Shown piece after piece: positions 1 to 64,000 of a DNA stretch of 64,000 nucleotides (the first letter of the stretch is position 1; every line of letters starts with the position of its first letter). The position numbers and the translations under genes are program-made. Below the pieces are notes generated by a model. It saw only the letters and a program-made list of their open reading frames with translations. It was not told where the DNA came from and made no database searches. This DNA is from a virus: positions 6,539 through 70,538 of the IMG/VR virus record IMGVR_UViG_3300034418_010679. One strand, written 5' to 3'.

Positions 1-1700
1 ACGAGACCGTACATGTCTGGACGGACCATCTTCTTGCCGTAGCGTGTCATCACACCCTTACGTGGTACGAAGTCCTCTGTGCCAAAGATGGTTGGAGTGA
101 CTTGTAGTGGGACGTAAGGAGCGTAGACGTAACCACTCTCTAGGAAGCTGTTGCCACGGCGACCAACTAGAACCACGTTGCGTGGGAAGTATGGGTCAAC
201 GTAAACGTCGAGCTTCTTGGAGATGCTACCAACATTTACAGCACCGGCTGTGCCATTGGCGTCAACGGTAACGTTGGCGCGGAAGCCAGCAGTGAACTCT
301 AGAATGTTAGCAACTTCTGGTGAGCAAACTACGAAGTTTGCACCACCGCGAACGGTGCGACGGTGAATCTCTGCGGACACATCGTTGATGGTCTCTAGAA
401 GAGTCTCGTACCATTCGCTAACTGTACCTGTGAAGTCAGGGGCAGCAGTGCTTGCACCAACTTCAACACCAGTTACGCGGTTTACAAACTTACCAGCAGC
501 GCGGCTCCAGTAGCGAACACCGGCACCCTTAGCAGCACCTTGAATGAGGTCGTTCAAGATTTCTTGATCGATCTCTAGGGCAATCTGCTCAGAGAGGATG
601 CTTGTAAGCTCAACCTCAGCGTCGAGGTTGTGGTAGGCGTTGAGGTCTTGACCGAGTTCGGGTGACCACTTAGCCTTTAGCTTTTTGGTGTTGGCTGTGA
701 TAGCAACACTGTCCACCTTGATATCAATCTCGGGGATATTTGGTGTATTCTCAAGTGCCCACTCGCTTTGACCGCGAACGGAACCAACAGCGTTGCTAGC
801 TGCAAAGTTATCGGTGATTGCGGCATCAATAACTGTGATAGCTGTGAGTGCTGTTGTCAACTGAGCAGGTGTACGACCTGTCTCGCTAGCGGCTGGAATG
901 GCAACCAAGAGAACTCTTGTGTTGTCATCGGGGTCGATGCGAGTTAGACGACGTAGAAGAACCTCGTTTGATAGACCACCTGAGCTTAGGGTGATGAGGT
1001 TATCCATGTTAACGCCAGCGGCTGAGAGTGTTGCAACTGGAACAGAAGCAATAGCGCAGTTTGTACCGGAAGCAATATCGGGATCGTAACGGAGCAACTT
1101 ATCAAAAGTATCTGAAGTTACTGTATCACCGTCGCCCATTGTGGACTCAGTTACACCAGCACCGTAAGTACCGGAAGCAACAGCAGAAATGGTAACACTA
1201 ACAGTGCCTGTTGGTGAAGCATAGCCGTTGTTGAGGGCGTATGGTCCCTTTTCAGCGTTGAGACCTGGGAATGTTGAGCCGAGGTCAATACCACCAGTAA
1301 TTTGAGCAGCTACAGCGCCGCCACCAAATAGTGAGGCGTTTTGGTCGTAACCAAGCTTCTCTGTACTGGAAGTGAAGTCCAAGAAGAAAATGAGACCTGA
1401 TGGTAGGCTCATTGGTTGGACGGAAACGAGTTCGTTGGCGATTAGCTCACCAAAGACTCTGCGGACGATTGGGAATGCTACGGCACTAAAGCCTTCGACA
1501 TCACCAGCCGCCATTGTGGAAGCTTCACGGAGAAGTTCCTTGGCTTGGTTCTCTAAGAGACGAGCCATGTTGTTTTTTGTAACATCGCTGTTGAGACCTT
1601 CAAGAAGTCCTGTGCCTTCCCACTTATTTAGTAGAGCAGCACCTTCCTTTTGGAGATCACGAGCAACAATGCCTTCTGTTAATTTTTCTAATGCAGACAT
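1..1700 (-). CDS. Major capsid protein, T4 gp23-like (3' end runs off the window)
   Basis: Not in the ORF track. Manual translation from ATG at 1700 gives MSALEKLTEGIVARDLQKEGAALLNKWEGTGLLEGL...ARLLENQAKELLREAST...AFPIVRRVFGELIANELVSVQPMSLPSGLIFFLDF and, near the end, GYVYAPYVPLQVTP...KGVMTRYGKKMVRPDMYGLV. These are gp23 hallmarks. SD AGGAGG at 1711-1716. Confidence 0.96.
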   Translation of the reverse strand, partial: MSALEKLTEGIVARDLQKEGAALLNKWEGTGLLEGLNSDVTKNNMARLLENQAKELLREASTMAAGDVEGFSAVAFPIVRRVFGELIANELVSVQPMSLPSGLIFFLDFTSSTEKLGYDQNASLFGGGAVAAQITGGIDLGSTFPGLNAEKGPYALNNGYASPTGTVSVTISAVASGTYGAGVTESTMGDGDTVTSDTFDKLLRYDPDIASGTNCAIASVPVATLSAAGVNMDNLITLSSGGLSNEVLLRRLTRIDPDDNTRVLLVAIPAASETGRTPAQLTTALTAITVIDAAITDNFAASNAVGSVRGQSEWALENTPNIPEIDIKVDSVAITANTKKLKAKWSPELGQDLNAYHNLDAEVELTSILSEQIALEIDQEILNDLIQGAAKGAGVRYWSRAAGKFVNRVTGVEVGASTAAPDFTGTVSEWYETLLETINDVSAEIHRRTVRGGANFVVCSPEVANILEFTAGFRANVTVDANGTAGAVNVGSISKKLDVYVDPYFPRNVVLVGRRGNSFLESGYVYAPYVPLQVTPTIFGTEDFVPRKGVMTRYGKKMVRPDMYGL

Positions 1701-1716
1701 AGTTAATTTTCCTCCT

Positions 1717-2787
1717 TTATTCTATTCCTGCGAGCTTGCGCCAATTCTTAAACATTGGAGCTTGCTCTTGTTGTTTATCTTCTCTCTTGCGAGAGGAGAC
1801 GACGAGGGAACGAGTACGGCTTACAGCTTCAGTCAGTGATTCTGGTGCTGTTTTTTCATTGGTGCTACCCACTGAGTCTTTCATTGTCTCATAAACCAGT
1901 TTGGTTTCCTCAATTGTTTTGGCTTTTGCCAAGGACTCGACAATTTTACTTTTTTGACGAGTATTAAGTTCTTGTGAAGATAGTGTTTGAGTTGTGTAGA
2001 AAAGTCTAGCGTTCTGAAGATTTACTTCTGCGGCTTTGGTTTTCATCTCAAGCAATACTTCTTTTGCTTTCTTGAGCTTTGTTTTTGCTTCTTGTAGCTG
2101 CTCGGAAAGCATCTTGTTTTGGTCTTGTAGTTCTTTATTTTTCTCTTGCTCTTCATCAACTGCGGCAGCTAGTGCGGCAAGGTCAGCGTTCTCAGCACGG
2201 TCACCGGCTGTGGAGCCAGCCCAACCGTTGTTGGGGTGCTGGGACTTAATGTCAACGTTGACTTCTTCTAGAAGGGCGTCGAGTTGTTCTTCTGTTAGGG
2301 CATCGATGGCTTCATCAAGACCTTCGCCTTCTTCCATCATTTCGCCTGCTGGCTCTAGGAGTTCTTCACGGTCGATAGCAGCCTCTGCTTCGGCGGGAAC
2401 TTCTTCTGCTTCTTCCTCGGGAGTAGAAGCTTCGTAGTCAGCCATTAGCTCATCGAAGTCAATAACTATTTCTTCTTGGTCGTCTTCAAGGGCTTGGGCA
2501 AGAGCAACAGTTGCTGCGTCTGGGACTTGTGCCATTAGTGAGTCATCACCAGTTGGTTCAGCAGGCTCGGCGTCCATTTCCATGTCCATAGCCATTTCTT
2601 CACCACCTTCGGCAGTCTCCTCCTCGGTGGCTTCTAACTCTTCTTCTTCGTCCTGCTCAAGAAGGTTCTCCAAAGATTCTTTTAGTTCTACGGAATACTT
2701 CTCAATAAGTTGCTTCTCAGCATTACGAAGGGCTGTTTCTTTTAGCTCTTTCGCATCTGCTATTGCCTTTTCAAACAATGATGACAT
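1717..2787 (-). CDS. Prohead core/scaffolding protein
   Basis: Very acidic, coiled-coil 356-aa protein directly upstream of the MCP. Ends WRKLAGIE, as expected for a scaffold C-terminus. Confidence 0.8.
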   Translation of the reverse strand: MSSLFEKAIADAKELKETALRNAEKQLIEKYSVELKESLENLLEQDEEEELEATEEETAEGGEEMAMDMEMDAEPAEPTGDDSLMAQVPDAATVALAQALEDDQEEIVIDFDELMADYEASTPEEEAEEVPAEAEAAIDREELLEPAGEMMEEGEGLDEAIDALTEEQLDALLEEVNVDIKSQHPNNGWAGSTAGDRAENADLAALAAAVDEEQEKNKELQDQNKMLSEQLQEAKTKLKKAKEVLLEMKTKAAEVNLQNARLFYTTQTLSSQELNTRQKSKIVESLAKAKTIEETKLVYETMKDSVGSTNEKTAPESLTEAVSRTRSLVVSSRKREDKQQEQAPMFKNWRKLAGIE

Positions 2788-2821
2788 AATACACTTCTCC
2801 CATGACAGAAATAGTCGTTAA

Positions 2822-2828
2822 TAAATAG
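2822..2828 (-). promoter_or_regulatory. Putative late promoter CTATTTA upstream of scaffold/MCP
   Basis: Intergenic, 35 nt upstream of the scaffold ATG. The same motif precedes many structural genes. Confidence 0.55.
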
Positions 2829-2848
2829 TCCTAACGAAGCCAAAAAAC

Positions 2849-3055
2849 TTATTTAGCTTTTTGCTCGTTGGTTATCTTTCTAGCGATTCTTTTTCTGCGA
2901 AGTTTTTTTAATCTTCTGGTCTTGGATGGCTTGACATAGAACCTTCTTTCTCTTACTTCGTCTATGATGCCTTCTTTCTTTACTTTTCTTGAGAACCTTT
3001 TTATTAGTCTCTCGCCGGGTTCGTTGCGGCGAGCTTCCACTTTAACGTGTGCCAT
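2849..3055 (-). CDS. rpsU: Phage-encoded 30S ribosomal protein bS21
   Basis: 68 aa and highly basic. VKVEARRNEPGERLIKRFSRKVKKEGIIDEVRERRFYVKPSKTRR matches the bS21 pattern (L+RF++...G++.E.+.R.FYEKPS). Confidence 0.9.
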   Translation of the reverse strand: MAHVKVEARRNEPGERLIKRFSRKVKKEGIIDEVRERRFYVKPSKTRRLKKLRRKRIARKITNEQKAK

Positions 3056-3056
3056 A

Positions 3057-3485
3057 TTACCTCTTTTTAGCTGTGGCTAGGGTCTTCCAGTTTCTCCCTC
3101 CAAGAGCCATGATGCCTGAAATGTCCACACCAGGGTCTTTTGCACTTACGCCAGCCATAGGACTAGCGGAGGCTGCACCTTCAACGGGTGCGTCCATTGG
3201 TTCGATTCCCTCAAAAATGTTTGAATACGCACCTTCGCCTACTGCTTTTGTAAGCATTTGTCTTTTCTCGGCAAGGCGCTTCTTTTGTAGTTCTATTGCT
3301 TCTTGGTTTGTGTTTCTTTGTGGTTCTGGTGTAGGCTCTGGTTGTTTTGCTTCAACAATAACATTGCCCATTCCTTTAGCCACCTCTGCTACAACCTTTG
3401 TAAGAATGCCTTCCTCGATAATAACTTCATGGATGCACTCTTTGATAATGGGTTTAATAAGTTTTTTTAGTTGTTCTCGCTTCAT
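3057..3485 (-). CDS. Hypothetical head-region protein with shared N-terminal leader
   Basis: Start moved to ATG 3485 (ATGA overlap with the upstream stop). Begins MKREQLKKLIKPIIKECIHEVIIEEG. Confidence 0.75.
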   Translation of the reverse strand: MKREQLKKLIKPIIKECIHEVIIEEGILTKVVAEVAKGMGNVIVEAKQPEPTPEPQRNTNQEAIELQKKRLAEKRQMLTKAVGEGAYSNIFEGIEPMDAPVEGAASASPMAGVSAKDPGVDISGIMALGGRNWKTLATAKKR

Positions 3486-3907
3486 AGTTCTCTCAACCAA
3501 TCGCAGTCAAACTTTGCTGCTATTTTTTCGATCTTTTGCATCTCGATAACATCATAACCCGTTGGGTCTGTGAGAGCGCCATAGCTTGCTCTCTCGTGCG
3601 TTTGCTTCAAACGAGCGCACTTTCTTCTTTGCTCGCCAGCGTCCATTTCATTCATAGGTTCGCCGCTTGTTAGTAAGTAGTCTCTTGCGCTGTTGAGATA
3701 AGCAGAAGCCAAAGCCACTTTCTTCATCCACCAAGAAGGAAGGTCTTGCTCTGCGCTGAAACCTTCTAGGTGTTGTAGAATATCTTGACTATCCTCGATG
3801 GCGAGTTTTGCTTGACGACGGGCAGAAGATACATCTGTGTGTCCGTCTTCGTTGAGAACTGCTTGTAGTTCTTCTTTGATAAGTTTTCTCAACTGTTCTT
3901 TATTCAT
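3482..3907 (-). CDS. Hypothetical head-region (putative internal) protein
   Basis: Leader MNKEQLRKLIKEELQAVLNE, then a helical domain with DLPSWWMKK. Coupled to both neighbours. Confidence 0.75.
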   Translation of the reverse strand: MNKEQLRKLIKEELQAVLNEDGHTDVSSARRQAKLAIEDSQDILQHLEGFSAEQDLPSWWMKKVALASAYLNSARDYLLTSGEPMNEMDAGEQRRKCARLKQTHERASYGALTDPTGYDVIEMQKIEKIAAKFDCDWLREL

Positions 3908-4194
3908 AGGTCAAAGTCTCCACCCAAGTAAAGAAGTCTGTCTCTCATAAGTCTGTTAGCGAGGTTCTTTAGTTCGGGTTTCATTAGGGGGTAGCCTATT
4001 GTTTTTTCCCATTTAGCGGGAATGTCTTCTTTATCAATAGAACCACCAAACATAGTCTTTACTACTTCAGCAAACTTTTTGTAGTCGTCCTCGGAGACTT
4101 CTACGTCTTTGAGACCAACATTGTCGAGCATACCTTCGGTGACGACTGCTTGTATTTCTTCTTTGATTATTTCTCTTAGTTGGTTCTCGTTCAT
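3904..4194 (-). CDS. Hypothetical head-region (putative internal) protein
   Basis: Leader MNENQLREIIKEEIQAVVTE. Abuts the protease stop. Confidence 0.75.
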   Translation of the reverse strand: MNENQLREIIKEEIQAVVTEGMLDNVGLKDVEVSEDDYKKFAEVVKTMFGGSIDKEDIPAKWEKTIGYPLMKPELKNLANRLMRDRLLYLGGDFDL

Positions 4195-4773
4195 TTATTT
4201 TCTTCCGACAAGAATGTCATTGAGGGCGCGGTTGATTCTGTCAGCCTTGCCAAATATTTCTCTTTCCTTTGCCTCTTTCATAAGGTATGCACCGGGGGTG
4301 GATGCCTCTGAAACAAGGTCAAAGCAAATAAGTGTGAAGTCGTCCTCTACCATAGTTAGCCCACGCTCTTGACGAGTTGAACCTAAACCACGAGAGGAGA
4401 TACCCAGTGAGCCACCGTCCAAAACAATTTGTTGGGCGATTTTGCCTGCTGGGGTATTGAGTAGTTTTAGTGTTCCGTAAACTGCATCGCCATCCATATG
4501 GATTTCTGTTACAAGGTGTGATGCGTTTTTTAGTTCCACGACTGATGTATCGGGGTGATCGAGTTCTCCGTATGCTCTGCGGTCACGAACTATTTTTTTG
4601 TAGTTCTCGACTTCTCTTTGGAGAGCGCGGGGTGGGTAAACTCTGCCGTTGCCGTTCTTTTTGTTGGCGTGTTGAAGGAGACCTTTTAGGTAAACGAAAC
4701 CATCGTCAGCACGCTTGGCTTCCGTTAGTGTTTCAAGTTGAAAGTATTCTATTAGAACTTGTTTCTTTGACAT
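4195..4773 (-). CDS. Prohead core protease, T4 gp21-like
   Basis: Motifs KNGNGRVYP, GELDHP, SH, TPAGKI, LGISSRGLGS and FDLVSEASTPGA. Confidence 0.95.
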   Translation of the reverse strand: MSKKQVLIEYFQLETLTEAKRADDGFVYLKGLLQHANKKNGNGRVYPPRALQREVENYKKIVRDRRAYGELDHPDTSVVELKNASHLVTEIHMDGDAVYGTLKLLNTPAGKIAQQIVLDGGSLGISSRGLGSTRQERGLTMVEDDFTLICFDLVSEASTPGAYLMKEAKEREIFGKADRINRALNDILVGRK

Positions 4774-4775
4774 AG

Positions 4776-4850
4776 CTAAGACCCCTTGCAGCAGTTTGTT
4801 GGTGGGCGAAGCATCCAGTGATTATCTACCCAAATGTTTATGTTGCTCAT
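4776..4850 (-). CDS. 24-aa Cys-Cys micropeptide (MSNINIWVDNHWMLRPPTNCCKGS)
   Basis: Manually found. Fills the gap exactly: ATGA overlap with the upstream stop, and its TAG ends 2 nt before the protease ATG. Confidence 0.55.
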   Translation of the reverse strand: MSNINIWVDNHWMLRPPTNCCKGS

Positions 4851-5044
4851 TCTCCGTCCCTTAGAGCTTTTACAATAGCTGCAAGACCTGCTGCCATTGC
4901 TCTTGCTCTTTCGTCGCTAACGTCACCTTTGTTTAGCTCTCTAATTGTGCGGTCAATCATTTGATACTTATCAAAATCTGACGCTTCGCTAAGAAGGTTT
5001 TGAACCTCTTCTTTAATCATTTCTTTTAGCTTTACTTTGTCCAT
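4847..5044 (-). CDS. Hypothetical head-region (putative internal) protein
   Basis: Leader MDKVKLKEMIKEEVQNLLSEA. Confidence 0.7.
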   Translation of the reverse strand: MDKVKLKEMIKEEVQNLLSEASDFDKYQMIDRTIRELNKGDVSDERARAMAAGLAAIVKALRDGE

Positions 5045-5331
5045 TTTATTTTTATTCCTTCATCGTCAAATACTTGACAGAGTATGTAACTTGTCCCAGA
5101 ACTTAGACACCCTAATAAAATAGGTGTTACGAAGTTTGGTTCAAATGTAAATAGTGGTGTAAAAGGAGAAATGACGCAAAGAAAGAACCCTACCCAAAAG
5201 CCCATACACATTGGGCAATGGAAGAGTTCTCCAAGTTTTCCTTTTGTTGGTCTTATTGGTTTTAGTATTGAGCCATAGACAAGTATTTGTGTGAGCCCAT
5301 AGGCTACTAAAATAAATGTTAAAAGTTCCAT
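5032..5331 (-). CDS. Small membrane protein with CxxCxGFW motif (DUF1360-like)
   Basis: Three hydrophobic segments and LFHCPMCMGFWVG. Confidence 0.7.
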   Translation of the reverse strand: MELLTFILVAYGLTQILVYGSILKPIRPTKGKLGELFHCPMCMGFWVGFFLCVISPFTPLFTFEPNFVTPILLGCLSSGTSYILCQVFDDEGIKIKWTK

Positions 5332-5849
5332 TATATCCTGTAAACAAGTGGTGTGATGTAAGGGTCTTTTGGAAGTGTGCCCTTATCTTCTTCTTGTGGA
5401 ACTTCGCCAAGTTCAGTAGCGTCTTCTTCTGGTGGGTCAAGAAGGTATTCGTCGTATTCGTCTTGGTAGTATTCGTCGTAGTGTTCGTTTTGCTCGTTTT
5501 TCAAGTATTCATCAACGTGGAAAACAGCGAGTTGCAAAATGGAACGGTCTTCTACTGGTTTGCCAAATGTGGCTTCCAAGGAAGCATAAATGTTGCCACC
5601 TTGTACGGTTTCTGGTTTTACAAGACCAACGCGAACCATGTAGTCCATAAGACGCTTCATGGCTGCATAAGCTTCGTCTGTGTAGTTGCCGTCTTTGGCA
5701 AAGCAAAGCAGCTTGTCTTTTTTAACAATAATGGTGAGGTAAGGGTGTGTGAGAAACATAAGGTCGCCGTCAATAGTCTTTGTGACCGCTACTTTCTTTT
5801 TTAGCGTCTCCATTTCTTTTTGGCGGCGAATCTTTATTTTAATTGTCAT
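5331..5849 (-). CDS. Hypothetical protein with acidic C-terminus
   Basis: Start moved to ATG 5849 (MTIKIKIRRQ), overlapping the upstream stop region. Tail EHYDEYYQDEYDEYLLDPPEED. Confidence 0.75.
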   Translation of the reverse strand: MTIKIKIRRQKEMETLKKKVAVTKTIDGDLMFLTHPYLTIIVKKDKLLCFAKDGNYTDEAYAAMKRLMDYMVRVGLVKPETVQGGNIYASLEATFGKPVEDRSILQLAVFHVDEYLKNEQNEHYDEYYQDEYDEYLLDPPEEDATELGEVPQEEDKGTLPKDPYITPLVYRI

Positions 5850-6648
5850 CGGACTGAATCTCACTTACCAGCTTTTGAATTTTGAGAACATCAATAACTG
5901 TGCTCTCATTTATTTTTTGCTTACCAACATTTTCTAAAATGTCAATAACTTTTTGTGTGTTCTCGACCATTACCTCGTCTTCTTTGATTTCGGGGAGGTC
6001 AAGGCTTCCAGCTAGAACACCTTTGAGGCGACCTAGTTCTTCGTTTAGGAAAGAAACCAAGCCAGAGGGGTCAGCGATAAAAAGGCTTAGAACCTCTCTT
6101 TGCTCTGGTAGTAGGGAAGAATACTCACGGTTGAATACTTTAACGTATTGTTTAAATGTGAAGTCGTCCATACTCTTTGTTTGTGGAGTAAGAACTTTCT
6201 TGCCTGTCATTTCTTTTAAAAGGTTGGTTTCCAAAAGAACTTTTGTTTTGCCAACTGTTTCGTCTGAAAAGAGTTGAGCGATGCTCGCTAGGGAGCGGTA
6301 GTTTGGAACGTAGTTATTATAAACTTGTGGTGAAATAGTTTTATTAACTTCTGAAATAAGAAAAGACTGTCTTTTGAATACTTCTTTCTTATCGAGTTGA
6401 TGATAAGAGTTGCGGCACTCAACAATAATTTTTGCTGCGAGAAGTTGGTCTGCTTCTTTTGTTTCGTAAATGCTTTTGTAAAGTTGGAGTTCTTTGTGTA
6501 GAATGGTGCCTTTACCAAAGTGCTCTTTAATAACTTTTAAAACTTTTTGTTTCTTTTTGTTGTCTCCGCGAATAGCAGCCTTGGTCATTTCACGAACCAG
6601 TGCTTCAAATAAAAATGCGGTGTTTCTTTTCTTGTTATGTTTAGCCAT
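5839..6648 (-). CDS. Hypothetical head-assembly protein downstream of portal
   Basis: 269-aa helical ORF (MAKHNKKRNTAFLFEALVRE) overlapping the portal stop. Confidence 0.75.
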   Translation of the reverse strand: MAKHNKKRNTAFLFEALVREMTKAAIRGDNKKKQKVLKVIKEHFGKGTILHKELQLYKSIYETKEADQLLAAKIIVECRNSYHQLDKKEVFKRQSFLISEVNKTISPQVYNNYVPNYRSLASIAQLFSDETVGKTKVLLETNLLKEMTGKKVLTPQTKSMDDFTFKQYVKVFNREYSSLLPEQREVLSLFIADPSGLVSFLNEELGRLKGVLAGSLDLPEIKEDEVMVENTQKVIDILENVGKQKINESTVIDVLKIQKLVSEIQSDDN

Positions 6649-8572
6649 TCTTGTTCTCCAAACTTTCGATTAGTTTTTCGATTTCCTTATTAGAGTTCAG
6701 AATCTCCGACTCCATATCCTCATAAATAGTTTTGCTTTCATTAAAAACATAGCCCTTACCGAGTTTATTCAACTCTTCCGCGCCTGTGGCACGGGCTGTG
6801 GTGCGCTGACCACCAACAGGGTTGGCAATGGCAGAGTTGTGGCGCTTCTTTGCACCTTCGCTTCTGCGGTCTGTTTTTACTGGTTGGTACATTTTACCTT
6901 TGGACTTATTGGTAGTTGTCATTCCGTCTTTAAAGGTATAGTGAATAGTGTCTTCATCAGCTTCTGTGAGTTCTTCATCGCCAGGAGTTGCCAAGAGGGG
7001 GCTTTCTTCTTCTGCTCCACCGGCTTCTTCTTCTCCACCAAGGTCGAGTTCTTCACCTTCACCACCCAAGTCAAGCTCATCAGCGCCACCAAGGTCGAGC
7101 CCACCGGCATCACCACCTTCCTCTGGTGCTTGACCAGCGGCTTCCATTGCTGCTCTGAACTTCGCATCATAGAACATCTCCTGTTCGTTACGAACAAACT
7201 CTTCGTCGGTCATATTGAATAGGCGTGTGGCTATCCATCGACGTGAAACAAAACCTTCTGTGGCAGAACCTGCAACGGAGAACTTCTTCTCCCAGTGCTC
7301 CAACTCTTGTAGTTCAGCAATCTTGCTTGGGTTGTTTAGTTTGAGCTTAAAAGAAAGTAGGTCTGTGCCTCTGTATCCTAGAACATAAAGGTGAACAATG
7401 CAAATCTTTTCTAGCTCGGAAACAACTGAGCGTTGTAGTCTTTGAATAGTTCTGGCAAAACGAATATCTTTCTGGGCTAGGGTTGTTTTGTCTTCCTCTG
7501 CACCTTCACCACGGGCTAGGTAAGAACGTGGAATTTTAAGAGCGGAGAACAGTTTGTCACGGAGATAATTTACGTCGTCAATGTCGCCTGTGAAAGCACC
7601 ACCGGGAAGGTTCTCAATACGAGAACTTTGACCACCACGGACGGGAATAAAATAGTCCTCGTCAATAGACATTGGGTTGTAGCGAAGGTCAACGCGACCT
7701 GTGTCGGGATCTACAACTTGGTTTCTTTTTAGTGAGGTTTTAACCCTCTCCATGTATTGCTCAACGTCTTCGGGAGCAATAGCACCAACGTCAATGTAAA
7801 AAATTCTTCTCTCGGGCGAACGAACAATACGGTAAGCCATCATTGCGTCTTCAAGCATTGTTAGCTGACGCCAAATGCGTCTGGCTGGTTCTAGCACCGA
7901 TGTTCCGTATGGAGCATACTTGTCATTACCAAGAATACGGAAGTGTGCTACTTGCCAGTTTTCAAAGGTCATACCTGCGGAGTTCCATTGGTATTGAATG
8001 TAGTTCGGGTTTGTTTTGTCCTCGCCTTCTAGTCTTTCGACTTCTGCTGAGGGAAGGGAAAGAACAGACTTTACACCTATTTTCTCATCAACGTCGAGAT
8101 AAAGGTAATAGTCACCCATCTTGCACATACCACGAGCCCAGCCGTAAAGGTTGAACTCAACGTTTAGCACGTCGTAAAGAAGTGTGCGGAGTGTGGAGCG
8201 AATCTCGTCATTGTGGCAAACAACGTGAAGTAGGGGTTGTAGGTCAGAGAACGTGGTCATCTCGTCGGCATAAATGTCGAGAGTTGAAGCAATCTCTGGT
8301 GTGTATTCCATTTGGTCGAAATCTACATAACGCTCTGCTCTATTTTGTGACGCATAGTATTTTGCTGAATAGTTCTCATAAATGTTGTGCTCGGCTTTCT
8401 TGAACTGTTTACCAGAAAGTGAGGTAAACTTTGTGCCGTATTTATCTAGCTGTTTTCGTTTGAAACGCTTTTGTTGTTCCGAGTCGTAGTTAACAATAGG
8501 TCCAGAAAAAAGTCTGGTTAGGACTTTGTAAAGAGGACTTGCTTCGTTTCTTGGGTTTCTTGGGTCTGCCAT
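6641..8572 (-). CDS. Portal protein, T4 gp20-like
   Basis: Motifs EIASTLDIYADE, LEDAMMAYRIVRSPERRIFYIDVG, EDYFIPVR, IENLPGG, DDVNYLRDKLFSALKIPRS and DIRFARTIQRLQ. Confidence 0.96.
   Translation of the reverse strand: MADPRNPRNEASPLYKVLTRLFSGPIVNYDSEQQKRFKRKQLDKYGTKFTSLSGKQFKKAEHNIYENYSAKYYASQNRAERYVDFDQMEYTPEIASTLDIYADEMTTFSDLQPLLHVVCHNDEIRSTLRTLLYDVLNVEFNLYGWARGMCKMGDYYLYLDVDEKIGVKSVLSLPSAEVERLEGEDKTNPNYIQYQWNSAGMTFENWQVAHFRILGNDKYAPYGTSVLEPARRIWRQLTMLEDAMMAYRIVRSPERRIFYIDVGAIAPEDVEQYMERVKTSLKRNQVVDPDTGRVDLRYNPMSIDEDYFIPVRGGQSSRIENLPGGAFTGDIDDVNYLRDKLFSALKIPRSYLARGEGAEEDKTTLAQKDIRFARTIQRLQRSVVSELEKICIVHLYVLGYRGTDLLSFKLKLNNPSKIAELQELEHWEKKFSVAGSATEGFVSRRWIATRLFNMTDEEFVRNEQEMFYDAKFRAAMEAAGQAPEEGGDAGGLDLGGADELDLGGEGEELDLGGEEEAGGAEEESPLLATPGDEELTEADEDTIHYTFKDGMTTTNKSKGKMYQPVKTDRRSEGAKKRHNSAIANPVGGQRTTARATGAEELNKLGKGYVFNESKTIYEDMESEILNSNKEIEKLIESLENKNG
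7034..7099 (-). repeat. Three imperfect LDLGG coding repeats in the acidic portal tail
   Basis: GGLDLGGADELDLGGEGEELDLGGEEE. The DNA ccaccaaggtcgag recurs. Confidence 0.7.
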
Positions 8573-8575
8573 TTT

Positions 8576-10174
8576 TTATCCCTTCAATAGAGCGATGTAA
8601 TTCATCTGCGCGTAAGCTTGAGTTTCTTTATGCTTGCCGGGAGAAAACGAATCTTGTTTCGCTTTGTATCCCGTCATGCCTGCGATTCTCGTATCAAACT
8701 TTGTCTTTGATGTGCTTATCGAAGACAACATCGCTTTTCGGTAATCTAACTCTCTTTGGTTAACAACTAATGCTGTGTCTCTTACCCAGCAAGAGATGGC
8801 TGTCGCCATAACCAAGTCGTCGTTATAACTTCTTTGTGCTTCGGCTCTGCCGTTGTTCCAAATGAACGTTGTCATTTCATTATACAACCTAGCCGAGTTT
8901 ATTTTAATTAGTTTATTCCTCACAAACTCTTCCAGTTTTGCAATAATGAGGGGTCTTGTCTTTGGTGTGGTGGAGAAGCCAATAATAGAGTTGGCTATTC
9001 CTTCTGCTTGGAGTTTGTCCACATACTGGTGAGTTCCCTTTACTGAGTAGTACAGGTTTGGATGGTCTAGTTCTTTTAGTTTTTCTAGGACTGCAATACC
9101 AAGCGAGTTGTTCTCGACCACAGTTAAACAAAAGCCGTATTCTTTTGACGCATCGTAAATAATGTGGGAGTAGTCGTCTAGGTTTGGTTTGCCTTGGTAT
9201 TCTGCTACTTGCTCAAAAGTATCGAGACGCCAGATGTGGAACGCAGAGTGGTCCTTGCCGTCGCCACGGGCAACGTCGCCTACGAGTAGGTATTCTGCGC
9301 CTTCTTGGTATCCTTCCCATATCCAGAAGTTGCGGTCCATGCCTGTTTTGTGTGTTGGTTCTACTAGGGAAGTTCTTATTACTTCCATGTCTTCTGGGTG
9401 GAAAACACCTTCGCCGGATTGGTTGAAGGAACACTCCAACTCTTGTGCGATTTCACGGCGAGACATGTTGCGGGTTTCTTTTTCAAACCATTCTTTGTCT
9501 CTGTCTGGATGAACGTCCCAAGGAAGTCTTATTGGGTTGAAATCATTTTTTCCTTCCTCGGCTTCTGTGTAGGTTTTGTGAAACCAGTTGCCTACGCCAT
9601 TTGGAGAGGAAAGTGAAATGCAACGACCACCAGTGGATAGCGTTGGGTAAAGACCAGCCCACATCTCGTCCATGCCATCAACGAATGCAGCCTCGTCCAC
9701 TACTAAGAGGGTCAAGGCTTCTGAACGACCTGCGTCACCTGATGTTGAAGATGCTTTAATTTGTGAGCCGTTAGCCAACTCAAAAGAAGTCCTGTTGTCG
9801 ATGGTAATTTTTGAAATCATCATCCAATCAGGAAGGTTCTTAAAAATGGACTTTACTTTCTTTACGAGGTTTGCTGCTGTTGCAAGCTTTGTTGCAACTA
9901 CAAGCACGTTTTTATCTCTGTGGAAAAGAAGCATCCAAGAGATGTAAGCAGCGGCTGTGGTTGAAATGCCTAACTGACGGGCTTTGAGAATAACGTTGAA
10001 ACGATAATCATTGAAGTCCCGAATAGCTTCTTCCTGAAAAGGGTAAAGCTTAAACGGAATCAGACCCTTCATAGGGTGAGAAATCTTACAATAGTTTTTA
10101 ATAAAATAAACGGGGTCTTTACCCGCTCTGAGTATTTCTTGGACTTTCTGCTGTTTGTTTAGTTGATAAGACAT
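8576..10174 (-). CDS. Terminase large subunit, T4 gp17-like
   Basis: FKLYPFQ, Walker A KARQLGIST, Walker B LVVDEAAF, SSPNG, nuclease GDVARGDGKDHS and NDDLVMA. No intein or intron. Confidence 0.96.
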   Translation of the reverse strand: MSYQLNKQQKVQEILRAGKDPVYFIKNYCKISHPMKGLIPFKLYPFQEEAIRDFNDYRFNVILKARQLGISTTAAAYISWMLLFHRDKNVLVVATKLATAANLVKKVKSIFKNLPDWMMISKITIDNRTSFELANGSQIKASSTSGDAGRSEALTLLVVDEAAFVDGMDEMWAGLYPTLSTGGRCISLSSPNGVGNWFHKTYTEAEEGKNDFNPIRLPWDVHPDRDKEWFEKETRNMSRREIAQELECSFNQSGEGVFHPEDMEVIRTSLVEPTHKTGMDRNFWIWEGYQEGAEYLLVGDVARGDGKDHSAFHIWRLDTFEQVAEYQGKPNLDDYSHIIYDASKEYGFCLTVVENNSLGIAVLEKLKELDHPNLYYSVKGTHQYVDKLQAEGIANSIIGFSTTPKTRPLIIAKLEEFVRNKLIKINSARLYNEMTTFIWNNGRAEAQRSYNDDLVMATAISCWVRDTALVVNQRELDYRKAMLSSISTSKTKFDTRIAGMTGYKAKQDSFSPGKHKETQAYAQMNYIALLKG

Positions 10175-10728
10175 TAAGCATTTTTAGGACGGGTATCATT
10201 CTTTGGACGTTTACCAAAACCACCCTGCTCCAAGAACTTCTTGTAGGAGTCAGCCATCTCACGCTTATTGACTTCTGCACCAGTTGCGGCTACAACATCA
10301 GAGAGACCAGCGATTTTGTAGCTGCGAACGGCATGAACGAGTGTGCGGTAGCGTGAGACATATTCTACATCAACCTTGGAACCATCGCCTTCGGCTGTTA
10401 GTGTAATGGACTTGCCAGCTTGTGCGCGGTAGTTCTTTTTAAGACCATCGACTAACTTTTGAATCATGTCGTCCATTTCGTTTTGGAAACCATTGATGCC
10501 ATTTTTATGCACATCTTTGAGTGTAATCTCTGCCTCGTATGAAACAACAACCTTATCACCAGCGAAACGAACCTTACCAGCGTCAAACTGCTTACGGTTT
10601 GTGTTTGGTAGTGAGTCTCTTTTTAGACCCAAGTCAACTGCTTCACCCTTTGAATCGACGGCACCATCATATAGTTGCCCTGCTGCCACTGAGAGGTCTT
10701 TTAGAACTTGTAAATCTGCGTTAGCCAT
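10174..10728 (-). CDS. Hypothetical protein
   Basis: Start moved to ATG 10728 (MANADLQVL), coupled with the upstream stop. TAATG coupling to TerL. Confidence 0.7.
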   Translation of the reverse strand: MANADLQVLKDLSVAAGQLYDGAVDSKGEAVDLGLKRDSLPNTNRKQFDAGKVRFAGDKVVVSYEAEITLKDVHKNGINGFQNEMDDMIQKLVDGLKKNYRAQAGKSITLTAEGDGSKVDVEYVSRYRTLVHAVRSYKIAGLSDVVAATGAEVNKREMADSYKKFLEQGGFGKRPKNDTRPKNA

Positions 10729-11098
10729 TATTTGGTCTCCAACCTTGTCGCCAGCGTTCCTCACGCCCTTCGACATATTTTATGTGGCAGGTTTCACAGC
10801 ACTCCCAACGTAAAACAAATATTTCATCACGAGCAGTGAGGTTGTATTTGTTACATTGAGGACAAGAAGCGTTGCCACTCTTCATAAGTAGTTTTTTGCT
10901 TAATAAAACACCTTCCTGCTCTACCTTCTCTTGTAGTTCCTCTTGGGCAAAGTGTTTTTCGTTTATTTTTTTGAGTTCTTGGAGGTATTCTTCCTCCTTT
11001 TCTTTGTCCCAACCTGAGCGTGGGTTGTGGATGGCTTTTTCACCGTATTTGTCTTTAATAGCTTTTTCTATCTTTGCAACATAGTTTTGGTCTTTCAT
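10721..11098 (-). CDS. Hypothetical zinc-finger protein
   Basis: CPQC...CCETCHIKYVEGREERW. SD GAGG upstream. Confidence 0.75.
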   Translation of the reverse strand: MKDQNYVAKIEKAIKDKYGEKAIHNPRSGWDKEKEEEYLQELKKINEKHFAQEELQEKVEQEGVLLSKKLLMKSGNASCPQCNKYNLTARDEIFVLRWECCETCHIKYVEGREERWRQGWRPNNG

Positions 11099-11106
11099 TT
11101 TACCTC

Positions 11107-12117
11107 TTATGCTAGAGTGCGCTCAACCAATGAGCCAGATGGTGGGTAGTAGAACTCGTAGTCGTCATAAACTCTGAAAAAGTCGCACCATCCTTGTAGG
11201 TTGTCTGAACCTGCAACGTTGTTCATTAGAAAACCAATGTAGGGTAACTCACCAGCATAAGTTCTTTGAACTAGTTGATACCAGCCAACACCATCGGCTG
11301 AGTGGTCGAAGTTATAAGTGGTCGTGTTTGTACCGTTGTTATACGAAACTCGGATTCTTAAATAAGAAAACGACCTGTAAATGTTATTTACGTTTGCTCC
11401 ACCGTAAGAAGTGTAGTTGTTCCAAATTTGGGCTCGGGCTTGAAAAGTGCTTCCCTCACGAGCAACAACACAGTTCCATGCTTTTGCGGTTGTTGGGTTG
11501 GTGGCAATATCTTCTGCAATAAAAATACCAACATTTGGAAAGTCGCTGGCATCAAGAGAAACCCAACTCACCTTTGACCAAAAAGCATATGTGTAGTCGC
11601 TGCCAGGATTTGTTGGTGCCGACTTATAAATACCAACAAGTCTGTCGCCTGGGACTGTGGCACAGTCTAAAACAAGCATTTGTTGGGCTGTTTGGGTTGT
11701 CGCAGAAAATGTAACACTGCCTGCATTCCAAGTAGACCAGCCCGAAAGAGAGCCTGTAAACTCATCATCAAGGGCATTGGCTGTGCCAGGAGGAGCCATA
11801 GCATCCCATTGGTTGTATGTTGTGCCTCCACCGCCACCAGTGGCTGCGATGGTTAGAGTATCCGTACCTGCGTTGGTTGTAAGTGTAATACCAGAACCAG
11901 CAGCAAATGTGATAGAGCCTGATGGTGAATCCGCAAGAATATCGCTCTGTCCAGAAACAGAGGCTGTGGCAAAAGCGTTTGTTGAAGAGCCTCCACCACC
12001 ACCTGTGGAAGAAATAGTTATTGTACTTCCGTCGCTAGATAGAGTAACGTTAGAACCAGCCTCAAACGAGCCAGATATTTTATTGAATAGCTGCTGTGGG
12101 CTGTACTTAAACGACAT
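11107..12117 (-). CDS. Fibre/adhesin-like virion protein with C-terminal beta-sandwich (lectin-like) domain
   Basis: Start moved to ATG 12117 (TAATG overlap). Two AGS.+TL....T+TI..TGGGGG fibre repeats, then DDEFTGSL..W and HSADGVGW, typical of ConA-like domains. Confidence 0.65.
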   Translation of the reverse strand: MSFKYSPQQLFNKISGSFEAGSNVTLSSDGSTITISSTGGGGGSSTNAFATASVSGQSDILADSPSGSITFAAGSGITLTTNAGTDTLTIAATGGGGGTTYNQWDAMAPPGTANALDDEFTGSLSGWSTWNAGSVTFSATTQTAQQMLVLDCATVPGDRLVGIYKSAPTNPGSDYTYAFWSKVSWVSLDASDFPNVGIFIAEDIATNPTTAKAWNCVVAREGSTFQARAQIWNNYTSYGGANVNNIYRSFSYLRIRVSYNNGTNTTTYNFDHSADGVGWYQLVQRTYAGELPYIGFLMNNVAGSDNLQGWCDFFRVYDDYEFYYPPSGSLVERTLA

Positions 12118-12554
12118 TATTTTCCCGCCTGTGCTGCTGCGTAGAAAATACCGATGGACAGACCAACGCCTGCTACAAAGCCACCCACAAACCAAAATCT
12201 GCTATAATCTGGTTTTGTAGCCTTGTCAAGTGCTTTTTCTAATCTTTTTACCTCGGCATTTTTGAGGTTCATTAAACTGTCGTGTTTGTTTTGCGCTGTT
12301 GTTTTCTCGATGGTGAGAAAGCGCTTATCGAAGTCACACTCTGCTTTTAGCTTTTTAATGGTGTAGTTTTTGTCTATCTCGCAGATTTTTACGGCAGACT
12401 CTCTCTTTGCTGCCATAGTTGCTTCTGCTTTCTTGTCGAAAAGAATACCATCAAAGGGTGCGGTCTGTCCTTTCTTTATTGCCGCAACCTTCCCGTTCGC
12501 AAAGCAAAGGGAAGGCAATAGTGTGAGTAAAAGTATTATTGTTATTTTCTTCAT
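12117..12554 (-). CDS. Secreted/membrane protein, possible spanin partner
   Basis: N-terminal signal peptide, APFDGILF motif, coiled coil and a Gly-rich C-terminal TM helix. Third gene of a lysis-like cassette. Confidence 0.5.
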   Translation of the reverse strand: MKKITIILLLTLLPSLCFANGKVAAIKKGQTAPFDGILFDKKAEATMAAKRESAVKICEIDKNYTIKKLKAECDFDKRFLTIEKTTAQNKHDSLMNLKNAEVKRLEKALDKATKPDYSRFWFVGGFVAGVGLSIGIFYAAAQAGK

Positions 12555-12955
12555 TCTTCTACCTCGACTACTTCAAAGCCAAACTCGTCGGAGAGGGCTT
12601 GGACACGCTCTTCTTCTGGCATTTCTAAGACTTCTTTTATTCTTTTCTTTTCCTCGGCTTTTACTTGCTTGCCTTCTTTGGCTCGCTCAAACTCCAAGGC
12701 TTCTACAACAAGTTGGTGGTCTTTTTCTACACGGGCTTTTTCTTTTCGCTCGGTTTCGTGTGCTTTGTTTATAACTTCTAGTTCTTCTTCGTTTTGTTTG
12801 GCTTTTTCTTTGTAAAGACCGCCTAAAACATCTTTGTCAAATAGAAAAAACTTGTGGAGCACAAAGCCTAATGCAATAAGTGCTCCAACCCACCAATAGT
12901 TTTTAATGTAGAACCAAGTTTTTTGTAGTAGGTGCTTGACCGTTATCCAAGTCAT
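12551..12955 (-). CDS. Putative inner-membrane spanin (i-spanin-like)
   Basis: Single N-terminal TM (WWVGALIALGFVL) followed by a charged coiled coil. Lies next to the holin-like gene. Confidence 0.5.
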   Translation of the reverse strand: MTWITVKHLLQKTWFYIKNYWWVGALIALGFVLHKFFLFDKDVLGGLYKEKAKQNEEELEVINKAHETERKEKARVEKDHQLVVEALEFERAKEGKQVKAEEKKRIKEVLEMPEEERVQALSDEFGFEVVEVEE

Positions 12956-13149
12956 TACTTACCCTTGAAACGGGCTACAACATCAACGAAGCCCTGTGTG
13001 CCGACATATGCTGCGGCGATGACTATCCATTGTTCTGAATCTACCTTCTCGGCAAGAAGTAGACCTGTTGTTGTGAGCCATACCAAAAGTTTCTTTGATA
13101 CGAATCTTTCTAGGTGTTTATCTGCAAATGCTTTTACTGCTGCCATCAT
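12955..13149 (-). CDS. Putative holin
   Basis: 64 aa with two hydrophobic helices (SKKLLVWLTTTGLLL; WIVIAAAYVGTQGFVD) and a basic C-terminus. Confidence 0.6.
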   Translation of the reverse strand: MMAAVKAFADKHLERFVSKKLLVWLTTTGLLLAEKVDSEQWIVIAAAYVGTQGFVDVVARFKGK

Positions 13150-13191
13150 TTTATCCTCTCTATTCTTCGATAACCTTTATGGTTAGTGAAG

Positions 13192-13198
13192 TAAATAG
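13192..13198 (-). promoter_or_regulatory. Putative late promoter CTATTTA upstream of holin
   Basis: Intergenic, 43 nt upstream of the holin ATG. Confidence 0.55.
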
Positions 13199-13212
13199 TA
13201 AGAAAGTTTTCT

Positions 13213-13917
13213 TTATTTCACTCGCCAAGATACACCATACTTTACCCTCTTTATGGTTGAAAGCGATACGCCATACATCTCTGCAACTTGTGGGTTGGTT
13301 AGTTTAGTGCCGTTGGCAAAAAGTTCTCTTATCTCTTTTACCTGCTCTTCTGTAAGGCGGGCGTTTGGGTTCTTTGCACCCGTTCTTGTCTTGGCGTATT
13401 CGCTCAGTTTCTTTCTGGTCTCTTGCGAAGGGCTGTTGAACATGTGTGGAAGAATTATGCCCTTCTTTGATTCGCTCAACCTTCTTCTGGTTTCCTCGCT
13501 GACGTGCTTGCCTTTGTTGCCTGCTCTTATCTTGGCTTTGGTTTCTTCTGTGTGTTTTCTTCCAGCAGAGGTTTTCGCTATTTTTTCTTTTGTTTCTTTT
13601 GAGTGCTTTCTTCCCTTCATGGGTGAACCAGCAAAAGGGGCTTTGTTGTAGCCAACTTTTTTGTTGAGGCAACCACTTTCATCTATGACCTGCTGTTCTA
13701 CATCGAGCAGCATTTCTTCTTCTACTTCTTGTAAGATGGAAAAAGTAAACGACTGCTCGCCATACTTTTCCCAAGCTGATAGCAAGTGTTGGTTGGCGTG
13801 AATACCACTCCGCAAGCGCCACCTGTGAGCACGCCAGCGTTTCTCAACATTGACACTGCTTCCTATGTAGAACTTTCCCGTTTGTTTGTTGGTTATTTTG
13901 TAAATGCCGCAAGTCAT
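13213..13917 (-). mobile_element. Free-standing GIY-YIG homing endonuclease with NUMOD3 repeats and C-terminal HTH
   Basis: CGIYKITNKQTGKFYIGSSVNVEKRW..H, GYN, repeated G+KH+EET+.K+S units and an NPNARLTEEQVKEI...VAEMYGVS HTH. The flanking genes are intact. Likely ATG at 13917. Confidence 0.92.
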
Positions 13918-13923
13918 AAAGAA

Positions 13924-13964
13924 ACCCACCTATTTATCGGTTCGTCTATAATAAATAGGTGGGT
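13924..13964 (-). promoter_or_regulatory. Perfect 14-bp RNA hairpin sequestering the endonuclease RBS
   Basis: ACCCACCTATTTAT (13924-13937) and ATAAATAGGTGGGT (13951-13964) are exact reverse complements with a 13-nt loop. The 3' arm on the mRNA contains the SD-like AGGTGG. Confidence 0.8.
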
Positions 13965-13988
13965 CATCAAGGAAAAGCAGTATTTTTT

Positions 13989-16900
13989 TTACTCGTCTAC
14001 AAATGCGTGTCCATCTTTTTCTTCTATTGTGACAACCTTATCAACATTATCTTTCAAACTGTCAATGTGGGTAATAAGAAGAGTCGTTTTGAAATGCGCT
14101 CGTAGGATATCTAGGATTCTGGTGAAGCCCTCCATGTTGTTTGCGTCAAGGGCTGTTCCAGGCTCGTCGCAAATCATTGTGTCGGATTTTGGCATGTTGC
14201 TCACATTTAGCAGCGCAATACGAATAGCCATAGCAGCCAAGGTTTTCTCTGCACCTGAGCCAAGCTCTAACGGTCTGGCGTTCTGGTCTTTGTGCTGAAT
14301 AAAGATATCCAGCTTACGCCCGTTGTCCTCAAAATAAACGTTGAAGTCAACAACGTTGGCTAGTACCTCTGTAATAGCCTCGTTGATTACTGGAAGTTTA
14401 TTCTTAATAATACCAAACGCAATACCATTCGGGTGCATACACTTCATAAAAAGGTCGTATGCAGAGAACTCACGACGGGTCTTTTCCAGTTCATTTCTTT
14501 TATTTTGGTTCTCGGTGAGTTGCGCTTGTAGCGAGCCCTCTTGCTTGTGGAGTTTTAGAAGGTCATCACGGCAATAGTTGCACTCCCGCTTTGACTCGTG
14601 AATATCCAACTCCAACTGTCGCTTGTTCTCTTTGAGAAGAGCAGCATTAAGAATAGCCTCTTTGTTTTGCTCGTAGTAGTCCAGCTTCTCTCGCAGTTCT
14701 TCTATTTGCTTTTCTGTCGCTGTTTTCTTTTGTTCTTCTCGGCTTACTTGCAGTTGTAATGAGGTAATGGTGTGCTCGTTCTCCAACACCTTTGTTTTAA
14801 GAGCGCGGACTTTACTAAGAAGATGGTCTGCTTGGCTACTCTCCAACTTCTGTCGTAGAGAAATGCTCTTTTCCTCTGCAACAGCAAGGGACAAGTTTGC
14901 AGCAGGTATCAAGTCTCTTGCGGCAAATGCATTCTCAATAAACTTGCAAGAGGTCTTGTATTTATCTCCACAAGGAATCTCGTCAAGAATACCAATACGC
15001 TTGTTGTAAAGGTCAAGGTTGCGCTCTGTGTCTTTACACTCGTTTAACAAAGAAGTTAAGTTTTCTTTTAGTTTTGTGTTTTGCTCGACTTCTTCTGTTA
15101 AAGCCTTTTCGTCAAACTGTTGAAGAAGTTCTTTTGCGTTCTCCAAAAAAAGACTTGACTCGCCTATCTTTGTATGATAGTTGTTTATTTTTCTATCGAT
15201 ACTCTCGATAAGAAGCTCGGCTGTGTTTATCTGGTTTTCGACCAATGGCGCGTCAATAATCTCTGCTGGAATAGAGTCGAGTTTGTCTTCTGTTTCTTTG
15301 AGGTCTGCTTTTAAGGTTTTTAGTTTTTGCTCCAACTCTTCGCAACGTTGGTCGTTTTGTTCGATAAGAACTAAAACCTCGTCTTGTTTATTTGCGATGG
15401 CTTCTTCATCTGCGTCGAGGTTAAAGGTTTCCAGCTTTTTGAGGTAGCCTTTTGTATCGGCACTTTCTTTCTTGGCTAACTTAAACTTTTTATCAAAGAA
15501 CTCCAAGTCAAGAAACTTTGCAAGAATTTCTTTTCGACGGGTTGAACCCTCGTTGATAAAGTCAAGTGCGCCCAACTGTGAAGACATAGAGGTCGTTAAA
15601 AAGTCTTCCAGCGTGCCAAAGGTGTGGCGAATGCGTGCGTCAGTTCCGTTACGGTCTGTGGAGTCAAGTATTTCTTCCTCGCCTGTGGCAAGGTCGATAA
15701 CGCTAAACTTCACATCTGTGCGTGCCTCTGTGGTTGCTTGACCACGAAGCTTCTTTTCGTATTTCTCACTTGTGCGCTCGACGGTGTATAGTTTTGTGCC
15801 TACTTGAATCTTTACTTTGCCTCGACCACCATTCTTTTTATTATTTACAATATCCACGTTTTTGCGGACGTTCTTTGAGGTAGAGTTGTAAAGCGTGTAA
15901 AGTAGAGAATCTACCACGGAAGACTTACCTGAGTAGTTCTTACCGAAAATGCCTACAAGACCCCGAATGTTTTCAAAGTCTATTTTGTTGCCCTCGCCAT
16001 AACAAAACAGGTTGTCCCATTCAAGGTGTTTGAGCGACCAGTTGACGTTGCGAGCAACTTCCTCGTTTTCCTCGGCTTCTTTGTTGAACCGCTCGTTGAG
16101 CGAGAAGACTTCTTTGAGGAGTTCTTCGCTTGGTTCGTAGTCTTTGAGATAATCGCGGATAAGCTCTTGTTGAACTTGAACGTCTCTAAGATTTTGCTCC
16201 GTAATTTCGTCTGTATGCGCCGAAGATAAACTTACCCCAGCCCTGTTAAGGAAAGTAAGACTTTCGGGCTTGAAGCGCGTCCTAACCACGTCTGTGGCTT
16301 TCCTAATAGTTTCTACCGGAAGCTTGGTATTGGCTACAACACGAACTCTTGCACCGAGTGGTATTTTTGTGTTTTTTGGCACTCTGCCTTTTGCTGTAAG
16401 CTCAATAGTGATAAAGGGCTTTGGGTTTCTAAAAGTGTGGAGTTCTACCTTGAAGTCATCCTTATTATCGATAGTCCAAAGCAGGTAACCTTTATCAAGT
16501 TCTTCTGCGTGGTTTTGCTGGACTGTGCTGCCAACATAACGCACTCGCCCTTCGTCGTCAAGGCTTTGGTTGGTTTTGTGAATATCGCCAAGCATGGCAT
16601 AGTCAAAACCCTCAAAGATAGAAACGTCGTTCTCGCCGTGTTCCATAACCCAACCAAGAGAAGTCTCGCAGCCAGAGATAGAACCGTGGTAAAGAGCAAT
16701 ATTAATTTTATCTTTTCTCGTCGGCTTAACCCAGTTCTCTGGGTCGAACACGGAAAGAACGTTAAACACAATATTTGTGTCCCACAGGGTCTCACCGGAG
16801 TCTTTAAGAAGGTGAATATGCTTGTGGTTGAGCGCAGTCACCAAAGGTGTGATGGCATCTTGACGTGCTGTGTTTCTCAGGTTGCCGTCATGGTTGCCTG

Positions 16901-17141
16901 GAATAATAATAAGTGGGGCAATATCGGCAAGGTTTTTGAGAAAGTCTGTGGCAAGGTCAAAATACTCTGGCGAAAGGTTGACCTTTGTGTGCGCCAAGTC
17001 TCCACAATGAACAATACAGTCTGGCTTTTGTTTGCGTAGAGACTTATACATTTGTGCGAACACATCACGGTATTCTTTGTGGTATTTTAGATTACGGATA
17101 TGTGTGTCACTAATGTGGGCGATTTTGTAGTTTAACTTCAT
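13989..17141 (-). CDS. Fused SbcD/Mre11 nuclease - SbcC/Rad50 ATPase (T4 gp47-gp46-like)
   Basis: N-terminal metallophosphoesterase motifs HISDTH, GDLAH, PGNHD and LGDIH. Then Walker A GKNYSGKSS, a long coiled coil, signature GSGAE, Walker B ICDEP and H-loop ITH. SD GGAGG. Confidence 0.93.
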   Translation of the reverse strand: MKLNYKIAHISDTHIRNLKYHKEYRDVFAQMYKSLRKQKPDCIVHCGDLAHTKVNLSPEYFDLATDFLKNLADIAPLIIIPGNHDGNLRNTARQDAITPLVTALNHKHIHLLKDSGETLWDTNIVFNVLSVFDPENWVKPTRKDKINIALYHGSISGCETSLGWVMEHGENDVSIFEGFDYAMLGDIHKTNQSLDDEGRVRYVGSTVQQNHAEELDKGYLLWTIDNKDDFKVELHTFRNPKPFITIELTAKGRVPKNTKIPLGARVRVVANTKLPVETIRKATDVVRTRFKPESLTFLNRAGVSLSSAHTDEITEQNLRDVQVQQELIRDYLKDYEPSEELLKEVFSLNERFNKEAEENEEVARNVNWSLKHLEWDNLFCYGEGNKIDFENIRGLVGIFGKNYSGKSSVVDSLLYTLYNSTSKNVRKNVDIVNNKKNGGRGKVKIQVGTKLYTVERTSEKYEKKLRGQATTEARTDVKFSVIDLATGEEEILDSTDRNGTDARIRHTFGTLEDFLTTSMSSQLGALDFINEGSTRRKEILAKFLDLEFFDKKFKLAKKESADTKGYLKKLETFNLDADEEAIANKQDEVLVLIEQNDQRCEELEQKLKTLKADLKETEDKLDSIPAEIIDAPLVENQINTAELLIESIDRKINNYHTKIGESSLFLENAKELLQQFDEKALTEEVEQNTKLKENLTSLLNECKDTERNLDLYNKRIGILDEIPCGDKYKTSCKFIENAFAARDLIPAANLSLAVAEEKSISLRQKLESSQADHLLSKVRALKTKVLENEHTITSLQLQVSREEQKKTATEKQIEELREKLDYYEQNKEAILNAALLKENKRQLELDIHESKRECNYCRDDLLKLHKQEGSLQAQLTENQNKRNELEKTRREFSAYDLFMKCMHPNGIAFGIIKNKLPVINEAITEVLANVVDFNVYFEDNGRKLDIFIQHKDQNARPLELGSGAEKTLAAMAIRIALLNVSNMPKSDTMICDEPGTALDANNMEGFTRILDILRAHFKTTLLITHIDSLKDNVDKVVTIEEKDGHAFVDE

Positions 17142-17149
17142 TTGTCCTC

Positions 17150-18076
17150 CTAAACGCAGGCAACCTGCATAGCCAAAAGATTATCTGGGTCTACCCAGGT
17201 GGCGTTTTCTTTTCTTTCTTGGAACTGTCCTCGGGTCATTTCACCTACATCGTCGTATCCTGAAATGTCAACCTTATAAACATCTACATCGTATTGTAGC
17301 AGTTTTCGCATAATTTTGTAAGCCTTTGAGTCGGCGTCTGGGTCAAGTGCGAAGTAGACTGCGGTATCGTTATGAACAATACTTTGAAATAACTTGCTTT
17401 CTTCTCGCAGGGTTGAGCCAAGAATAGGCACAGCGTTTTCACCTGCGATGATGGCGTCAAACACGCCTTCTACTAAAATAATTTCTTGGGAAAAGTCGAG
17501 GAACAGTTCGTTGAAAATAATGTCTTTGCTTGCATCGGGGTTGCGATACTTTGCCCAAGAGCCTTTGTAGGTTCGTGCGATAAAGAAGTTTGGGTCACCG
17601 TCTTTGTTGAAAGATGGGATAATAATGCGGTCTTTGAACTCGCCCCAAGGACAGTAGCCTATTTTCCAAAACAGTATCTCGTCCATTGTGATGCCACGCT
17701 TTGCGAGATAATGTCGGGCTGGGAGGGAAGAGTGGGGTAGGTTGTTCTTGCCAAGGAAAATATAATCTTTTGGAAGTTCAATAACCTGTTCTACTTCTTC
17801 TCCTTCCTCGCCAAAAAGGTCGTCGAAGTTGGTTAGGTCTACATCGGGGGTGAGTTCCAACCAGCGTTGTTTGTCGGCAAATGTGGCAAAGCGGCGAACA
17901 AGACGGAAGATAGACTTTCCCGAATAGTTGCAGTGCCAACACTGGAACTTATCCTTGTCGATATTGACAGATAGTTTGTTGTTGTGGTGTTTACAGTTGG
18001 GGCAATGAAACAAACGCTCCCCACCGCTTTTGCGAAAGTCGCCTAATGTTCTGCGGAGGATAGAGACTTTTTCCAT
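17150..18076 (-). CDS. DNA primase (Zn finger + TOPRIM)
   Basis: CPNC..H...FQCWHC, RIIIPSF, LVEGVFDA and ALDPDA. Start probably MEKVSIL at 18076. Confidence 0.9.
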   Translation of the reverse strand: MEKVSILRRTLGDFRKSGGERLFHCPNCKHHNNKLSVNIDKDKFQCWHCNYSGKSIFRLVRRFATFADKQRWLELTPDVDLTNFDDLFGEEGEEVEQVIELPKDYIFLGKNNLPHSSLPARHYLAKRGITMDEILFWKIGYCPWGEFKDRIIIPSFNKDGDPNFFIARTYKGSWAKYRNPDASKDIIFNELFLDFSQEIILVEGVFDAIIAGENAVPILGSTLREESKLFQSIVHNDTAVYFALDPDADSKAYKIMRKLLQYDVDVYKVDISGYDDVGEMTRGQFQERKENATWVDPDNLLAMQVACV

Positions 18077-18579
18077 ACTGACCAACCTGCTTTTGCGATA
18101 ACCCAACTGTCTGCTTTGTCGTATGACTCTGGACGTGGGTTGCCCTTTGTCGTGTATTGTATATCAAAAGTGGGGTCGTTGTCAAGAACAAATTGTAGAA
18201 CAACGGGTTTTGCTTTTGTGCCACGGGGAACTTTGATGCCTACTGCTCGCCTTGCTTCGCCTGCGGTTAGATACTGTGGCTGGACTCCAAAAAGGGTGTA
18301 GGCTATCCAGCTAACGACTCCGTTGAATCTTTGTAGCGCTGCCATGGTCTTGGCAGAAGAGCCACCGGAGTTGAAAAACATAAACGGTTGCTCAATAAAA
18401 ACTTCGGTTATTTTAACCTCGCTTTTAATGGTTGTCAAGTATTCTTTTATTTTTTCTGCCTTGACAAAAAAGTCTTTATGTTTGCGGAGGTCTATTGCTG
18501 AACAAAGTACAACATCTCCGTTGGTGTCTATTACAGACACACCTGTGATGGACGTTGAAACGTCAAGTGCTAATATCAT
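18043..18579 (-). CDS. RuvC-like Holliday junction resolvase
   Basis: ILALDVSTSITG, VFIEQP and a C-terminal DKADSWVIA acidic catalytic pattern. Confidence 0.85.
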   Translation of the reverse strand: MILALDVSTSITGVSVIDTNGDVVLCSAIDLRKHKDFFVKAEKIKEYLTTIKSEVKITEVFIEQPFMFFNSGGSSAKTMAALQRFNGVVSWIAYTLFGVQPQYLTAGEARRAVGIKVPRGTKAKPVVLQFVLDNDPTFDIQYTTKGNPRPESYDKADSWVIAKAGWSVWKKSLSSAEH

Positions 18580-18591
18580 ACTGTTATTATA

Positions 18592-19680
18592 CTATAAGTC
18601 GATGTTGACTTTAAATGTGTAGCCATCTTCCTCGTCCTTTTTGACGGGTCTGGCTAGTTTGGCAATAGCGATAAGGTTTTTGTTGTCGTCGTAGATGCCA
18701 ATCTTTGAGATGTAGGTGACGGGGGCAAAGGGCTCTTCACCATTTACATAATCTGACTTTACTGCGTTTATAACAGTAGAGCCTGTGGGCTGGGTGTAGC
18801 TCTTTCTCTCTACATTTACAAACTTTGTGCTGCCACTTGTAATAAATGTTGGGTTATTAGAAAAGTTATATTCGTTCTTGCCAGCTTCACAAAGCATTGT
18901 CATAACCGGAACTGTGTTTGTGCCTTCAAACTCCATAACCCATGAACCGGAGTCTGGTGGGTTTGCTTCGTCGTATGGACCAAAGAAAGTCCATTTTGGA
19001 GCGGTAACGCTGCCATCCCAGGTGTCATCAGCAGAGTCAGACAGTTCTGCGGAAGATGAGAGAAGAATAAATCCCTCATTGTAAAGAACTGTGCCAACTG
19101 TTGAGCCTGAAAGGGAGGCTGTGCCGAATGTTTGTATTAGTGCGCCGTTGCTACCTCTGTCCTCTGCTCTGGCAACAAGGGTGCCTGTGAAATAACAACT
19201 AAGTTTTACAGAACCTTTTTTTATACTCTCGCCATAAAAGATGGCTGGAATAGAAATGAGGTTTACTGCCTCATTATCATAGTTCTCATAAGCATAAGAT
19301 GGGCTGAGGTATTTGTAATAGTTTAGTGTATTTTTGAGGGCTCTCTTGTAAGAGTCTGTCATTGGGTATTGACGACTAATAGAAGATGTGAGTGGGTATG
19401 AGCCTGAAATAGTTGCACCAGGGTTTAGTGCGTTGTAGGTTGCTTTCGTTGTAACTGTAAAACTATTTTTGGCAGCGTCTTTTGTTACAAAAGGATAGAC
19501 CAACTCCCCAGATGCTCTATCGACGTTTATCTCATAAAGAGATAATGAGCCAGAAGAAATGTTCTGCCCTTCATTTATTCTATCGTTATAATATGCATTA
19601 CCGCTGTGAAAATCCGCCCTCAAGCGAGGGTGGGTTTTCAAGAAATTAGTGAATACTTGATTCTCTGAAAATTTCTTCAT
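18592..19680 (-). CDS. Baseplate/tail-fibre attachment protein with tail-collar-like C-terminus
   Basis: C-terminal YISKIGIYDDNKNLIAIAKLARPVKK. Paralogous to the next gene (shared EFNYS.NP+ motif). Confidence 0.65.
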   Translation of the reverse strand: MKKFSENQVFTNFLKTHPRLRADFHSGNAYYNDRINEGQNISSGSLSLYEINVDRASGELVYPFVTKDAAKNSFTVTTKATYNALNPGATISGSYPLTSSISRQYPMTDSYKRALKNTLNYYKYLSPSYAYENYDNEAVNLISIPAIFYGESIKKGSVKLSCYFTGTLVARAEDRGSNGALIQTFGTASLSGSTVGTVLYNEGFILLSSSAELSDSADDTWDGSVTAPKWTFFGPYDEANPPDSGSWVMEFEGTNTVPVMTMLCEAGKNEYNFSNNPTFITSGSTKFVNVERKSYTQPTGSTVINAVKSDYVNGEEPFAPVTYISKIGIYDDNKNLIAIAKLARPVKKDEEDGYTFKVNIDL

Positions 19681-20819
19681 TAGTAATCAAGTCTTACCCT
19701 CAACACGTACTCGGTTTCTGGTGTCTTGCGAAGTGGCTCGGAAAGCTTTGCAACAGCCAGTAGTTCGTTGTTGGCAGAGTAAAGACCAACGGTTGTGATG
19801 TATGACACTGGTGTGTCTGTTGGGTCATCCTTTACAACAATCTTTGATGAAGATAGGTAGGATGGGTTTGCTGAGTAGTTGAACTCGTTGTGTCCTGCGC
19901 GGCAGAAGTAAATGGATGAGTTTAGCTCAGTTGTGTTGTTGAAAGAAATATTATCAAGGCGGTGACGGAAGTTGTCTGCAAAATCGTCAGCAGATGCTGA
20001 GGCAATCATATTCTCTAGGTTAACCTCTCCAAAGGATGCGGAGTATTGTTCTGCTCCTGTACCCTCACCAATCACGGGGAAAGCAGCGTTAACGCCTGAG
20101 CCGGTGATTGGTAAAACAACCACACCTGCTTGGTAAAAGATCAGACCAGCAAAAGACAAACCGTTAGTACCAACATTAGCAAATTGCGTGTTGTATGGTG
20201 CAGCGGGTGGTCCAGAAAGTGCAACGCCAGTTTGCTCAGTAACATAAAGAACGCCATATTCACCAGCAGGAGAGTTAATGCGATAATCACTAGCGGCTCC
20301 TTGGTCGGCGTATGTTAGTGCCTCAACGGGATTTGCATAGTTGCCAGACATATAAACCTTTAAAGAAAAGGTGCCCTTTTGAATCTCATCTTTGTAAAGA
20401 AGTCGAGAAAAGTTAATAAAAAATACATTATCGTATTTATTTCCTTCTGTCAAGTCGCCATTTTCATCAAACTTGCGAAGATCGCCATTTTGATCAAAAC
20501 CGGCAAGAACTTGCGCCATGGAGTTGTAGACGTTGACACGCTTTCTTTTATCTGCGGCACTTAGCTCGGTTGCGTCATCGACAGTGCTTGTGTGAAAACC
20601 AACTGTAAGATCGTAGATGTGGTTTGCAGAGGAGCTTAGATAAGGGTAATCAAAAACTGACTCAAACATTCCGTGGGTGTATTTTCTAACATTATCATCA
20701 TTGGGGAATGTTCCGTAAGTTCCTGATGCCAACGTACCAGTTAGTGGAATCGCCTCGTGTAATAATGTTGTTACCGAGGTCTTATCGTTAGCGTTGAATT
20801 TTTTTCCAAATTGTGCCAT
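19680..20819 (-). CDS. Baseplate/tail-fibre attachment protein with tail-collar-like C-terminus
   Basis: C-terminal YITTVGLYSANNELLAVAKLSEPLRK...VRLDY. Confidence 0.65.
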   Translation of the reverse strand: MAQFGKKFNANDKTSVTTLLHEAIPLTGTLASGTYGTFPNDDNVRKYTHGMFESVFDYPYLSSSANHIYDLTVGFHTSTVDDATELSAADKRKRVNVYNSMAQVLAGFDQNGDLRKFDENGDLTEGNKYDNVFFINFSRLLYKDEIQKGTFSLKVYMSGNYANPVEALTYADQGAASDYRINSPAGEYGVLYVTEQTGVALSGPPAAPYNTQFANVGTNGLSFAGLIFYQAGVVVLPITGSGVNAAFPVIGEGTGAEQYSASFGEVNLENMIASASADDFADNFRHRLDNISFNNTTELNSSIYFCRAGHNEFNYSANPSYLSSSKIVVKDDPTDTPVSYITTVGLYSANNELLAVAKLSEPLRKTPETEYVLRVRLDY

Positions 20820-20831
20820 TTTTTTATCCTA

Positions 20832-21806
20832 CTAGAATGATTTGATTTTCACAAAGCGAAGCGGGATGCTCAAAGAGTATCCTGTTTTTGCACCAACAAC
20901 TCTAACTTCTGTATCGATGTTGTATACAGTTGTGTAGCTTCCATCGTCGGTAGAGTCTGATGTGTTACCAAACTTCTCAAAGAGGAAGTCTGAGAAAGCC
21001 AAGTTGTCTGATGCGAACACGCTGAAACGGAGTGCGTTTCTGTTGTATGGACCATCAATTGCAGATGGGCTTGACGTGTCAGTTGTGGCTGGGTCTCTGA
21101 TGGTTACAAAGTTTTCAGCGTTTACTGCGTTACCTTGACTAATAACGTATGTTGCAATGTTGTCGTCATCGATAAATGCTGGTTGTAGTGTGTCGCCATT
21201 TGGCTTCACCAGTGTGCCGAGTCTGTTATCTAGGTAAACAAAGTAATCTGTTTCTGTCAAGTCGTTTGCTAGGTTCTCTGTGAAAGAAACCTGTGTGGTG
21301 TTCAAGCCTTGGTGAATAGTGATAGAGTTCTTTGTTCTATCGCCTGTGCTTCTTGCCAAGAAGTTGCCTGGGAGTAGGTTCTTAGCTGGTGAGCGGCTTG
21401 AGAAGCCGTATATTGTACCAGTGTTTGTTCCAAAGTCGCCATCAGCGTTCACTAGGGCAACGTATGTGCCGATGCTGCTTGTAGCAAAGCCTGCTCCGTT
21501 GGCGTCAGATGTTTCTAGCTTTTCGATTGGCAAGTAAAGAAGGCTTGTGTTTGAGTATGTGACTAGCTTTGACTTCATTGAAGCAATGTTATCTGTAATG
21601 GCTTCAAGAATTGGTGTTTGTAGAATATCCAAGTCTTGGTAAGCGCTACCAGTTGAAATGTTGTATTGAGAATAATCAATCTCATCGTCGCCTAGTGCGA
21701 ACTGTGAAATCTCAAAAGAACCATCACCTTGGGAAAGTCTCTTGCGACCAAGGTCGGTTAAGACGGCATCTAAGATAATGTCTCCTGAGTTGTTAAGAAA
21801 AGCCAT
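20832..21806 (-). CDS. Virion structural protein with tail-collar-like N-terminus
   Basis: N-terminal DAVLTDLGRKRLSQG...FALGDDEIDY. SD AAGGAG. Confidence 0.65.
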   Translation of the reverse strand: MAFLNNSGDIILDAVLTDLGRKRLSQGDGSFEISQFALGDDEIDYSQYNISTGSAYQDLDILQTPILEAITDNIASMKSKLVTYSNTSLLYLPIEKLETSDANGAGFATSSIGTYVALVNADGDFGTNTGTIYGFSSRSPAKNLLPGNFLARSTGDRTKNSITIHQGLNTTQVSFTENLANDLTETDYFVYLDNRLGTLVKPNGDTLQPAFIDDDNIATYVISQGNAVNAENFVTIRDPATTDTSSPSAIDGPYNRNALRFSVFASDNLAFSDFLFEKFGNTSDSTDDGSYTTVYNIDTEVRVVGAKTGYSLSIPLRFVKIKSF

Positions 21807-21828
21807 GTGTCATACTCCTTTACTTCAA

Positions 21829-21835
21829 TAAATAG
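21829..21835 (-). promoter_or_regulatory. Putative late promoter CTATTTA upstream of tail-collar-like genes
   Basis: Intergenic, 23 nt upstream of ATG 21806, just before SD AAGGAG. Confidence 0.55.
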
Positions 21836-21871
21836 ATTGTTCGATACTATTTTACCTTTTATCAACTAACT

Positions 21872-24373
21872 TCATGGTTCGGCTGAATCTTCCGTAATAA
21901 TCACAATGTCACCGCCTTCAAGTGGTATCTCATCATACTCAAAACCAGATGGTAGTTCTTTTTCTGAATTAATAACTTTTGTTTGCATTTCAAAGTGAAC
22001 ATTAATATCAAACTTTTTATTTGTTTTCTTCGACTTGATTCTCACCTTGTATGTTTTACCAAAGGGCGACTCTGTACCTAAACCGGCTGTTATCTGCCCA
22101 TTTTCTACCGATGGGCTAGTGTGTTGTGGACCAGCGGCAATGTACACAGACTTAGCAAATGAGTCAGAAGGTGAAACCTCTTTTGGTAATAGTTGGTCTT
22201 CAAAACTAAAAAGTTTTATTATTGGGTTGATGTAGCCATCGTCGTTTATAATACGGAAGCGGAAAACCGCTGATGGGTTTGAGACATTGCCGTTGAAGTC
22301 CTTGACCCTTCCTGTTATCCAGTAGTCCTTGTTGGGCTCAATATTCAATGTGTATGAAGAGCCAACAGGTTGGTTGTTGTCTTTTGCTTTCGCTATCTCA
22401 ACAGGGTCAGAGGTGTTCAAAATACTTATTTTTGTTGCTGTCGCAAAGTCTTCATACTTCTTTGGCTGCTCATCTGTGACAAACAACTCAAAAAACTCTG
22501 CGTCCTCTGACTCACTTTTGTAGTAAAGTTCATCTTTGTAGAAAGAATAGAACTGTCTAGCGTATTGCTCGGCTTTATTGTTTGCCTCGTTGTCCTCTAA
22601 CAAGATGTTTTGCCTCTTTGCACGGTACTGGTCGTTGAAACCGGCGAATAATACTGTCATTAGGTTGTCTGTTTGACGGTAAGCAAAGAGTTGTAGGTTT
22701 GGTGCAGCGGGTGCTGAGTCGTAAACCAAGATGCCATCTTGTGAGAAAAATGGGACTTCAATAAAGTTGACTGAGGGTCTTGCCTCGACCCTAAAAGCAA
22801 GGTCGGGTAGATCGTTTGTGCCCTCTGCCGCTGGCTCAAGAATAATGTTTTGTCCAACGAGGTCAATGGCGTCTTTTACACCTTCAAGTGCGCTCTCTGG
22901 AACCTTGTATAAATAATCTACTGCAACTGTAGCTCTGAGGGCGAACACTTCATATGTTGCATCTGCGCCCTCATTGAAGCGCAAGTTTGTATCAAAAACT
23001 TGAATGTTTTGCAAGGATGGGAAGTTTGGAACTATCCAGTGGCTTACTTTGCCTGTGTACTTGTCTGTCTTTGTTACTCGGTAGCAAACTGGCTCGCTGT
23101 AATTGGCGTTCAACCAGAAGTCTTCCTTGTCGCCAAGAGTATCAACAATAAGTTCTGTGACCTTTTTCTCAAATAAAAGTGAACTTAGTTTTTTCTGAAT
23201 GTTGGAGCATTTCTCTTGGTTTGTGCCCTTTGAAAGTTCAAAGTTGAGAAAGTCAGCGTCTTTGGCTAGCTCTTTTGCTCTAATAACTTTTGTATTGAAA
23301 GTTTCTACTTGCTCTCCGGTTTCTTGGCTGAAAACAGAGAACTCTTCGCTGCTGTCGAGCCAAGAAGCACCTTCATACTTGTCGGGGTTTTCAACTAGGT
23401 CTGTGTAGAGACCAAGGAACTGTTGAAAGAACGGGGCTATCTGTGGAGAGTTCAAAAAGTTTACGAAAGAAAAACCGCTCATTGAGTTCTTCTCGGTTGT
23501 AAACTCTGTTCTTGAATAGAATGGAACAAAGTCTCTCAAATCTTCTATTTGTTTTTCTATACTGACATATGGGGCTTGTTCTTTATATGTTGCAACGCTT
23601 CTAAGACGGTCTTCTGTAATATCGAGACAACCTTGTAAAAATGTGTTGTAAGAATCTAAGTCATAGAACACGACGTGGTTTAGACCTTTACTTTCATACA
23701 AACTGTAATTTGCATCTTTTCCTATTTCGTTCAAAGTCTTGCCATCGGGTTGAAAAAATGATGACTCAACAATTCGGTACATGGATGGAACAAAATCACT
23801 GTTTTGCGAAGTGTTTCCCTGAAACCTTTGGTATGGGTCGTCTTTAATGTATTTTTTGTAGTAAGAGCGAATCTTGTAGAAAAAGTGCGGAATGTTCTCT
23901 GCTTGTTTTGACTCTGCTATCTCTTCCTCGGTTGCGTCAGCAGGGAGAAAGAAAGACTCGTCAACAATTCTTCCGGCTGGAAACGAAACATCAAAGAACA
24001 AGTCTTTGTCAAAGATTGGTTCGGCAACAAGTTTAGTAGCCGCTTCTGCAATTTTTACAAAAATCAAAAATGCGGCTGCTGGCTTTGAGAAACCTTTTGC
24101 TTCTAGTTCTTTCTTGAATTGTTGAACCGCTTTATCACCGGCAAAGTTTTCCACTCTAAACTCATAAAGTTTTTTTGTCTCGTCGATCAAATTAAGTTTT
24201 TCAAATTTTATCTCAGACTCGCCGCCAAAAAGAAGTTTGTTCAAAAGAGCGAGGTCAACATCTGGCTTTATTTTTGTGCCAAGGTTGAATTGTTTCCTGA
24301 TGCTATCAATAATGCCATTGCCAACAAGGTCGGTTGGAATGTAAATCAAATTTTCTTTATATTTCTTATTCAT
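21872..24373 (-). CDS. Large hypothetical (probable virion) protein
   Basis: 833-aa ORF in the baseplate cluster. Has an FN3-like stretch (YWITGRVKDFNGNVSNPS). Confidence 0.6.
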   Translation of the reverse strand: MNKKYKENLIYIPTDLVGNGIIDSIRKQFNLGTKIKPDVDLALLNKLLFGGESEIKFEKLNLIDETKKLYEFRVENFAGDKAVQQFKKELEAKGFSKPAAAFLIFVKIAEAATKLVAEPIFDKDLFFDVSFPAGRIVDESFFLPADATEEEIAESKQAENIPHFFYKIRSYYKKYIKDDPYQRFQGNTSQNSDFVPSMYRIVESSFFQPDGKTLNEIGKDANYSLYESKGLNHVVFYDLDSYNTFLQGCLDITEDRLRSVATYKEQAPYVSIEKQIEDLRDFVPFYSRTEFTTEKNSMSGFSFVNFLNSPQIAPFFQQFLGLYTDLVENPDKYEGASWLDSSEEFSVFSQETGEQVETFNTKVIRAKELAKDADFLNFELSKGTNQEKCSNIQKKLSSLLFEKKVTELIVDTLGDKEDFWLNANYSEPVCYRVTKTDKYTGKVSHWIVPNFPSLQNIQVFDTNLRFNEGADATYEVFALRATVAVDYLYKVPESALEGVKDAIDLVGQNIILEPAAEGTNDLPDLAFRVEARPSVNFIEVPFFSQDGILVYDSAPAAPNLQLFAYRQTDNLMTVLFAGFNDQYRAKRQNILLEDNEANNKAEQYARQFYSFYKDELYYKSESEDAEFFELFVTDEQPKKYEDFATATKISILNTSDPVEIAKAKDNNQPVGSSYTLNIEPNKDYWITGRVKDFNGNVSNPSAVFRFRIINDDGYINPIIKLFSFEDQLLPKEVSPSDSFAKSVYIAAGPQHTSPSVENGQITAGLGTESPFGKTYKVRIKSKKTNKKFDINVHFEMQTKVINSEKELPSGFEYDEIPLEGGDIVIITEDSAEP

Positions 24374-27249
24374 TCTCTTGCTCCGATGCTTACGGCGCGA
24401 GTCGAGCGTGCTTTACTTGGATTTACTGCTGAACGGGATGGCAAACTAATTCCCTGGAAACCTATCAACGTTTGCGCCTGTTCCGCAGTTAATAGCTCTG
24501 GTGCTTCGCTCAAGAACGCAAATGGCGAAGGCACTGGTAGTGCGTTCACGGAGTTGCTGATAATAAAGTGTTCGTTTGTAATGTTGTACTCTGACAAAAT
24601 AGGAATGCCTGCTTTTAGCACCACTCTTGCAACCACATTTGATTCTGCGGGCAGTTGTGTAAAGAACTGTTTTGTTAGCGGTGTGTAAACTGGCTCAAAC
24701 TTTGAGTTGAGACCGGAGACATACTCTAACTGATAACTATTCATCAGTCTTGTAATAAATGATGCTGGGCGAAGTTTATACTCTGGCTCTCCAAGTAGTT
24801 GAGCAACCTTACCGTGCTTTTGGTCAATCTTGCTAATAACTTTTAGAAATACTGCTGTCTGGACAAAAGCGTTGGGGTAAGTTGCTTGGTCTAGATACAA
24901 TGACTTTGTTGCCTGTTGACCAAGTTGTTCTACCGCTGCTTGTAGGATGGCTTTTAGAGTTTGCTCAATAACACTTACCTTTTTTGTTATTTTCTTGCCA
25001 GCAAGTGGTTGGCGAGAGTTGTCAAGGTCTGATGGGATAAAGTTGTCTTGTGGTGGAAGCGCTGTCAAGGTTTTTTGTCCCGGCACTTCTATTGTAACAC
25101 CATCTGCTTCTAAAAGTTTACCCACTAAGTCAGACCGAGTTGTGTAAAAATTGTATGGAGCTTTGACTTCTAACTCTGCTGCTAACAATGTGTCTGTGTA
25201 AAGTTTTTCAAAGTCCTCGACATCTGTCACGAGGTTTATCATTGTGTCGTCGATTTTTACTGAAACTGGTGCAAATGATAGAACTTCGTCGTCGGCGTAA
25301 GCGTTGCTCTCTTCTGTGACTCCGTAAGAGTCGAGAGTTTGACCTTCCAAGTCTACTCTTGATGAAAGTGTCTGTGGGTTGACAAAGAAACCACTCTCAG
25401 TCGGCTCAGTTTGGTTTATAAAGTCATAAAAGACTCTTGCCTCTCGGTAGGTGTACCCTTTTTCAAAAACAAAGTTGAAGGTCTTGTAGGGCTCAAAATC
25501 TTTTTTCTTAGACTTGTTGCTTGATGTGGCAGATTGGTTTGGAATATTTATTCCTTCTGTCTCGGCTATCTTCAAGAGGGTTGTTTGTGCTTGGTTGTAT
25601 AACTCTTGTAATTCTTGGAACTGGTCAAAAGAAACTAACTTTCTGTCTTCGATAGTTATTTGTTTATTTGGCAACAAAAAGTTATAAACTTTGAATAATG
25701 AAGTTCTAAGCTTCCCATATAGTTGATTGTCGTTAGTGTAAAACTCACTATTGATGTAGTCGTCGGTAAAATATCCTGTTATGGGATTAAAAATTATCAA
25801 AGACTTTTTACCCGTTTCAAACGAAGAAACTATACCGTCCAAGGCATATTTTAGTAACCCTATTAGCGGCAGAACATAGTCAAATAAAGATTGTAGCGGA
25901 CTTTTCGCCGTGACAGTTACTCTATAATGAAACTCTCTCGGGTCATAAACATCTGTGAACTTGTAGCCAACAGTCATGCCACCGTTAAAAGAAAGTCCAG
26001 TTAAGGTTGCGGGGTCTGCGAGTTCTTCTATTGTTCCATCGTCAAACACCTTACTCATTTTTACACCCTGCAAAACATCTTTGTAAAGTTCTGGATTGTC
26101 TAAAAATGCTTGGTAGGATATTAGATTCTTTGATAAGTTTTTTTGACTTAGGAAAAATACCCCGTTTACCTCTTGACCGTACCCAATAGAAACCACTGGG
26201 TCTGAGATTACTTTTTCATTACCAGTATTCTGGGTAAAGGAGTAATATCCGTTATCTCCAAATGCTTTTCTAACTAATTCGTTTATACCACCCAAGGTAA
26301 ACTTATCAAGTGCGAACTGTGGTTTTTGTTCTGCAAGACTTACATCAACTATTTTATCAACACCAATATTCTGTGGTTGGAAGTTTTCAACGAGAGGAAG
26401 GGAAACATATTGCCTTACGGTGAAAATAAGTTTTTCATTCTCTCGGAACTCAACGTTTGGCACTAAAACTGCGTAAAGGTTTTTCAGTTGTGTGTCACCA
26501 AAAATAACTTGTAATTTCTGACTGTTTATTATTTTTGGAGCGGGTGGGTTACCGCTAATCTCTATTTGTTCGCTCGATACCTGTAAAGGCTTTGCAAAAG
26601 TAAATATTTGATCTTCTGTTGGATCTAACCCAACATAGTTGTTATCATTTAGTGCTGCTAGTATTCTATCAGCAAGTGTCACTATTTGTTTTACCTGTGA
26701 TGGAGTAGGAGATGTTTGTTCTGTCGTTGTTTCAGTCTCTATTACGCCTGGGGCGGGTTCTTCTTCTACTGTTTGGTTAACAGCGGCGGTTGGTGTCGAT
26801 GCCATTTTGAAGATGCATTTGTTTAGTTGCTGAACTGCCTGCTTCGCTGGTTCTGGTGCGTCAGCAGGAGTAGCGTCAATAAACTTTTTTACTTCTTGTG
26901 TTGTTGGCGTCTGAGTTCCGTTGTAAAGATAAAAGCCAACCTGCTCTGCAACTGCCACCAACTCTTTTATAAGCTCGTAGCGGTCTGGGTCATTTGTTAC
27001 TAAAACTTTTACATTGTAAAGGTCTGGCTGACCGCTTGTTGCATCGAGAATATCACGGAGAGAAAAACTGTCTAAAAAGTTTTCTACTTCAATAAGGTTT
27101 GTGTGACTAATGGTTAGTTCAAACTCTTCATCAGCGGCAGTGGAAAAGCTGCCAGCAGCGACGGGTGCATCAGTTGCTGCGCCCTCTGTCAACTGTCTAA
27201 CTGAAATACCATCAATACTTATTTCTGGAAGAATATCGTTGCAACTCAT
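24370..27249 (-). CDS. Large hypothetical (probable virion) protein
   Basis: 959-aa ORF with ATGA coupling on both sides. Confidence 0.6.
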   Translation of the reverse strand: MSCNDILPEISIDGISVRQLTEGAATDAPVAAGSFSTAADEEFELTISHTNLIEVENFLDSFSLRDILDATSGQPDLYNVKVLVTNDPDRYELIKELVAVAEQVGFYLYNGTQTPTTQEVKKFIDATPADAPEPAKQAVQQLNKCIFKMASTPTAAVNQTVEEEPAPGVIETETTTEQTSPTPSQVKQIVTLADRILAALNDNNYVGLDPTEDQIFTFAKPLQVSSEQIEISGNPPAPKIINSQKLQVIFGDTQLKNLYAVLVPNVEFRENEKLIFTVRQYVSLPLVENFQPQNIGVDKIVDVSLAEQKPQFALDKFTLGGINELVRKAFGDNGYYSFTQNTGNEKVISDPVVSIGYGQEVNGVFFLSQKNLSKNLISYQAFLDNPELYKDVLQGVKMSKVFDDGTIEELADPATLTGLSFNGGMTVGYKFTDVYDPREFHYRVTVTAKSPLQSLFDYVLPLIGLLKYALDGIVSSFETGKKSLIIFNPITGYFTDDYINSEFYTNDNQLYGKLRTSLFKVYNFLLPNKQITIEDRKLVSFDQFQELQELYNQAQTTLLKIAETEGINIPNQSATSSNKSKKKDFEPYKTFNFVFEKGYTYREARVFYDFINQTEPTESGFFVNPQTLSSRVDLEGQTLDSYGVTEESNAYADDEVLSFAPVSVKIDDTMINLVTDVEDFEKLYTDTLLAAELEVKAPYNFYTTRSDLVGKLLEADGVTIEVPGQKTLTALPPQDNFIPSDLDNSRQPLAGKKITKKVSVIEQTLKAILQAAVEQLGQQATKSLYLDQATYPNAFVQTAVFLKVISKIDQKHGKVAQLLGEPEYKLRPASFITRLMNSYQLEYVSGLNSKFEPVYTPLTKQFFTQLPAESNVVARVVLKAGIPILSEYNITNEHFIISNSVNALPVPSPFAFLSEAPELLTAEQAQTLIGFQGISLPSRSAVNPSKARSTRAVSIGARE

Positions 27250-28094
27250 TTGTCTTCACATACCACCTTTGATTTTGCGTTTGGTGCTCTTGTAGTAAGT
27301 AGTTCTGCTGAGAATAGTGACTCGGCGCTTTGGTCAAGAAACACTTCAAGGTTTTCGGTTAGTAGGTTGTCTACGTCTTCTCTAATAATTTCTACTTTTA
27401 GTTGCCTCTCGGTTATTTCTTGCGGGGTTTTGGGACTTGTGTCCTCCAAGATAAACAACTTTGGCTGAGATAGTGAAGTGGTAGAGCCTGTCATTTCATA
27501 AACTTCAATCTCAAAGTCCTCAGTAAAGTTGGTGAACTGTGTGTTCTCTTCTTTAAGTATAAAAAAGAGAGGATCTTCCGCTACATAAACCGTGTCTTCT
27601 GATGTGCTGTAAAAGTATCTGTAAGAGCAGGTTATGTTTAGTTGAGGAATGGTCATCGCAGCGTTGTCTACAACCTGTGCAGAACTGGTGAATAGACCAT
27701 TGATGTTGTTTGATAGAATCTCTAAGTCGAAGTATGGGGCTTGTTGAACTTGTGAGTTGTATGAGCCGAGAGGGGTCAAGTAAGGAGACTCGTTTAGGTA
27801 AATATCTTTTTTGATATTTTGAAAGTTTTGTTTACTCGACTTGAAGTTGGCTTGACCCTTTTCAACTGCTTCCTTAAACCTTGCATTTGTTTTTGGGTAT
27901 TGCGTCTCGTCAAGAATACGGTCTTGGATAAGATTTTGTGTTTCTTCTCCATCGGCATAACCAATATCGTAAAGAACATCATCATCGTAAAAAGCGTAGT
28001 ATTTTGGCTTGAAACGACCAAGTGATAAAAGCCTGCGACCCTCGGAGGTTAGTTGAACGTCAAAGACTTCTTCTTTTTTGTTAGAAAATGTCAT
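27246..28094 (-). CDS. Virion structural protein, paralog of the 20832-21806 N-terminus
   Basis: DVQLTSEGRRLLSLGRFKPKYYAFYDDDVLYD resembles DAVLTDLGRKRLSQG..FALGDDEIDY. Confidence 0.65.
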   Translation of the reverse strand: MTFSNKKEEVFDVQLTSEGRRLLSLGRFKPKYYAFYDDDVLYDIGYADGEETQNLIQDRILDETQYPKTNARFKEAVEKGQANFKSSKQNFQNIKKDIYLNESPYLTPLGSYNSQVQQAPYFDLEILSNNINGLFTSSAQVVDNAAMTIPQLNITCSYRYFYSTSEDTVYVAEDPLFFILKEENTQFTNFTEDFEIEVYEMTGSTTSLSQPKLFILEDTSPKTPQEITERQLKVEIIREDVDNLLTENLEVFLDQSAESLFSAELLTTRAPNAKSKVVCEDK

Positions 28095-31000
28095 TATTCG
28101 TTACCTCCACCTATTAGGTTTGTTAAGGCTTGCAGGGTAGCATTGTTAGATAGTGTTCCAGCATCTACTGCTGCGCCCAATGCTCCTGCTTGTGCGGTGT
28201 CCTCTTCAACTGTTTGGTTAACGAATGCTGGTGGCTCATCTGGTGTTGTTGGAGCAATAGTTGCTATCTTTTCTGATAGTTCTATCTGTGAGTCCACCTT
28301 AGCCAACTCAATGAGTGAGCAGAAGTCGTAAGGGTAGTTGTAAGAGTAAGCCAAACGCTTTTTGCCAAAGTCATCGAAGAATGGTAGTTCAGTCTGTACG
28401 CCAAAGGGTTTGAAGTCAAACTGCAAGTTGTCATCTTCAACAGCCTTTGTGATGCGTGAGTATTGGAACTCACCACGCTTTTTCACCTTGAACACGAAGA
28501 ACTTCAAGTCGTCAAAGTCAAGTTCGTTGAGTGCTTTTACGTCGTCCTCAAACACAGGCTCTTTACCAGAGGCGAGAAGCGACTGAATGTTAGCATTAAT
28601 GATGTCAACTGGTGTTCCATCTTCTGCTGTAAGAGAATCAAAACCTGTGCCAAGGTCAATAACAGCCTCTTGCTCAACCGCTGTTAGACCAGCGTCTGGT
28701 AACACACCTTGCCAAATGTTGGCGAGGTCTTGTTGAGATAGTGTGCGAGAGAACTCAAACACGTACATAACTGGCTTTCTAACATTTGACTGAATGTTGG
28801 CTTCTGTTAAGTCTGGTGGCGAGAATGTAACCCAATCCAAGAAAGGTGGAAAAACATATTCTTTCATTAGTCTTGCTTGACGAACCAGTTGGTCATCAGC
28901 GGAAGAAACAGACTTTCTATTTGCCTTCTTCAAAGTTTTTCTAACTGCATCGTTAGTTAATTCAAAGAAGCGAATAGGTTGGTCTTTTGTGTTGTCAACA
29001 TAGTATGGAAGAACAACCAAGCCTTCTTTTAGGTCTCGCGATGTTGCAAGGCGACCAATGGCTTTCTTTTCTTTGGCGATTCCGAGAGCATCTGCGAGTG
29101 AGGCTGAAGAAAAGCCTCGACTAGAAACTTTTGTAAAACCATCGCTAATTTCAGCAAAGACGCCCACGCTACTGTAATCTGGAATTGTTCCATTTTGGTG
29201 CCACATACCCCTTGGGGCAGTTGTTTCACCAAACTGAGGACGGTTGATATCAACTTCTTTAAAGTTTAATATTGGGCATTCATATTTACTGTGGATAACG
29301 AGTTTCTTTCTTGGAGTATCAAATGATTCAAAGTCAACAACATCTCCATCCTCATTGAACTTGATTTTCTTTTCCTCTACAACGGCATCTACAATAAAAC
29401 TTGAACTAATTTGCATGTCATCATCAAGCTGATTCAATGTAACAGAGGAAAGCGACTCAGCCACAAATTCTGGATCTCTTAATAAAACGCTGTATGGATT
29501 CTCAGAGGCTCTAAGATAAGAAATTTGCATCTTTGACACAACTTCTTCTAAAGTGTGTTGCTCCTGAGTAGGTGTAAAAGTGTAACGGGCGCGGGCAAAG
29601 CCATTGTAATATGGTGGAGTAAAAGAGGAAAACTTTCTAGCCTCAACGTGACCCTCAGAGGCTGTTGCAAACGCATTTGAAGCGAAGCCAAAAGCATCTG
29701 CCCTGTCATACATAATACAATTTTTTGTTGGTTCCAGTATGGATGTGGTATCAAGAAACACATCTTTAAATGGAGTAGAGCCTGTTATTTTTGGCAGTTG
29801 TTTTTTGATCTTAGTTGTAAATTCTTCAATAGAAGATATATCGGCGTTTGTTAATGTAAAATCCATTTGATAAGTTTTCGTTGTATCAAATGCAAATGTG
29901 TCCTTTGCTTCTCCTTCAAACGAAACAAGACCTCGCTTCAAAAAGAAATTGACAGTCTCTGCAAAATAGTTGTTTGCAAAAAGTGTGTAGTTTATTTTTG
30001 GTTTTGAGCCCACTGTGGTAAATGACCCCGTGGACGCTGCAAGGTGGTTGGCATCAAATTGTATATATTTTTCCTTGTAATTGCTGTAAGGGTCAAGCAT
30101 TGCTTCAAATGGAACTCTTCTAACCAAGCCGCCGCCGCGAGTATTATTGTCAACGTTTGATGGTGTATCAAAGAAGCGATAATCTAGACCTAAGTATTTG
30201 TTTATAAATGGATAAGATGCAGAATATGGAGTAGGATACTGCAAACCAGCCTCAAACCACCAGAAAGAAGCTGTTGATATCCACTCATTTGTTATAGCAT
30301 CCCCATAATATGTACTAGAGCCGGTATGAGCAGATGTAAATATTCTTACAACCTCGGCAGATGTGCCACCAAGAAGAGTACCAGTATATTCATACATTGG
30401 GTAATCAACGGCTAAACCAGACTTAATAGTGTTAAACAAAATACCGGGAGTCACATAGGGCTCAAAGAAAAATTGTTTTGGATTTTTAAAGCCCAATCCA
30501 TCGTCGTCAAAATTCTCAAGAGAATCCACATAACTTTGGCTTAGTTCTTGTGCAAGTTGAACTGTGCGCTGTTGTGGGTAAAAGCCCTCGTATGGTAGAA
30601 GCTTCAATAGAGCTTTTGCTTTTAGTCCGAACTTCTTTACGCCAAGGCTTGTCTCAGTTTTTAGACCTGCAACGACTTCTGATAGTTCTGCCGAGGAATA
30701 GCGGTTTACCGAGAAATCTGAAGTTCCAGTTAAAGATAAGAAGCCTGACAGTTGTGCTGCAAAGTCAAATCCATTTGATAGATAAGTATCGATGTGGTCT
30801 GTAATCTTAAATTCCGCAACAATAGAGTGGTCTTTACCTCTTCTTCTCAACTCTTCAGCATAGTTGTCGTAAGAGTTGTAGAATGGGTTTCTACCAGATT
30901 GTGAGCCCACTTCCCACAAAGCTTCGCCAGTGTTAAGAATGCCACCTGTAACTGATGTATTTATCACAGAGGGTAGTGGTGAACCGGCGGATTCTGTAAT

Positions 31001-34000
31001 AAATTCAATCGTTCTTCTTGAGTACAGAGGACCATATTTCAGCAAAGAACCGGCGCTGGCGTCGGGAAAAAGGTGAAAAGTGGTATATGAATTTTGTAAA
31101 ATACCTGAACCGGATGGGTTGTTTGGACCATATTTGAAACCAGTGCTTGGATCTTTAGAATCTCCCTCTGGTTTTGTTATTAGGAAGTCATCTCTGGCAT
31201 CCATTGACCAGCGAGACTGATATGGTGTGCCAGATTTACCAGCAAATGAACTAAAGGAAAAACCAAATACATTTGTGGATAGCACTTGTTGTCTGTCTGT
31301 TCGACTATTTCTCCACCATTTGTTATCAAAAACATCTCTTGCTCTTGTTAGCTGCAAGAACTGGTTATCTTTCAGTGGGTAAATACTTGTACGGAGAGCA
31401 ATGGTGTCAACAAAAATTTGTGGTTCTGTGTTCTCGGCTGCAAGAACCCTGTCTAAGAAGGTTGTCTTGTTATCAAGACCATTCTCAAAGTTGGCTTGAT
31501 TTTCTTGAAGTGCTGGCTGGGTAAAGCCCATTTTCTCATTTTCATAAGAAGTTTTCAAGTCAAAGTCTGCTGCCAGGAGCTTGATGTAAAGTGGGTCAGT
31601 TGTACTTACAGGCGTCTGCGTGACATTGTTTAGATGATTTATCAATAAAGTTTCACCGCGAATAACTAACTTGCTTGACGTTAAGAAAGAAATAATATTT
31701 GAGTTTCTATGTGCTCGGACGATTGGGTGAGAATCCTTGCGATAGGCTCTCCAAGATGCGTAACCATATGGTCCGTTTCTTCTTGAGTTTAACGTGCTGA
31801 TAAGTTGTTGAGCGCCTATGAGTGGATCTGAGCCCACGGTTCTAGCATATCCGTCCAAGTCATATGCACCTATACCAAGTGATAATGGATAACCAAGGGT
31901 ATTTTGTGAAGCTGAAACTGGATCTAATAACCAAAAGTTCAGCGGTACAAATGGGTCTCCCAAGAAAGTCGAATCGGATTCTAAAGGAGCGGAGAATTCG
32001 TCATAACCGTATATCAACGTTTCCTGTCCGACTGAAATGTCTGCGCCCTGATTACTGGCAGATAGAAATGTTATCTGTTCATTTGGAGAATATACGCTTT
32101 GAGTTTGATATCTTCTTATGTCCGCGCTTTGGTATGACTCTGTAATCCAAGCATAAGCCAAGTCAGTGGCGGGAATCTGAGTTTGAACATAGTAGTTGTC
32201 AAATACTTTTTTGTCTACAATGTTTGCGCCTGAATATTGTTTTCGTGTGTAACCATTGCGAGCAGTTTTGTGGAAAGATGCTGTAGTTGTTGAACCAGAT
32301 TGGTATCCACCAAATGCAGATGGAATAATCAATAGTTCTTCAAGGGCGTCTCTTACGACCGTGTTACGATAGTTTATGTTGTTGTAGACGGACAGTTCTC
32401 TAGCGGCTGTGTCTAAGCCTCCACCCATTGTTTCGGGACCGCCAGGAGCATTGAATAAACTCCTAAACACAGTTTTATATTTGTTTCTCTCGGGCAAAGC
32501 GTAGTCGAATGTACTTGTTACAAAGCGTGACTGTGCAACACCAGGGTTACCTTCGATGGCAAGATATTTGCCATTAAATGCGCCTTTTTGACCAACGGCT
32601 TGAACAACTTCATAGTCTTCACGGAAGTTTCCAACTGTTGATGAAGCAAAGTTTTTTGGTGCTACACTGCCTTCTCTGCGGCTGTCGTCGGAACTAGTAA
32701 CAGTTTGTACATTGACAATAGAAACGGGCGTTATATTGCCACTCAGGGGCTGCTCGGCACCTATTTGGTATACACTCACATAATTAGGAGTCTTTGCAGA
32801 TGAGGATGCAAAGTTAAAGGAACCTTGGGCGAGGTCACGTCGGTCATCTAGAAGATTGAGCCTAGTTGCAATATTTTGTGTGCTAAAAATAGAACCAATA
32901 GAAGCTGATGGGTCGGGAGTTTTGAACTCCAAGGTTGGGTACTTCAATGGGTACTTGTTTCTTTCCAGAACGTGACTCTCAACAAGGTTTGGAGAATCTG
33001 ACGCAATGTTTGTTGTTGCTGGAATAAGGTTGTCGATAATAGTGTCAACAACTGTGTCTAGCCATTTGAAGTATTTTGTAAACTTTTCTAGTTTTGGGTT
33101 GTTCTCGACCGATTCAAAGTAAAGTCTGCGAAGGTGGTCGAGGTCTTTGTAGTCAACTCTGTAACGGTTGACAGGGTTACCAATGAGGTAGTTAAAGTCT
33201 GTGATACCAGCAAATGCTTTTAGCATATCACCGGACACAGCGTCGTACATGCTCTTGCCAATGATAACAGAGTCTCTTGCTGCTGCTTCGTTTGGTTGGA
33301 ATATTATTGTGGACTCGCCATCAGAGTTCACAACATTTATTGCGGTTGACTCTTCTGGGTTTGTTAGTCTAACTTTTGAGATAAACTCGTTCTCAAATAC
33401 TTTTATATCGGTTGGGAACTCGTAGCCAAAGCCTGTGTAAGTTTTTGCTACTGCTGGACCGTAGTTGCCGAATGCATCAGCGTAGTCAATAGAAGCAGAG
33501 GTTGTGTCTACTACCGAGAACTGACCTGCGGCATCTGGTGATGATACAAGTTCAAAGTCCCATTCAAAAAGCTTTGTTAGATATTGTGGAACAAATGTTG
33601 TATCATCGCCATTTTTTCTGTTTGCGTTCTCAAAAGGACGAATACGACCTTCGCTGTTCTTGTATTTGGCATGGAGGTAAACTTCGTCTTCTTCAAGTGA
33701 GTCGCCGTAGAACTTGCAGTTGCCAATACGAGCATAGCTTCTGTGGAGAATAGAGCCAGTAAAGTTTGTTCTCTCTGCGCCAACGAAAACACGCTTGCTT
33801 TCAGTAGACATGCTATCACCATCAGCAGCAGAAATAGAGGCTGTGATGTTAAAGGAGTTAACTGTAAAGCCAGACTCTACTTGGTATCCTATTAATCTTG
33901 CAACATAATCTTGGTTTGTTGTTGATGCAACATTTCTTGGGTCGCCATCTGGCTCAACTACAATAGCCAAGTTCCAGTTGGTGGAATCAAAAATATCGTA

Positions 34001-36094
34001 TGTGTCAGACTCTACCGCTGTGAAGTGCCCGTTAGATGATGAAAGAACGAACTTACCCTGTCTAACAGTTTTACCACCGTGAACTGCGTATGCAGCCATA
34101 CCACAAACATCTGAACCTGCAAATGTTGTGTCTGTTGGGGATGAGGCATCAGCAGCGTGGACGCCAAATAGAGAGCCACTTGTGTCATAACCAATGTAAA
34201 AATCACTAGCATTAGTTTGTTGTGTTGGGAAGTAAATGTTACTTTCAATGGAAAATGCTTTGAAACCGCCTGTTACATAACTTTGGTTATTTGCGTCAGA
34301 GCCAGTAAAGTTGAAGATGCTTGCCTCGTTTGGCAAGGTTGTTTTGGCTACAAGGTTTTTCAAGCCATAGAAGTCAACTGTTTTATCTTTGAACTGGTCT
34401 ATTTCATCTCTGTTCTCTATTGTTGTTGTGGTATTGTTAGCAAAGTTGCGGAGCCTAATAAGGTTTCCGTCAATACCATAACAATGGAGAAGGTTTCTAA
34501 TGGACTTTTGTGTGCCCTTTGTTTTGTAGATGTGCAGCAAGTTGTTGTAAATGTTGCGGTAGACATGGTTTTTCAAGTCTGAAATAGAGCCGCTTACTAG
34601 GTTTGCTACTGTTGTTTTTTCTTGTATGTCTGCTAAAACATCGGAGCCCAAGAAACCAGAAGCGTCAAAACCACTTCCCTCTAAGAGTTTTTCATAGTAT
34701 GGGAATATTTTTAGGTCTTGGGCTTGGTAATCTTTTCTTTTTACTTTCTCGAAAGAACTTATCTGTGCGTACATTTCATCGAACTTTGCGCCGATGATGT
34801 GTGAGAGGTATTCAAGGTCGTTTGTATCTTGGTCACGAATCCACTCTGGCATTAGCTGGTAGAAACTGTGGTAGTTGTTTCTATCGAATACTCGACCCTC
34901 TTGCACCTTGTCAGCTTCCAGTGAAGCAACATCTGGGTGGTTTGAGTAGATAATGGGGTCTGGAACTTCGTAAAAAGATGTGCTGTATTCCTCAATAGCT
35001 GAACCTGTTGAACGGGCTGTGCTGAGGTAGTTTAGAATACTTGCGCTTGCCACTCGACCAGAGTAGTCAAGAACTGTTTGGTCAATAGACGCAGTTGCGG
35101 TGATACCCTCATTAAACTTTAAGTAAAGACTGAGTGGGTGTGTTTCTGTGTTGGCTGTGTTTGAGCCACCGTAAACATGTGTGTTGTAGTTCAAGCCGAT
35201 TTGTTTTGTTGTTCTTTTTGTCTTCCAGTAGCGGAACTCGTCAATGCCGCCCTTATAGTAATACGTTTGAGCAAAGCCAACATTACCGGAAACAGCATTA
35301 ACCGTCGTAGTTACTGTGTTTGAGTCGGTTAGCTGCTCAGTGTAGACACCATCAACGTACAGAGTTGATACAAGGTTGTCGCTACTGTTCAGATCAAATG
35401 TCAAGGCATAGTGGTGCCACTCTGCATCATATCCGGTAAGAGTGCTGAACGTTGAAAAAGCCTCTGTGCCCCCTGCTGATGAAGACTTTGCTGCAATAAG
35501 CTGCACACCAGTTCCACCGGGATTGTTGAGGTAAATAACAAAATAGTTGCCAGAACTATCAACTGTTTCAAAGATACCGCCTGAAAAAGCTGAACCGTTT
35601 GGCTTCGCCCAAAACTCTACTGTTACACCGGCTTCTGCATCAAAGGAAAGGTTATTCGTCTGTAACGATGAAGAGTTGTAAACATTGTTTACGTTTGGTC
35701 CTGCTTTAATTTCAACTCTCTGAGTTGAACTCGCGCCTTCGTTTAGTGTGATAAAGCCCGTTGTTTTTGGGTAAAGGTCGTTCCAAATGTAGTAGTCAAA
35801 TGTTGTTGACTCATTTAGAAACTTGTAAACCTCAGACTGTGAGCCGTCGTAAGGGTAGTCGTTGTAGATTCTTTGAATACCTGTTTCATAGTGATACTCG
35901 GCTAAACCATAGCGAACATAGTTGCCAAGGCTCGCTGAGATATCGACAAACGCAAATACTTTTTTATCAAAGTCGCTTTTTTGTTTTAGATCGGCAAGAG
36001 TTTTAAAGTCGTCTGAACCGCTAACGTTGATATTAGCCTTTGTTGACTTTAATGCTGTTTGTGATGTTGGTTTGAAAAACTTTTTTAGACTCAT
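28094..36094 (-). CDS. Giant baseplate wedge/receptor-binding protein with LamG (ConA-like) domains
   Basis: 2666 aa. LamG motifs TVEFWAK, WHHYALTF, LYVDG and GGIDEFRYW. Wedge-type motif IYKTKGTQKSIRNLLHCYGI. Confidence 0.75.
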   Translation of the reverse strand: MSLKKFFKPTSQTALKSTKANINVSGSDDFKTLADLKQKSDFDKKVFAFVDISASLGNYVRYGLAEYHYETGIQRIYNDYPYDGSQSEVYKFLNESTTFDYYIWNDLYPKTTGFITLNEGASSTQRVEIKAGPNVNNVYNSSSLQTNNLSFDAEAGVTVEFWAKPNGSAFSGGIFETVDSSGNYFVIYLNNPGGTGVQLIAAKSSSAGGTEAFSTFSTLTGYDAEWHHYALTFDLNSSDNLVSTLYVDGVYTEQLTDSNTVTTTVNAVSGNVGFAQTYYYKGGIDEFRYWKTKRTTKQIGLNYNTHVYGGSNTANTETHPLSLYLKFNEGITATASIDQTVLDYSGRVASASILNYLSTARSTGSAIEEYSTSFYEVPDPIIYSNHPDVASLEADKVQEGRVFDRNNYHSFYQLMPEWIRDQDTNDLEYLSHIIGAKFDEMYAQISSFEKVKRKDYQAQDLKIFPYYEKLLEGSGFDASGFLGSDVLADIQEKTTVANLVSGSISDLKNHVYRNIYNNLLHIYKTKGTQKSIRNLLHCYGIDGNLIRLRNFANNTTTTIENRDEIDQFKDKTVDFYGLKNLVAKTTLPNEASIFNFTGSDANNQSYVTGGFKAFSIESNIYFPTQQTNASDFYIGYDTSGSLFGVHAADASSPTDTTFAGSDVCGMAAYAVHGGKTVRQGKFVLSSSNGHFTAVESDTYDIFDSTNWNLAIVVEPDGDPRNVASTTNQDYVARLIGYQVESGFTVNSFNITASISAADGDSMSTESKRVFVGAERTNFTGSILHRSYARIGNCKFYGDSLEEDEVYLHAKYKNSEGRIRPFENANRKNGDDTTFVPQYLTKLFEWDFELVSSPDAAGQFSVVDTTSASIDYADAFGNYGPAVAKTYTGFGYEFPTDIKVFENEFISKVRLTNPEESTAINVVNSDGESTIIFQPNEAAARDSVIIGKSMYDAVSGDMLKAFAGITDFNYLIGNPVNRYRVDYKDLDHLRRLYFESVENNPKLEKFTKYFKWLDTVVDTIIDNLIPATTNIASDSPNLVESHVLERNKYPLKYPTLEFKTPDPSASIGSIFSTQNIATRLNLLDDRRDLAQGSFNFASSSAKTPNYVSVYQIGAEQPLSGNITPVSIVNVQTVTSSDDSRREGSVAPKNFASSTVGNFREDYEVVQAVGQKGAFNGKYLAIEGNPGVAQSRFVTSTFDYALPERNKYKTVFRSLFNAPGGPETMGGGLDTAARELSVYNNINYRNTVVRDALEELLIIPSAFGGYQSGSTTTASFHKTARNGYTRKQYSGANIVDKKVFDNYYVQTQIPATDLAYAWITESYQSADIRRYQTQSVYSPNEQITFLSASNQGADISVGQETLIYGYDEFSAPLESDSTFLGDPFVPLNFWLLDPVSASQNTLGYPLSLGIGAYDLDGYARTVGSDPLIGAQQLISTLNSRRNGPYGYASWRAYRKDSHPIVRAHRNSNIISFLTSSKLVIRGETLLINHLNNVTQTPVSTTDPLYIKLLAADFDLKTSYENEKMGFTQPALQENQANFENGLDNKTTFLDRVLAAENTEPQIFVDTIALRTSIYPLKDNQFLQLTRARDVFDNKWWRNSRTDRQQVLSTNVFGFSFSSFAGKSGTPYQSRWSMDARDDFLITKPEGDSKDPSTGFKYGPNNPSGSGILQNSYTTFHLFPDASAGSLLKYGPLYSRRTIEFITESAGSPLPSVINTSVTGGILNTGEALWEVGSQSGRNPFYNSYDNYAEELRRRGKDHSIVAEFKITDHIDTYLSNGFDFAAQLSGFLSLTGTSDFSVNRYSSAELSEVVAGLKTETSLGVKKFGLKAKALLKLLPYEGFYPQQRTVQLAQELSQSYVDSLENFDDDGLGFKNPKQFFFEPYVTPGILFNTIKSGLAVDYPMYEYTGTLLGGTSAEVVRIFTSAHTGSSTYYGDAITNEWISTASFWWFEAGLQYPTPYSASYPFINKYLGLDYRFFDTPSNVDNNTRGGGLVRRVPFEAMLDPYSNYKEKYIQFDANHLAASTGSFTTVGSKPKINYTLFANNYFAETVNFFLKRGLVSFEGEAKDTFAFDTTKTYQMDFTLTNADISSIEEFTTKIKKQLPKITGSTPFKDVFLDTTSILEPTKNCIMYDRADAFGFASNAFATASEGHVEARKFSSFTPPYYNGFARARYTFTPTQEQHTLEEVVSKMQISYLRASENPYSVLLRDPEFVAESLSSVTLNQLDDDMQISSSFIVDAVVEEKKIKFNEDGDVVDFESFDTPRKKLVIHSKYECPILNFKEVDINRPQFGETTAPRGMWHQNGTIPDYSSVGVFAEISDGFTKVSSRGFSSASLADALGIAKEKKAIGRLATSRDLKEGLVVLPYYVDNTKDQPIRFFELTNDAVRKTLKKANRKSVSSADDQLVRQARLMKEYVFPPFLDWVTFSPPDLTEANIQSNVRKPVMYVFEFSRTLSQQDLANIWQGVLPDAGLTAVEQEAVIDLGTGFDSLTAEDGTPVDIINANIQSLLASGKEPVFEDDVKALNELDFDDLKFFVFKVKKRGEFQYSRITKAVEDDNLQFDFKPFGVQTELPFFDDFGKKRLAYSYNYPYDFCSLIELAKVDSQIELSEKIATIAPTTPDEPPAFVNQTVEEDTAQAGALGAAVDAGTLSNNATLQALTNLIGGGNE

Positions 36095-37516
36095 TTACTC
36101 AACCCTAAATTTGAATGTATCGGCTGGCTCAATATACTTTCCTTGTAAATAGAGTTTAAAGGAGATTTCATACTGGTAACCTGACTCAAAATCTGCAAAT
36201 TCTAAGTCGGTGTAAGAGCCTGATACATCATAGGACATAAGAGTTTGTTCGTCTGAACCTGTGCCATAGGCAATAATCGTTTGATTATCAACCACTCTTT
36301 TTACTTGGTAATAAACTTTTTCTACTATCTCTGATTCTATGGCAGTTGTAGCTGTGGTGTAGATAGTTGGAGACCAATCACGTTGACGAATGTAGAGTCT
36401 TAGTCTTGCTTTGTCGCCAGTTGTGTATGTTGAGCGCAAGTTGGTCAGGTTGACAACATATTGTGCATCTGGGTTGTATGTCTCGGAAGCAAAGTCTTTT
36501 ACGGTTATTGCCGTGCCGGTGTGGTATTCTGTTGAGCCAGAGAACCAAACATCATAAACCTCAGAGGCTGTTGTGTCAAGTTCTGCTGACGCAGTGTAAA
36601 TACCAGTATCAACATAGCCACCTGTAATGGCTGTTGTGTTGATAGCGGAACCACCAAGTGTCTCGTAGAAATTTACATAGATAGCACCTGTGCCAACGCC
36701 AGGAATGTTTCTCAACTGCCCTCTAATGTTATTGTAGAGGTAGATGGTGTTTGTGTTCTCGGCAGAAGTTGCCAAAGATGAGCTTGCGTAGAAATTACCA
36801 CGGTCGTCGCCCTCTGATGAGTTCCAACGTGCTTCTACTGCTGGTCTTTTGAAAAAATATTCGCTCCCTCTCGCAAAGAATTTCTTCGTGTAGTAGGAAG
36901 AAGAAGCAATGAGGTTTCCTGTGCCGCTTTCGTATGAAGAAGAAAGTTTGACCAAGAAGCCATAGTTTTGTTTTGTTCCTGCGAGCCATTGTTCAACAGT
37001 GTCGGTCACATCAATTTCAAGGTCTTCGATACCTGTTGTAAATGTTTGTGTTTGTTCTGGGGAAGTATGAAGGTCTCCACCAGCCGAAGTCCAGCTTGTG
37101 TATGTTGAGCCATCGTAGGATGCTGTGAGCCAGTTTGATACACCTGTGTCGAGGTAGTCATCCATGTCTAGACCGATGCCTTCGTCCCAAGAACGGGAAA
37201 CAGCATTTACAGTCATAACAAAGTTTGTTGCGTTTGTGCCTTCGTGTGGGGCGTTGAAAAGTCTTAGGTAAAAGCTAACCGAACCAGAGGCTGGAATGTC
37301 TCCTGCTGTTCTTTTTGCAGCAATATCAGTTGTATCGAACTCGACTAGAACGCGGGAGTTCTCTAATGAAGCTGTGGAAAATGAGCCAAACAGCGAATAA
37401 ACTTCTAAAACATCTGCTGCGCCCATGTTGGCGTCTGTGGCTCTTGAAGTTCTAATAGCTCCGTAGCCATTTGTTATTGTGTTATCTTTTGTAGCGAAGA
37501 ACTTTTTGATTGCCAT
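36095..37516 (-). CDS. Virion protein with DNRLRE/CBM96-like N-terminal domain
   Basis: Pattern KDNTI...SRVLVEFD...LRLF...SWDEG...IDVTDTVEQWLAG..NYGFLVK...RPAVE. Confidence 0.6.
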   Translation of the reverse strand: MAIKKFFATKDNTITNGYGAIRTSRATDANMGAADVLEVYSLFGSFSTASLENSRVLVEFDTTDIAAKRTAGDIPASGSVSFYLRLFNAPHEGTNATNFVMTVNAVSRSWDEGIGLDMDDYLDTGVSNWLTASYDGSTYTSWTSAGGDLHTSPEQTQTFTTGIEDLEIDVTDTVEQWLAGTKQNYGFLVKLSSSYESGTGNLIASSSYYTKKFFARGSEYFFKRPAVEARWNSSEGDDRGNFYASSSLATSAENTNTIYLYNNIRGQLRNIPGVGTGAIYVNFYETLGGSAINTTAITGGYVDTGIYTASAELDTTASEVYDVWFSGSTEYHTGTAITVKDFASETYNPDAQYVVNLTNLRSTYTTGDKARLRLYIRQRDWSPTIYTTATTAIESEIVEKVYYQVKRVVDNQTIIAYGTGSDEQTLMSYDVSGSYTDLEFADFESGYQYEISFKLYLQGKYIEPADTFKFRVE

Positions 37517-39324
37517 TAGACTGCCTCTGCGGTAATGCTTGTACTAAATAGTTTTATCTCAAACACATAGTCTTCTGGGATGGTGATGAATCTGCCATCT
37601 GATGTTGTATTTCTGATAAAGTCATATTCAACGTCGGAAAACGAACCGCCAGTTAGTGAGTAGAACTCCATTTTTAGAATATCGGTGACTTGCTCTGTGT
37701 CGTTCAATATTCTTATGAGTTCGGAAACATTTATTGACTCACCGAAGTTATATTTTCTTCTGTTGAAGTAATCCTCAGTGACTTCAATGGCTGTTGAGAT
37801 GGCTTCAACATTGTTGTATGCTCTGTTGGATACAAATGAGAACCTTACACCGAAGTTGACTATTCTGCCATCTAGAATATCAACGGAGTCGGAAATGGTT
37901 TTGTACTGTGATAACCAAACTTTCAAGTTGTCTTTCACAGCTTGACTTGTAGTTGTGAGAGCCCCTGTGTCGTCCTCGGAGAGAACATAAAGGTTAATAG
38001 ACCTTCTTGGAGAAAAGTCGTCTCTTAGGGCAATTGCTCTCTTGATAGCCCCAAACTGTGCTGGCATTCTGTATGAGAAGTTCACATAGTCTGTTGGCGT
38101 AACAACTCTGCCTTGCGAGGACATGAGACCCATCACTGCTTCTCTAATCTCTTCGTCAGTTAGTGATAGACGGCTTCCTGCTATTTGCTCTTGGTTTTCA
38201 ACCTCTATAGAAGTCCTTACCTCTGCTTTAAGTGTTTCATCGGTAGCCGCTGTTGAAAAAACATAAATTGCATCGTCAACATTTGTTAGGGAGTATTGTG
38301 GTGCTGAAATAAGGTCTGCTGTGTTTACACGGTATGTAATAGTAAGCTGTGTGTTTGATGGTCCAATACCAAACTTATCAGTAGCCTTTAAAACAGTTGG
38401 GTCAAGAATTGTTGAAGAAACATAGTCCTTGCCTTGTTTCTGTAAAACAACGTTTGAAGGGTCATTGATGCTGTCGAGAGTTGAGTCGGAATCTTCTTTT
38501 CCGTTTCCAAATATTAAACTAAAATTTTCATCCTCAAACTTTGTGACAAACCTTCTTGAAGCTACAACAGGTTTCATAACATTTATTGTATTTGATGCTG
38601 TCGAGCCCTGGTTAGGAAAGGATTTATACACAATGTTTTGTGTAAGCGCATCAACTTGGTAGTATTCATTGCCTTCTATATCAAATACTGAAATAACCTC
38701 AATAACATTGTCTTCTTCTATTTCTGTTGAGTAAAACTTTGTGTTGTCAGACTGATCTTCAACGTCTACATCAATAGTGCGAATCACGCCAGAGGCAACC
38801 TGTGCATCAACCTTAGCGGCATATTTTGTGGGAATGCCCGTTGTGTTATTTACCTCAGAAACAACAAACTCTACGTCTGCTTCGGTAAAGTCAATATCTT
38901 CAACAAGGCTAAACACTGCGCCCTCACCAGAACTAAAAGTTGTTCCTCTTTTTAGAACTGGGAGGTAATCTCTGTTTGGACCGGAGTTGTCAGCGGCTGA
39001 TGGAATGTTCAAATATATGGTTACGACACCAGTTACATTTGGAGAAAGTGGGTCACTGTATCCCATTTGCCTTGCAAGGGCAATAATATTGTCACGGTTG
39101 ATAGCAGTTGAGAGGTTGTTCTCGTTCGATTGATAATCAAGCTGAAATGACATAACGTCGCCAAGATAAGCAACGGCATCTAAAATAAATGAGCCAAATG
39201 AAGCGTCTGTGAAATCGCTGTATTGATTAGGGTAAAACCTTTTTGCATAGGTTACCAGTTCGTCTTTGATGGCGTCAAAGTCTCTCGCCAAATAGTTTAT
39301 TTGTGGTTTGTTTGGATTTGCCAT
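37516..39324 (-). CDS. Baseplate wedge subunit, T4 gp6-like
   Basis: RDFDAIKDELV, DFTDASFGSFILDAVAYLGD, LSTA, ALARQMGY, LIFGNG and QGRVVTPTDY. Confidence 0.9.
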   Translation of the reverse strand: MANPNKPQINYLARDFDAIKDELVTYAKRFYPNQYSDFTDASFGSFILDAVAYLGDVMSFQLDYQSNENNLSTAINRDNIIALARQMGYSDPLSPNVTGVVTIYLNIPSAADNSGPNRDYLPVLKRGTTFSSGEGAVFSLVEDIDFTEADVEFVVSEVNNTTGIPTKYAAKVDAQVASGVIRTIDVDVEDQSDNTKFYSTEIEEDNVIEVISVFDIEGNEYYQVDALTQNIVYKSFPNQGSTASNTINVMKPVVASRRFVTKFEDENFSLIFGNGKEDSDSTLDSINDPSNVVLQKQGKDYVSSTILDPTVLKATDKFGIGPSNTQLTITYRVNTADLISAPQYSLTNVDDAIYVFSTAATDETLKAEVRTSIEVENQEQIAGSRLSLTDEEIREAVMGLMSSQGRVVTPTDYVNFSYRMPAQFGAIKRAIALRDDFSPRRSINLYVLSEDDTGALTTTSQAVKDNLKVWLSQYKTISDSVDILDGRIVNFGVRFSFVSNRAYNNVEAISTAIEVTEDYFNRRKYNFGESINVSELIRILNDTEQVTDILKMEFYSLTGGSFSDVEYDFIRNTTSDGRFITIPEDYVFEIKLFSTSITAEAV

Positions 39325-39701
39325 TATATACCTACCTCAATCAAGTCTTGTTCTTCTGTGTTTGTTGGTAAAATGACGTATTTTAAGAGTACCTGCAAAG
39401 TCTGCTCACTTATTGAAACGTCAAGTTCCGTGATAGCGATATAGGGAGCATATGTTGTTAGTTGCTCTTCTATCTCATCTCTAATAGAGACTTCTCCAAA
39501 CTCCTCGTCAACTGCGGGATCAAATAAAAATGCTCGAAAACCACAACCAAAGTCAATATCGGTCAACTTTTCGCCCTTCTCGGTTTGCAGTATCATTCTT
39601 ACATTCTGTTTGGCGTTTTCATTGAAAGTCTTTGTTAGGACATATGAACCTTGAAGTTCATCTGTTTTTAGCGGTATTGATGGTTGAAATCCTGCTGTCA
39701 T
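39324..39701 (-). CDS. Baseplate protein, T4 gp25-like
   Basis: QNVRMILQTEKGEKLTDIDFGCGFRAFLFD...YAPYI. Likely start MTAGF at 39701. Confidence 0.85.
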   Translation of the reverse strand: MTAGFQPSIPLKTDELQGSYVLTKTFNENAKQNVRMILQTEKGEKLTDIDFGCGFRAFLFDPAVDEEFGEVSIRDEIEEQLTTYAPYIAITELDVSISEQTLQVLLKYVILPTNTEEQDLIEVGI

Positions 39702-39702
39702 T

Positions 39703-41280
39703 TTATAATAACCTTGACAATTCTCCACAGTCCCTTAGCCAAGGGAAGTCTCCTGATAAATAGGCGCTGAGAGAAGAAAACAGTTCGTTTATTCCGTCGT
39801 CGATTCCCTTGAAGACACCGTTCTTTCTCATAATAGGGATTATTTGTTTCGCTATCTCAACATTTGGAATAACATTTATGGTGTTAAATAGGAAAACAGG
39901 AACAAACACCGACTTGATAACGGCATCAAAATCTTTTGTTTTTATCAGGTCAATAATGAGCAATTCTGCAACTGATGCATCGGTTGGGTATGCGCTGAGT
40001 TTGAAAACATCTTTCAAAACAATGTTATTGAACTCGGCACCTTCTTGTAGCACTTTCGTATATTCTGAGGCTTTGTATGGGTTTTCTGCACTAGCTAGCA
40101 CATAAGTTACATGTTCGTATGTCTGCGCTGCCTCCACTTCAACGGTTTTGAATTTCAAACCATCAGATGTGTTTTCAGTGACAACTTGGGTGCCTTTAAA
40201 AAGGTAAGGTTCCTTATAATAAAATGTTTTCTCAGGAAAAGTCTTGTCTAAAATGGGAGAGTTTGCATTAACAGGGGCTGGTTTTATGGCGTCAACCGAA
40301 CATCTTACGCCAAGGGAAATACCCTTAAAAATGGCGTCGAGTGTTTCTCTAAATTGCACAATACTGATACCTTTGAGAGCCTGCTCTGCATTGAGTTTTG
40401 GAAACATAATACCCTTCATATAATTATCAAAATCATCGATAGCACAAACAAATGTATTCAATGAAATAGAAAGAAGATTAGCCCCCAATGTTGGCTTTAA
40501 AAGCGGAGAGGTTTCACCTTCACTAAGAGTAAAAAACATTTTTACAATCTCATCTACTATAATTTTTATTTGTTCCTCGGTGATATCTAATTCTGAAATA
40601 CACTTTTCCATATCGGTCTTGCCTTTGGCGGTTACTCTGACGTATGGCTCAAAACAAAACCTTGGGTTTTTACTATATCCGGTGTCTGGAAAAACGCCAG
40701 TAGTAGAAGGTTGTGGGACTCCGACTTCGGGGTTTGTGATGCGGTAAAACTTTGTTTCTTTCTTGTTTTCACTCCATCCAGCCCATTTTTTAATTTGCCC
40801 ATCTTTATCGAGAAAGGTTAGCTTTGTTGTTTTCTCCATCTTGAAGAACTGGTCAACAACTTCATCAAGAAAGTTTCTTTTTGTTATATCTTTATCGAAG
40901 TTGTTTAGTTCTGCAACTTTTGACTGTGGATTGTAGAGTCTCGCACTTAGTTTCTCAATGGCACGAAACACAGTTCTTTTTATTGCCACATCAGACAAAA
41001 GTCTTATTTCTGTTTCTGTTAGTTCATCGAAACGAATATCGGGGAATGTTTCTGAGACTAGGGCTTGTGAAATATCTCCTAGTTCGCCTCGGTCTACAAG
41101 AGTTTGTTTCACATATTGGAAAAACAAGTCCACTATCAACTCGTCTGTTGGCGAGATAATCTGGTAGTTGCTCATGTAAACAGGAGGTAGGATGGAAAAG
41201 AATATTTCCATTACGATGTTTTTTACTTTTATGTCTGCACCATAGCCGAATAGGGCAGATGCTAGGGCTTTACTACTCAC
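39703..41280 (-). CDS. Hypothetical (probable virion) protein
   Basis: Long ORF. Probable GTG start at 41280 overlapping the upstream stop. Confidence 0.6.
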   Translation of the reverse strand: MSSKALASALFGYGADIKVKNIVMEIFFSILPPVYMSNYQIISPTDELIVDLFFQYVKQTLVDRGELGDISQALVSETFPDIRFDELTETEIRLLSDVAIKRTVFRAIEKLSARLYNPQSKVAELNNFDKDITKRNFLDEVVDQFFKMEKTTKLTFLDKDGQIKKWAGWSENKKETKFYRITNPEVGVPQPSTTGVFPDTGYSKNPRFCFEPYVRVTAKGKTDMEKCISELDITEEQIKIIVDEIVKMFFTLSEGETSPLLKPTLGANLLSISLNTFVCAIDDFDNYMKGIMFPKLNAEQALKGISIVQFRETLDAIFKGISLGVRCSVDAIKPAPVNANSPILDKTFPEKTFYYKEPYLFKGTQVVTENTSDGLKFKTVEVEAAQTYEHVTYVLASAENPYKASEYTKVLQEGAEFNNIVLKDVFKLSAYPTDASVAELLIIDLIKTKDFDAVIKSVFVPVFLFNTINVIPNVEIAKQIIPIMRKNGVFKGIDDGINELFSSLSAYLSGDFPWLRDCGELSRLL

Positions 41281-44200
41281 CTGTAACCTCCTTGATAGCA
41301 CCCAAAATGTGTTTTTGTTGCGTTTTTGTTAGTTTGGAACTTCCTAGCCAATCGCCAGCAAAATAGACACCATTAGCCTCAGAAGTTGAGTTCATTAGTC
41401 TTTGCGTCTCGTAAAACGCCTCGGGGGCTTCCACGACATTACCGATAAAGTTTGATATCTTCTTGGGCTCGTTTAGTTCTCCATCGGTAAGGTTTTTGTA
41501 GAAGTCTTTTAGACTTGCTTCAACCTTATTGATGAGTTTTTCCACCTCTGCTGGAACTGTGTCCTCAAAGAAAACATCGCTGAGAATATTGTCAGAACGC
41601 AAAAAGAACAAAACAGATGGTGGCTTGGGGTTTGTTTTTAGTTTCTTGATTATCTCCAAAATCTCTTTTGGTGATGGGTTCTCTGGTAGTTTTATTTTCT
41701 GGGCTTCAAGATATGGCTTGAAGAAGAAGTTGGAAACTTGTTCGTATGGCTTGCCAAGTTCTTCTTTGACCCTTGTATCAAGAACAAGTTGTGTGTCGCT
41801 ATAAATACTATTTGCCACAGAAGACAACTGTGTTTTTTGATCTTGCGATAAGTTTGGATAGAAGCTCGTGTTTTTAATTGAATTCTCAATAACAGATAGG
41901 AACACTTGGTTTTGTGGGTTCTCCGCGTTCTGTATTTTAACAAGCTCTCCATTTTCACTCACAAACTTCTCATAGTCGTATTCATTATTTACCGTTAGTG
42001 GTTCGGAGAGTTTTGGCAAGTCTCTGTTTAGTGCGTTTACCCCTTCATCAAGTTCAACTCGGAAATCCCTAAGACCTATGTTTAAGTCGAGAAGAGTTGT
42101 TTCGCCGTTTGTATACTCATAACGAATACCTTCATTACTGCGTGTTATTTTTAGAACATATTCTTTATCAACAAGAGTCACATTTCCATTTGTGTCTTCT
42201 TGGGCATTTGGATAGTTCTCTAAAACAAAACTTTGGTATTTTGCAGGAAACCTTCTTGGGTCTGGCTCAAATGGTAACAACGCGAGAAGGTTCTCAGCCC
42301 AAGCGTAAAAATAGTTTGAGTTGTTTAGTTCACGAGATGCATCAAGAAGCGCAAATTCGGTTGTATTTATACCACCTACATCAAACAAAGCTTCCAACAT
42401 TTGTGATTTGAACGGAGCAACAAGCGGGTTAATAATAACAAGTATCTCTATCAAGTCTTGCAAAAACTCTCTCTCAAAAGAATCATTTCTGAGCAGCTTT
42501 ACTGTATTATTTTCATACTGAATGCCAAGAGCATTGCTGAATACTTGTGGTCTTAGGTTGAATTTTTTGCGATAATTTCTGTTCTCGGCATCACCGTTGT
42601 TTTTTCGGACTTGACTCAACCAATAGTTATTGTATAGAACTCCATAAGCCAAAGAAAGGTCTGCGGTGACAACATCTTCAAGGTCGGGTTTATCATCGAG
42701 AGAGCCAACAAAAAGCCTTCTGAGAGAACGGTAGTCGAAGTATGGCTTGATACGCAACTGTGTGACCAACTGTGTGACAGTTCCTGATAAAGCAAAGTTG
42801 GTGAAACCAGCCAAGAGTGTTGGCGCTGTGTTTATCTCTTTGATGAGACCAATTGTGCCATTTAGAAGCTCACAGAAACCGCTAACCCTTTCTTCCAACT
42901 CCTTTCTCGCCTCTTGTATTTGCTGCTCGGCTTGCTCGTCTGTTAGACCAGACCTCTCGGCTAAACGAAGCAGAGCGTCTTTGAGGGCGTCAACCGTTTC
43001 GGAGCCGTCAACGATAACTGGTGGACACTCTTCTGTGCCAGTAATCTGTCTAAATAGAGTTGCTGCGATAAGTGCATCATATTCGTAACTATCGTTTATG
43101 ATACTAAGCACTGTGCGAAACTCTTCATCAGAAAAGGTTGCAGGATAGAAAACATTATCTGCTATTAATTTGCCTCTTGCAAAAATAAACTGTGGTGCGT
43201 CACCTCCCAACAAAGCCTTAAAGTGGGCTATTGGCATGTCGGTTGCCAACTGACTTATGAAGTCTGTCAGCAAATCTGCTGTAATAAAGCCAAAAGATGG
43301 TATTTTTTGAATAGTGTTTGTGGCTGTGGCAGCGTTTGAACCCGTTAAACCAGCGGCAGCAAGAGAGCCAGCTTGGTTGGACAAGGTTTGGTTTAGGCTT
43401 GATGAAGACTGATCAATGTCAGATTGGTCACAGTCAGAGAAGTCCGCGCCGCAGTCAATATCAAGTAGGCTCAAAATACTCTGAACAAATGCAACAATAA
43501 GGTCTTTTATTATCTTCACTAGCAAAGAAATCAAAAAGCCTCTTAGGCACTTGAACCAATCAAGAGATGGAACTTTTGGTATTTCTCTGGCAAACAAAAG
43601 TTTTGCGAGGGGGAAGTTGGGGTTTTCTTTTGCTTCCTTCTCCAAGAACTCTGGGAAGTTTGTAACAGTGTCAATGGCTTTTAGGGTGTTTTGGTAAGCG
43701 CCCATTGTGTCAAAGTTAGCCAAACAAGCCAACTCTCCACCACCTAACTTAGAAAGTTCGCATTTGAACCTGTCTACTGTTTTTACAACAAACAATGCCC
43801 AGTTGCCCTTGTGAAGAACCGTAGTGTAAAGGTCGTCTATTGTTTGAGCGCTCTTGACGGCAAACTCAACACAGCCGGTGCCGCCAAAGGCTTGTTCAAT
43901 AAGTTCGTTTCTCCTGTTGTTCAACTCTCTAAGAATGGCAGACTTCTCTTCGTCTGTTAGTTCAGCCGTGAGAATATCTTTACCTCTTGATAGTTTTTGT
44001 GAGAAAGGCTTTTCTTTGTAGTATATCGAGTATCGATACAGTCTATCAAAAAATGTTTTGTATGTTCCTGCACCATTTACTTCTCGATAGCTGTCGTCAT
44101 CAGTGGCAAGTATGAATGATAACTCTGGTGCTGAAAGTTGTGCTGTAAGGTCGTTTTGCCCCTTGATGTAGGTATTTATTTGCAAAGTTCTGTAATCAAA

Positions 44201-45985
44201 GTTATCTATAAGAACCTTATCTCCCGCTGGAGATGCATTTAGCCAAGTAAACTGTTCCAATAGACTGCCCCATTGTGGGACGTATTCTACAAGAATATTG
44301 TTTGCCTTTTTTCCCTTCTTTTTTTCTCTTACCACACCAACTGTGTATGGACCGTCAAGCTTATCAAAGTTTGTAATATCTTTCAGTTGCCCATTTACTA
44401 AAACAGACTTTTTTATCTTCTTTAGGCTCGATATACCTTCGATATAAAGTTGCCCTTTCATTAAAGCATCGCGAGCGATGGTAGCCAAACCATACACAAG
44501 AGCATATTGTAGTTTTTTATCGGGAAAAGCAGCACGATAAATGTATTCTATATCAGTTGTCTTACTGGTTATCGCGGGGTCATCATTACCCTCTCTTGTA
44601 TTAAGAAGTAGAATAACGTCTTTCAATATACTGTCAAAGTCGTCTATGCTTTGCAGGGTTTTGCGAATCTGTTTTGCGATCTCATCTTCTATTAGAACAA
44701 CCTTACCGTTTTCTAAAAATATTTCGTCCACGTTGTTTGTAAGTGTATTATTCAAAGTAAGCGTAAGCAGTGCTCGTGGTGTAAGAACGGTTCTATCAAG
44801 ATGAATACTGGAAATATATTTTGGAACTCTTGCCTGGGTGTGGAGATTTATTGTAAATGCCGCGTTAGAAAGTGCATCTAATGCTGTTGCGGTTATCTCT
44901 CCATATACAGCAGAAGACTTTACAAATGTAGGAATATTTTTTATGTTCTCGACTTGTTTGTCAACGGTTTTTTGCAGAGTAGAATCGTCTTCACTCACCC
45001 CAGCATAAATGGCTTTATCGTTACCGTCTGTCATTGCCGTTTCAAGCTTTGTTGCCATACGAGTCAAGTTTTGTAACCTTGCCTCAAATTCATCAGCGCC
45101 TATTTCTTTTGTTTGTTTATTATTTGCATCGAGCCTGATAATATCATTTAGTAGACTGTGAGCCTTATCTATTCCAAATGGTGTGCCTGTTTGGCTTTGC
45201 AACAAATCTTTTGTGTTAATTGGCTCAACCACTGGGTTTACTTTTGATGAAACAGCGAGTTTCAGTGGAATCTTATAAGTAAAAAAGCCCCAGCGTTGAG
45301 TGGTTGGAATCTTTGGGTTATAATCTATTATTAGTTTATCGGGTTGTGCCAACATTTCTAAGAAAAATTCTTTTGATAAGCCAAAGGATTCCACACAGCC
45401 GTCTGCTATTACAGACCTGAAAGTTTCATAAGATAGGGTCTCTGTTGCAAGCTCTTTGTAGCTAATACCAAGTTCATTACTTACTTGATAAATGTTTTTA
45501 TAAGTTCCAGTTTGTAGTTTCTCAAACTGTTCTTCATTTGGTCCTGCTGCAAGGGCGGCGGCGGCTCTTGCCTCTGGCTCAAAAAGTATTCCTGCATACT
45601 CTATCTGTGAATTGGGGTTTGGGACATTGCCTTCGTTTGCTTCACCAACCAATGGCAAGTAGAAGAAAGGCTGAACAATGTCGATTGTTTTGTCTGCCGA
45701 GTTCCAGTAACAAGCAGGGGTCTTTGAAAACATATTTGCGTTTGGAAGCGTTTTTGTCATTTCTTTAAAAATAGAAATAGCGACCATAGGATTGGTGCCA
45801 GCTAAAAAAGAACCGACATTGGCACCAAACTTTTCAACAACCTTTGTTTCGTTTAGGCGTTGAAATATTTCCTCAATAGAGAGGGTTGTAAAACCACCTT
45901 GTAGTAATTCAAAAACAATATTTTGTCCGGTCTCATCAAAACTGTTTACTGCTGATATGTCTTGTTTAAATGGCTGTAACTTCAT
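41273..45985 (-). CDS. Large hypothetical (probable virion) protein
   Basis: 1570-aa mostly helical ORF in the baseplate cluster. No motif recognised. Confidence 0.6.
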   Translation of the reverse strand: MKLQPFKQDISAVNSFDETGQNIVFELLQGGFTTLSIEEIFQRLNETKVVEKFGANVGSFLAGTNPMVAISIFKEMTKTLPNANMFSKTPACYWNSADKTIDIVQPFFYLPLVGEANEGNVPNPNSQIEYAGILFEPEARAAAALAAGPNEEQFEKLQTGTYKNIYQVSNELGISYKELATETLSYETFRSVIADGCVESFGLSKEFFLEMLAQPDKLIIDYNPKIPTTQRWGFFTYKIPLKLAVSSKVNPVVEPINTKDLLQSQTGTPFGIDKAHSLLNDIIRLDANNKQTKEIGADEFEARLQNLTRMATKLETAMTDGNDKAIYAGVSEDDSTLQKTVDKQVENIKNIPTFVKSSAVYGEITATALDALSNAAFTINLHTQARVPKYISSIHLDRTVLTPRALLTLTLNNTLTNNVDEIFLENGKVVLIEDEIAKQIRKTLQSIDDFDSILKDVILLLNTREGNDDPAITSKTTDIEYIYRAAFPDKKLQYALVYGLATIARDALMKGQLYIEGISSLKKIKKSVLVNGQLKDITNFDKLDGPYTVGVVREKKKGKKANNILVEYVPQWGSLLEQFTWLNASPAGDKVLIDNFDYRTLQINTYIKGQNDLTAQLSAPELSFILATDDDSYREVNGAGTYKTFFDRLYRYSIYYKEKPFSQKLSRGKDILTAELTDEEKSAILRELNNRRNELIEQAFGGTGCVEFAVKSAQTIDDLYTTVLHKGNWALFVVKTVDRFKCELSKLGGGELACLANFDTMGAYQNTLKAIDTVTNFPEFLEKEAKENPNFPLAKLLFAREIPKVPSLDWFKCLRGFLISLLVKIIKDLIVAFVQSILSLLDIDCGADFSDCDQSDIDQSSSSLNQTLSNQAGSLAAAGLTGSNAATATNTIQKIPSFGFITADLLTDFISQLATDMPIAHFKALLGGDAPQFIFARGKLIADNVFYPATFSDEEFRTVLSIINDSYEYDALIAATLFRQITGTEECPPVIVDGSETVDALKDALLRLAERSGLTDEQAEQQIQEARKELEERVSGFCELLNGTIGLIKEINTAPTLLAGFTNFALSGTVTQLVTQLRIKPYFDYRSLRRLFVGSLDDKPDLEDVVTADLSLAYGVLYNNYWLSQVRKNNGDAENRNYRKKFNLRPQVFSNALGIQYENNTVKLLRNDSFEREFLQDLIEILVIINPLVAPFKSQMLEALFDVGGINTTEFALLDASRELNNSNYFYAWAENLLALLPFEPDPRRFPAKYQSFVLENYPNAQEDTNGNVTLVDKEYVLKITRSNEGIRYEYTNGETTLLDLNIGLRDFRVELDEGVNALNRDLPKLSEPLTVNNEYDYEKFVSENGELVKIQNAENPQNQVFLSVIENSIKNTSFYPNLSQDQKTQLSSVANSIYSDTQLVLDTRVKEELGKPYEQVSNFFFKPYLEAQKIKLPENPSPKEILEIIKKLKTNPKPPSVLFFLRSDNILSDVFFEDTVPAEVEKLINKVEASLKDFYKNLTDGELNEPKKISNFIGNVVEAPEAFYETQRLMNSTSEANGVYFAGDWLGSSKLTKTQQKHILGAIKEVTGE

Positions 45986-45986
45986 T

Positions 45987-46928
45987 TTATGTCGTCTTAT
46001 TGTGTGGGCTGCAAATATATCTACGTGCGCCGGGAGTTAGATAATTAGTTTTGAACTCAGCGTGCTGAAACTGTCTGAGGTTTGTTTCTACCGCTTGCAT
46101 TGCATTGTCAACTGTTGTTAACAAGCCTTGTATAAATGAGTTTGGGTCAATGGGTGGTGTTGTTGGACCAACCGCCGAGCCGTGGAAGTGTCCTATGAAC
46201 TGTGCCTGTTGTTGGACAATTATTTTTGTAATAACTGATATTTGTGTATCGAGGGTGGCAACATGTTCTAGCAACGCCGTCATCGCGTCCACGAGGTTTT
46301 GCCCTTTTACCATTGGCTGTAAGTCTGTGTTGCCCTTTGTAGAATTTGCTGCTGCAATGAGTTCAATGCCGTATTCGCCACCTATCTGTCTATTCTTGCT
46401 GTTATATCTATCAGGCATTGTAACCAACTTGATAGACTCTCTACTGATGAGGCGAATACCATCTGCTTTCATGCCGATTGCAGATTTATTTTTTGATGCT
46501 CCATCAATCGAACCCTTCTTTCTTAGAAGGTCACTAATATAAAAGTTATCGTCAATATCAGTCTTTTGTGAAACATAGATACGAGCGGAATCTAGTTTAA
46601 AGTTTGGAGTTGTCAAGCCTGGAGTTCCAGTTTGTTCTCCAGCTAGCTTCTCTTTTATGTATTCCTTGCCAACATCGCCGCCTCTGCCCACAACCAAGTC
46701 AAGGGTCGCTGCGTTTGTTTCACCAGCATGACCGGCTCGACCAGCACCAGGGTTATCTTTGCCAAACACAATGTATGCGTCACCATTTCTAAGAACTTTT
46801 TCACCAAGTAGTTGATTATATTCAAAAATATATTCTCCCGGCATTGATGAGCCTTGGACTACTTTTTCATAGCCATTGGGGAGGTTTGTAATATCGACTC
46901 TACTGTCTACTGCTTTTTCTTTACTCAT
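45987..46928 (-). CDS. Baseplate central spike-like protein (gp5 C-terminal analogue)
   Basis: Beta-rich ARIYVSQKTDID...SAIGMKADGIRLISRESIKLVT. HxH metal-tip motif HFHG followed by GPTTPP. Confidence 0.65.
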   Translation of the reverse strand: MSKEKAVDSRVDITNLPNGYEKVVQGSSMPGEYIFEYNQLLGEKVLRNGDAYIVFGKDNPGAGRAGHAGETNAATLDLVVGRGGDVGKEYIKEKLAGEQTGTPGLTTPNFKLDSARIYVSQKTDIDDNFYISDLLRKKGSIDGASKNKSAIGMKADGIRLISRESIKLVTMPDRYNSKNRQIGGEYGIELIAAANSTKGNTDLQPMVKGQNLVDAMTALLEHVATLDTQISVITKIIVQQQAQFIGHFHGSAVGPTTPPIDPNSFIQGLLTTVDNAMQAVETNLRQFQHAEFKTNYLTPGARRYICSPHNKTT

Positions 46929-48328
46929 TTTCTTAGTATTGGTGTTGGATTTTGTTTTGTTGTCTGTGCAGCCGCTGTCATTTTCAATGTTGCGTTATAA
47001 GCGTCTTGTGGACTTGAACCCAGGGCTCGTATATGACAATAGCAAACCTCAAACCTGCCATCTGAGTGTTGTTTCTTTCTTTCTTCTTTTGTCTGTTTGT
47101 CAATTGGTTTGTTTACTTGTCGTGCAGAGCCGTGAGCTACAATGCCGTTTTTTTTCTTATCGACGCCGAACGGCAGAACTCCGAAAAGAAATTTTTTGCC
47201 ATCTTTTGTAGATTCCATTGCTGTAATCGGTATTTTCTCACCAGTTGGAAGTTTCACAAGTTTTTGTAGTTTTAGCAAAAGTTGATATAGGGCTTCCATC
47301 TGGGCTAGAGAGCCGGGTTTATACTTTTTTGAGGGAGGTCCGAATGAGCTTCCATTCAAAACCTCGATACTAATACACTGCCCATTCAAGGCACCCTGTG
47401 CAATAGACCTCTTTTCCAATGGAGTGTGTTGGCTTACACTCCCATCTCTATCAACTATAAAATGAGTATTAAGTCCATTACCTTTATTTTTTTTGTTTAG
47501 AATTCTAATGGTGCCCTTTTTATCAGCGCCAGAAGCAGAAATATGGATGACAAAACATGTAGTCTTTTTTCTTGTGCGAAGTGAGGCTTTGTTTCTAACA
47601 AACACGTCCTCATATGGGACACCGGGAACTTGACTTTTAAGAACTTGGTAATTTTGAACATCGTCGCAAGGCTGTTTAGCCACACCAACCTTTTCTTTAA
47701 CAGTCTCAACTACTTTTTCAGCGGCTTTTTTCAATACCTCTGGAATAGTGCCTTCTTTTGTCGGTGGGGTCGGGGTGTTGCCAGATGGAGCAGGCGTCTT
47801 TGGAACAGCGCTGGGTTTGTTACAGTATTTGTCACGGTTGCTTGTGTCTGAGTTGGCTCTGGCGTCAGTTGTTTGGGCTGTTACATCACGAACAAACTTG
47901 CCTGTAGAATACACCCCGTCTGTAAAAGACACTTCGATAATACTATTTGCAGTAATATTCGCAGCCTCTCCGGTTAAAGAAACTTTTGTCAAGTATTGTC
48001 TAAAATTTTCTGGCGTTATACTTTTCGCAAGAAGGTCGTGAATAACATCAATGTAAACATATGCGGTCGCAGCTTTGGGCGACGTATCTGGAGAGAAAAG
48101 GTCTAAAAATGGAAATAAAGACTCAGTGTCGTTATCAATCTGATCCACAAAATAGACAATACCTGTAAGGCTTGTGTAATCGGGAACTGTAACTAACTTG
48201 TTTAGTTGGTCTCCAATAGACAAGCTGTCGTCTGTGTCTGTGACAAAGAAGGGTTGTCTTGGAAGCACCGTTTCTTTGTTCAGGGAGCCGCGCTTTATGT
48301 CGAGGAGATTTATTGTATTTTCAGCCAT
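46925..48328 (-). CDS. Baseplate-associated N-acetylmuramoyl-L-alanine amidase (Amidase_2)
   Basis: FVIHIS, THFIVDRDGSVSQ, ISIEVLN, QMEALYQLL, IVAH and a downstream D, after a Pro/Thr linker. Confidence 0.8.
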   Translation of the reverse strand: MAENTINLLDIKRGSLNKETVLPRQPFFVTDTDDSLSIGDQLNKLVTVPDYTSLTGIVYFVDQIDNDTESLFPFLDLFSPDTSPKAATAYVYIDVIHDLLAKSITPENFRQYLTKVSLTGEAANITANSIIEVSFTDGVYSTGKFVRDVTAQTTDARANSDTSNRDKYCNKPSAVPKTPAPSGNTPTPPTKEGTIPEVLKKAAEKVVETVKEKVGVAKQPCDDVQNYQVLKSQVPGVPYEDVFVRNKASLRTRKKTTCFVIHISASGADKKGTIRILNKKNKGNGLNTHFIVDRDGSVSQHTPLEKRSIAQGALNGQCISIEVLNGSSFGPPSKKYKPGSLAQMEALYQLLLKLQKLVKLPTGEKIPITAMESTKDGKKFLFGVLPFGVDKKKNGIVAHGSARQVNKPIDKQTKEERKKQHSDGRFEVCYCHIRALGSSPQDAYNATLKMTAAAQTTKQNPTPILRK

Positions 48329-48625
48329 CTACTCATCTTCCTCCCCGTTGTCGTTGAGGTTATCGTAGATAGCATCAATGTCTGCTGATGAGATAGTTTC
48401 AGTTTGTTTACTAGTCTTCGCCATAAGTGAAGCAACCTTTACTAGCTGTTCGTTGGAACGCTGTAAGGTTTCTAGGTACTTGGCTACAACAAGACCTTGA
48501 CGACCGTGGTCTGCCCTTCCTTGATGAATATCTTGGCTTATTTCATCAAGAGCAGTGTTGGTCGCCTCTCGGTCAAGTCTAATGTTTTTTATTGCTTCTT
48601 CAAGAAGTTCTTCATATTTCGCCAT
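48329..48625 (-). CDS. Hypothetical helical protein
   Basis: 98 aa with AKYLETLQRSNEQLVK. Overlaps the sigma-factor stop. Confidence 0.7.
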   Translation of the reverse strand: MAKYEELLEEAIKNIRLDREATNTALDEISQDIHQGRADHGRQGLVVAKYLETLQRSNEQLVKVASLMAKTSKQTETISSADIDAIYDNLNDNGEEDE

Positions 48626-49289
48626 CGTTCCAATCAGACCTAAAGCCTCTATACCTCACTTTGAGCTTTGTGAGGACAGTTGCGATTTGTTTTGTGTTCA
48701 AATCGGTGATCTCCCTCATGTAAAGATAAATAGCTTTTTTATTGAAAATTTCTATTTGGTCAGAGTGCTCAAACAGCACTTTGATAGCGTTGATGACTTT
48801 TACTTCGTTTTCTTTCTCGGCTGCTTCATACCATTCATCGATGTTCTCGCGAAGATGGGCGAAGAACTCGGTACGGTTTCTTTCGTGCTCGTATGGTATG
48901 TGGTCGGTAAGGGGGTGTTCTAAGTTCTTTGAGTCGTCAATAGGAGTCTCAGTTTTTAGACGCTTGGTTGTTTTCTTTACTTTGTGGATAAACCAGTTCT
49001 TGGTAACGACTGAAAAGTAAGAGAAAGCTTTGGAGCCTTTGTCGGGGTCATACTTGTCGAGAATAGTGACCAACCAAGCTTTACATTCTTCACGGAGGTA
49101 ATCGATGTTTGGAAGAGTTGTGAACTTGTATGTGTAAATAATTTTATCAACAAGCTCGTCGAACGCAGGATGAATAAACTCGATGTAGAGTTTTTCTTTT
49201 GTGTAGCGGTCTTTTGTTTTACAGTATTTAACTATAGCGTCCTCATGGACTTTTGTAAAATACTTTCTTTTAGTTCTCTTCTTCGGCAT
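48612..49289 (-). CDS. Phage sigma factor for late transcription, T4 gp55-like
   Basis: Region-2-like segment KYDPDKGSKAFSYFSVVTKNWFI, plus YKFT. Confidence 0.8.
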   Translation of the reverse strand: MPKKRTKRKYFTKVHEDAIVKYCKTKDRYTKEKLYIEFIHPAFDELVDKIIYTYKFTTLPNIDYLREECKAWLVTILDKYDPDKGSKAFSYFSVVTKNWFIHKVKKTTKRLKTETPIDDSKNLEHPLTDHIPYEHERNRTEFFAHLRENIDEWYEAAEKENEVKVINAIKVLFEHSDQIEIFNKKAIYLYMREITDLNTKQIATVLTKLKVRYRGFRSDWNDGEI

Positions 49290-49560
49290 CGCCTGCTATC
49301 TCCTCTTGTATTCTTGCCACGTCTTTTAAGGTCTCGCTAAGAACTGTTGTGGCTGTGACAAGGTTTTGTATAATAGGGTCGCCGTAGTATGTTTCGCTAG
49401 CGTTGACAGTATTTACAAGCTCGTCAAAATCATCGACCTGTTCTCGCAGGTCGGAAATTCTTGCCTGAATATTGTTAAGGGTTTCGGCAAAGTTATAACA
49501 AAGGTATGACAGTGCTGCTGTCGTAGAAACAAAAATAACTACTAGTGTCCATTCAAGCAT
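49270..49560 (-). CDS. Hypothetical membrane-anchored coiled-coil protein
   Basis: N-terminal TM and YYGDPIIQNL motif. Confidence 0.65.
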   Translation of the reverse strand: MLEWTLVVIFVSTTAALSYLCYNFAETLNNIQARISDLREQVDDFDELVNTVNASETYYGDPIIQNLVTATTVLSETLKDVARIQEEIAGDAEEEN

Positions 49561-49816
49561 TTGGGTCAAACTCCTTTGTTCTTGCTTCTTCTTGCATTTG
49601 TTTTAAAACCTCTCGGTTTTCTTCGATGCCCTCTTTCGTTGCTTCGCCCACTTTTTTGTCGCCTCTTTGTTCTGTCTTCATTGTGGTGAAGTGACTAGGA
49701 ATGCGAAAAACAAAGGGCGAGTCGCACTCTTCGCACTTGGTGACTATCTCTGACATAGAGTGCCACTCGTCCCAGTTTCTCAAACAAGTGTTACAGCGAT
49801 AAGAATATTTAGGCAT
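49553..49816 (-). CDS. FmdB-family zinc-ribbon protein
   Basis: MPKYSYRCNTC...CEECDS. True start at 49816. Confidence 0.85.
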   Translation of the reverse strand: MPKYSYRCNTCLRNWDEWHSMSEIVTKCEECDSPFVFRIPSHFTTMKTEQRGDKKVGEATKEGIEENREVLKQMQEEARTKEFDPNA

Positions 49817-50165
49817 CTGTTCTTCCATAGTCGTCTGAAAGACGAACAACGTCGTCAAGCTCGGGAGTAGAAACCTCAAAAAGCTCTACGGGCGAATCGT
49901 CAGGTGCTGTAAACCTGTGAATTGTGTTTGGAATAATTCTCCAAGACTGCCCTTCTTTGAGTTTCATAATATTGCTTTCAAGGTCATTTCTTGAAAGGTC
50001 CAAGTGTAAAACACCCTTTGAAACGAATACTGTCTCGTCTTTCTTGACATGAAATTGTCTTGAAAGACGCTGACCTTCGTTAATCCAAAGACGTTTCATT
50101 ACATACTTTTGTGTATGAACGATAATTTCTTCATGTCCCCAGGGTTTTTCTACGATTTTATGCAT
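49809..50165 (-). CDS. Cupin, mannose-6-phosphate isomerase (type II C-terminal)-like
   Basis: EKPWG, LSRQFHVKKDET, IHRF and EVSTPELDDVVRLSDDYGR. Confidence 0.85.
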   Translation of the reverse strand: MHKIVEKPWGHEEIIVHTQKYVMKRLWINEGQRLSRQFHVKKDETVFVSKGVLHLDLSRNDLESNIMKLKEGQSWRIIPNTIHRFTAPDDSPVELFEVSTPELDDVVRLSDDYGRTDA

Positions 50166-50334
50166 CGTCTTCCTCTGGTGCTTCTACTGTGGGTGGATTA
50201 ATAACAACAAGATTATCGTCATTATCAAATGCCAACATAAAGCCGCGAAGAATAGCTGTAATATCTTCTTGGTTCATAATTGCCTTTTGTAGTGCCATCA
50301 TAATTGCTCCGACAGCCTGATCTGATAAATTCAT
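50158..50334 (-). CDS. 58-aa hypothetical protein (missed by ORF track)
   Basis: MNLSDQAVGAIMMALQKAIMNQEDITAILRGFMLAFDNDDNLVVINPPTVEAPEEDDA. TAATG coupling upstream and overlap with the cupin start. Confidence 0.7.
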   Translation of the reverse strand: MNLSDQAVGAIMMALQKAIMNQEDITAILRGFMLAFDNDDNLVVINPPTVEAPEEDDA

Positions 50335-51257
50335 TACATAACTCCATTATTATTTCTATATTTTGAGCGCCCAGCGCCGTTCATGTATCTTTTTAGTTCG
50401 CTAAAGCAGTGGCTTATTCCAGCATCAATTTTTACTTGGGCTGTCCATCCAAGTTCAGCAAGGGCAAAGATGTTTGCTTTTGTTAAAAGAACATCTCCCT
50501 TGCGAGCAGGACGCTTTTCAAACTCTACTTTTGGAAAATGTTCTTTGATAATTTTTATTATCTCGTTTAGAGAAATGTTTTCCCCAGTTCCAACATCATA
50601 AACATTACCGTTGAATGGTTTCCCGTAATTCATTGCAAAGATATTTGCAGATACAACGTCTGTAACATGAACCATATCTCGTCGGTTTTTTCCATCCCCG
50701 TTCAAAAACGGAGTTTTGCCATTTTTTATATGGCTCATCCAATTTGCTATAGCTGTGGCATAACTGTCATTTGCCTGTTGGTCTTCTGAATATACATTAA
50801 AGTATCTTAAACTAACAGTATCTAAACCGTAGACTTTTGACCACAACTTGCATTCCATTTCCGAATACAGCTTTTGCAAAGCATAGGGGCTAACTGGTCC
50901 TTCTCCGTCGCCCACAACAGATGAAGAACTAGAAAAAATAACACGCTTGGCTCCTACGGAGCGAGCAAAATTCAACACATTTGTTGTTGATATAATATTG
51001 TTTTTTGTTGTCTCTACGGGGTTCTCAACACTATACAAGACTCTGGGAATACACGCCATGTGAAAAATGTATTCTGGTTTAAAGTTGAGGTAAAAAGGGT
51101 GAAATGACCGTCCATCAACACCGTGGTGAAGATCCTTGTTTATATCATGCCCATCCTGTAAATCAATACCTAAAACCTCATGCCCTTGTTTTTTCAGTTC
51201 AGAAAAAAGACGGCTACCTATGTAACCCTTGTGTCCTGTAACTAAACACCTAGCCAT
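50334..51257 (-). CDS. NAD-dependent nucleotide-sugar epimerase/dehydratase
   Basis: LVTGHKGYIG, FSSSSSV, YALQK (YxxxK), LRYFNVY and RDMVHV. Confidence 0.9.
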   Translation of the reverse strand: MARCLVTGHKGYIGSRLFSELKKQGHEVLGIDLQDGHDINKDLHHGVDGRSFHPFYLNFKPEYIFHMACIPRVLYSVENPVETTKNNIISTTNVLNFARSVGAKRVIFSSSSSVVGDGEGPVSPYALQKLYSEMECKLWSKVYGLDTVSLRYFNVYSEDQQANDSYATAIANWMSHIKNGKTPFLNGDGKNRRDMVHVTDVVSANIFAMNYGKPFNGNVYDVGTGENISLNEIIKIIKEHFPKVEFEKRPARKGDVLLTKANIFALAELGWTAQVKIDAGISHCFSELKRYMNGAGRSKYRNNNGVM

Positions 51258-52249
51258 TATTTCCACCCCTTTTGTGTTACTATTGAATTAAAATCACATT
51301 GATACATATCTCTTGCCAAAGATGAAAAATTATATTTTGGCTCCCAACCCAAGACCCTTCTAGCTTTTGAGCTATCACCAAGTAGATATGGCACTTCATG
51401 TGGTCTTAGGTATTTCTTGTTAATTTTTAAATGTCGCGCTGGGTCACCAAGGTCGGCTGCTTCCCACACCTCATCTAAAAATTCTCTTACTGAATGTGTT
51501 TCCCCGGTTGCAATAACATAGTCATCTGGTATATCTTGCTGGAGCATTAACCACATTGCCTCAACATAGTCTTTTGCGTGACCCCAATCTCTTTTTGCGT
51601 CGAGATTTCCTAGTTCAACATACTCTTGATGACCAAGCCTGATGTTTGCTGCTGCTAATGTAATTTTTCTTGTTACAAAGGTTTCTCCACGTCTTGGCGA
51701 TTCGTGGTTAAATAGAATACCGCTGGAAACGTGAAGACTGTATGATGTGCGATAGTTGCGGACTAGGTTATGTGCAAATACTTTGGCACAAGCGTATGGT
51801 GAAGCTGGCATTAGACGAGAATTTTCATCGTATCCAGCCTCTGGGACGTTTGGGTTGTCGCCGTACATCTCAGATGAACTTGCTTGGTAGAAGCGACATT
51901 TTGGATGAACATTTCTTATTGCTTCAAGAATGCGAAGAGTGCCATTAGCTATTCCAAGAACTGTATCCTCTGGCACATCAAAAGAAACTCTAACATGAGA
52001 TTGCGCTGCTAGGTTATAAAATTCATCAGGTCTATACTTTAATAGTAGTCTATATGTTGCAGAAGCATCATTTAAATCCCAGTATTCCATTGTAAAACTT
52101 GGATTGTTATAAAAACTGTTAACCCTCTCGGTACAGATAAGAGATGTTCTTCTTTTTAGTCCAACAACAAAATAACCTTTACGCAACAAAAGTTCTGCCA
52201 AGTATGAGCCATCTTGTCCTGTAATTCCACTAACAAATGCGGTTTTCAC
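51257..52249 (-). CDS. gmd: GDP-mannose 4,6-dehydratase
   Basis: GITGQDGSYLAELLL, NLAAQSHV, YQASSSEMYG, FNHESPRRGETFVTRKIT and GNLDAKRDWGHA. Confidence 0.97.
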   Translation of the reverse strand: MKTAFVSGITGQDGSYLAELLLRKGYFVVGLKRRTSLICTERVNSFYNNPSFTMEYWDLNDASATYRLLLKYRPDEFYNLAAQSHVRVSFDVPEDTVLGIANGTLRILEAIRNVHPKCRFYQASSSEMYGDNPNVPEAGYDENSRLMPASPYACAKVFAHNLVRNYRTSYSLHVSSGILFNHESPRRGETFVTRKITLAAANIRLGHQEYVELGNLDAKRDWGHAKDYVEAMWLMLQQDIPDDYVIATGETHSVREFLDEVWEAADLGDPARHLKINKKYLRPHEVPYLLGDSSKARRVLGWEPKYNFSSLARDMYQCDFNSIVTQKGWK

Positions 52250-53157
52250 TTTATTCCTCTAACGTTTGGATAACTTATTATAAACCAATCGCAAGTCTTT
52301 TTTAAACCTTCTTTTAGTGATGTATAGTATTCTTTTTTCCACCCTAAGTCAAGTAATTTTTGGTTTGAGCTTGGCTTTCTGTGTTGTCCAGATGGTTGGT
52401 CTGTTTGCCACTCTAACTCACCATCATATCCTAGAATATCACATATCATCTCCACGACTTCTTTGATGGAATATTCATCTGTGTTGCCAATATTGATTGG
52501 CTCTGGCTCATCGTAGTTTTCCATAAGGAATAGAAGAATACGTGCGATATCTTCTGAATAAGTGAACTCACGAAGTGGTGAACCATCACCCCAGCAGAAT
52601 ACAGAAGGCTCTTTATTTATTTTTGCCTCCCAGACTTTGCGGATAAGAGCGGGGATGACGTGACTGTTTTCTAAGTCAAAGTTATCATTCTCGCCATATA
52701 GGTTGTTTGGAATGGCTGTGATAAAGTTACAGCCGTATTGTTGTCTGTATGCCCTGGACATAACATCTACCATTCTTTTGGCATAAGCATAGCCAAAGTT
52801 GGAATGGTGTGGTGGTCCAAGGTGTAGCTGGTCTTCTGTGAGTGGATAAGTTACATAAGGTGCGTCTGGATAGACGCAGGTTGATAAGAGGGAGAGAACC
52901 TTGTTTGCTCCGCGATGATGTGCGTCGTGAAGTATTTTTTGGTTTATGTTTGAGTTCTCGTAATAGAACTGCGCCATTTCCTCTGTGTTTGCTTTGACAC
53001 CACCAACTTTGGCTGCGAGGTGAATAATACCTTTGTCTTGGGGGTCAAACAGCAGGTTGTGGAACTGTTCTCTGTTTGGATATTCTGCTTCTGGTAGGAC
53101 TCTCTTAAATGCAGAGCCTACCATCCCTGTGCCGCCTGTAATGATTGTTTTTCTCAT
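52246..53157 (-). CDS. fcl: GDP-L-fucose synthase
   Basis: GGTGMVGS, HLAAKVGG, STCVYP, YAYAKR, PNNLYGENDNF, SHVIPALIRK and WGDGSPLREF. Confidence 0.95.
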   Translation of the reverse strand: MRKTIITGGTGMVGSAFKRVLPEAEYPNREQFHNLLFDPQDKGIIHLAAKVGGVKANTEEMAQFYYENSNINQKILHDAHHRGANKVLSLLSTCVYPDAPYVTYPLTEDQLHLGPPHHSNFGYAYAKRMVDVMSRAYRQQYGCNFITAIPNNLYGENDNFDLENSHVIPALIRKVWEAKINKEPSVFCWGDGSPLREFTYSEDIARILLFLMENYDEPEPINIGNTDEYSIKEVVEMICDILGYDGELEWQTDQPSGQHRKPSSNQKLLDLGWKKEYYTSLKEGLKKTCDWFIISYPNVRGIK

Positions 53158-53158
53158 T

Positions 53159-53983
53159 CTAGCCCCATTTAAACCACTCTTTTAAGGGAACTTGGCTTAA
53201 ATTTTTATTCGATGTTCCCTTCCACGGTCGCCAAGGTCCATAAACACCAACCTTTTTAGCATCGCTCAAAAACGCTGCCCACCAAGAGAGTGTTCCATGT
53301 TCAAACAGTATATTATCACAACTACGAATAAAATTAAAGTCCTCAAGAACATTTTGCTTTTTACAAACTGGGTTATATTCTGAAAGGGTTTGGTAAAGAG
53401 AATTAAAATACTCAACCGACTCTACGAGTGACACTCTTTCGTTGTCAGCCACCTTTGTATGAAACTCAAAAGAAGACAACTCTTCAGGTGTTATTTGTTT
53501 CCAAACTGGAAAATCTGTTACAACATGCATTTCGTCGAAGTCAAACTTTTCAACAGCATCCTTGTATGCTATTGCAGTTGGTTTTGTATAGAACTCATTC
53601 TTCATAAAAAGACGGTCGCCGGTCCTTAAATGAACGGCAAGTGTTCTCTTTTTTTCTTTTACCGGGGGGAACCAGCCTTTTATTTTTTCCCTATTGGCAA
53701 TAAAGTACCTGTAATCTTCAAAGTATCCAGATAGCAAAACATGGCTGTTCTTTGTGTCCAGTGAAAAAGCAGAAACATACTCGTTATCGTGGAGTCGGTG
53801 CGAAAAAGATGGAGGCTTCTCACAAAAAACAAAGCCAAGTTTTTGAAGGTGTTCTTTGCCGTAATAATTGGGAAAGGGTTGTACCAAATGTACGCTATCT
53901 TTTTTGTATTCTGCTAAGACCTTACCGGCGAGGGCTTGAAATAGGTTATTGCCAAACCCATTTGTAAGTTGAACGTATATCAT
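53159..53983 (-). CDS. Alpha-1,2-fucosyltransferase (GT11)
   Basis: GFGNNLFQ, GYFE, VHLRTGD and TLSWWAAFL. Adjacent to fcl/gmd. Confidence 0.85.
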   Translation of the reverse strand: MIYVQLTNGFGNNLFQALAGKVLAEYKKDSVHLVQPFPNYYGKEHLQKLGFVFCEKPPSFSHRLHDNEYVSAFSLDTKNSHVLLSGYFEDYRYFIANREKIKGWFPPVKEKKRTLAVHLRTGDRLFMKNEFYTKPTAIAYKDAVEKFDFDEMHVVTDFPVWKQITPEELSSFEFHTKVADNERVSLVESVEYFNSLYQTLSEYNPVCKKQNVLEDFNFIRSCDNILFEHGTLSWWAAFLSDAKKVGVYGPWRPWKGTSNKNLSQVPLKEWFKWG

Positions 53984-54783
53984 CTTGGCTCTACCTGTTC
54001 TACCAGTTTGCCTTGGTAGTCTATTAACTTTTGTGTTTTATCTCTGTGTGGGAAATCTTTTATTGGTTTTGTTTTGTCAAACTCGGTAAATGGACGACAT
54101 ATGTCGGTTATGTATCTAACATCAACGCCTTGACTATTAAGCCAACCCTCCCAAGCATGTTCGGTGCATTCAAAATTATTGTCCGTTCTAGTTGGGTCTT
54201 CACCCTCCAAATATTTGTAGGCGCAATATTTTTCAAACACCTCCGGTGTTCCCAGCGCAAAAAAGCACAAGTCCCTGTGTCCAGAAGGTGTAAACCGAGT
54301 GCTATAAATAATATTTTCGTTTAGCTCTATATTGTTTCCAGAGATAACCACTTTTTTTGGATACATAGAGTTGTCTGGTCTACTACGAATAATCAGGTCG
54401 TACTTAAAGTTGTTTTGCCTAGCATACTCCTTAGCCATGGCAAAGCCTTTGCCAATATTATCTATTTGATTTTGCATTCTTGTTCTAAAATACCCAAGTG
54501 TCCCAAAATTTCCATCAGGAAGCTTTTCATGTTCATCAACAACAAGTGCTTTTAGATTGTCTCCATAGATATTTGGAACATCTTGTTCTATCTGCTCCTT
54601 TGTATAGGCTGTGGTAGTGTTATACTTTTGTTGTAAACTTTTACCACAAGAGTGCATTGTGTTTGTGGTTGTAGCATACACAAACACATCGGCATTATTG
54701 GGTTCTATAAGGTGTTTTATTTGATTGAGGGCATTAATTTTATAGTCTCTCATTTGTCCAGTTATTAAAACAGCGACTTTCAT
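53980..54783 (-). CDS. Putative glycosyltransferase-like protein
   Basis: KVAVLITGQMR...DVFV...YDLIIRSRPD pattern, common in viral glycan loci. Confidence 0.55.
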   Translation of the reverse strand: MKVAVLITGQMRDYKINALNQIKHLIEPNNADVFVYATTTNTMHSCGKSLQQKYNTTTAYTKEQIEQDVPNIYGDNLKALVVDEHEKLPDGNFGTLGYFRTRMQNQIDNIGKGFAMAKEYARQNNFKYDLIIRSRPDNSMYPKKVVISGNNIELNENIIYSTRFTPSGHRDLCFFALGTPEVFEKYCAYKYLEGEDPTRTDNNFECTEHAWEGWLNSQGVDVRYITDICRPFTEFDKTKPIKDFPHRDKTQKLIDYQGKLVEQVEPR

Positions 54784-55640
54784 TTTTGCTCCATATATTC
54801 TGGTTTTACATTATCTCTGCAAGATTTGCAAAAACCCTCTTTAGGACCATCTTCTTTATGGTGTTCGCGCCAGGGCTTGTATTTGTCGCTCATAAAGATG
54901 TCCCACAGTTTTTGCTCCCTAATATTACCCATAACCCCTGACTCCTGCCCAGGAACGTCGGAACGCATAGCACAACATACCGTAACATGTCCATTGTAGT
55001 CGATATACATGTTATGAAATGGCTGTAAGCATCTCTGAGTTCTAACATAGTCTGATGCGATATCCACTGTTTCGCCCCTGGAGGAGCCATCTAGCTCAAA
55101 GTTTCTCGATCTTATGTGGATTGTCATACCTCTGTGTGACAAGTCATATTCTAATTTACACCCAGGTATATCGGTTATAACCTTGGCAGGGAGACCTAAC
55201 TTTTTTATTCTTTTCTCTGCGCGGCGGCGCATTCTTTCGTGGTCATATTTTTCGTTATTTCCAAGATATTGTTGTATCCACAATTGGTCAAATCCAATAT
55301 CGCACAACTCTTCAATATATTCTCTTGTCACGTAATCGCCGTTTGAATTTGTTCTAAGAATAGCATTTGGCAACATTTCCCTAGCTTGACGGACTCGCTT
55401 TAAAAACAAATCTTTGTGCGAAAGAGGTTCGTTGTACCTACTATAAGTTAACTCTCCCGAAAAATCAATTTCCTGAAGTTGCTCTAAAAGACTTAGGTAT
55501 TCTTGCTCTGGCATCTCTTTGTTAGTAGACATTCTATCGATAAACGAGTTTGGGCAGAACCAACACTTTCGGTTACAATAAGAAAATATCTCTATTTCTA
55601 TTAGTCTAAGAGCTTCTTTGAAATGTCGTTTGTTGTTCAT
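54780..55640 (-). CDS. Radical SAM protein with SPASM/Twitch domain
   Basis: CNRKCWFC (CxxxCxxC), YNEPL, SNGD and C-terminal CLQPF..G.VTVCC..GN....CKSC. Start at 55640 (ATGA overlap). Confidence 0.9.
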   Translation of the reverse strand: MNNKRHFKEALRLIEIEIFSYCNRKCWFCPNSFIDRMSTNKEMPEQEYLSLLEQLQEIDFSGELTYSRYNEPLSHKDLFLKRVRQAREMLPNAILRTNSNGDYVTREYIEELCDIGFDQLWIQQYLGNNEKYDHERMRRRAEKRIKKLGLPAKVITDIPGCKLEYDLSHRGMTIHIRSRNFELDGSSRGETVDIASDYVRTQRCLQPFHNMYIDYNGHVTVCCAMRSDVPGQESGVMGNIREQKLWDIFMSDKYKPWREHHKEDGPKEGFCKSCRDNVKPEYMEQK

Positions 55641-56575
55641 AAAATGCCTTGTATTGTTCCAACCAGTTGTTTTGCTCGGTTTTCCCAAGTGTGATTAGTT
55701 AAAAAATCTTGTGTAGCAGTTGTGGTTATTTTGGAAACTTCAATAGGATTGTTTTTTATCCATTTTACCACATCAGCAAAGTTATTTAAATCTGGATCAA
55801 ATTGAACACAGTTTATCCCATCCGTAAAAATATGTTCATACTCTCTTTCGACCCTTTGGCATAACAATAGAGTGTTAGACGCTGCCACTTCATAGTATCT
55901 AGGGGTGATATCACCAAATGCAGCAGCAGTAGCAATCCAAGCATTGGATGAATTAATGACTTTTGCGTATTGCTCATAACTTGGTATTCTTGATGGTCTA
56001 TCATCGGATGAATACCAAAATACGTCTAAATTGTCTTCTTGTTGCAAAGCCTCGCCTATTTTGGTTCTTAGGTCTTTTGTTTTAAACGCTCCGGTTGGAT
56101 AATGTTTGTTTTCATGCAGCGCGCCGCTAAAACCAATATCATATTTTTTTTCTATTTGACGACTCTTAAATATCTCTGGATCGAACCCATATGGAAATAA
56201 CTCCGTCTTTATGCCTGTCGCCTTTTCGTATTTTTTATATTGTGGTATTGGGGTCAAAATACGATTAATGTTATTATAGATACAAAACTTTAATTTATCT
56301 CTCAGATTGTTTTGTGGCTTAAACAAAATACAAACAGAAGGGACGTTTAGATTCTTTACAATTCCAAAATAGCCGTGGTTAAACCACCCAAGACCAAATA
56401 CAACAACATCTGGCTGAAAGTTTATTTTTGAGGTGTAAGCTTGAAAATCAAAAACTGGTTCTCTACATAAGTGAACTTGGGATATCCTTATGAGTTCGTC
56501 ATAAACACCATCATAATATTTGTAGTTTTGTGACGTTGCAGTCTTTATAGTGGGGTCAAGGTAAAGTATTTTCAT
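55637..56575 (-). CDS. Glycosyltransferase, GT-B fold (CgeB/Glyco_trans_1_2-like)
   Basis: YDIGFSG, PRYYEVAAS and HTWENRA. Confidence 0.8.
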   Translation of the reverse strand: MKILYLDPTIKTATSQNYKYYDGVYDELIRISQVHLCREPVFDFQAYTSKINFQPDVVVFGLGWFNHGYFGIVKNLNVPSVCILFKPQNNLRDKLKFCIYNNINRILTPIPQYKKYEKATGIKTELFPYGFDPEIFKSRQIEKKYDIGFSGALHENKHYPTGAFKTKDLRTKIGEALQQEDNLDVFWYSSDDRPSRIPSYEQYAKVINSSNAWIATAAAFGDITPRYYEVAASNTLLLCQRVEREYEHIFTDGINCVQFDPDLNNFADVVKWIKNNPIEVSKITTTATQDFLTNHTWENRAKQLVGTIQGIL

Positions 56576-57471
56576 TTTGTCAAGTCCTTCACCCCAGGCG
56601 CAATATCTTGTAAATGACGAAACTTGCCCTGGTTGTGAACACCGCTGTCAACCAAATTAAAGTCATATATCTCATCTTGAATCATGTGGACAAACAAAGA
56701 GATAATTTCATTGTCTCCCCAGCGGTACTTGTATATGCCACCAGATTTATTAACAAAACCTATCCATTCCTTCCACAGTTGGCTTTTGAACATTTTTGTA
56801 TCTATGACATATGTGTCACACCAATCTAATAGGTGAAAGTTATTATTGGCTGCTGGGTCTGTTAATAAGGAAGCCAGCTTTTCATTCTTCGGGGTCAGGT
56901 TTTTTAGTTCCAGAAACCTCTTTGTTAGCTGCCATAAGCCTACTCTGGTATCTAAGTGTCCTTGGTGTGGTCTACCATTTTTCAACCTTTGACCTGTCTT
57001 GTAGGCACCAAAAAGTTTATTTTGTTCCCTCAATATTGAGAACGGGTTTATATCAACCTTGCTATCATACCCAGACTCGTCATCATGTGTTAGGATAAAA
57101 TCATACTGAGTTAAGTTAGTATCAGGATATCCATACATGTTGCTTGTAAAATTACACATGTGTAGATATCCCTTTCTATTAATGGGAAAGCTAGTTCTGG
57201 CATACCACAACTCTTTTCTGTTATAGAAAAGTTCTTCTTCTCTTATATTCTCCGGTGTTTTATAGGGGACAGAAATAAAACGAACATCTTGTGAGTTGTC
57301 CTCTCTTATTTCTTGTCTAAAACTTTCATCATCATATATGTCATCAAAATAATGAACATACACGGGATATCTATGTTTGTGATTAAAGTTATCCCAAAGT
57401 GATTTAAGGGAATGCCTAATACACTTTTTTCTTGAAGAAATATAAACTATACAAGCATTTTGTTCTTTCAT
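56572..57471 (-). CDS. GT15-like (Kre2/Ktr-type) alpha-mannosyltransferase
   Basis: SLWDNFNHKHRYPV, GYLHMCNF, DDE and GGIYKYRWGD. Confidence 0.75.
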   Translation of the reverse strand: MKEQNACIVYISSRKKCIRHSLKSLWDNFNHKHRYPVYVHYFDDIYDDESFRQEIREDNSQDVRFISVPYKTPENIREEELFYNRKELWYARTSFPINRKGYLHMCNFTSNMYGYPDTNLTQYDFILTHDDESGYDSKVDINPFSILREQNKLFGAYKTGQRLKNGRPHQGHLDTRVGLWQLTKRFLELKNLTPKNEKLASLLTDPAANNNFHLLDWCDTYVIDTKMFKSQLWKEWIGFVNKSGGIYKYRWGDNEIISLFVHMIQDEIYDFNLVDSGVHNQGKFRHLQDIAPGVKDLTK

Positions 57472-57488
57472 TTTTGCCTCTGGCTGGT

Positions 57489-58289
57489 TTATTCTTTTGT
57501 GAAGTGTATTATAGGAGAATTTTTATCATAAGCTCCAATAATGTCCTCGTCTTTTATCACATAGCCAAATTCCTCTGCTGCTTCGCAAAATCTTTCGGTG
57601 CCATAAAAGTACCAGCGACCAGGGTGTGGTTCACCATCCCAATCATTAACACACTCTTCCCAGCTTTCATATGGACCAGCAGGTCTGTGTTTTGATTGGG
57701 TTTGAGAAGCACGCATCCTTGCGTTTTGATATTTATCAGGGTCAGCGATCATTATGAATAGATTTGTTCCCTCTTGTAATTTTGGAAAAAGATTTTTCAA
57801 ATATTTGCGTGTACCAGAGTACGAAATATGACAAAAAACATCATATGAAAACACATAGTTAATCGACTGTTCTTCTAAGCCGTCACAACTAAAATCCTGA
57901 TCTAAAACATACTTAACCTTGTTTGTGTCATACCCTCTTTGCTCTCCAAGCCACTTATTAACATTTGACCAAAAGTTAGTTGCCTCTGCGGGTCTGCACT
58001 CTAATCCCGTAATACTGTTTGCGCCGACCATCTGCGTCATCCATACGCCGCCATCAGTACCAATATCTAAACAGTTGGTATTCTCATTTATAAAGGGTTT
58101 AATGCATATCTCTGATATTTTGTTTAGGTCGCTGTACTCCCACTCTCTTTGTTCGGCTACGCTACCTTCCCAGCCACCGAGTCTATTTGAGCGACAAAAA
58201 CCACCTCTCCACAATTTTTGAAAGCTGTTTATTTCTCTTTTTAGATAATCTGAATCTTTATCAATATAATGTTCTGTTGTTTCTTTCAT
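57489..58289 (-). CDS. Class I SAM-dependent methyltransferase
   Basis: CLDIGTDGGVW, VFSYDVFCHI and YLKNLFPKLQEG. Confidence 0.85.
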   Translation of the reverse strand: MKETTEHYIDKDSDYLKREINSFQKLWRGGFCRSNRLGGWEGSVAEQREWEYSDLNKISEICIKPFINENTNCLDIGTDGGVWMTQMVGANSITGLECRPAEATNFWSNVNKWLGEQRGYDTNKVKYVLDQDFSCDGLEEQSINYVFSYDVFCHISYSGTRKYLKNLFPKLQEGTNLFIMIADPDKYQNARMRASQTQSKHRPAGPYESWEECVNDWDGEPHPGRWYFYGTERFCEAAEEFGYVIKDEDIIGAYDKNSPIIHFTKE

Positions 58290-58304
58290 GTTTGCTCCTT
58301 GTTT

Positions 58305-59153
58305 TTATAATAGCCACGACAACACCCGCCTAGATGTTGATGCATGACATAAATTGCCTATTTCGCCATTCTTAATATAGCCTATAAACGAAGTAAGTTG
58401 AGAACTTAACGCATCTGAGTTGTTGATCCACACCCTTCTCATATTGTAGCATGTGTTATCAACCGCTGTATACTCATAGAGGCTTTTATCTATTAGGTCG
58501 GCTTCATAAAAATGTTCATTTGTTAATACCTCTATCCTTCTTCTTCTGAAAGGAAAGAGCCAACTACTATCTACACCTATTGATGCTCCGCTGAGTAGTT
58601 TTAACTGATACTTTGAATGTTCTAATGATATTATTCTGTCTACTTTTACTACCTGTTTGTGAAATAGATATTCAACCAAATCAAGATCGTGTACAGACAA
58701 ATCAAGCGAAACTCCAACATCTGTTATTCTAGCTGGTCTAGGACCGAGCCGAGCAAAATTGGCTGATATAATATCACTTTTCCCTATACGCTCCTTCAGG
58801 GTTTCAACAACGGGGTTAAAACGCTCAACTTGTCCAATACATACTTTCACATTCTTTTTTTCAGATAAATTACAAATATTCTCAGCAGAAGCTAAAGATG
58901 GTGCAATTGGTTTCTCTAACAAGACAGGTATTTCTTCATTAATAAGCTGAACAGCTACTTTTTCGTGAAGAGAAGTCGGCACTGCCACAACAGCAAAGTC
59001 ATACTTGTCGGTTAGAGCCTTTTCAAGAGAGGAAAAATTTGCTGCTGAGTTGTTGGGGTCTACCGTTGTTACGCTAGCTACATCAGGATTACCGAATAAA
59101 GCGCTAAGATGTTTAGAGCCCATAACACCTAGACCCACCAAAAGAGCTTTCAT
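58305..59153 (-). CDS. Gfo/Idh/MocA oxidoreductase (WbpB/GnnA-like sugar 3-dehydrogenase)
   Basis: GLGVMG, LLEKPIA, GQVERFNP and DLSVHDLD. Confidence 0.88.
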   Translation of the reverse strand: MKALLVGLGVMGSKHLSALFGNPDVASVTTVDPNNSAANFSSLEKALTDKYDFAVVAVPTSLHEKVAVQLINEEIPVLLEKPIAPSLASAENICNLSEKKNVKVCIGQVERFNPVVETLKERIGKSDIISANFARLGPRPARITDVGVSLDLSVHDLDLVEYLFHKQVVKVDRIISLEHSKYQLKLLSGASIGVDSSWLFPFRRRRIEVLTNEHFYEADLIDKSLYEYTAVDNTCYNMRRVWINNSDALSSQLTSFIGYIKNGEIGNLCHASTSRRVLSWLL

Positions 59154-60247
59154 AGAACTTCTCCTATGGCAGATATAACAGCGTTTTGTTCCTCTCTTGT
59201 AACTTCTGGATATATTGGCAAAGCCAAAACCTCTTTACAAACAGCCTCACAAACTGGAAAGTCTCCTTCCTTGTATCCCAAAAAGTCAACGCAGGGTTGT
59301 AAATGGAGTGGGTATGGATAATATATTGCACACCCGATACCAAGGTCAGTCAAGTGTTTTTTTATTTCGTCTCGGCGGGGGTGCCTAATAACATACTGAT
59401 TGTAAACATGGTAGTTGTTCGTCTGCTCATGTGGCTTAATAACTGAGTTTAGTGCTTTATCGTAATAAAGTGCATTTTTTCTGCGTGACTCTTGCCATTC
59501 AACGATATACCCCAACTTAACATTAACAACTGCGGCTTGTAGAGCATCCAACCTAAAATTCCCACCAAGATATTTATAAAAATATCGATTATCGGGGTCA
59601 ATTCCGTGTTGACGCAACATCAACATCTTTTTATAAAGCTTCTCATTGTTGGTTGTAATAATACCGCCATCACCGAAACCCCCAAGGTTTTTTGATGGGA
59701 AGAAGCTGAAGCATCCTGTCGTCCCAAAAGAACCTGCGCGTCTATTTTTATGTTCTGCGCCGACAGCTTGTGCAGCATCTTCAATAATATGAAGGTTATA
59801 CTTATCTGCGATAGACATTATCTTTGTCATATCACAACATTGACCAAAAATATGAACTGGTATAATAGCTTTTGTTTTTTCAGTTATTACTTCCTCAATG
59901 TGGTCAATATTGAGATTACAGGTTTCTTCTTCGATATCAACCAACACTGGGGTTGCGCCGACTCTAATAATTGCTTCTATCGTAGCAAAAAATGTAAATG
60001 GCGTAGTTATGACCTCATCACCACTGCCAATATCCAAAGCTAAAAGAGATAGTATTAGCGCGTCTGTACCAGAACTACACCCAACAGCGTGTCTTGTTCC
60101 GCAAAACGAAGCAAAATTTCTCTCCAACTCCTCCACTTTAGGACCGTTGATGAAACTTTGGGTTGCACAGATTTCCTCTATTTGAGGCGTTATTTCTTCT
60201 TTAATTTTTTCGTACTGTCTCTTTAGGTCGAGAAAGGGCACACTCAT
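59150..60247 (-). CDS. DegT/DnrJ/EryC1/StrS aminotransferase (WbpE/GnnB-like)
   Basis: SGTDAL, TPFTFFAT, IEDAAQA, SFFPSKNLGGFGDGG and NFRLDALQAA. Confidence 0.95.
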   Translation of the reverse strand: MSVPFLDLKRQYEKIKEEITPQIEEICATQSFINGPKVEELERNFASFCGTRHAVGCSSGTDALILSLLALDIGSGDEVITTPFTFFATIEAIIRVGATPVLVDIEEETCNLNIDHIEEVITEKTKAIIPVHIFGQCCDMTKIMSIADKYNLHIIEDAAQAVGAEHKNRRAGSFGTTGCFSFFPSKNLGGFGDGGIITTNNEKLYKKMLMLRQHGIDPDNRYFYKYLGGNFRLDALQAAVVNVKLGYIVEWQESRRKNALYYDKALNSVIKPHEQTNNYHVYNQYVIRHPRRDEIKKHLTDLGIGCAIYYPYPLHLQPCVDFLGYKEGDFPVCEAVCKEVLALPIYPEVTREEQNAVISAIGEVL

Positions 60248-61146
60248 TTATTCATAAACTCCAAATACTTTTTTGCTACATTTTTCATATCATAACACGC
60301 ATCAAAACTATTTTTAACTTTGTTATTAAAATCCATTTCAGGTGGGCTATACAACTTAGTTGGTTTAAAGTCCCATGGATGCTCTTGTATAACAATAGCG
60401 TCTGGTCCGGCAATTTCTTTTGTGCCGCCGTTGCTGCTACAAACCACCCTACAACCACTAGCCCTTGCATCAACGACAACATTTGGACAATGGTCAAGCC
60501 ACGCCAAGTGCAAAAAATATTTACTACGCTTGTACAAAGAATACAAAATATCTTGTTTCAGATTTCCAACATAAAAGACATTTGGATCTTTAAAAAGATA
60601 ATCTGGCTTACCTGCGACAACAAGGCAATCATTATCTCCTTTGTGTTGTAAAAAATATTCTATGTTGGCTTTTAGACGTTTGTGTGGTCGCCAGCTTGCG
60701 GCGCAAGACCAAACATTCTCGTATTTGTCAAGTTTTGCATTTTCTAGTGGAGAGATGGTATCTAGAAATTCCAAATCTGTGCCATTATGAATAACTGTGG
60801 AATTCTTGTGTTCTCCAAAAAACACCTCGGTGAGTTTTTTGTTAAAGTTAGATTGGAAAATAACACCTTGGGATTTTTTATAAGTGGCTAATATATTTTT
60901 ATTCTGAAGTTCAAAGTTAGCTGCTGTGTTGAAATATATGCCATCTAACCTTTGATATAAACTTCTGGGTGGTAAATTGGAGCAGTCTTCAATAAAACAA
61001 AGGGCTACATCATAGTCCATCCCATTGTGTATAGTGTGTCCACTAGCAATAAACTTGTTATTTAACTTTGCCGCGAATGAGTTTGGACCAGAATTGCTTC
61101 CCAGGTTTACATTCTCTAGTCTAATCGCTAAACTGTTTTTTGCCAT
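60244..61146 (-). CDS. Glycosyltransferase family 4-like
   Basis: SGPNSF, RLDG, VIHNG, RPHKR and DHCPNVVVDARASG. Confidence 0.8.
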   Translation of the reverse strand: MAKNSLAIRLENVNLGSNSGPNSFAAKLNNKFIASGHTIHNGMDYDVALCFIEDCSNLPPRSLYQRLDGIYFNTAANFELQNKNILATYKKSQGVIFQSNFNKKLTEVFFGEHKNSTVIHNGTDLEFLDTISPLENAKLDKYENVWSCAASWRPHKRLKANIEYFLQHKGDNDCLVVAGKPDYLFKDPNVFYVGNLKQDILYSLYKRSKYFLHLAWLDHCPNVVVDARASGCRVVCSSNGGTKEIAGPDAIVIQEHPWDFKPTKLYSPPEMDFNNKVKNSFDACYDMKNVAKKYLEFMNK

Positions 61147-62740
61147 ACCGTTTACCCGCTCTAATTCTTTTCATTGCAGCGTGCTGCTGCTGTTGTTTTA
61201 TCTTATCCACGTTGAGAGGGTTGGCTCTGTTATATACATGTAAAATTTTATCAATGTATTTCACACGCTCTCGACACATCTCTAAAATAGGAAGCATAAT
61301 AGCTTGGTCATAAGCCATGTGATAATGATCGCCATCAACATCAGTGAAATCTTTTTTATCTATTTTATCCCAGACTTCCTTTTTGAATGTTCTGAGATGT
61401 GAAGCTCTCCAGGCATCTTCTCTAAACTTGTTGTTAACTATAACGTCTTCGGGATACTCAGATGGCTCAACGCCACGGATGCCCAATGGATAATACATAT
61501 AACTGCCGTATGTACCCAGAGCACCCTCAGTCTCATATATTAAACTCAAGTACGTCAATACCGAACTTGAAGCTAACCAATCATCAGCATCTAAAATAAT
61601 AATAACATCGTTTTTATCACATTGTAACAACTCTATTGATTCTTCAATATTTCGCAGTGCATACTTCTTTTTCTTGTTTTTTATTACTTTAAAGCGAGAA
61701 TCATCTTCGGTTAGGCGTTTAAATACATCAACAGAATTGTCAGTAGAAACATCATCAATAAAAGTAACCGTATAGTTGTTGTATTCTTGCCTTTTAATGC
61801 TGTTTATACAGTATGGTAGCCACTTAGAAGCATTATATCCCGGTATGATAAAATGAAAACTTGTGTTTTCGGTAGTGGGTTGGGGTGCGAGACGATAGTC
61901 TAAACACATCTCAAAAAATTTCTTTTTCTGCTCAGAAAAATACTTTAAAATAGAGGCTTTGTTATCAAACCATGGTTCGCTTTTGTGTTGTACATTATCA
62001 TTGATGATGAGGTCGCAGTCTAATAACTTAGCCTCTATTGTAAGTCTAGGACAAGTATCAAAACCAGATGGCAGAAAAATTAGACCCTTTGAAGAAGCTA
62101 GTTTTTCTAACATCTTCTTATAGGGCAACCCGCCCACAAGCTCATATTTTAGTTTGTTATTTTTTGCGTACTCAACACAGTCCTGTACACCTTTAACCCA
62201 AGAGTTAGATTGCAGAATTATGTAAGTGTCATCTTTCTTAGATGTATCCAAAGATGATATGTAGTCAAGTGTCTCGTCAGAAAAAGTAGATGAAAGAACG
62301 TACCCGTTATCAGACTTTTTCAGAAATGGAAACTTTTTCTCATATTCTTTCTGTTGTCCTGTTGACATATAAAATAGATTTTTAGCCTTTGCATAAAAAA
62401 TACCAACCAACTTTCCATGTGGACTTGTTGAGCAGGAACAATGACCATCTATTTTTTCATGTTTTGTTTGAAGCCTATACTTACAAAACTTGTAATCGTA
62501 TTCTATAACAGAATAGTTCGCTACTGTTTTGATTACCTCAAGCAACACATCTTTGTTTACATTTGCAAAATTACCAAAAACCCAGCGCTCATTTTTATAA
62601 GTTTCAACATGCTTCTTTGTTAAATGTGGGCTGAGAATTTTCTTATAGTTATAAAAACCGGACGACAACAGAGCATCTGTTGTTAGCTCTGCGCCGCCCG
62701 TATAGTGTTCAGAAAATGCGTCTGCGACTACTATTATCAT
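61121..62740 (-). CDS. Two-domain glycosyltransferase (GT-B-like N-half fused to GT2)
   Basis: N-half GGAELT...DTCPRLTIEAKLL. C-half IIPGYN, IDDVSTD and LDADDWL. Confidence 0.85.
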   Translation of the reverse strand: MIIVVADAFSEHYTGGAELTTDALLSSGFYNYKKILSPHLTKKHVETYKNERWVFGNFANVNKDVLLEVIKTVANYSVIEYDYKFCKYRLQTKHEKIDGHCSCSTSPHGKLVGIFYAKAKNLFYMSTGQQKEYEKKFPFLKKSDNGYVLSSTFSDETLDYISSLDTSKKDDTYIILQSNSWVKGVQDCVEYAKNNKLKYELVGGLPYKKMLEKLASSKGLIFLPSGFDTCPRLTIEAKLLDCDLIINDNVQHKSEPWFDNKASILKYFSEQKKKFFEMCLDYRLAPQPTTENTSFHFIIPGYNASKWLPYCINSIKRQEYNNYTVTFIDDVSTDNSVDVFKRLTEDDSRFKVIKNKKKKYALRNIEESIELLQCDKNDVIIILDADDWLASSSVLTYLSLIYETEGALGTYGSYMYYPLGIRGVEPSEYPEDVIVNNKFREDAWRASHLRTFKKEVWDKIDKKDFTDVDGDHYHMAYDQAIMLPILEMCRERVKYIDKILHVYNRANPLNVDKIKQQQQHAAMKRIRAGKRYGKKQFSD

Positions 62741-63999
62741 AACTCTAATGTGTTAAACAGGTCTTCTATTTCTTGATCAAGATGGCTGTTTGGGTCAACA
62801 TACTCAACAAACTCGCCAAACTTCTTTTCGCTTGTAAACTCGGAAATAATCCACTTTTTAAGTGTATCTGCCATGCCGCTATAAACATGATGTTCATTCT
62901 TCATTTTACGGAGAGCCATCTTATATGAGCCCTCTTTGGCGAATGCCCATTGTGAATCTGGCTGAATAACGCCTTCCCAATGGGCTTCTTTCTGAACTGG
63001 TAGGATATCAAATTCCACCTTCAGGAACTTTCCTTTCTTTTTCTCTTTGCCTTTCTTATCTTTCTCTGGCACGAACAAGAAGTCACATTGACCTGACCAT
63101 CCAATAGTGATGATTGGGAGACCGGCAATTGCTGCATCGAAGAGTGGAAGACCATAACCCTCACCATGAGCAATATTGATAAAAGCTTTAATATTTTCGT
63201 GTCTGTAAAGCCCCTGCATCTCCGCTTCGTTCATATAACCGTGTAGGAGTGTCACAGAACATTTGCGGTCCTTGTAGGGGGCAAGGAGCGCCTGCAAACG
63301 CTTGTGTGTAAACTCTCGGTCAATGGTGCAATTCTTATAAGAGTTGGTCTTTACAACGAGCCCCACTTCTTGGTCAATGTTCTCTTCGACAAACCATCGA
63401 ATAGCGTTTTCAAAGTTCTTTCTTGGACCCCACTGACTGACTAAAAGATAGTTAAAGTCGTGCGGGAGGTCGAGTTCTACCTCTGCGGGGTTTTGTGGGC
63501 GAACAGGGTAGTTTACGACCTCTACCGGCTTCTCTAGCTTATAAGGGAATTTATTACCGTGTTGGTCCTGTGCTTCCACCACGGTATTGACAAAAACGTC
63601 CTTAGAATGGTTGCTAACAACGATTATCTTGTCCATAACCTCGTTACACTTCTGCAACCACTGTGGGGCGACCTTTGTTGTCTCAATACCGGCTGTGTAG
63701 CCAATATTAACAGGTGCCATCTTCTCAAACTCATTTGGAATAGTTACTTGAAGTGAAATATCAAAAGCAACCCTACCCTGAGTAGCTTGTAATAGTTTCG
63801 CTGTCTTTCGGATAGTTTCAACCAACCAAGAATGTTCCTCATCATCTTCAATAATATGATTTGACTTGCCCCACTCCAAGTTTAGGAGATAAATATCAAA
63901 AAGGTCTGGACGAGAACGAAGTGCTCTAAGTGCAAAGCGTGTTTGTTCGCCATATCCAGTTTGTGATAGGGCTGGACCCTTTACAATAATTTTCTTCAT
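62737..63999 (-). CDS. Glycosyltransferase family 4-like
   Basis: TGYG, PRKN and HGEGYGLPLFDAAIAGLPIITIGWSGQCDF. Confidence 0.88.
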   Translation of the reverse strand: MKKIIVKGPALSQTGYGEQTRFALRALRSRPDLFDIYLLNLEWGKSNHIIEDDEEHSWLVETIRKTAKLLQATQGRVAFDISLQVTIPNEFEKMAPVNIGYTAGIETTKVAPQWLQKCNEVMDKIIVVSNHSKDVFVNTVVEAQDQHGNKFPYKLEKPVEVVNYPVRPQNPAEVELDLPHDFNYLLVSQWGPRKNFENAIRWFVEENIDQEVGLVVKTNSYKNCTIDREFTHKRLQALLAPYKDRKCSVTLLHGYMNEAEMQGLYRHENIKAFINIAHGEGYGLPLFDAAIAGLPIITIGWSGQCDFLFVPEKDKKGKEKKKGKFLKVEFDILPVQKEAHWEGVIQPDSQWAFAKEGSYKMALRKMKNEHHVYSGMADTLKKWIISEFTSEKKFGEFVEYVDPNSHLDQEIEDLFNTLEL

Positions 64000-64000
64000 A

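Follow-up and report, generated by a model that had tools for sequence, protein, structure and literature searches.

The genome of an uncultured marine T4-like ('far-T4') myophage, a piece of which makes up the 64-kb stretch of DNA analysed here (the window), encodes tail proteins in which short Ser/Thr tripeptides recur, together with an array of sugar-related genes. The question that this locus raises is whether the phage attaches glycans of its own making to defined sites on its virion. In the first-pass annotation, the tripeptide [ST]-[GAS]-[ST] was taken to mark acceptor sites on baseplate and fibre proteins, coupled to a glycan locus that includes a GT15 gene. Complete relatives of this phage have genomes of ~190 kb, and the clade, which includes two members in culture, Flavobacterium phage immuto (vB_FspM_immuto) and Microcystis phage Mel-JY01, is very abundant in ocean metagenomes, where a single tail protein yielded more than 3800 homologues.

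Enrichment of a serine-specific tripeptide in tail proteins

The proteins that were named in the first-pass annotation, five as motif-rich and the gp6-like protein as motif-poor, are the following.

11107-12117, minus strand: 336-aa Ser/Gly-rich protein
18592-19680, minus strand: 362-aa tail-region protein, paralogue of the next
19680-20819, minus strand: 379-aa tail-region protein, paralogue of the preceding one
28094-36094, minus strand: 2666-aa giant tail or fibre protein with a concanavalin-like Laminin_G_3 domain (residues 141-299; PF13385, 55.9 bits)
36095-37516, minus strand: 473-aa protein directly downstream of gp6, with a CBM-like jelly-roll followed by Ig/FN3-like beta-sandwich domains
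37516-39324, minus strand: gp6-like baseplate wedge protein (phrog_219, E 7.9e-18), used as the motif-poor internal negative control

The original hand counts of [ST][GAS][ST] proved exact (14 in the 473-aa protein, 10 in the 362-aa protein and 2 in the 602 aa of gp6), and recounting gave 8 for the 379-aa protein and 39 for the giant protein. When compared with composition-preserving shuffles (n=20000, or 5000 for the giant protein), four of the five proteins named as motif-rich were enriched 2.1-3.3-fold (p 0.0002-0.002): the 473-aa protein (5.9 expected, p 0.0019), the 362-aa protein (3.3, p 0.0009), the 379-aa protein (2.4, p 0.0021) and the giant protein (18.7, p 0.0002). The fifth, the 336-aa protein, does not belong to this set, with 8 sites against 5.5 expected (p 0.17) and, for [ST][GAS]S, 5 against 2.8 (p 0.14); its sites fall within a Gly/Ser low-complexity stretch, and no tblastn homologue was detected in the records G009 and G003. 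For the enriched proteins, local low complexity is ruled out as an explanation: shuffling within blocks of 10 or 20 residues left p at 0.0005-0.0065, so local composition was rejected as the source of the excess.

The motif as initially written is too wide, given that serine at position 3 carries the enrichment and threonine does not: [ST][GA]S is 4.1-4.6-fold enriched as against 0.65-1.6-fold for [ST][GA]T. The same holds in two families with 120 homologues each, where position 3 yields 3.95-3.97-fold for Ser and 0.85-1.37-fold for Thr (3.97 and 1.37 for [ST][GAS]S and [ST][GAS]T, respectively, in the family of the 362-aa protein). The real signal is [ST]-[GAS]-Ser, with Ser at position 3 approximately fourfold over expectation and Thr at approximately onefold. 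Under this definition, the observed and expected numbers of sites are 11 and 2.6 in the 473-aa protein (p 0.00005), 9 and 1.8 in the 362-aa protein (p 0.00005), 5 and 1.3 in the 379-aa protein (p 0.009), and 31 and 9.8 in the giant protein (p 0.0002), where all sites lie within residues 25-2330 and none in the final ~330 residues. Among the 1315 tripeptides expected at least once in the four proteins, SGS, TAS, SAS, TGS and SSS occupy ranks 1-5 by over-representation.

The 56 sites are encoded by 47 distinct 9-mers, so the signal sits at the protein level, and a DNA-level motif is ruled out. A simple Gly beta-turn motif is unlikely as well, with Ala or Ser at position 2 in 61% of the sites and no enrichment of [ND][GA][ST] or [ST][GA][ND]. 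The motif is typically preceded by a hydrophobic or aromatic residue and followed by a hydrophobic one (consensus hydrophobic-[ST]-[GAS]-Ser-hydrophobic), and the flanks are poor in charge. Such hydrophobic, charge-poor flanks would be unusual for an exposed acceptor and count against a sequon reading of the tripeptide. In the literature searched, which largely lay outside subscription journals, no paper describing a [ST][GAS]S motif was found.

Protein specificity and conservation across the clade

The enrichment is confined to particular proteins. The gp6-like protein contains 1 [ST][GAS]S site against 2.1 expected, and its homologues are depleted in the motif (ratio of sums 0.33; none of the 78 enriched). 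The major capsid protein has 1 site (1.7 expected), and the nine structural proteins of the window outside the enriched four have 27 (26.4 expected). In 20 baseplate, fibre, sheath and head proteins of T4, 75 sites were observed and 69.5 expected, which rules out a generic property of fibre proteins. Avoidance of the motif across the rest of the proteome was not seen overall, although the gp6 homologues are depleted: the remaining proteomes of G009 and G003 are at 0.90 and 1.22 times expectation, respectively.

Within the clade, [ST][GAS]S is enriched at 77 of 80 loci related to the gene of the 473-aa protein and at 69 of 70 loci for the giant protein, and an unbiased scan of two complete relatives recovered the same orthologues. 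The motif serine is retained in 84% of homologue cells as against 51% for other serines, and several sites are positionally conserved at 80-100%. The pattern is also present in immuto and Mel-JY01, both of which possess the glycosyltransferase pair described below and additional glycosyltransferases (GTs). In immuto, whose host is Flavobacterium sp. LMO8, the sites number 60 in a 1053-aa tail spike, 17 in a 373-aa protein and 7 in a 369-aa protein. RM378 also possesses the pair, but its counterpart of the 379-aa protein shows no enrichment (1 site against 1.2 expected); two other RM378 proteins are enriched. Neither was enrichment seen in Tetrasphaera phage TJE1, whose single GT4 homologue is distant; this phage is too remote to be given weight. 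One lineage of 362-aa homologues (P0166, P0171, P0193), as read from tail-region metagenome pieces only, lacks the motif altogether. Collectively, these comparisons demonstrate the motif, its serine specificity, its protein specificity and its conservation across a clade whose hosts include at least Flavobacterium and Microcystis.

This pattern could be produced without any covalent modification if Ser-x-Ser loops were a lineage-specific style of tail surface that provides flexibility, hydration or contact with host glycans, and if the motif and the sugar genes disappeared together for the sole reason that both are suited to a single type of host. In favour of this, most of the enriched proteins are homologous throughout the clade, the positional conservation of several sites is compatible with such a style, and two of the proteins contain domains suggestive of glycan contact, namely the concanavalin-like domain of the giant protein and the CBM-like domain of the 473-aa protein (AF2 model pLDDT 81; best fold match 8wab, a carbohydrate-binding module, E 1.4e-7). 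Three features of the data are at odds with it. First, the enrichment spans the 473-aa protein, the giant protein and the paralogue pair (25% identity, E 1.5e-12, between the two paralogues), and these three show no mutual BLAST similarity. Second, the strict requirement for Ser rather than Thr at one position, combined with free choice of either at another, is hard to derive from the physics of loops. Third, the fibres of T4 do without the motif. A surface style of this kind therefore appears unlikely, although it deserves serious consideration in the light of the evidence from gene loss (see below).

Probable exposure of the motif serines

In the AF2 models, the sites occupy loops, the ends of strands and segments of low confidence. 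For the 362-aa protein (pLDDT 68.8), 4 of the 9 sites fall in segments with pLDDT below 50, and a fold search with this protein gave no PDB match at E <=0.001. The lineages that are poor in the motif have Glu, Lys, Asp or Arg in place of its residues, for example, EGE or EGK for SGS, KRK for SSS, and DYED for TSGS. Charged replacements of this kind imply that the motif positions are probably exposed and dispensable for folding. Taken together, model placement and replacements suggest that the motif serines are probably exposed and without structural need. The same replacements indicate that uncharged loops are not required at these positions, which is another point against a mere surface style.

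The sugar island and its loss together with the motif

Approximately 13 genes near the end of the window, identified by Pfam searches, form a sugar island. Its extent and the features to which positions can be attached are the following.

49809-62740, minus strand: hypervariable sugar island, ~13 genes
51257-52249: GDP-mannose 4,6-dehydratase (399 bits)
53159-53983: GT11 candidate, just below the cut-off (22.9 vs 23.9 bits)
55637-56575: ORF over a Pfam GT cut-off
56572-57471: ORF over a Pfam GT cut-off (GT15, 63 bits)
60244-61146: ORF over a Pfam GT cut-off
61121-62740: ORF over a Pfam GT cut-off

On the sugar-nucleotide side, the island encodes a cupin mannose-6-P-isomerase-like protein and three SDR epimerase/dehydratase genes (the GDP-mannose 4,6-dehydratase and two more SDR epimerase/reductase genes); on the glycosyltransferase side, a GT11-like protein, Glyco_trans_1_2, GT15, GT1 and GT2. 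The remaining genes encode a radical SAM/SPASM protein, a methyltransferase, a GFO/IDH/MocA oxidoreductase and a DegT aminotransferase. The initial estimate of at least seven GT genes was too high for the window, where four ORFs pass the Pfam GT cut-offs and inclusion of a conserved GT4-like gene brings the count to five putatively soluble enzymes.

At the corresponding genomic position, 18 other island-bearing records have different genes spanning 7.6-23.5 kb, and four records have 0.75 kb. Among the five islands that were compared, no one gene family recurs throughout, and the predicted sugars differ, with a GDP-6-deoxyhexose or amino-sugar route in the window and NeuB with a CMP-transferase in G009; both features count against a sequon reading. 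What the islands share is nucleotide-sugar chemistry, SDR enzymes and an aminotransferase being found in four of them and NeuB in three. GT15 is present in only three of these five islands and is absent from G009 and immuto, both of which have the motif, so a key role for this enzyme is not supported. The presence of GT2 is uninformative as a discriminator (15 of 20 records).

The comparison of island and motif covered 19 records with the island and 4 without. In line with the proposed co-occurrence of motif enrichment and GT loci, all 19 island-bearing records are enriched (2.7-5.2-fold for the 473-aa homologue and 2.7-6.7-fold for the giant protein), and the four island-less records are enriched weakly or not at all (0-2.4-fold and 1.35-1.63-fold, respectively). 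The island-less 473-aa homologues retain 0-4 sites as against 7-18 elsewhere. In one of the island-less records, G022 (80% complete), no sugar-nucleotide gene was found among the 73 ORFs scanned. Drift in GC or serine content does not account for the loss of the motif: the GC content of the two groups overlaps, and the Ser content of the giant protein is unchanged (0.091-0.098 in island-less and 0.092-0.097 in island-bearing records). The Asp+Glu content of this protein rises from 0.10-0.12 to 0.14-0.15 in the island-less records.

In a quick gp6 tree, the island-less records group as a single clade (100% support), so island loss and motif decay constitute a single evolutionary contrast, and both could have followed a host shift. 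A single event in a single clade speaks for the surface-style explanation. Against this stands the observation that the motif decays together in the 473-aa protein, the giant protein and the paralogues, which are unrelated to each other.

Another possibility is that the serines carry a different modification, such as phosphorylation, acylation, ADP-ribosylation or a radical-SAM-dependent one, introduced by a phage or host enzyme that is merely correlated with the island. Specificity for Ser in a defined context would fit any Ser-directed enzyme, and the island of the window does encode a radical SAM/SPASM protein and a methyltransferase. This explanation appears improbable given that tblastn detected no counterpart of the radical SAM gene in G009 or G003, two records with an equally strong motif, that Pfam searches revealed no kinase or acyltransferase among the 107 G009 ORFs scanned, and that nucleotide-sugar chemistry is what the islands have in common.

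The conserved GT4 pair and a proposed model of tail glycosylation

Adjacent to the island lies one half of a GT pair that belongs to the core of the clade.

62737-63999, minus strand: conserved GT4-like (GT-B) protein, abutting the island

The catalytic partner of this protein lies past the contig end. The protein is classed as GT4 only via its homologues, those of G009 and G022 matching Glycos_transf_1 (3e-8 and 4e-12, respectively); a PDB sequence search with it gave no match at E <=1. In the genomes of the clade, the two members of the pair are adjacent to each other and are followed by the variable island. A homologue of the 62737-63999 protein is present in 17 of 20 records, including 6 of 6 complete ones, and its catalytic partner occurs in 21 of 21. 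The GT4 EGFGL motif region is preserved in both proteins, so neither is an obvious non-catalytic chaperone; the only Pfam families reported for the pair are Glycos_transf_1, Glyco_trans_1_4, GT4-conflict and Glyco_trans_1_2.

An approximately fourfold excess of the motif, together with its loss in the island-less lineage, makes the motif a plausible place for the phage to attach its own sugars. Judging from the sequence evidence, we consider the chances evenly balanced that [ST][GAS]S sites are attachment sites for phage-made glycans. The motif would then be the acceptor site (sequon) for O-glycosylation of distal tail proteins, which would proceed in the cytoplasm of the infected cell through soluble phage-encoded enzymes, the island at 49809-62740 supplying activated sugars and extension GTs. 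The GT4 pair is the best candidate for the priming enzyme because it is the only GT set found in every record (to the extent of 21 of 21 for the catalytic member and 17 of 20 for its partner). The predicted outcome is that the periphery of the baseplate and the fibres would be coated with a glycan that varies between strains. The attachment of any sugar, the attaching enzyme and the function of the coat are parts of this model that we infer from gene content and motif distribution. As would be expected of a sequon in general, the motif is short, enriched in the putative targets, absent from non-targets and lost with the island, the latter in a single contrast. Of the original proposal, the enrichment holds up in four of the five proteins and the link to the glycan locus gains partial support from the co-loss, unlike a key role of GT15, the threonine at position 3 and the inclusion of the 336-aa protein.

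The GT4 pair is intact in all four island-less records. Its persistence without the full motif, which fits the surface-style explanation, implies either another role for the pair or service to the weak residual enrichment in these records (1.35-1.63-fold in the giant protein; 3-7 sites against 1.4-2.1 expected in the paralogues).

Alternatively, the pair and the island could act on something other than the virion, such as the host envelope or phage DNA, and the motif-rich tail proteins would then bind or avoid the product non-covalently. Phage glycan islands are usually read as tools of host-surface modification (PMC12801897), and phage GTs can decorate DNA (Pyle 2024, as cited in PMC12619734). 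Furthermore, the GT pair neighbours a PD-(D/E)XK nuclease in every genome that we looked at. Nevertheless, Pfam searches of the island revealed none of the flippase, polymerase or ligase families, and phage DNA is an unlikely target because a ThyA-like hydroxymethylase was found in none of the five complete relatives. The GT pair belongs to the core of phages that infect Flavobacterium, Microcystis and Rhodothermus, which points to a phage-intrinsic acceptor, and a tripeptide is an unlikely unit for glycan binding. A target outside the virion thus seems hardly probable.

The broader model, in which an abundant aquatic T4-like clade with hosts at least among Bacteroidota and Cyanobacteria would run sequon-directed O-glycosylation of serine, the GT4 pair priming exposed loops of the distal tail and the fast-changing island building a strain-specific glycan, is best regarded as tentative, if quite conceivable. 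If correct, it would amount to a phage 'O-antigen' on the baseplate and fibres and to the first O-sequon defined for any bacterial virus, and islands of marine phages that are routinely interpreted as devices for remodelling the host surface could alternatively serve to coat the phage's own tail. Such a coat would have consequences for host range, for the evasion of proteases or of decoys that mimic receptors, and for how sticky the particles are. It would also extend virion glycosylation from actinobacteriophages to T4-like phages, with a short predictive sequon from which targets could be read directly in the sequence. The question is directly testable because immuto and Mel-JY01 are cultured.

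Relationship to known glycosylation systems

Two known systems come closest to the one proposed here. Virions of mycobacteriophages are glycosylated by phage-encoded GTs (Freeman et al. 2023, Cell Host Microbe, as cited in PMC12619734), and the glycans, as described in PMC12619734, are located at the C-termini of capsid and tail-tube subunits. Common to both would be soluble GTs of phage origin that act in the cytoplasm on structural proteins of the same phage. In the T4-like phage, which has aquatic hosts and a hypervariable sugar island, the candidate sites are internal tripeptides in baseplate-periphery proteins encoded after gp6 and in fibre proteins, and the major capsid protein is not enriched. 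The chemistry of the mycobacteriophage glycans has been shown, whereas the system proposed here is predicted from sequence.

The second is the GtfA/GtfB system of Gram-positive bacteria, in which, according to PMC6973325, a conserved two-GT primer followed by variable extension GTs modifies alternating serines in SRRP adhesins. The differences are considerable: Pfam reports no DUF1975 in either member of the phage pair, both members of which have the EGFGL motif region, and there is no accessory Sec export. In addition, the candidate acceptors are isolated tripeptides in mostly folded beta-rich proteins rather than long disordered repeats, with no Pfam repeat family in the giant protein, even though some sites of the 362-aa protein are in low-confidence model segments. 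The phage locus resembles the bacterial system in the conserved adjacent GT-B pair followed by variable extension GTs, in acceptor serines separated by one small residue, and in the cytoplasmic action that is proposed here.

Phage identity and relatives

All long ORFs of the window lie on the minus strand, and Pfam and PHROGs matches identify a T4-type major capsid protein, portal, large terminase, gp25 and a gp6-like wedge protein. The parent IMG/VR viral contig (70.5 kb, of which the window comprises 64 kb) is rated 32% complete; complete relatives span 185-203 kb. By portal comparison, the closest cultured phages are Microcystis phage Mel-JY01 and Flavobacterium phage immuto (~41% identity), and Rhodothermus phage RM378 is farther away. 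This phage family is very abundant. For the 473-aa protein family alone, 3824 proteins at E <= 0.001 were found among 8000 candidates scored, many of them from ocean surveys, and IMG/VR contains 607 confirmed loci, the best 80 of which were retained. The features considered are:

18592-19680, minus strand, 362-aa protein
19680-20819, minus strand, 379-aa protein, paralogue of the preceding
28094-36094, minus strand, 2666-aa giant protein with a concanavalin-like domain (Pfam/PHROGs)
36095-37516, minus strand, 473-aa protein
37516-39324, minus strand, gp6-like protein
48612-49289, minus strand, conserved gene bounding the sugar island
49809-62740, sugar-gene island
62737-63999, minus strand, conserved GT4-like gene bounding the island

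A serine-terminated tripeptide in four tail proteins

The first-pass annotation proposed that the tripeptide [ST][GAS][ST] is enriched in five virion proteins. Its hand counts were exact on recount, and composition-preserving shuffles (20000 per protein, 5000 for the giant protein) bore out the enrichment in four of these but not in the protein encoded at 11107-12117 (8 vs 5.5 expected, p 0.17).

Table. Motif counts in the four enriched proteins of the window (observed vs expected)
Protein; [ST][GAS][ST]; p; [ST][GAS]S
36095-37516 (473 aa); 14 vs 5.9; 0.0019; 11 vs 2.6
18592-19680 (362 aa); 10 vs 3.3; 0.0009; 9 vs 1.8
19680-20819 (379 aa); 8 vs 2.4; 0.0021; 5 vs 1.3
28094-36094 (giant); 39 vs 18.7; 0.0002; 31 vs 9.8

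Under block shuffles of 10 or 20 residues, p stays at 0.0005-0.0065 in all four. The third position of the motif had to be narrowed: with serine there the excess is 4.1-4.6x ([ST][GA]S), but with threonine only 0.65-1.6x ([ST][GA]T). An unbiased ranking of the 1315 tripeptides expected at least once in the four proteins places SGS (13 vs 2.4), TAS (10 vs 2.4), SAS (10 vs 2.6), TGS (9 vs 2.2) and SSS (11 vs 3.2) in the first five ranks, and the same five lead the lists of two complete relatives. Across 120 homologues in each of two families, [ST][GAS]S reaches 3.95x and 3.97x, compared with 0.85x and 1.37x for [ST][GAS]T. Since 47 distinct 9-mers code for the 56 sites of the window, the signal resides at the protein level. 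Apart from the 362-aa and 379-aa paralogues, the enriched proteins show no mutual BLAST similarity.

The excess is absent from the gp6, 1570-aa, 959-aa, 833-aa, 324-aa and capsid proteins of the window by the same shuffles, and altogether nine other structural proteins of the window carry 27 motifs vs 26.4 expected. Twenty baseplate, fibre, sheath, neck and head proteins of T4 carry 75 vs 69.5, gp18 being the only nominally high one (9 vs 4.1, p 0.017). Among the gp6-like homologues (n=78), the refined motif is depleted (ratio of sums 0.33, median 0 sites vs 1.6 expected, none enriched), which could mean that a tightly packed protein of the inner baseplate avoids the motif.

Recurrence in relatives

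When all ORFs of 250 aa or longer in two complete relatives, G009 (67 ORFs) and G003 (74 ORFs), were scanned without bias, orthologues of the enriched proteins of the window took the top places. Further enriched were a 1381-aa protein in G009 and, in G003, the capsid protein, a 443-aa ORF and a 293-aa homologue of the SDR gene 50334-51266 of the island. Without the enriched proteins, ORFs of 100 aa or longer carry 96 vs 106 expected in G009 and 109 vs 89 in G003. The 1381-aa protein (G009 72123-76268, adjoining the capsid gene, a region outside the window) is rich in VTGS, LTGS and VTGD words, with TGS 20 vs 2.0 expected, and probably represents a decoration or fibre protein with repeat domains.

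Across the 80 retained loci, enrichment at p < 0.01 holds for 77 of the 473-aa homologues (ratio of sums 4.14) and for 69 of 70 giant proteins (3.42). Within the 473-aa family, 84% of homologue cells keep the motif serine, compared with 51% for other serines, and Ser/Thr is held at position 1 in 78-88%; across 120 homologues three sites are conserved in 97-100% and the others turn over.

In immuto, [ST][GAS]S is in excess in proteins encoded after gp6, namely those of 369 aa (7 vs 1.4) and 1265 aa (10 vs 4.4), the paralogues (5 vs 1.6 and 7 vs 2.1), the 1053-aa tail spike (60 vs 20.2) and a 373-aa protein (17 vs 2.9), and is not enriched in the gp6, portal, terminase or capsid proteins. In the last 50 kb of Mel-JY01, nine of the 19 ORFs that are 250 aa or longer reach p < 0.01, a level that its gp6-like protein does not attain. 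In RM378, a single site vs 1.2 expected occurs in the homologue of the 379-aa protein, and two further proteins carry 8 vs 1.7 and 6 vs 1.2. About 1 kb from that homologue lie a UDP-galactopyranose-mutase-like gene and an unannotated neighbour (NC_004735 112985-115170).

The sugar island and the glycosyltransferase pair

The window terminates in a 13-kb sugar island. Pfam matches in it comprise a cupin isomerase, three SDR enzymes (GDP-mannose 4,6-dehydratase among them), a GFO/IDH/MocA oxidoreductase, a DegT aminotransferase, a GT11-like protein, Glyco_trans_1_2, GT15, GT1, GT2, a radical SAM/SPASM protein (54780-55688, with no tblastn match in G009 or G003) and a methyltransferase. The island is bounded by two conserved genes, 48612-49289 and 62737-63999. 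The latter has no Pfam match of its own, its homologues match Glycos_transf_1, and it recurs in 17 of 20 records, including all six complete ones. In relatives it is adjoined by a clear GT4 enzyme (21 of 21 records, 7 of 7 complete), which in the window's contig would fall beyond the end. This pair is gp181/gp180 in immuto, is present in Mel-JY01, and is more distant in RM378 (p013, E 1e-35; p014, E 1e-5), with no adjacent island. The catalytic GT4 of Mel-JY01 is annotated as two CDS (190 + 302 aa; PP395634.1 83441-84932) and its tblastn match was assembled from two pieces; a frameshift, a sequencing error or a genuine split could explain this.

Island contents vary by genome: that of G009 encodes NeuB, a CMP-transferase and methyltransferases, and no ORF of 49809-62740 has a tblastn homologue in G009. 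No gene family common to the five islands compared was found; GT15 is present in three. That the island acts elsewhere than on the virion appears quite improbable. One such target, DNA, is unlikely to be glycosylated through hydroxymethyl bases given that a ThyA-type hydroxymethylase was found in none of five complete relatives.

Loss of the motif in records without the island

Four 362-aa homologues (75-95% mutual identity) have 0, 0, 0 and 2 refined sites vs 4-15 in the other 116, with IEGEYP/IKGEYP in place of ISGSYP, NEGKVAG of LSGSTVG, LLTGDW of LLSSSAE and DYED of TSGS. Their own contigs were covered only around the tail genes; for the relatives nearest to them in IMG/VR, G021-G024, all or most of the record was covered. 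In each of these four records, the homologue of 48612-49289 comes 0.75 kb after the glycosyltransferase pair, so that there is no island; computed from gene positions, the same gap is 7.6-23.5 kb in the window and 18 other records. The scan of G022 (80% complete; 73 ORFs of 130-800 aa) yielded no sugar-nucleotide gene and no glycosyltransferase apart from the pair. G022 also encodes a strong DUF2827 protein (7700-8815, E 4.8e-69), lying a few genes upstream of the pair, and a 779-aa protein with collagen repeats (66965-69304).

The island-less 473-aa homologues have 0 vs 0.9 (G022), 1 vs 1.2 (G021), 1 vs 1.3 (G023) and 4 vs 1.7 (G024) refined sites, and their giant proteins stand at 1.35-1.63x, compared with 2.7-5.2x and 2.7-6.7x, respectively, in 19 of 19 island-bearing records; a weak excess persists in the 362/379-aa paralogues (3-7 sites vs 1.4-2.1). 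In the 473-aa columns, KRK/KAS replaces SSS, DADK replaces STAS, IDGA replaces LSSS and IGT replaces TGS. Asp+Glu is 0.14-0.15 vs 0.10-0.12 in the giant protein and 0.14-0.16 vs 0.10-0.13 in the 473-aa homologue (island-less vs island-bearing), with no consistent shift in gp6. Composition drift does not account for the motif loss: GC overlaps (36-40% island-less vs 36-44%) and the serine content of the giant protein is unchanged (0.091-0.098 vs 0.092-0.097).

A quick gp6 tree groups the four island-less records as a single clade (support 100), nested within the island-bearing marine group (forks 82-90); immuto, Mel-JY01 and T4 fall outside. Given this single nested clade, the simplest history is that the island was lost once, after which dozens of sites decayed in three unrelated proteins.

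Candidate O-glycosylation and its alternatives

Changes shared in this way by unrelated proteins point to a putative trans-acting factor that reads the motif and is tied to the island. The residues replacing the motif serines show these to be probably dispensable for folding and placed where charge is tolerated. Together, these two points favour sequon-directed O-glycosylation of the distal tail proteins, a reading to which we give an even chance. Counting against it are the single evolutionary contrast, the loss of the motif while the glycosyltransferase pair persists, the lack of a gene common to all islands, and the hydrophobic flanks: around 219 sites of three genomes, position -2 shows an excess of aromatic residues or His, position -1 of Leu or other aliphatics, and the position right after the serine of hydrophobic residues, and charged residues are depleted. 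RM378, with a pair without an adjacent island and mixed motif counts, fits only partly. An unmodified surface style of tail proteins that co-varies with the host is a less probable explanation, and a different serine modification is improbable.

In the model of the 473-aa protein (pLDDT 81, pTM 0.78), a CBM-like jelly-roll is followed by Ig/FN3-like sandwiches, and the 11 refined sites share no single structural context: two are within strands, two at strand ends, four or five in coil 1-3 residues before a strand, and the rest in loops. The poorer 362-aa model (pLDDT 68.8), for which a search found no fold match, has 4 of 9 sites at pLDDT < 50 and most others in loops.

Mycobacteriophage virions are reported to be glycosylated by phage glycosyltransferases, C-terminally on capsid and tail-tube proteins (PMC12619734, citing Freeman 2023), and SRRP glycosylation combines a conserved GtfA/GtfB primer with variable extension enzymes acting on alternating serines (PMC6973325). 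The latter resembles the layout of a conserved pair plus variable island glycosyltransferases, but here the DUF1975 domain is absent and the candidate acceptors are isolated tripeptides in largely folded proteins. The full texts searched on phage virion or tail glycosylation contained no description of the motif, and those on RM378, immuto and Mel-JY01 nothing relevant.

Other features of the window

A GIY-YIG/NUMOD3 homing-endonuclease-like ORF (13213-13929, minus strand), with no tblastn homologue in G009 or G003, lies between replication and packaging genes. A single 1050-aa ORF (13989-17141, minus strand), conserved in both relatives (46-50% identity), fuses a calcineurin-like phosphoesterase N-terminus (Mre11/SbcD-like) to an AAA_23/SMC_N body (Rad50/SbcC-like). 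In the major capsid protein (3-1700, minus strand), the T4-type Gp23 domain spans only residues 286-562, leaving ~285 N-terminal residues outside, and five of the six [ST][GAS][ST] sites fall in residues 110-213, four of these five ending in Thr.
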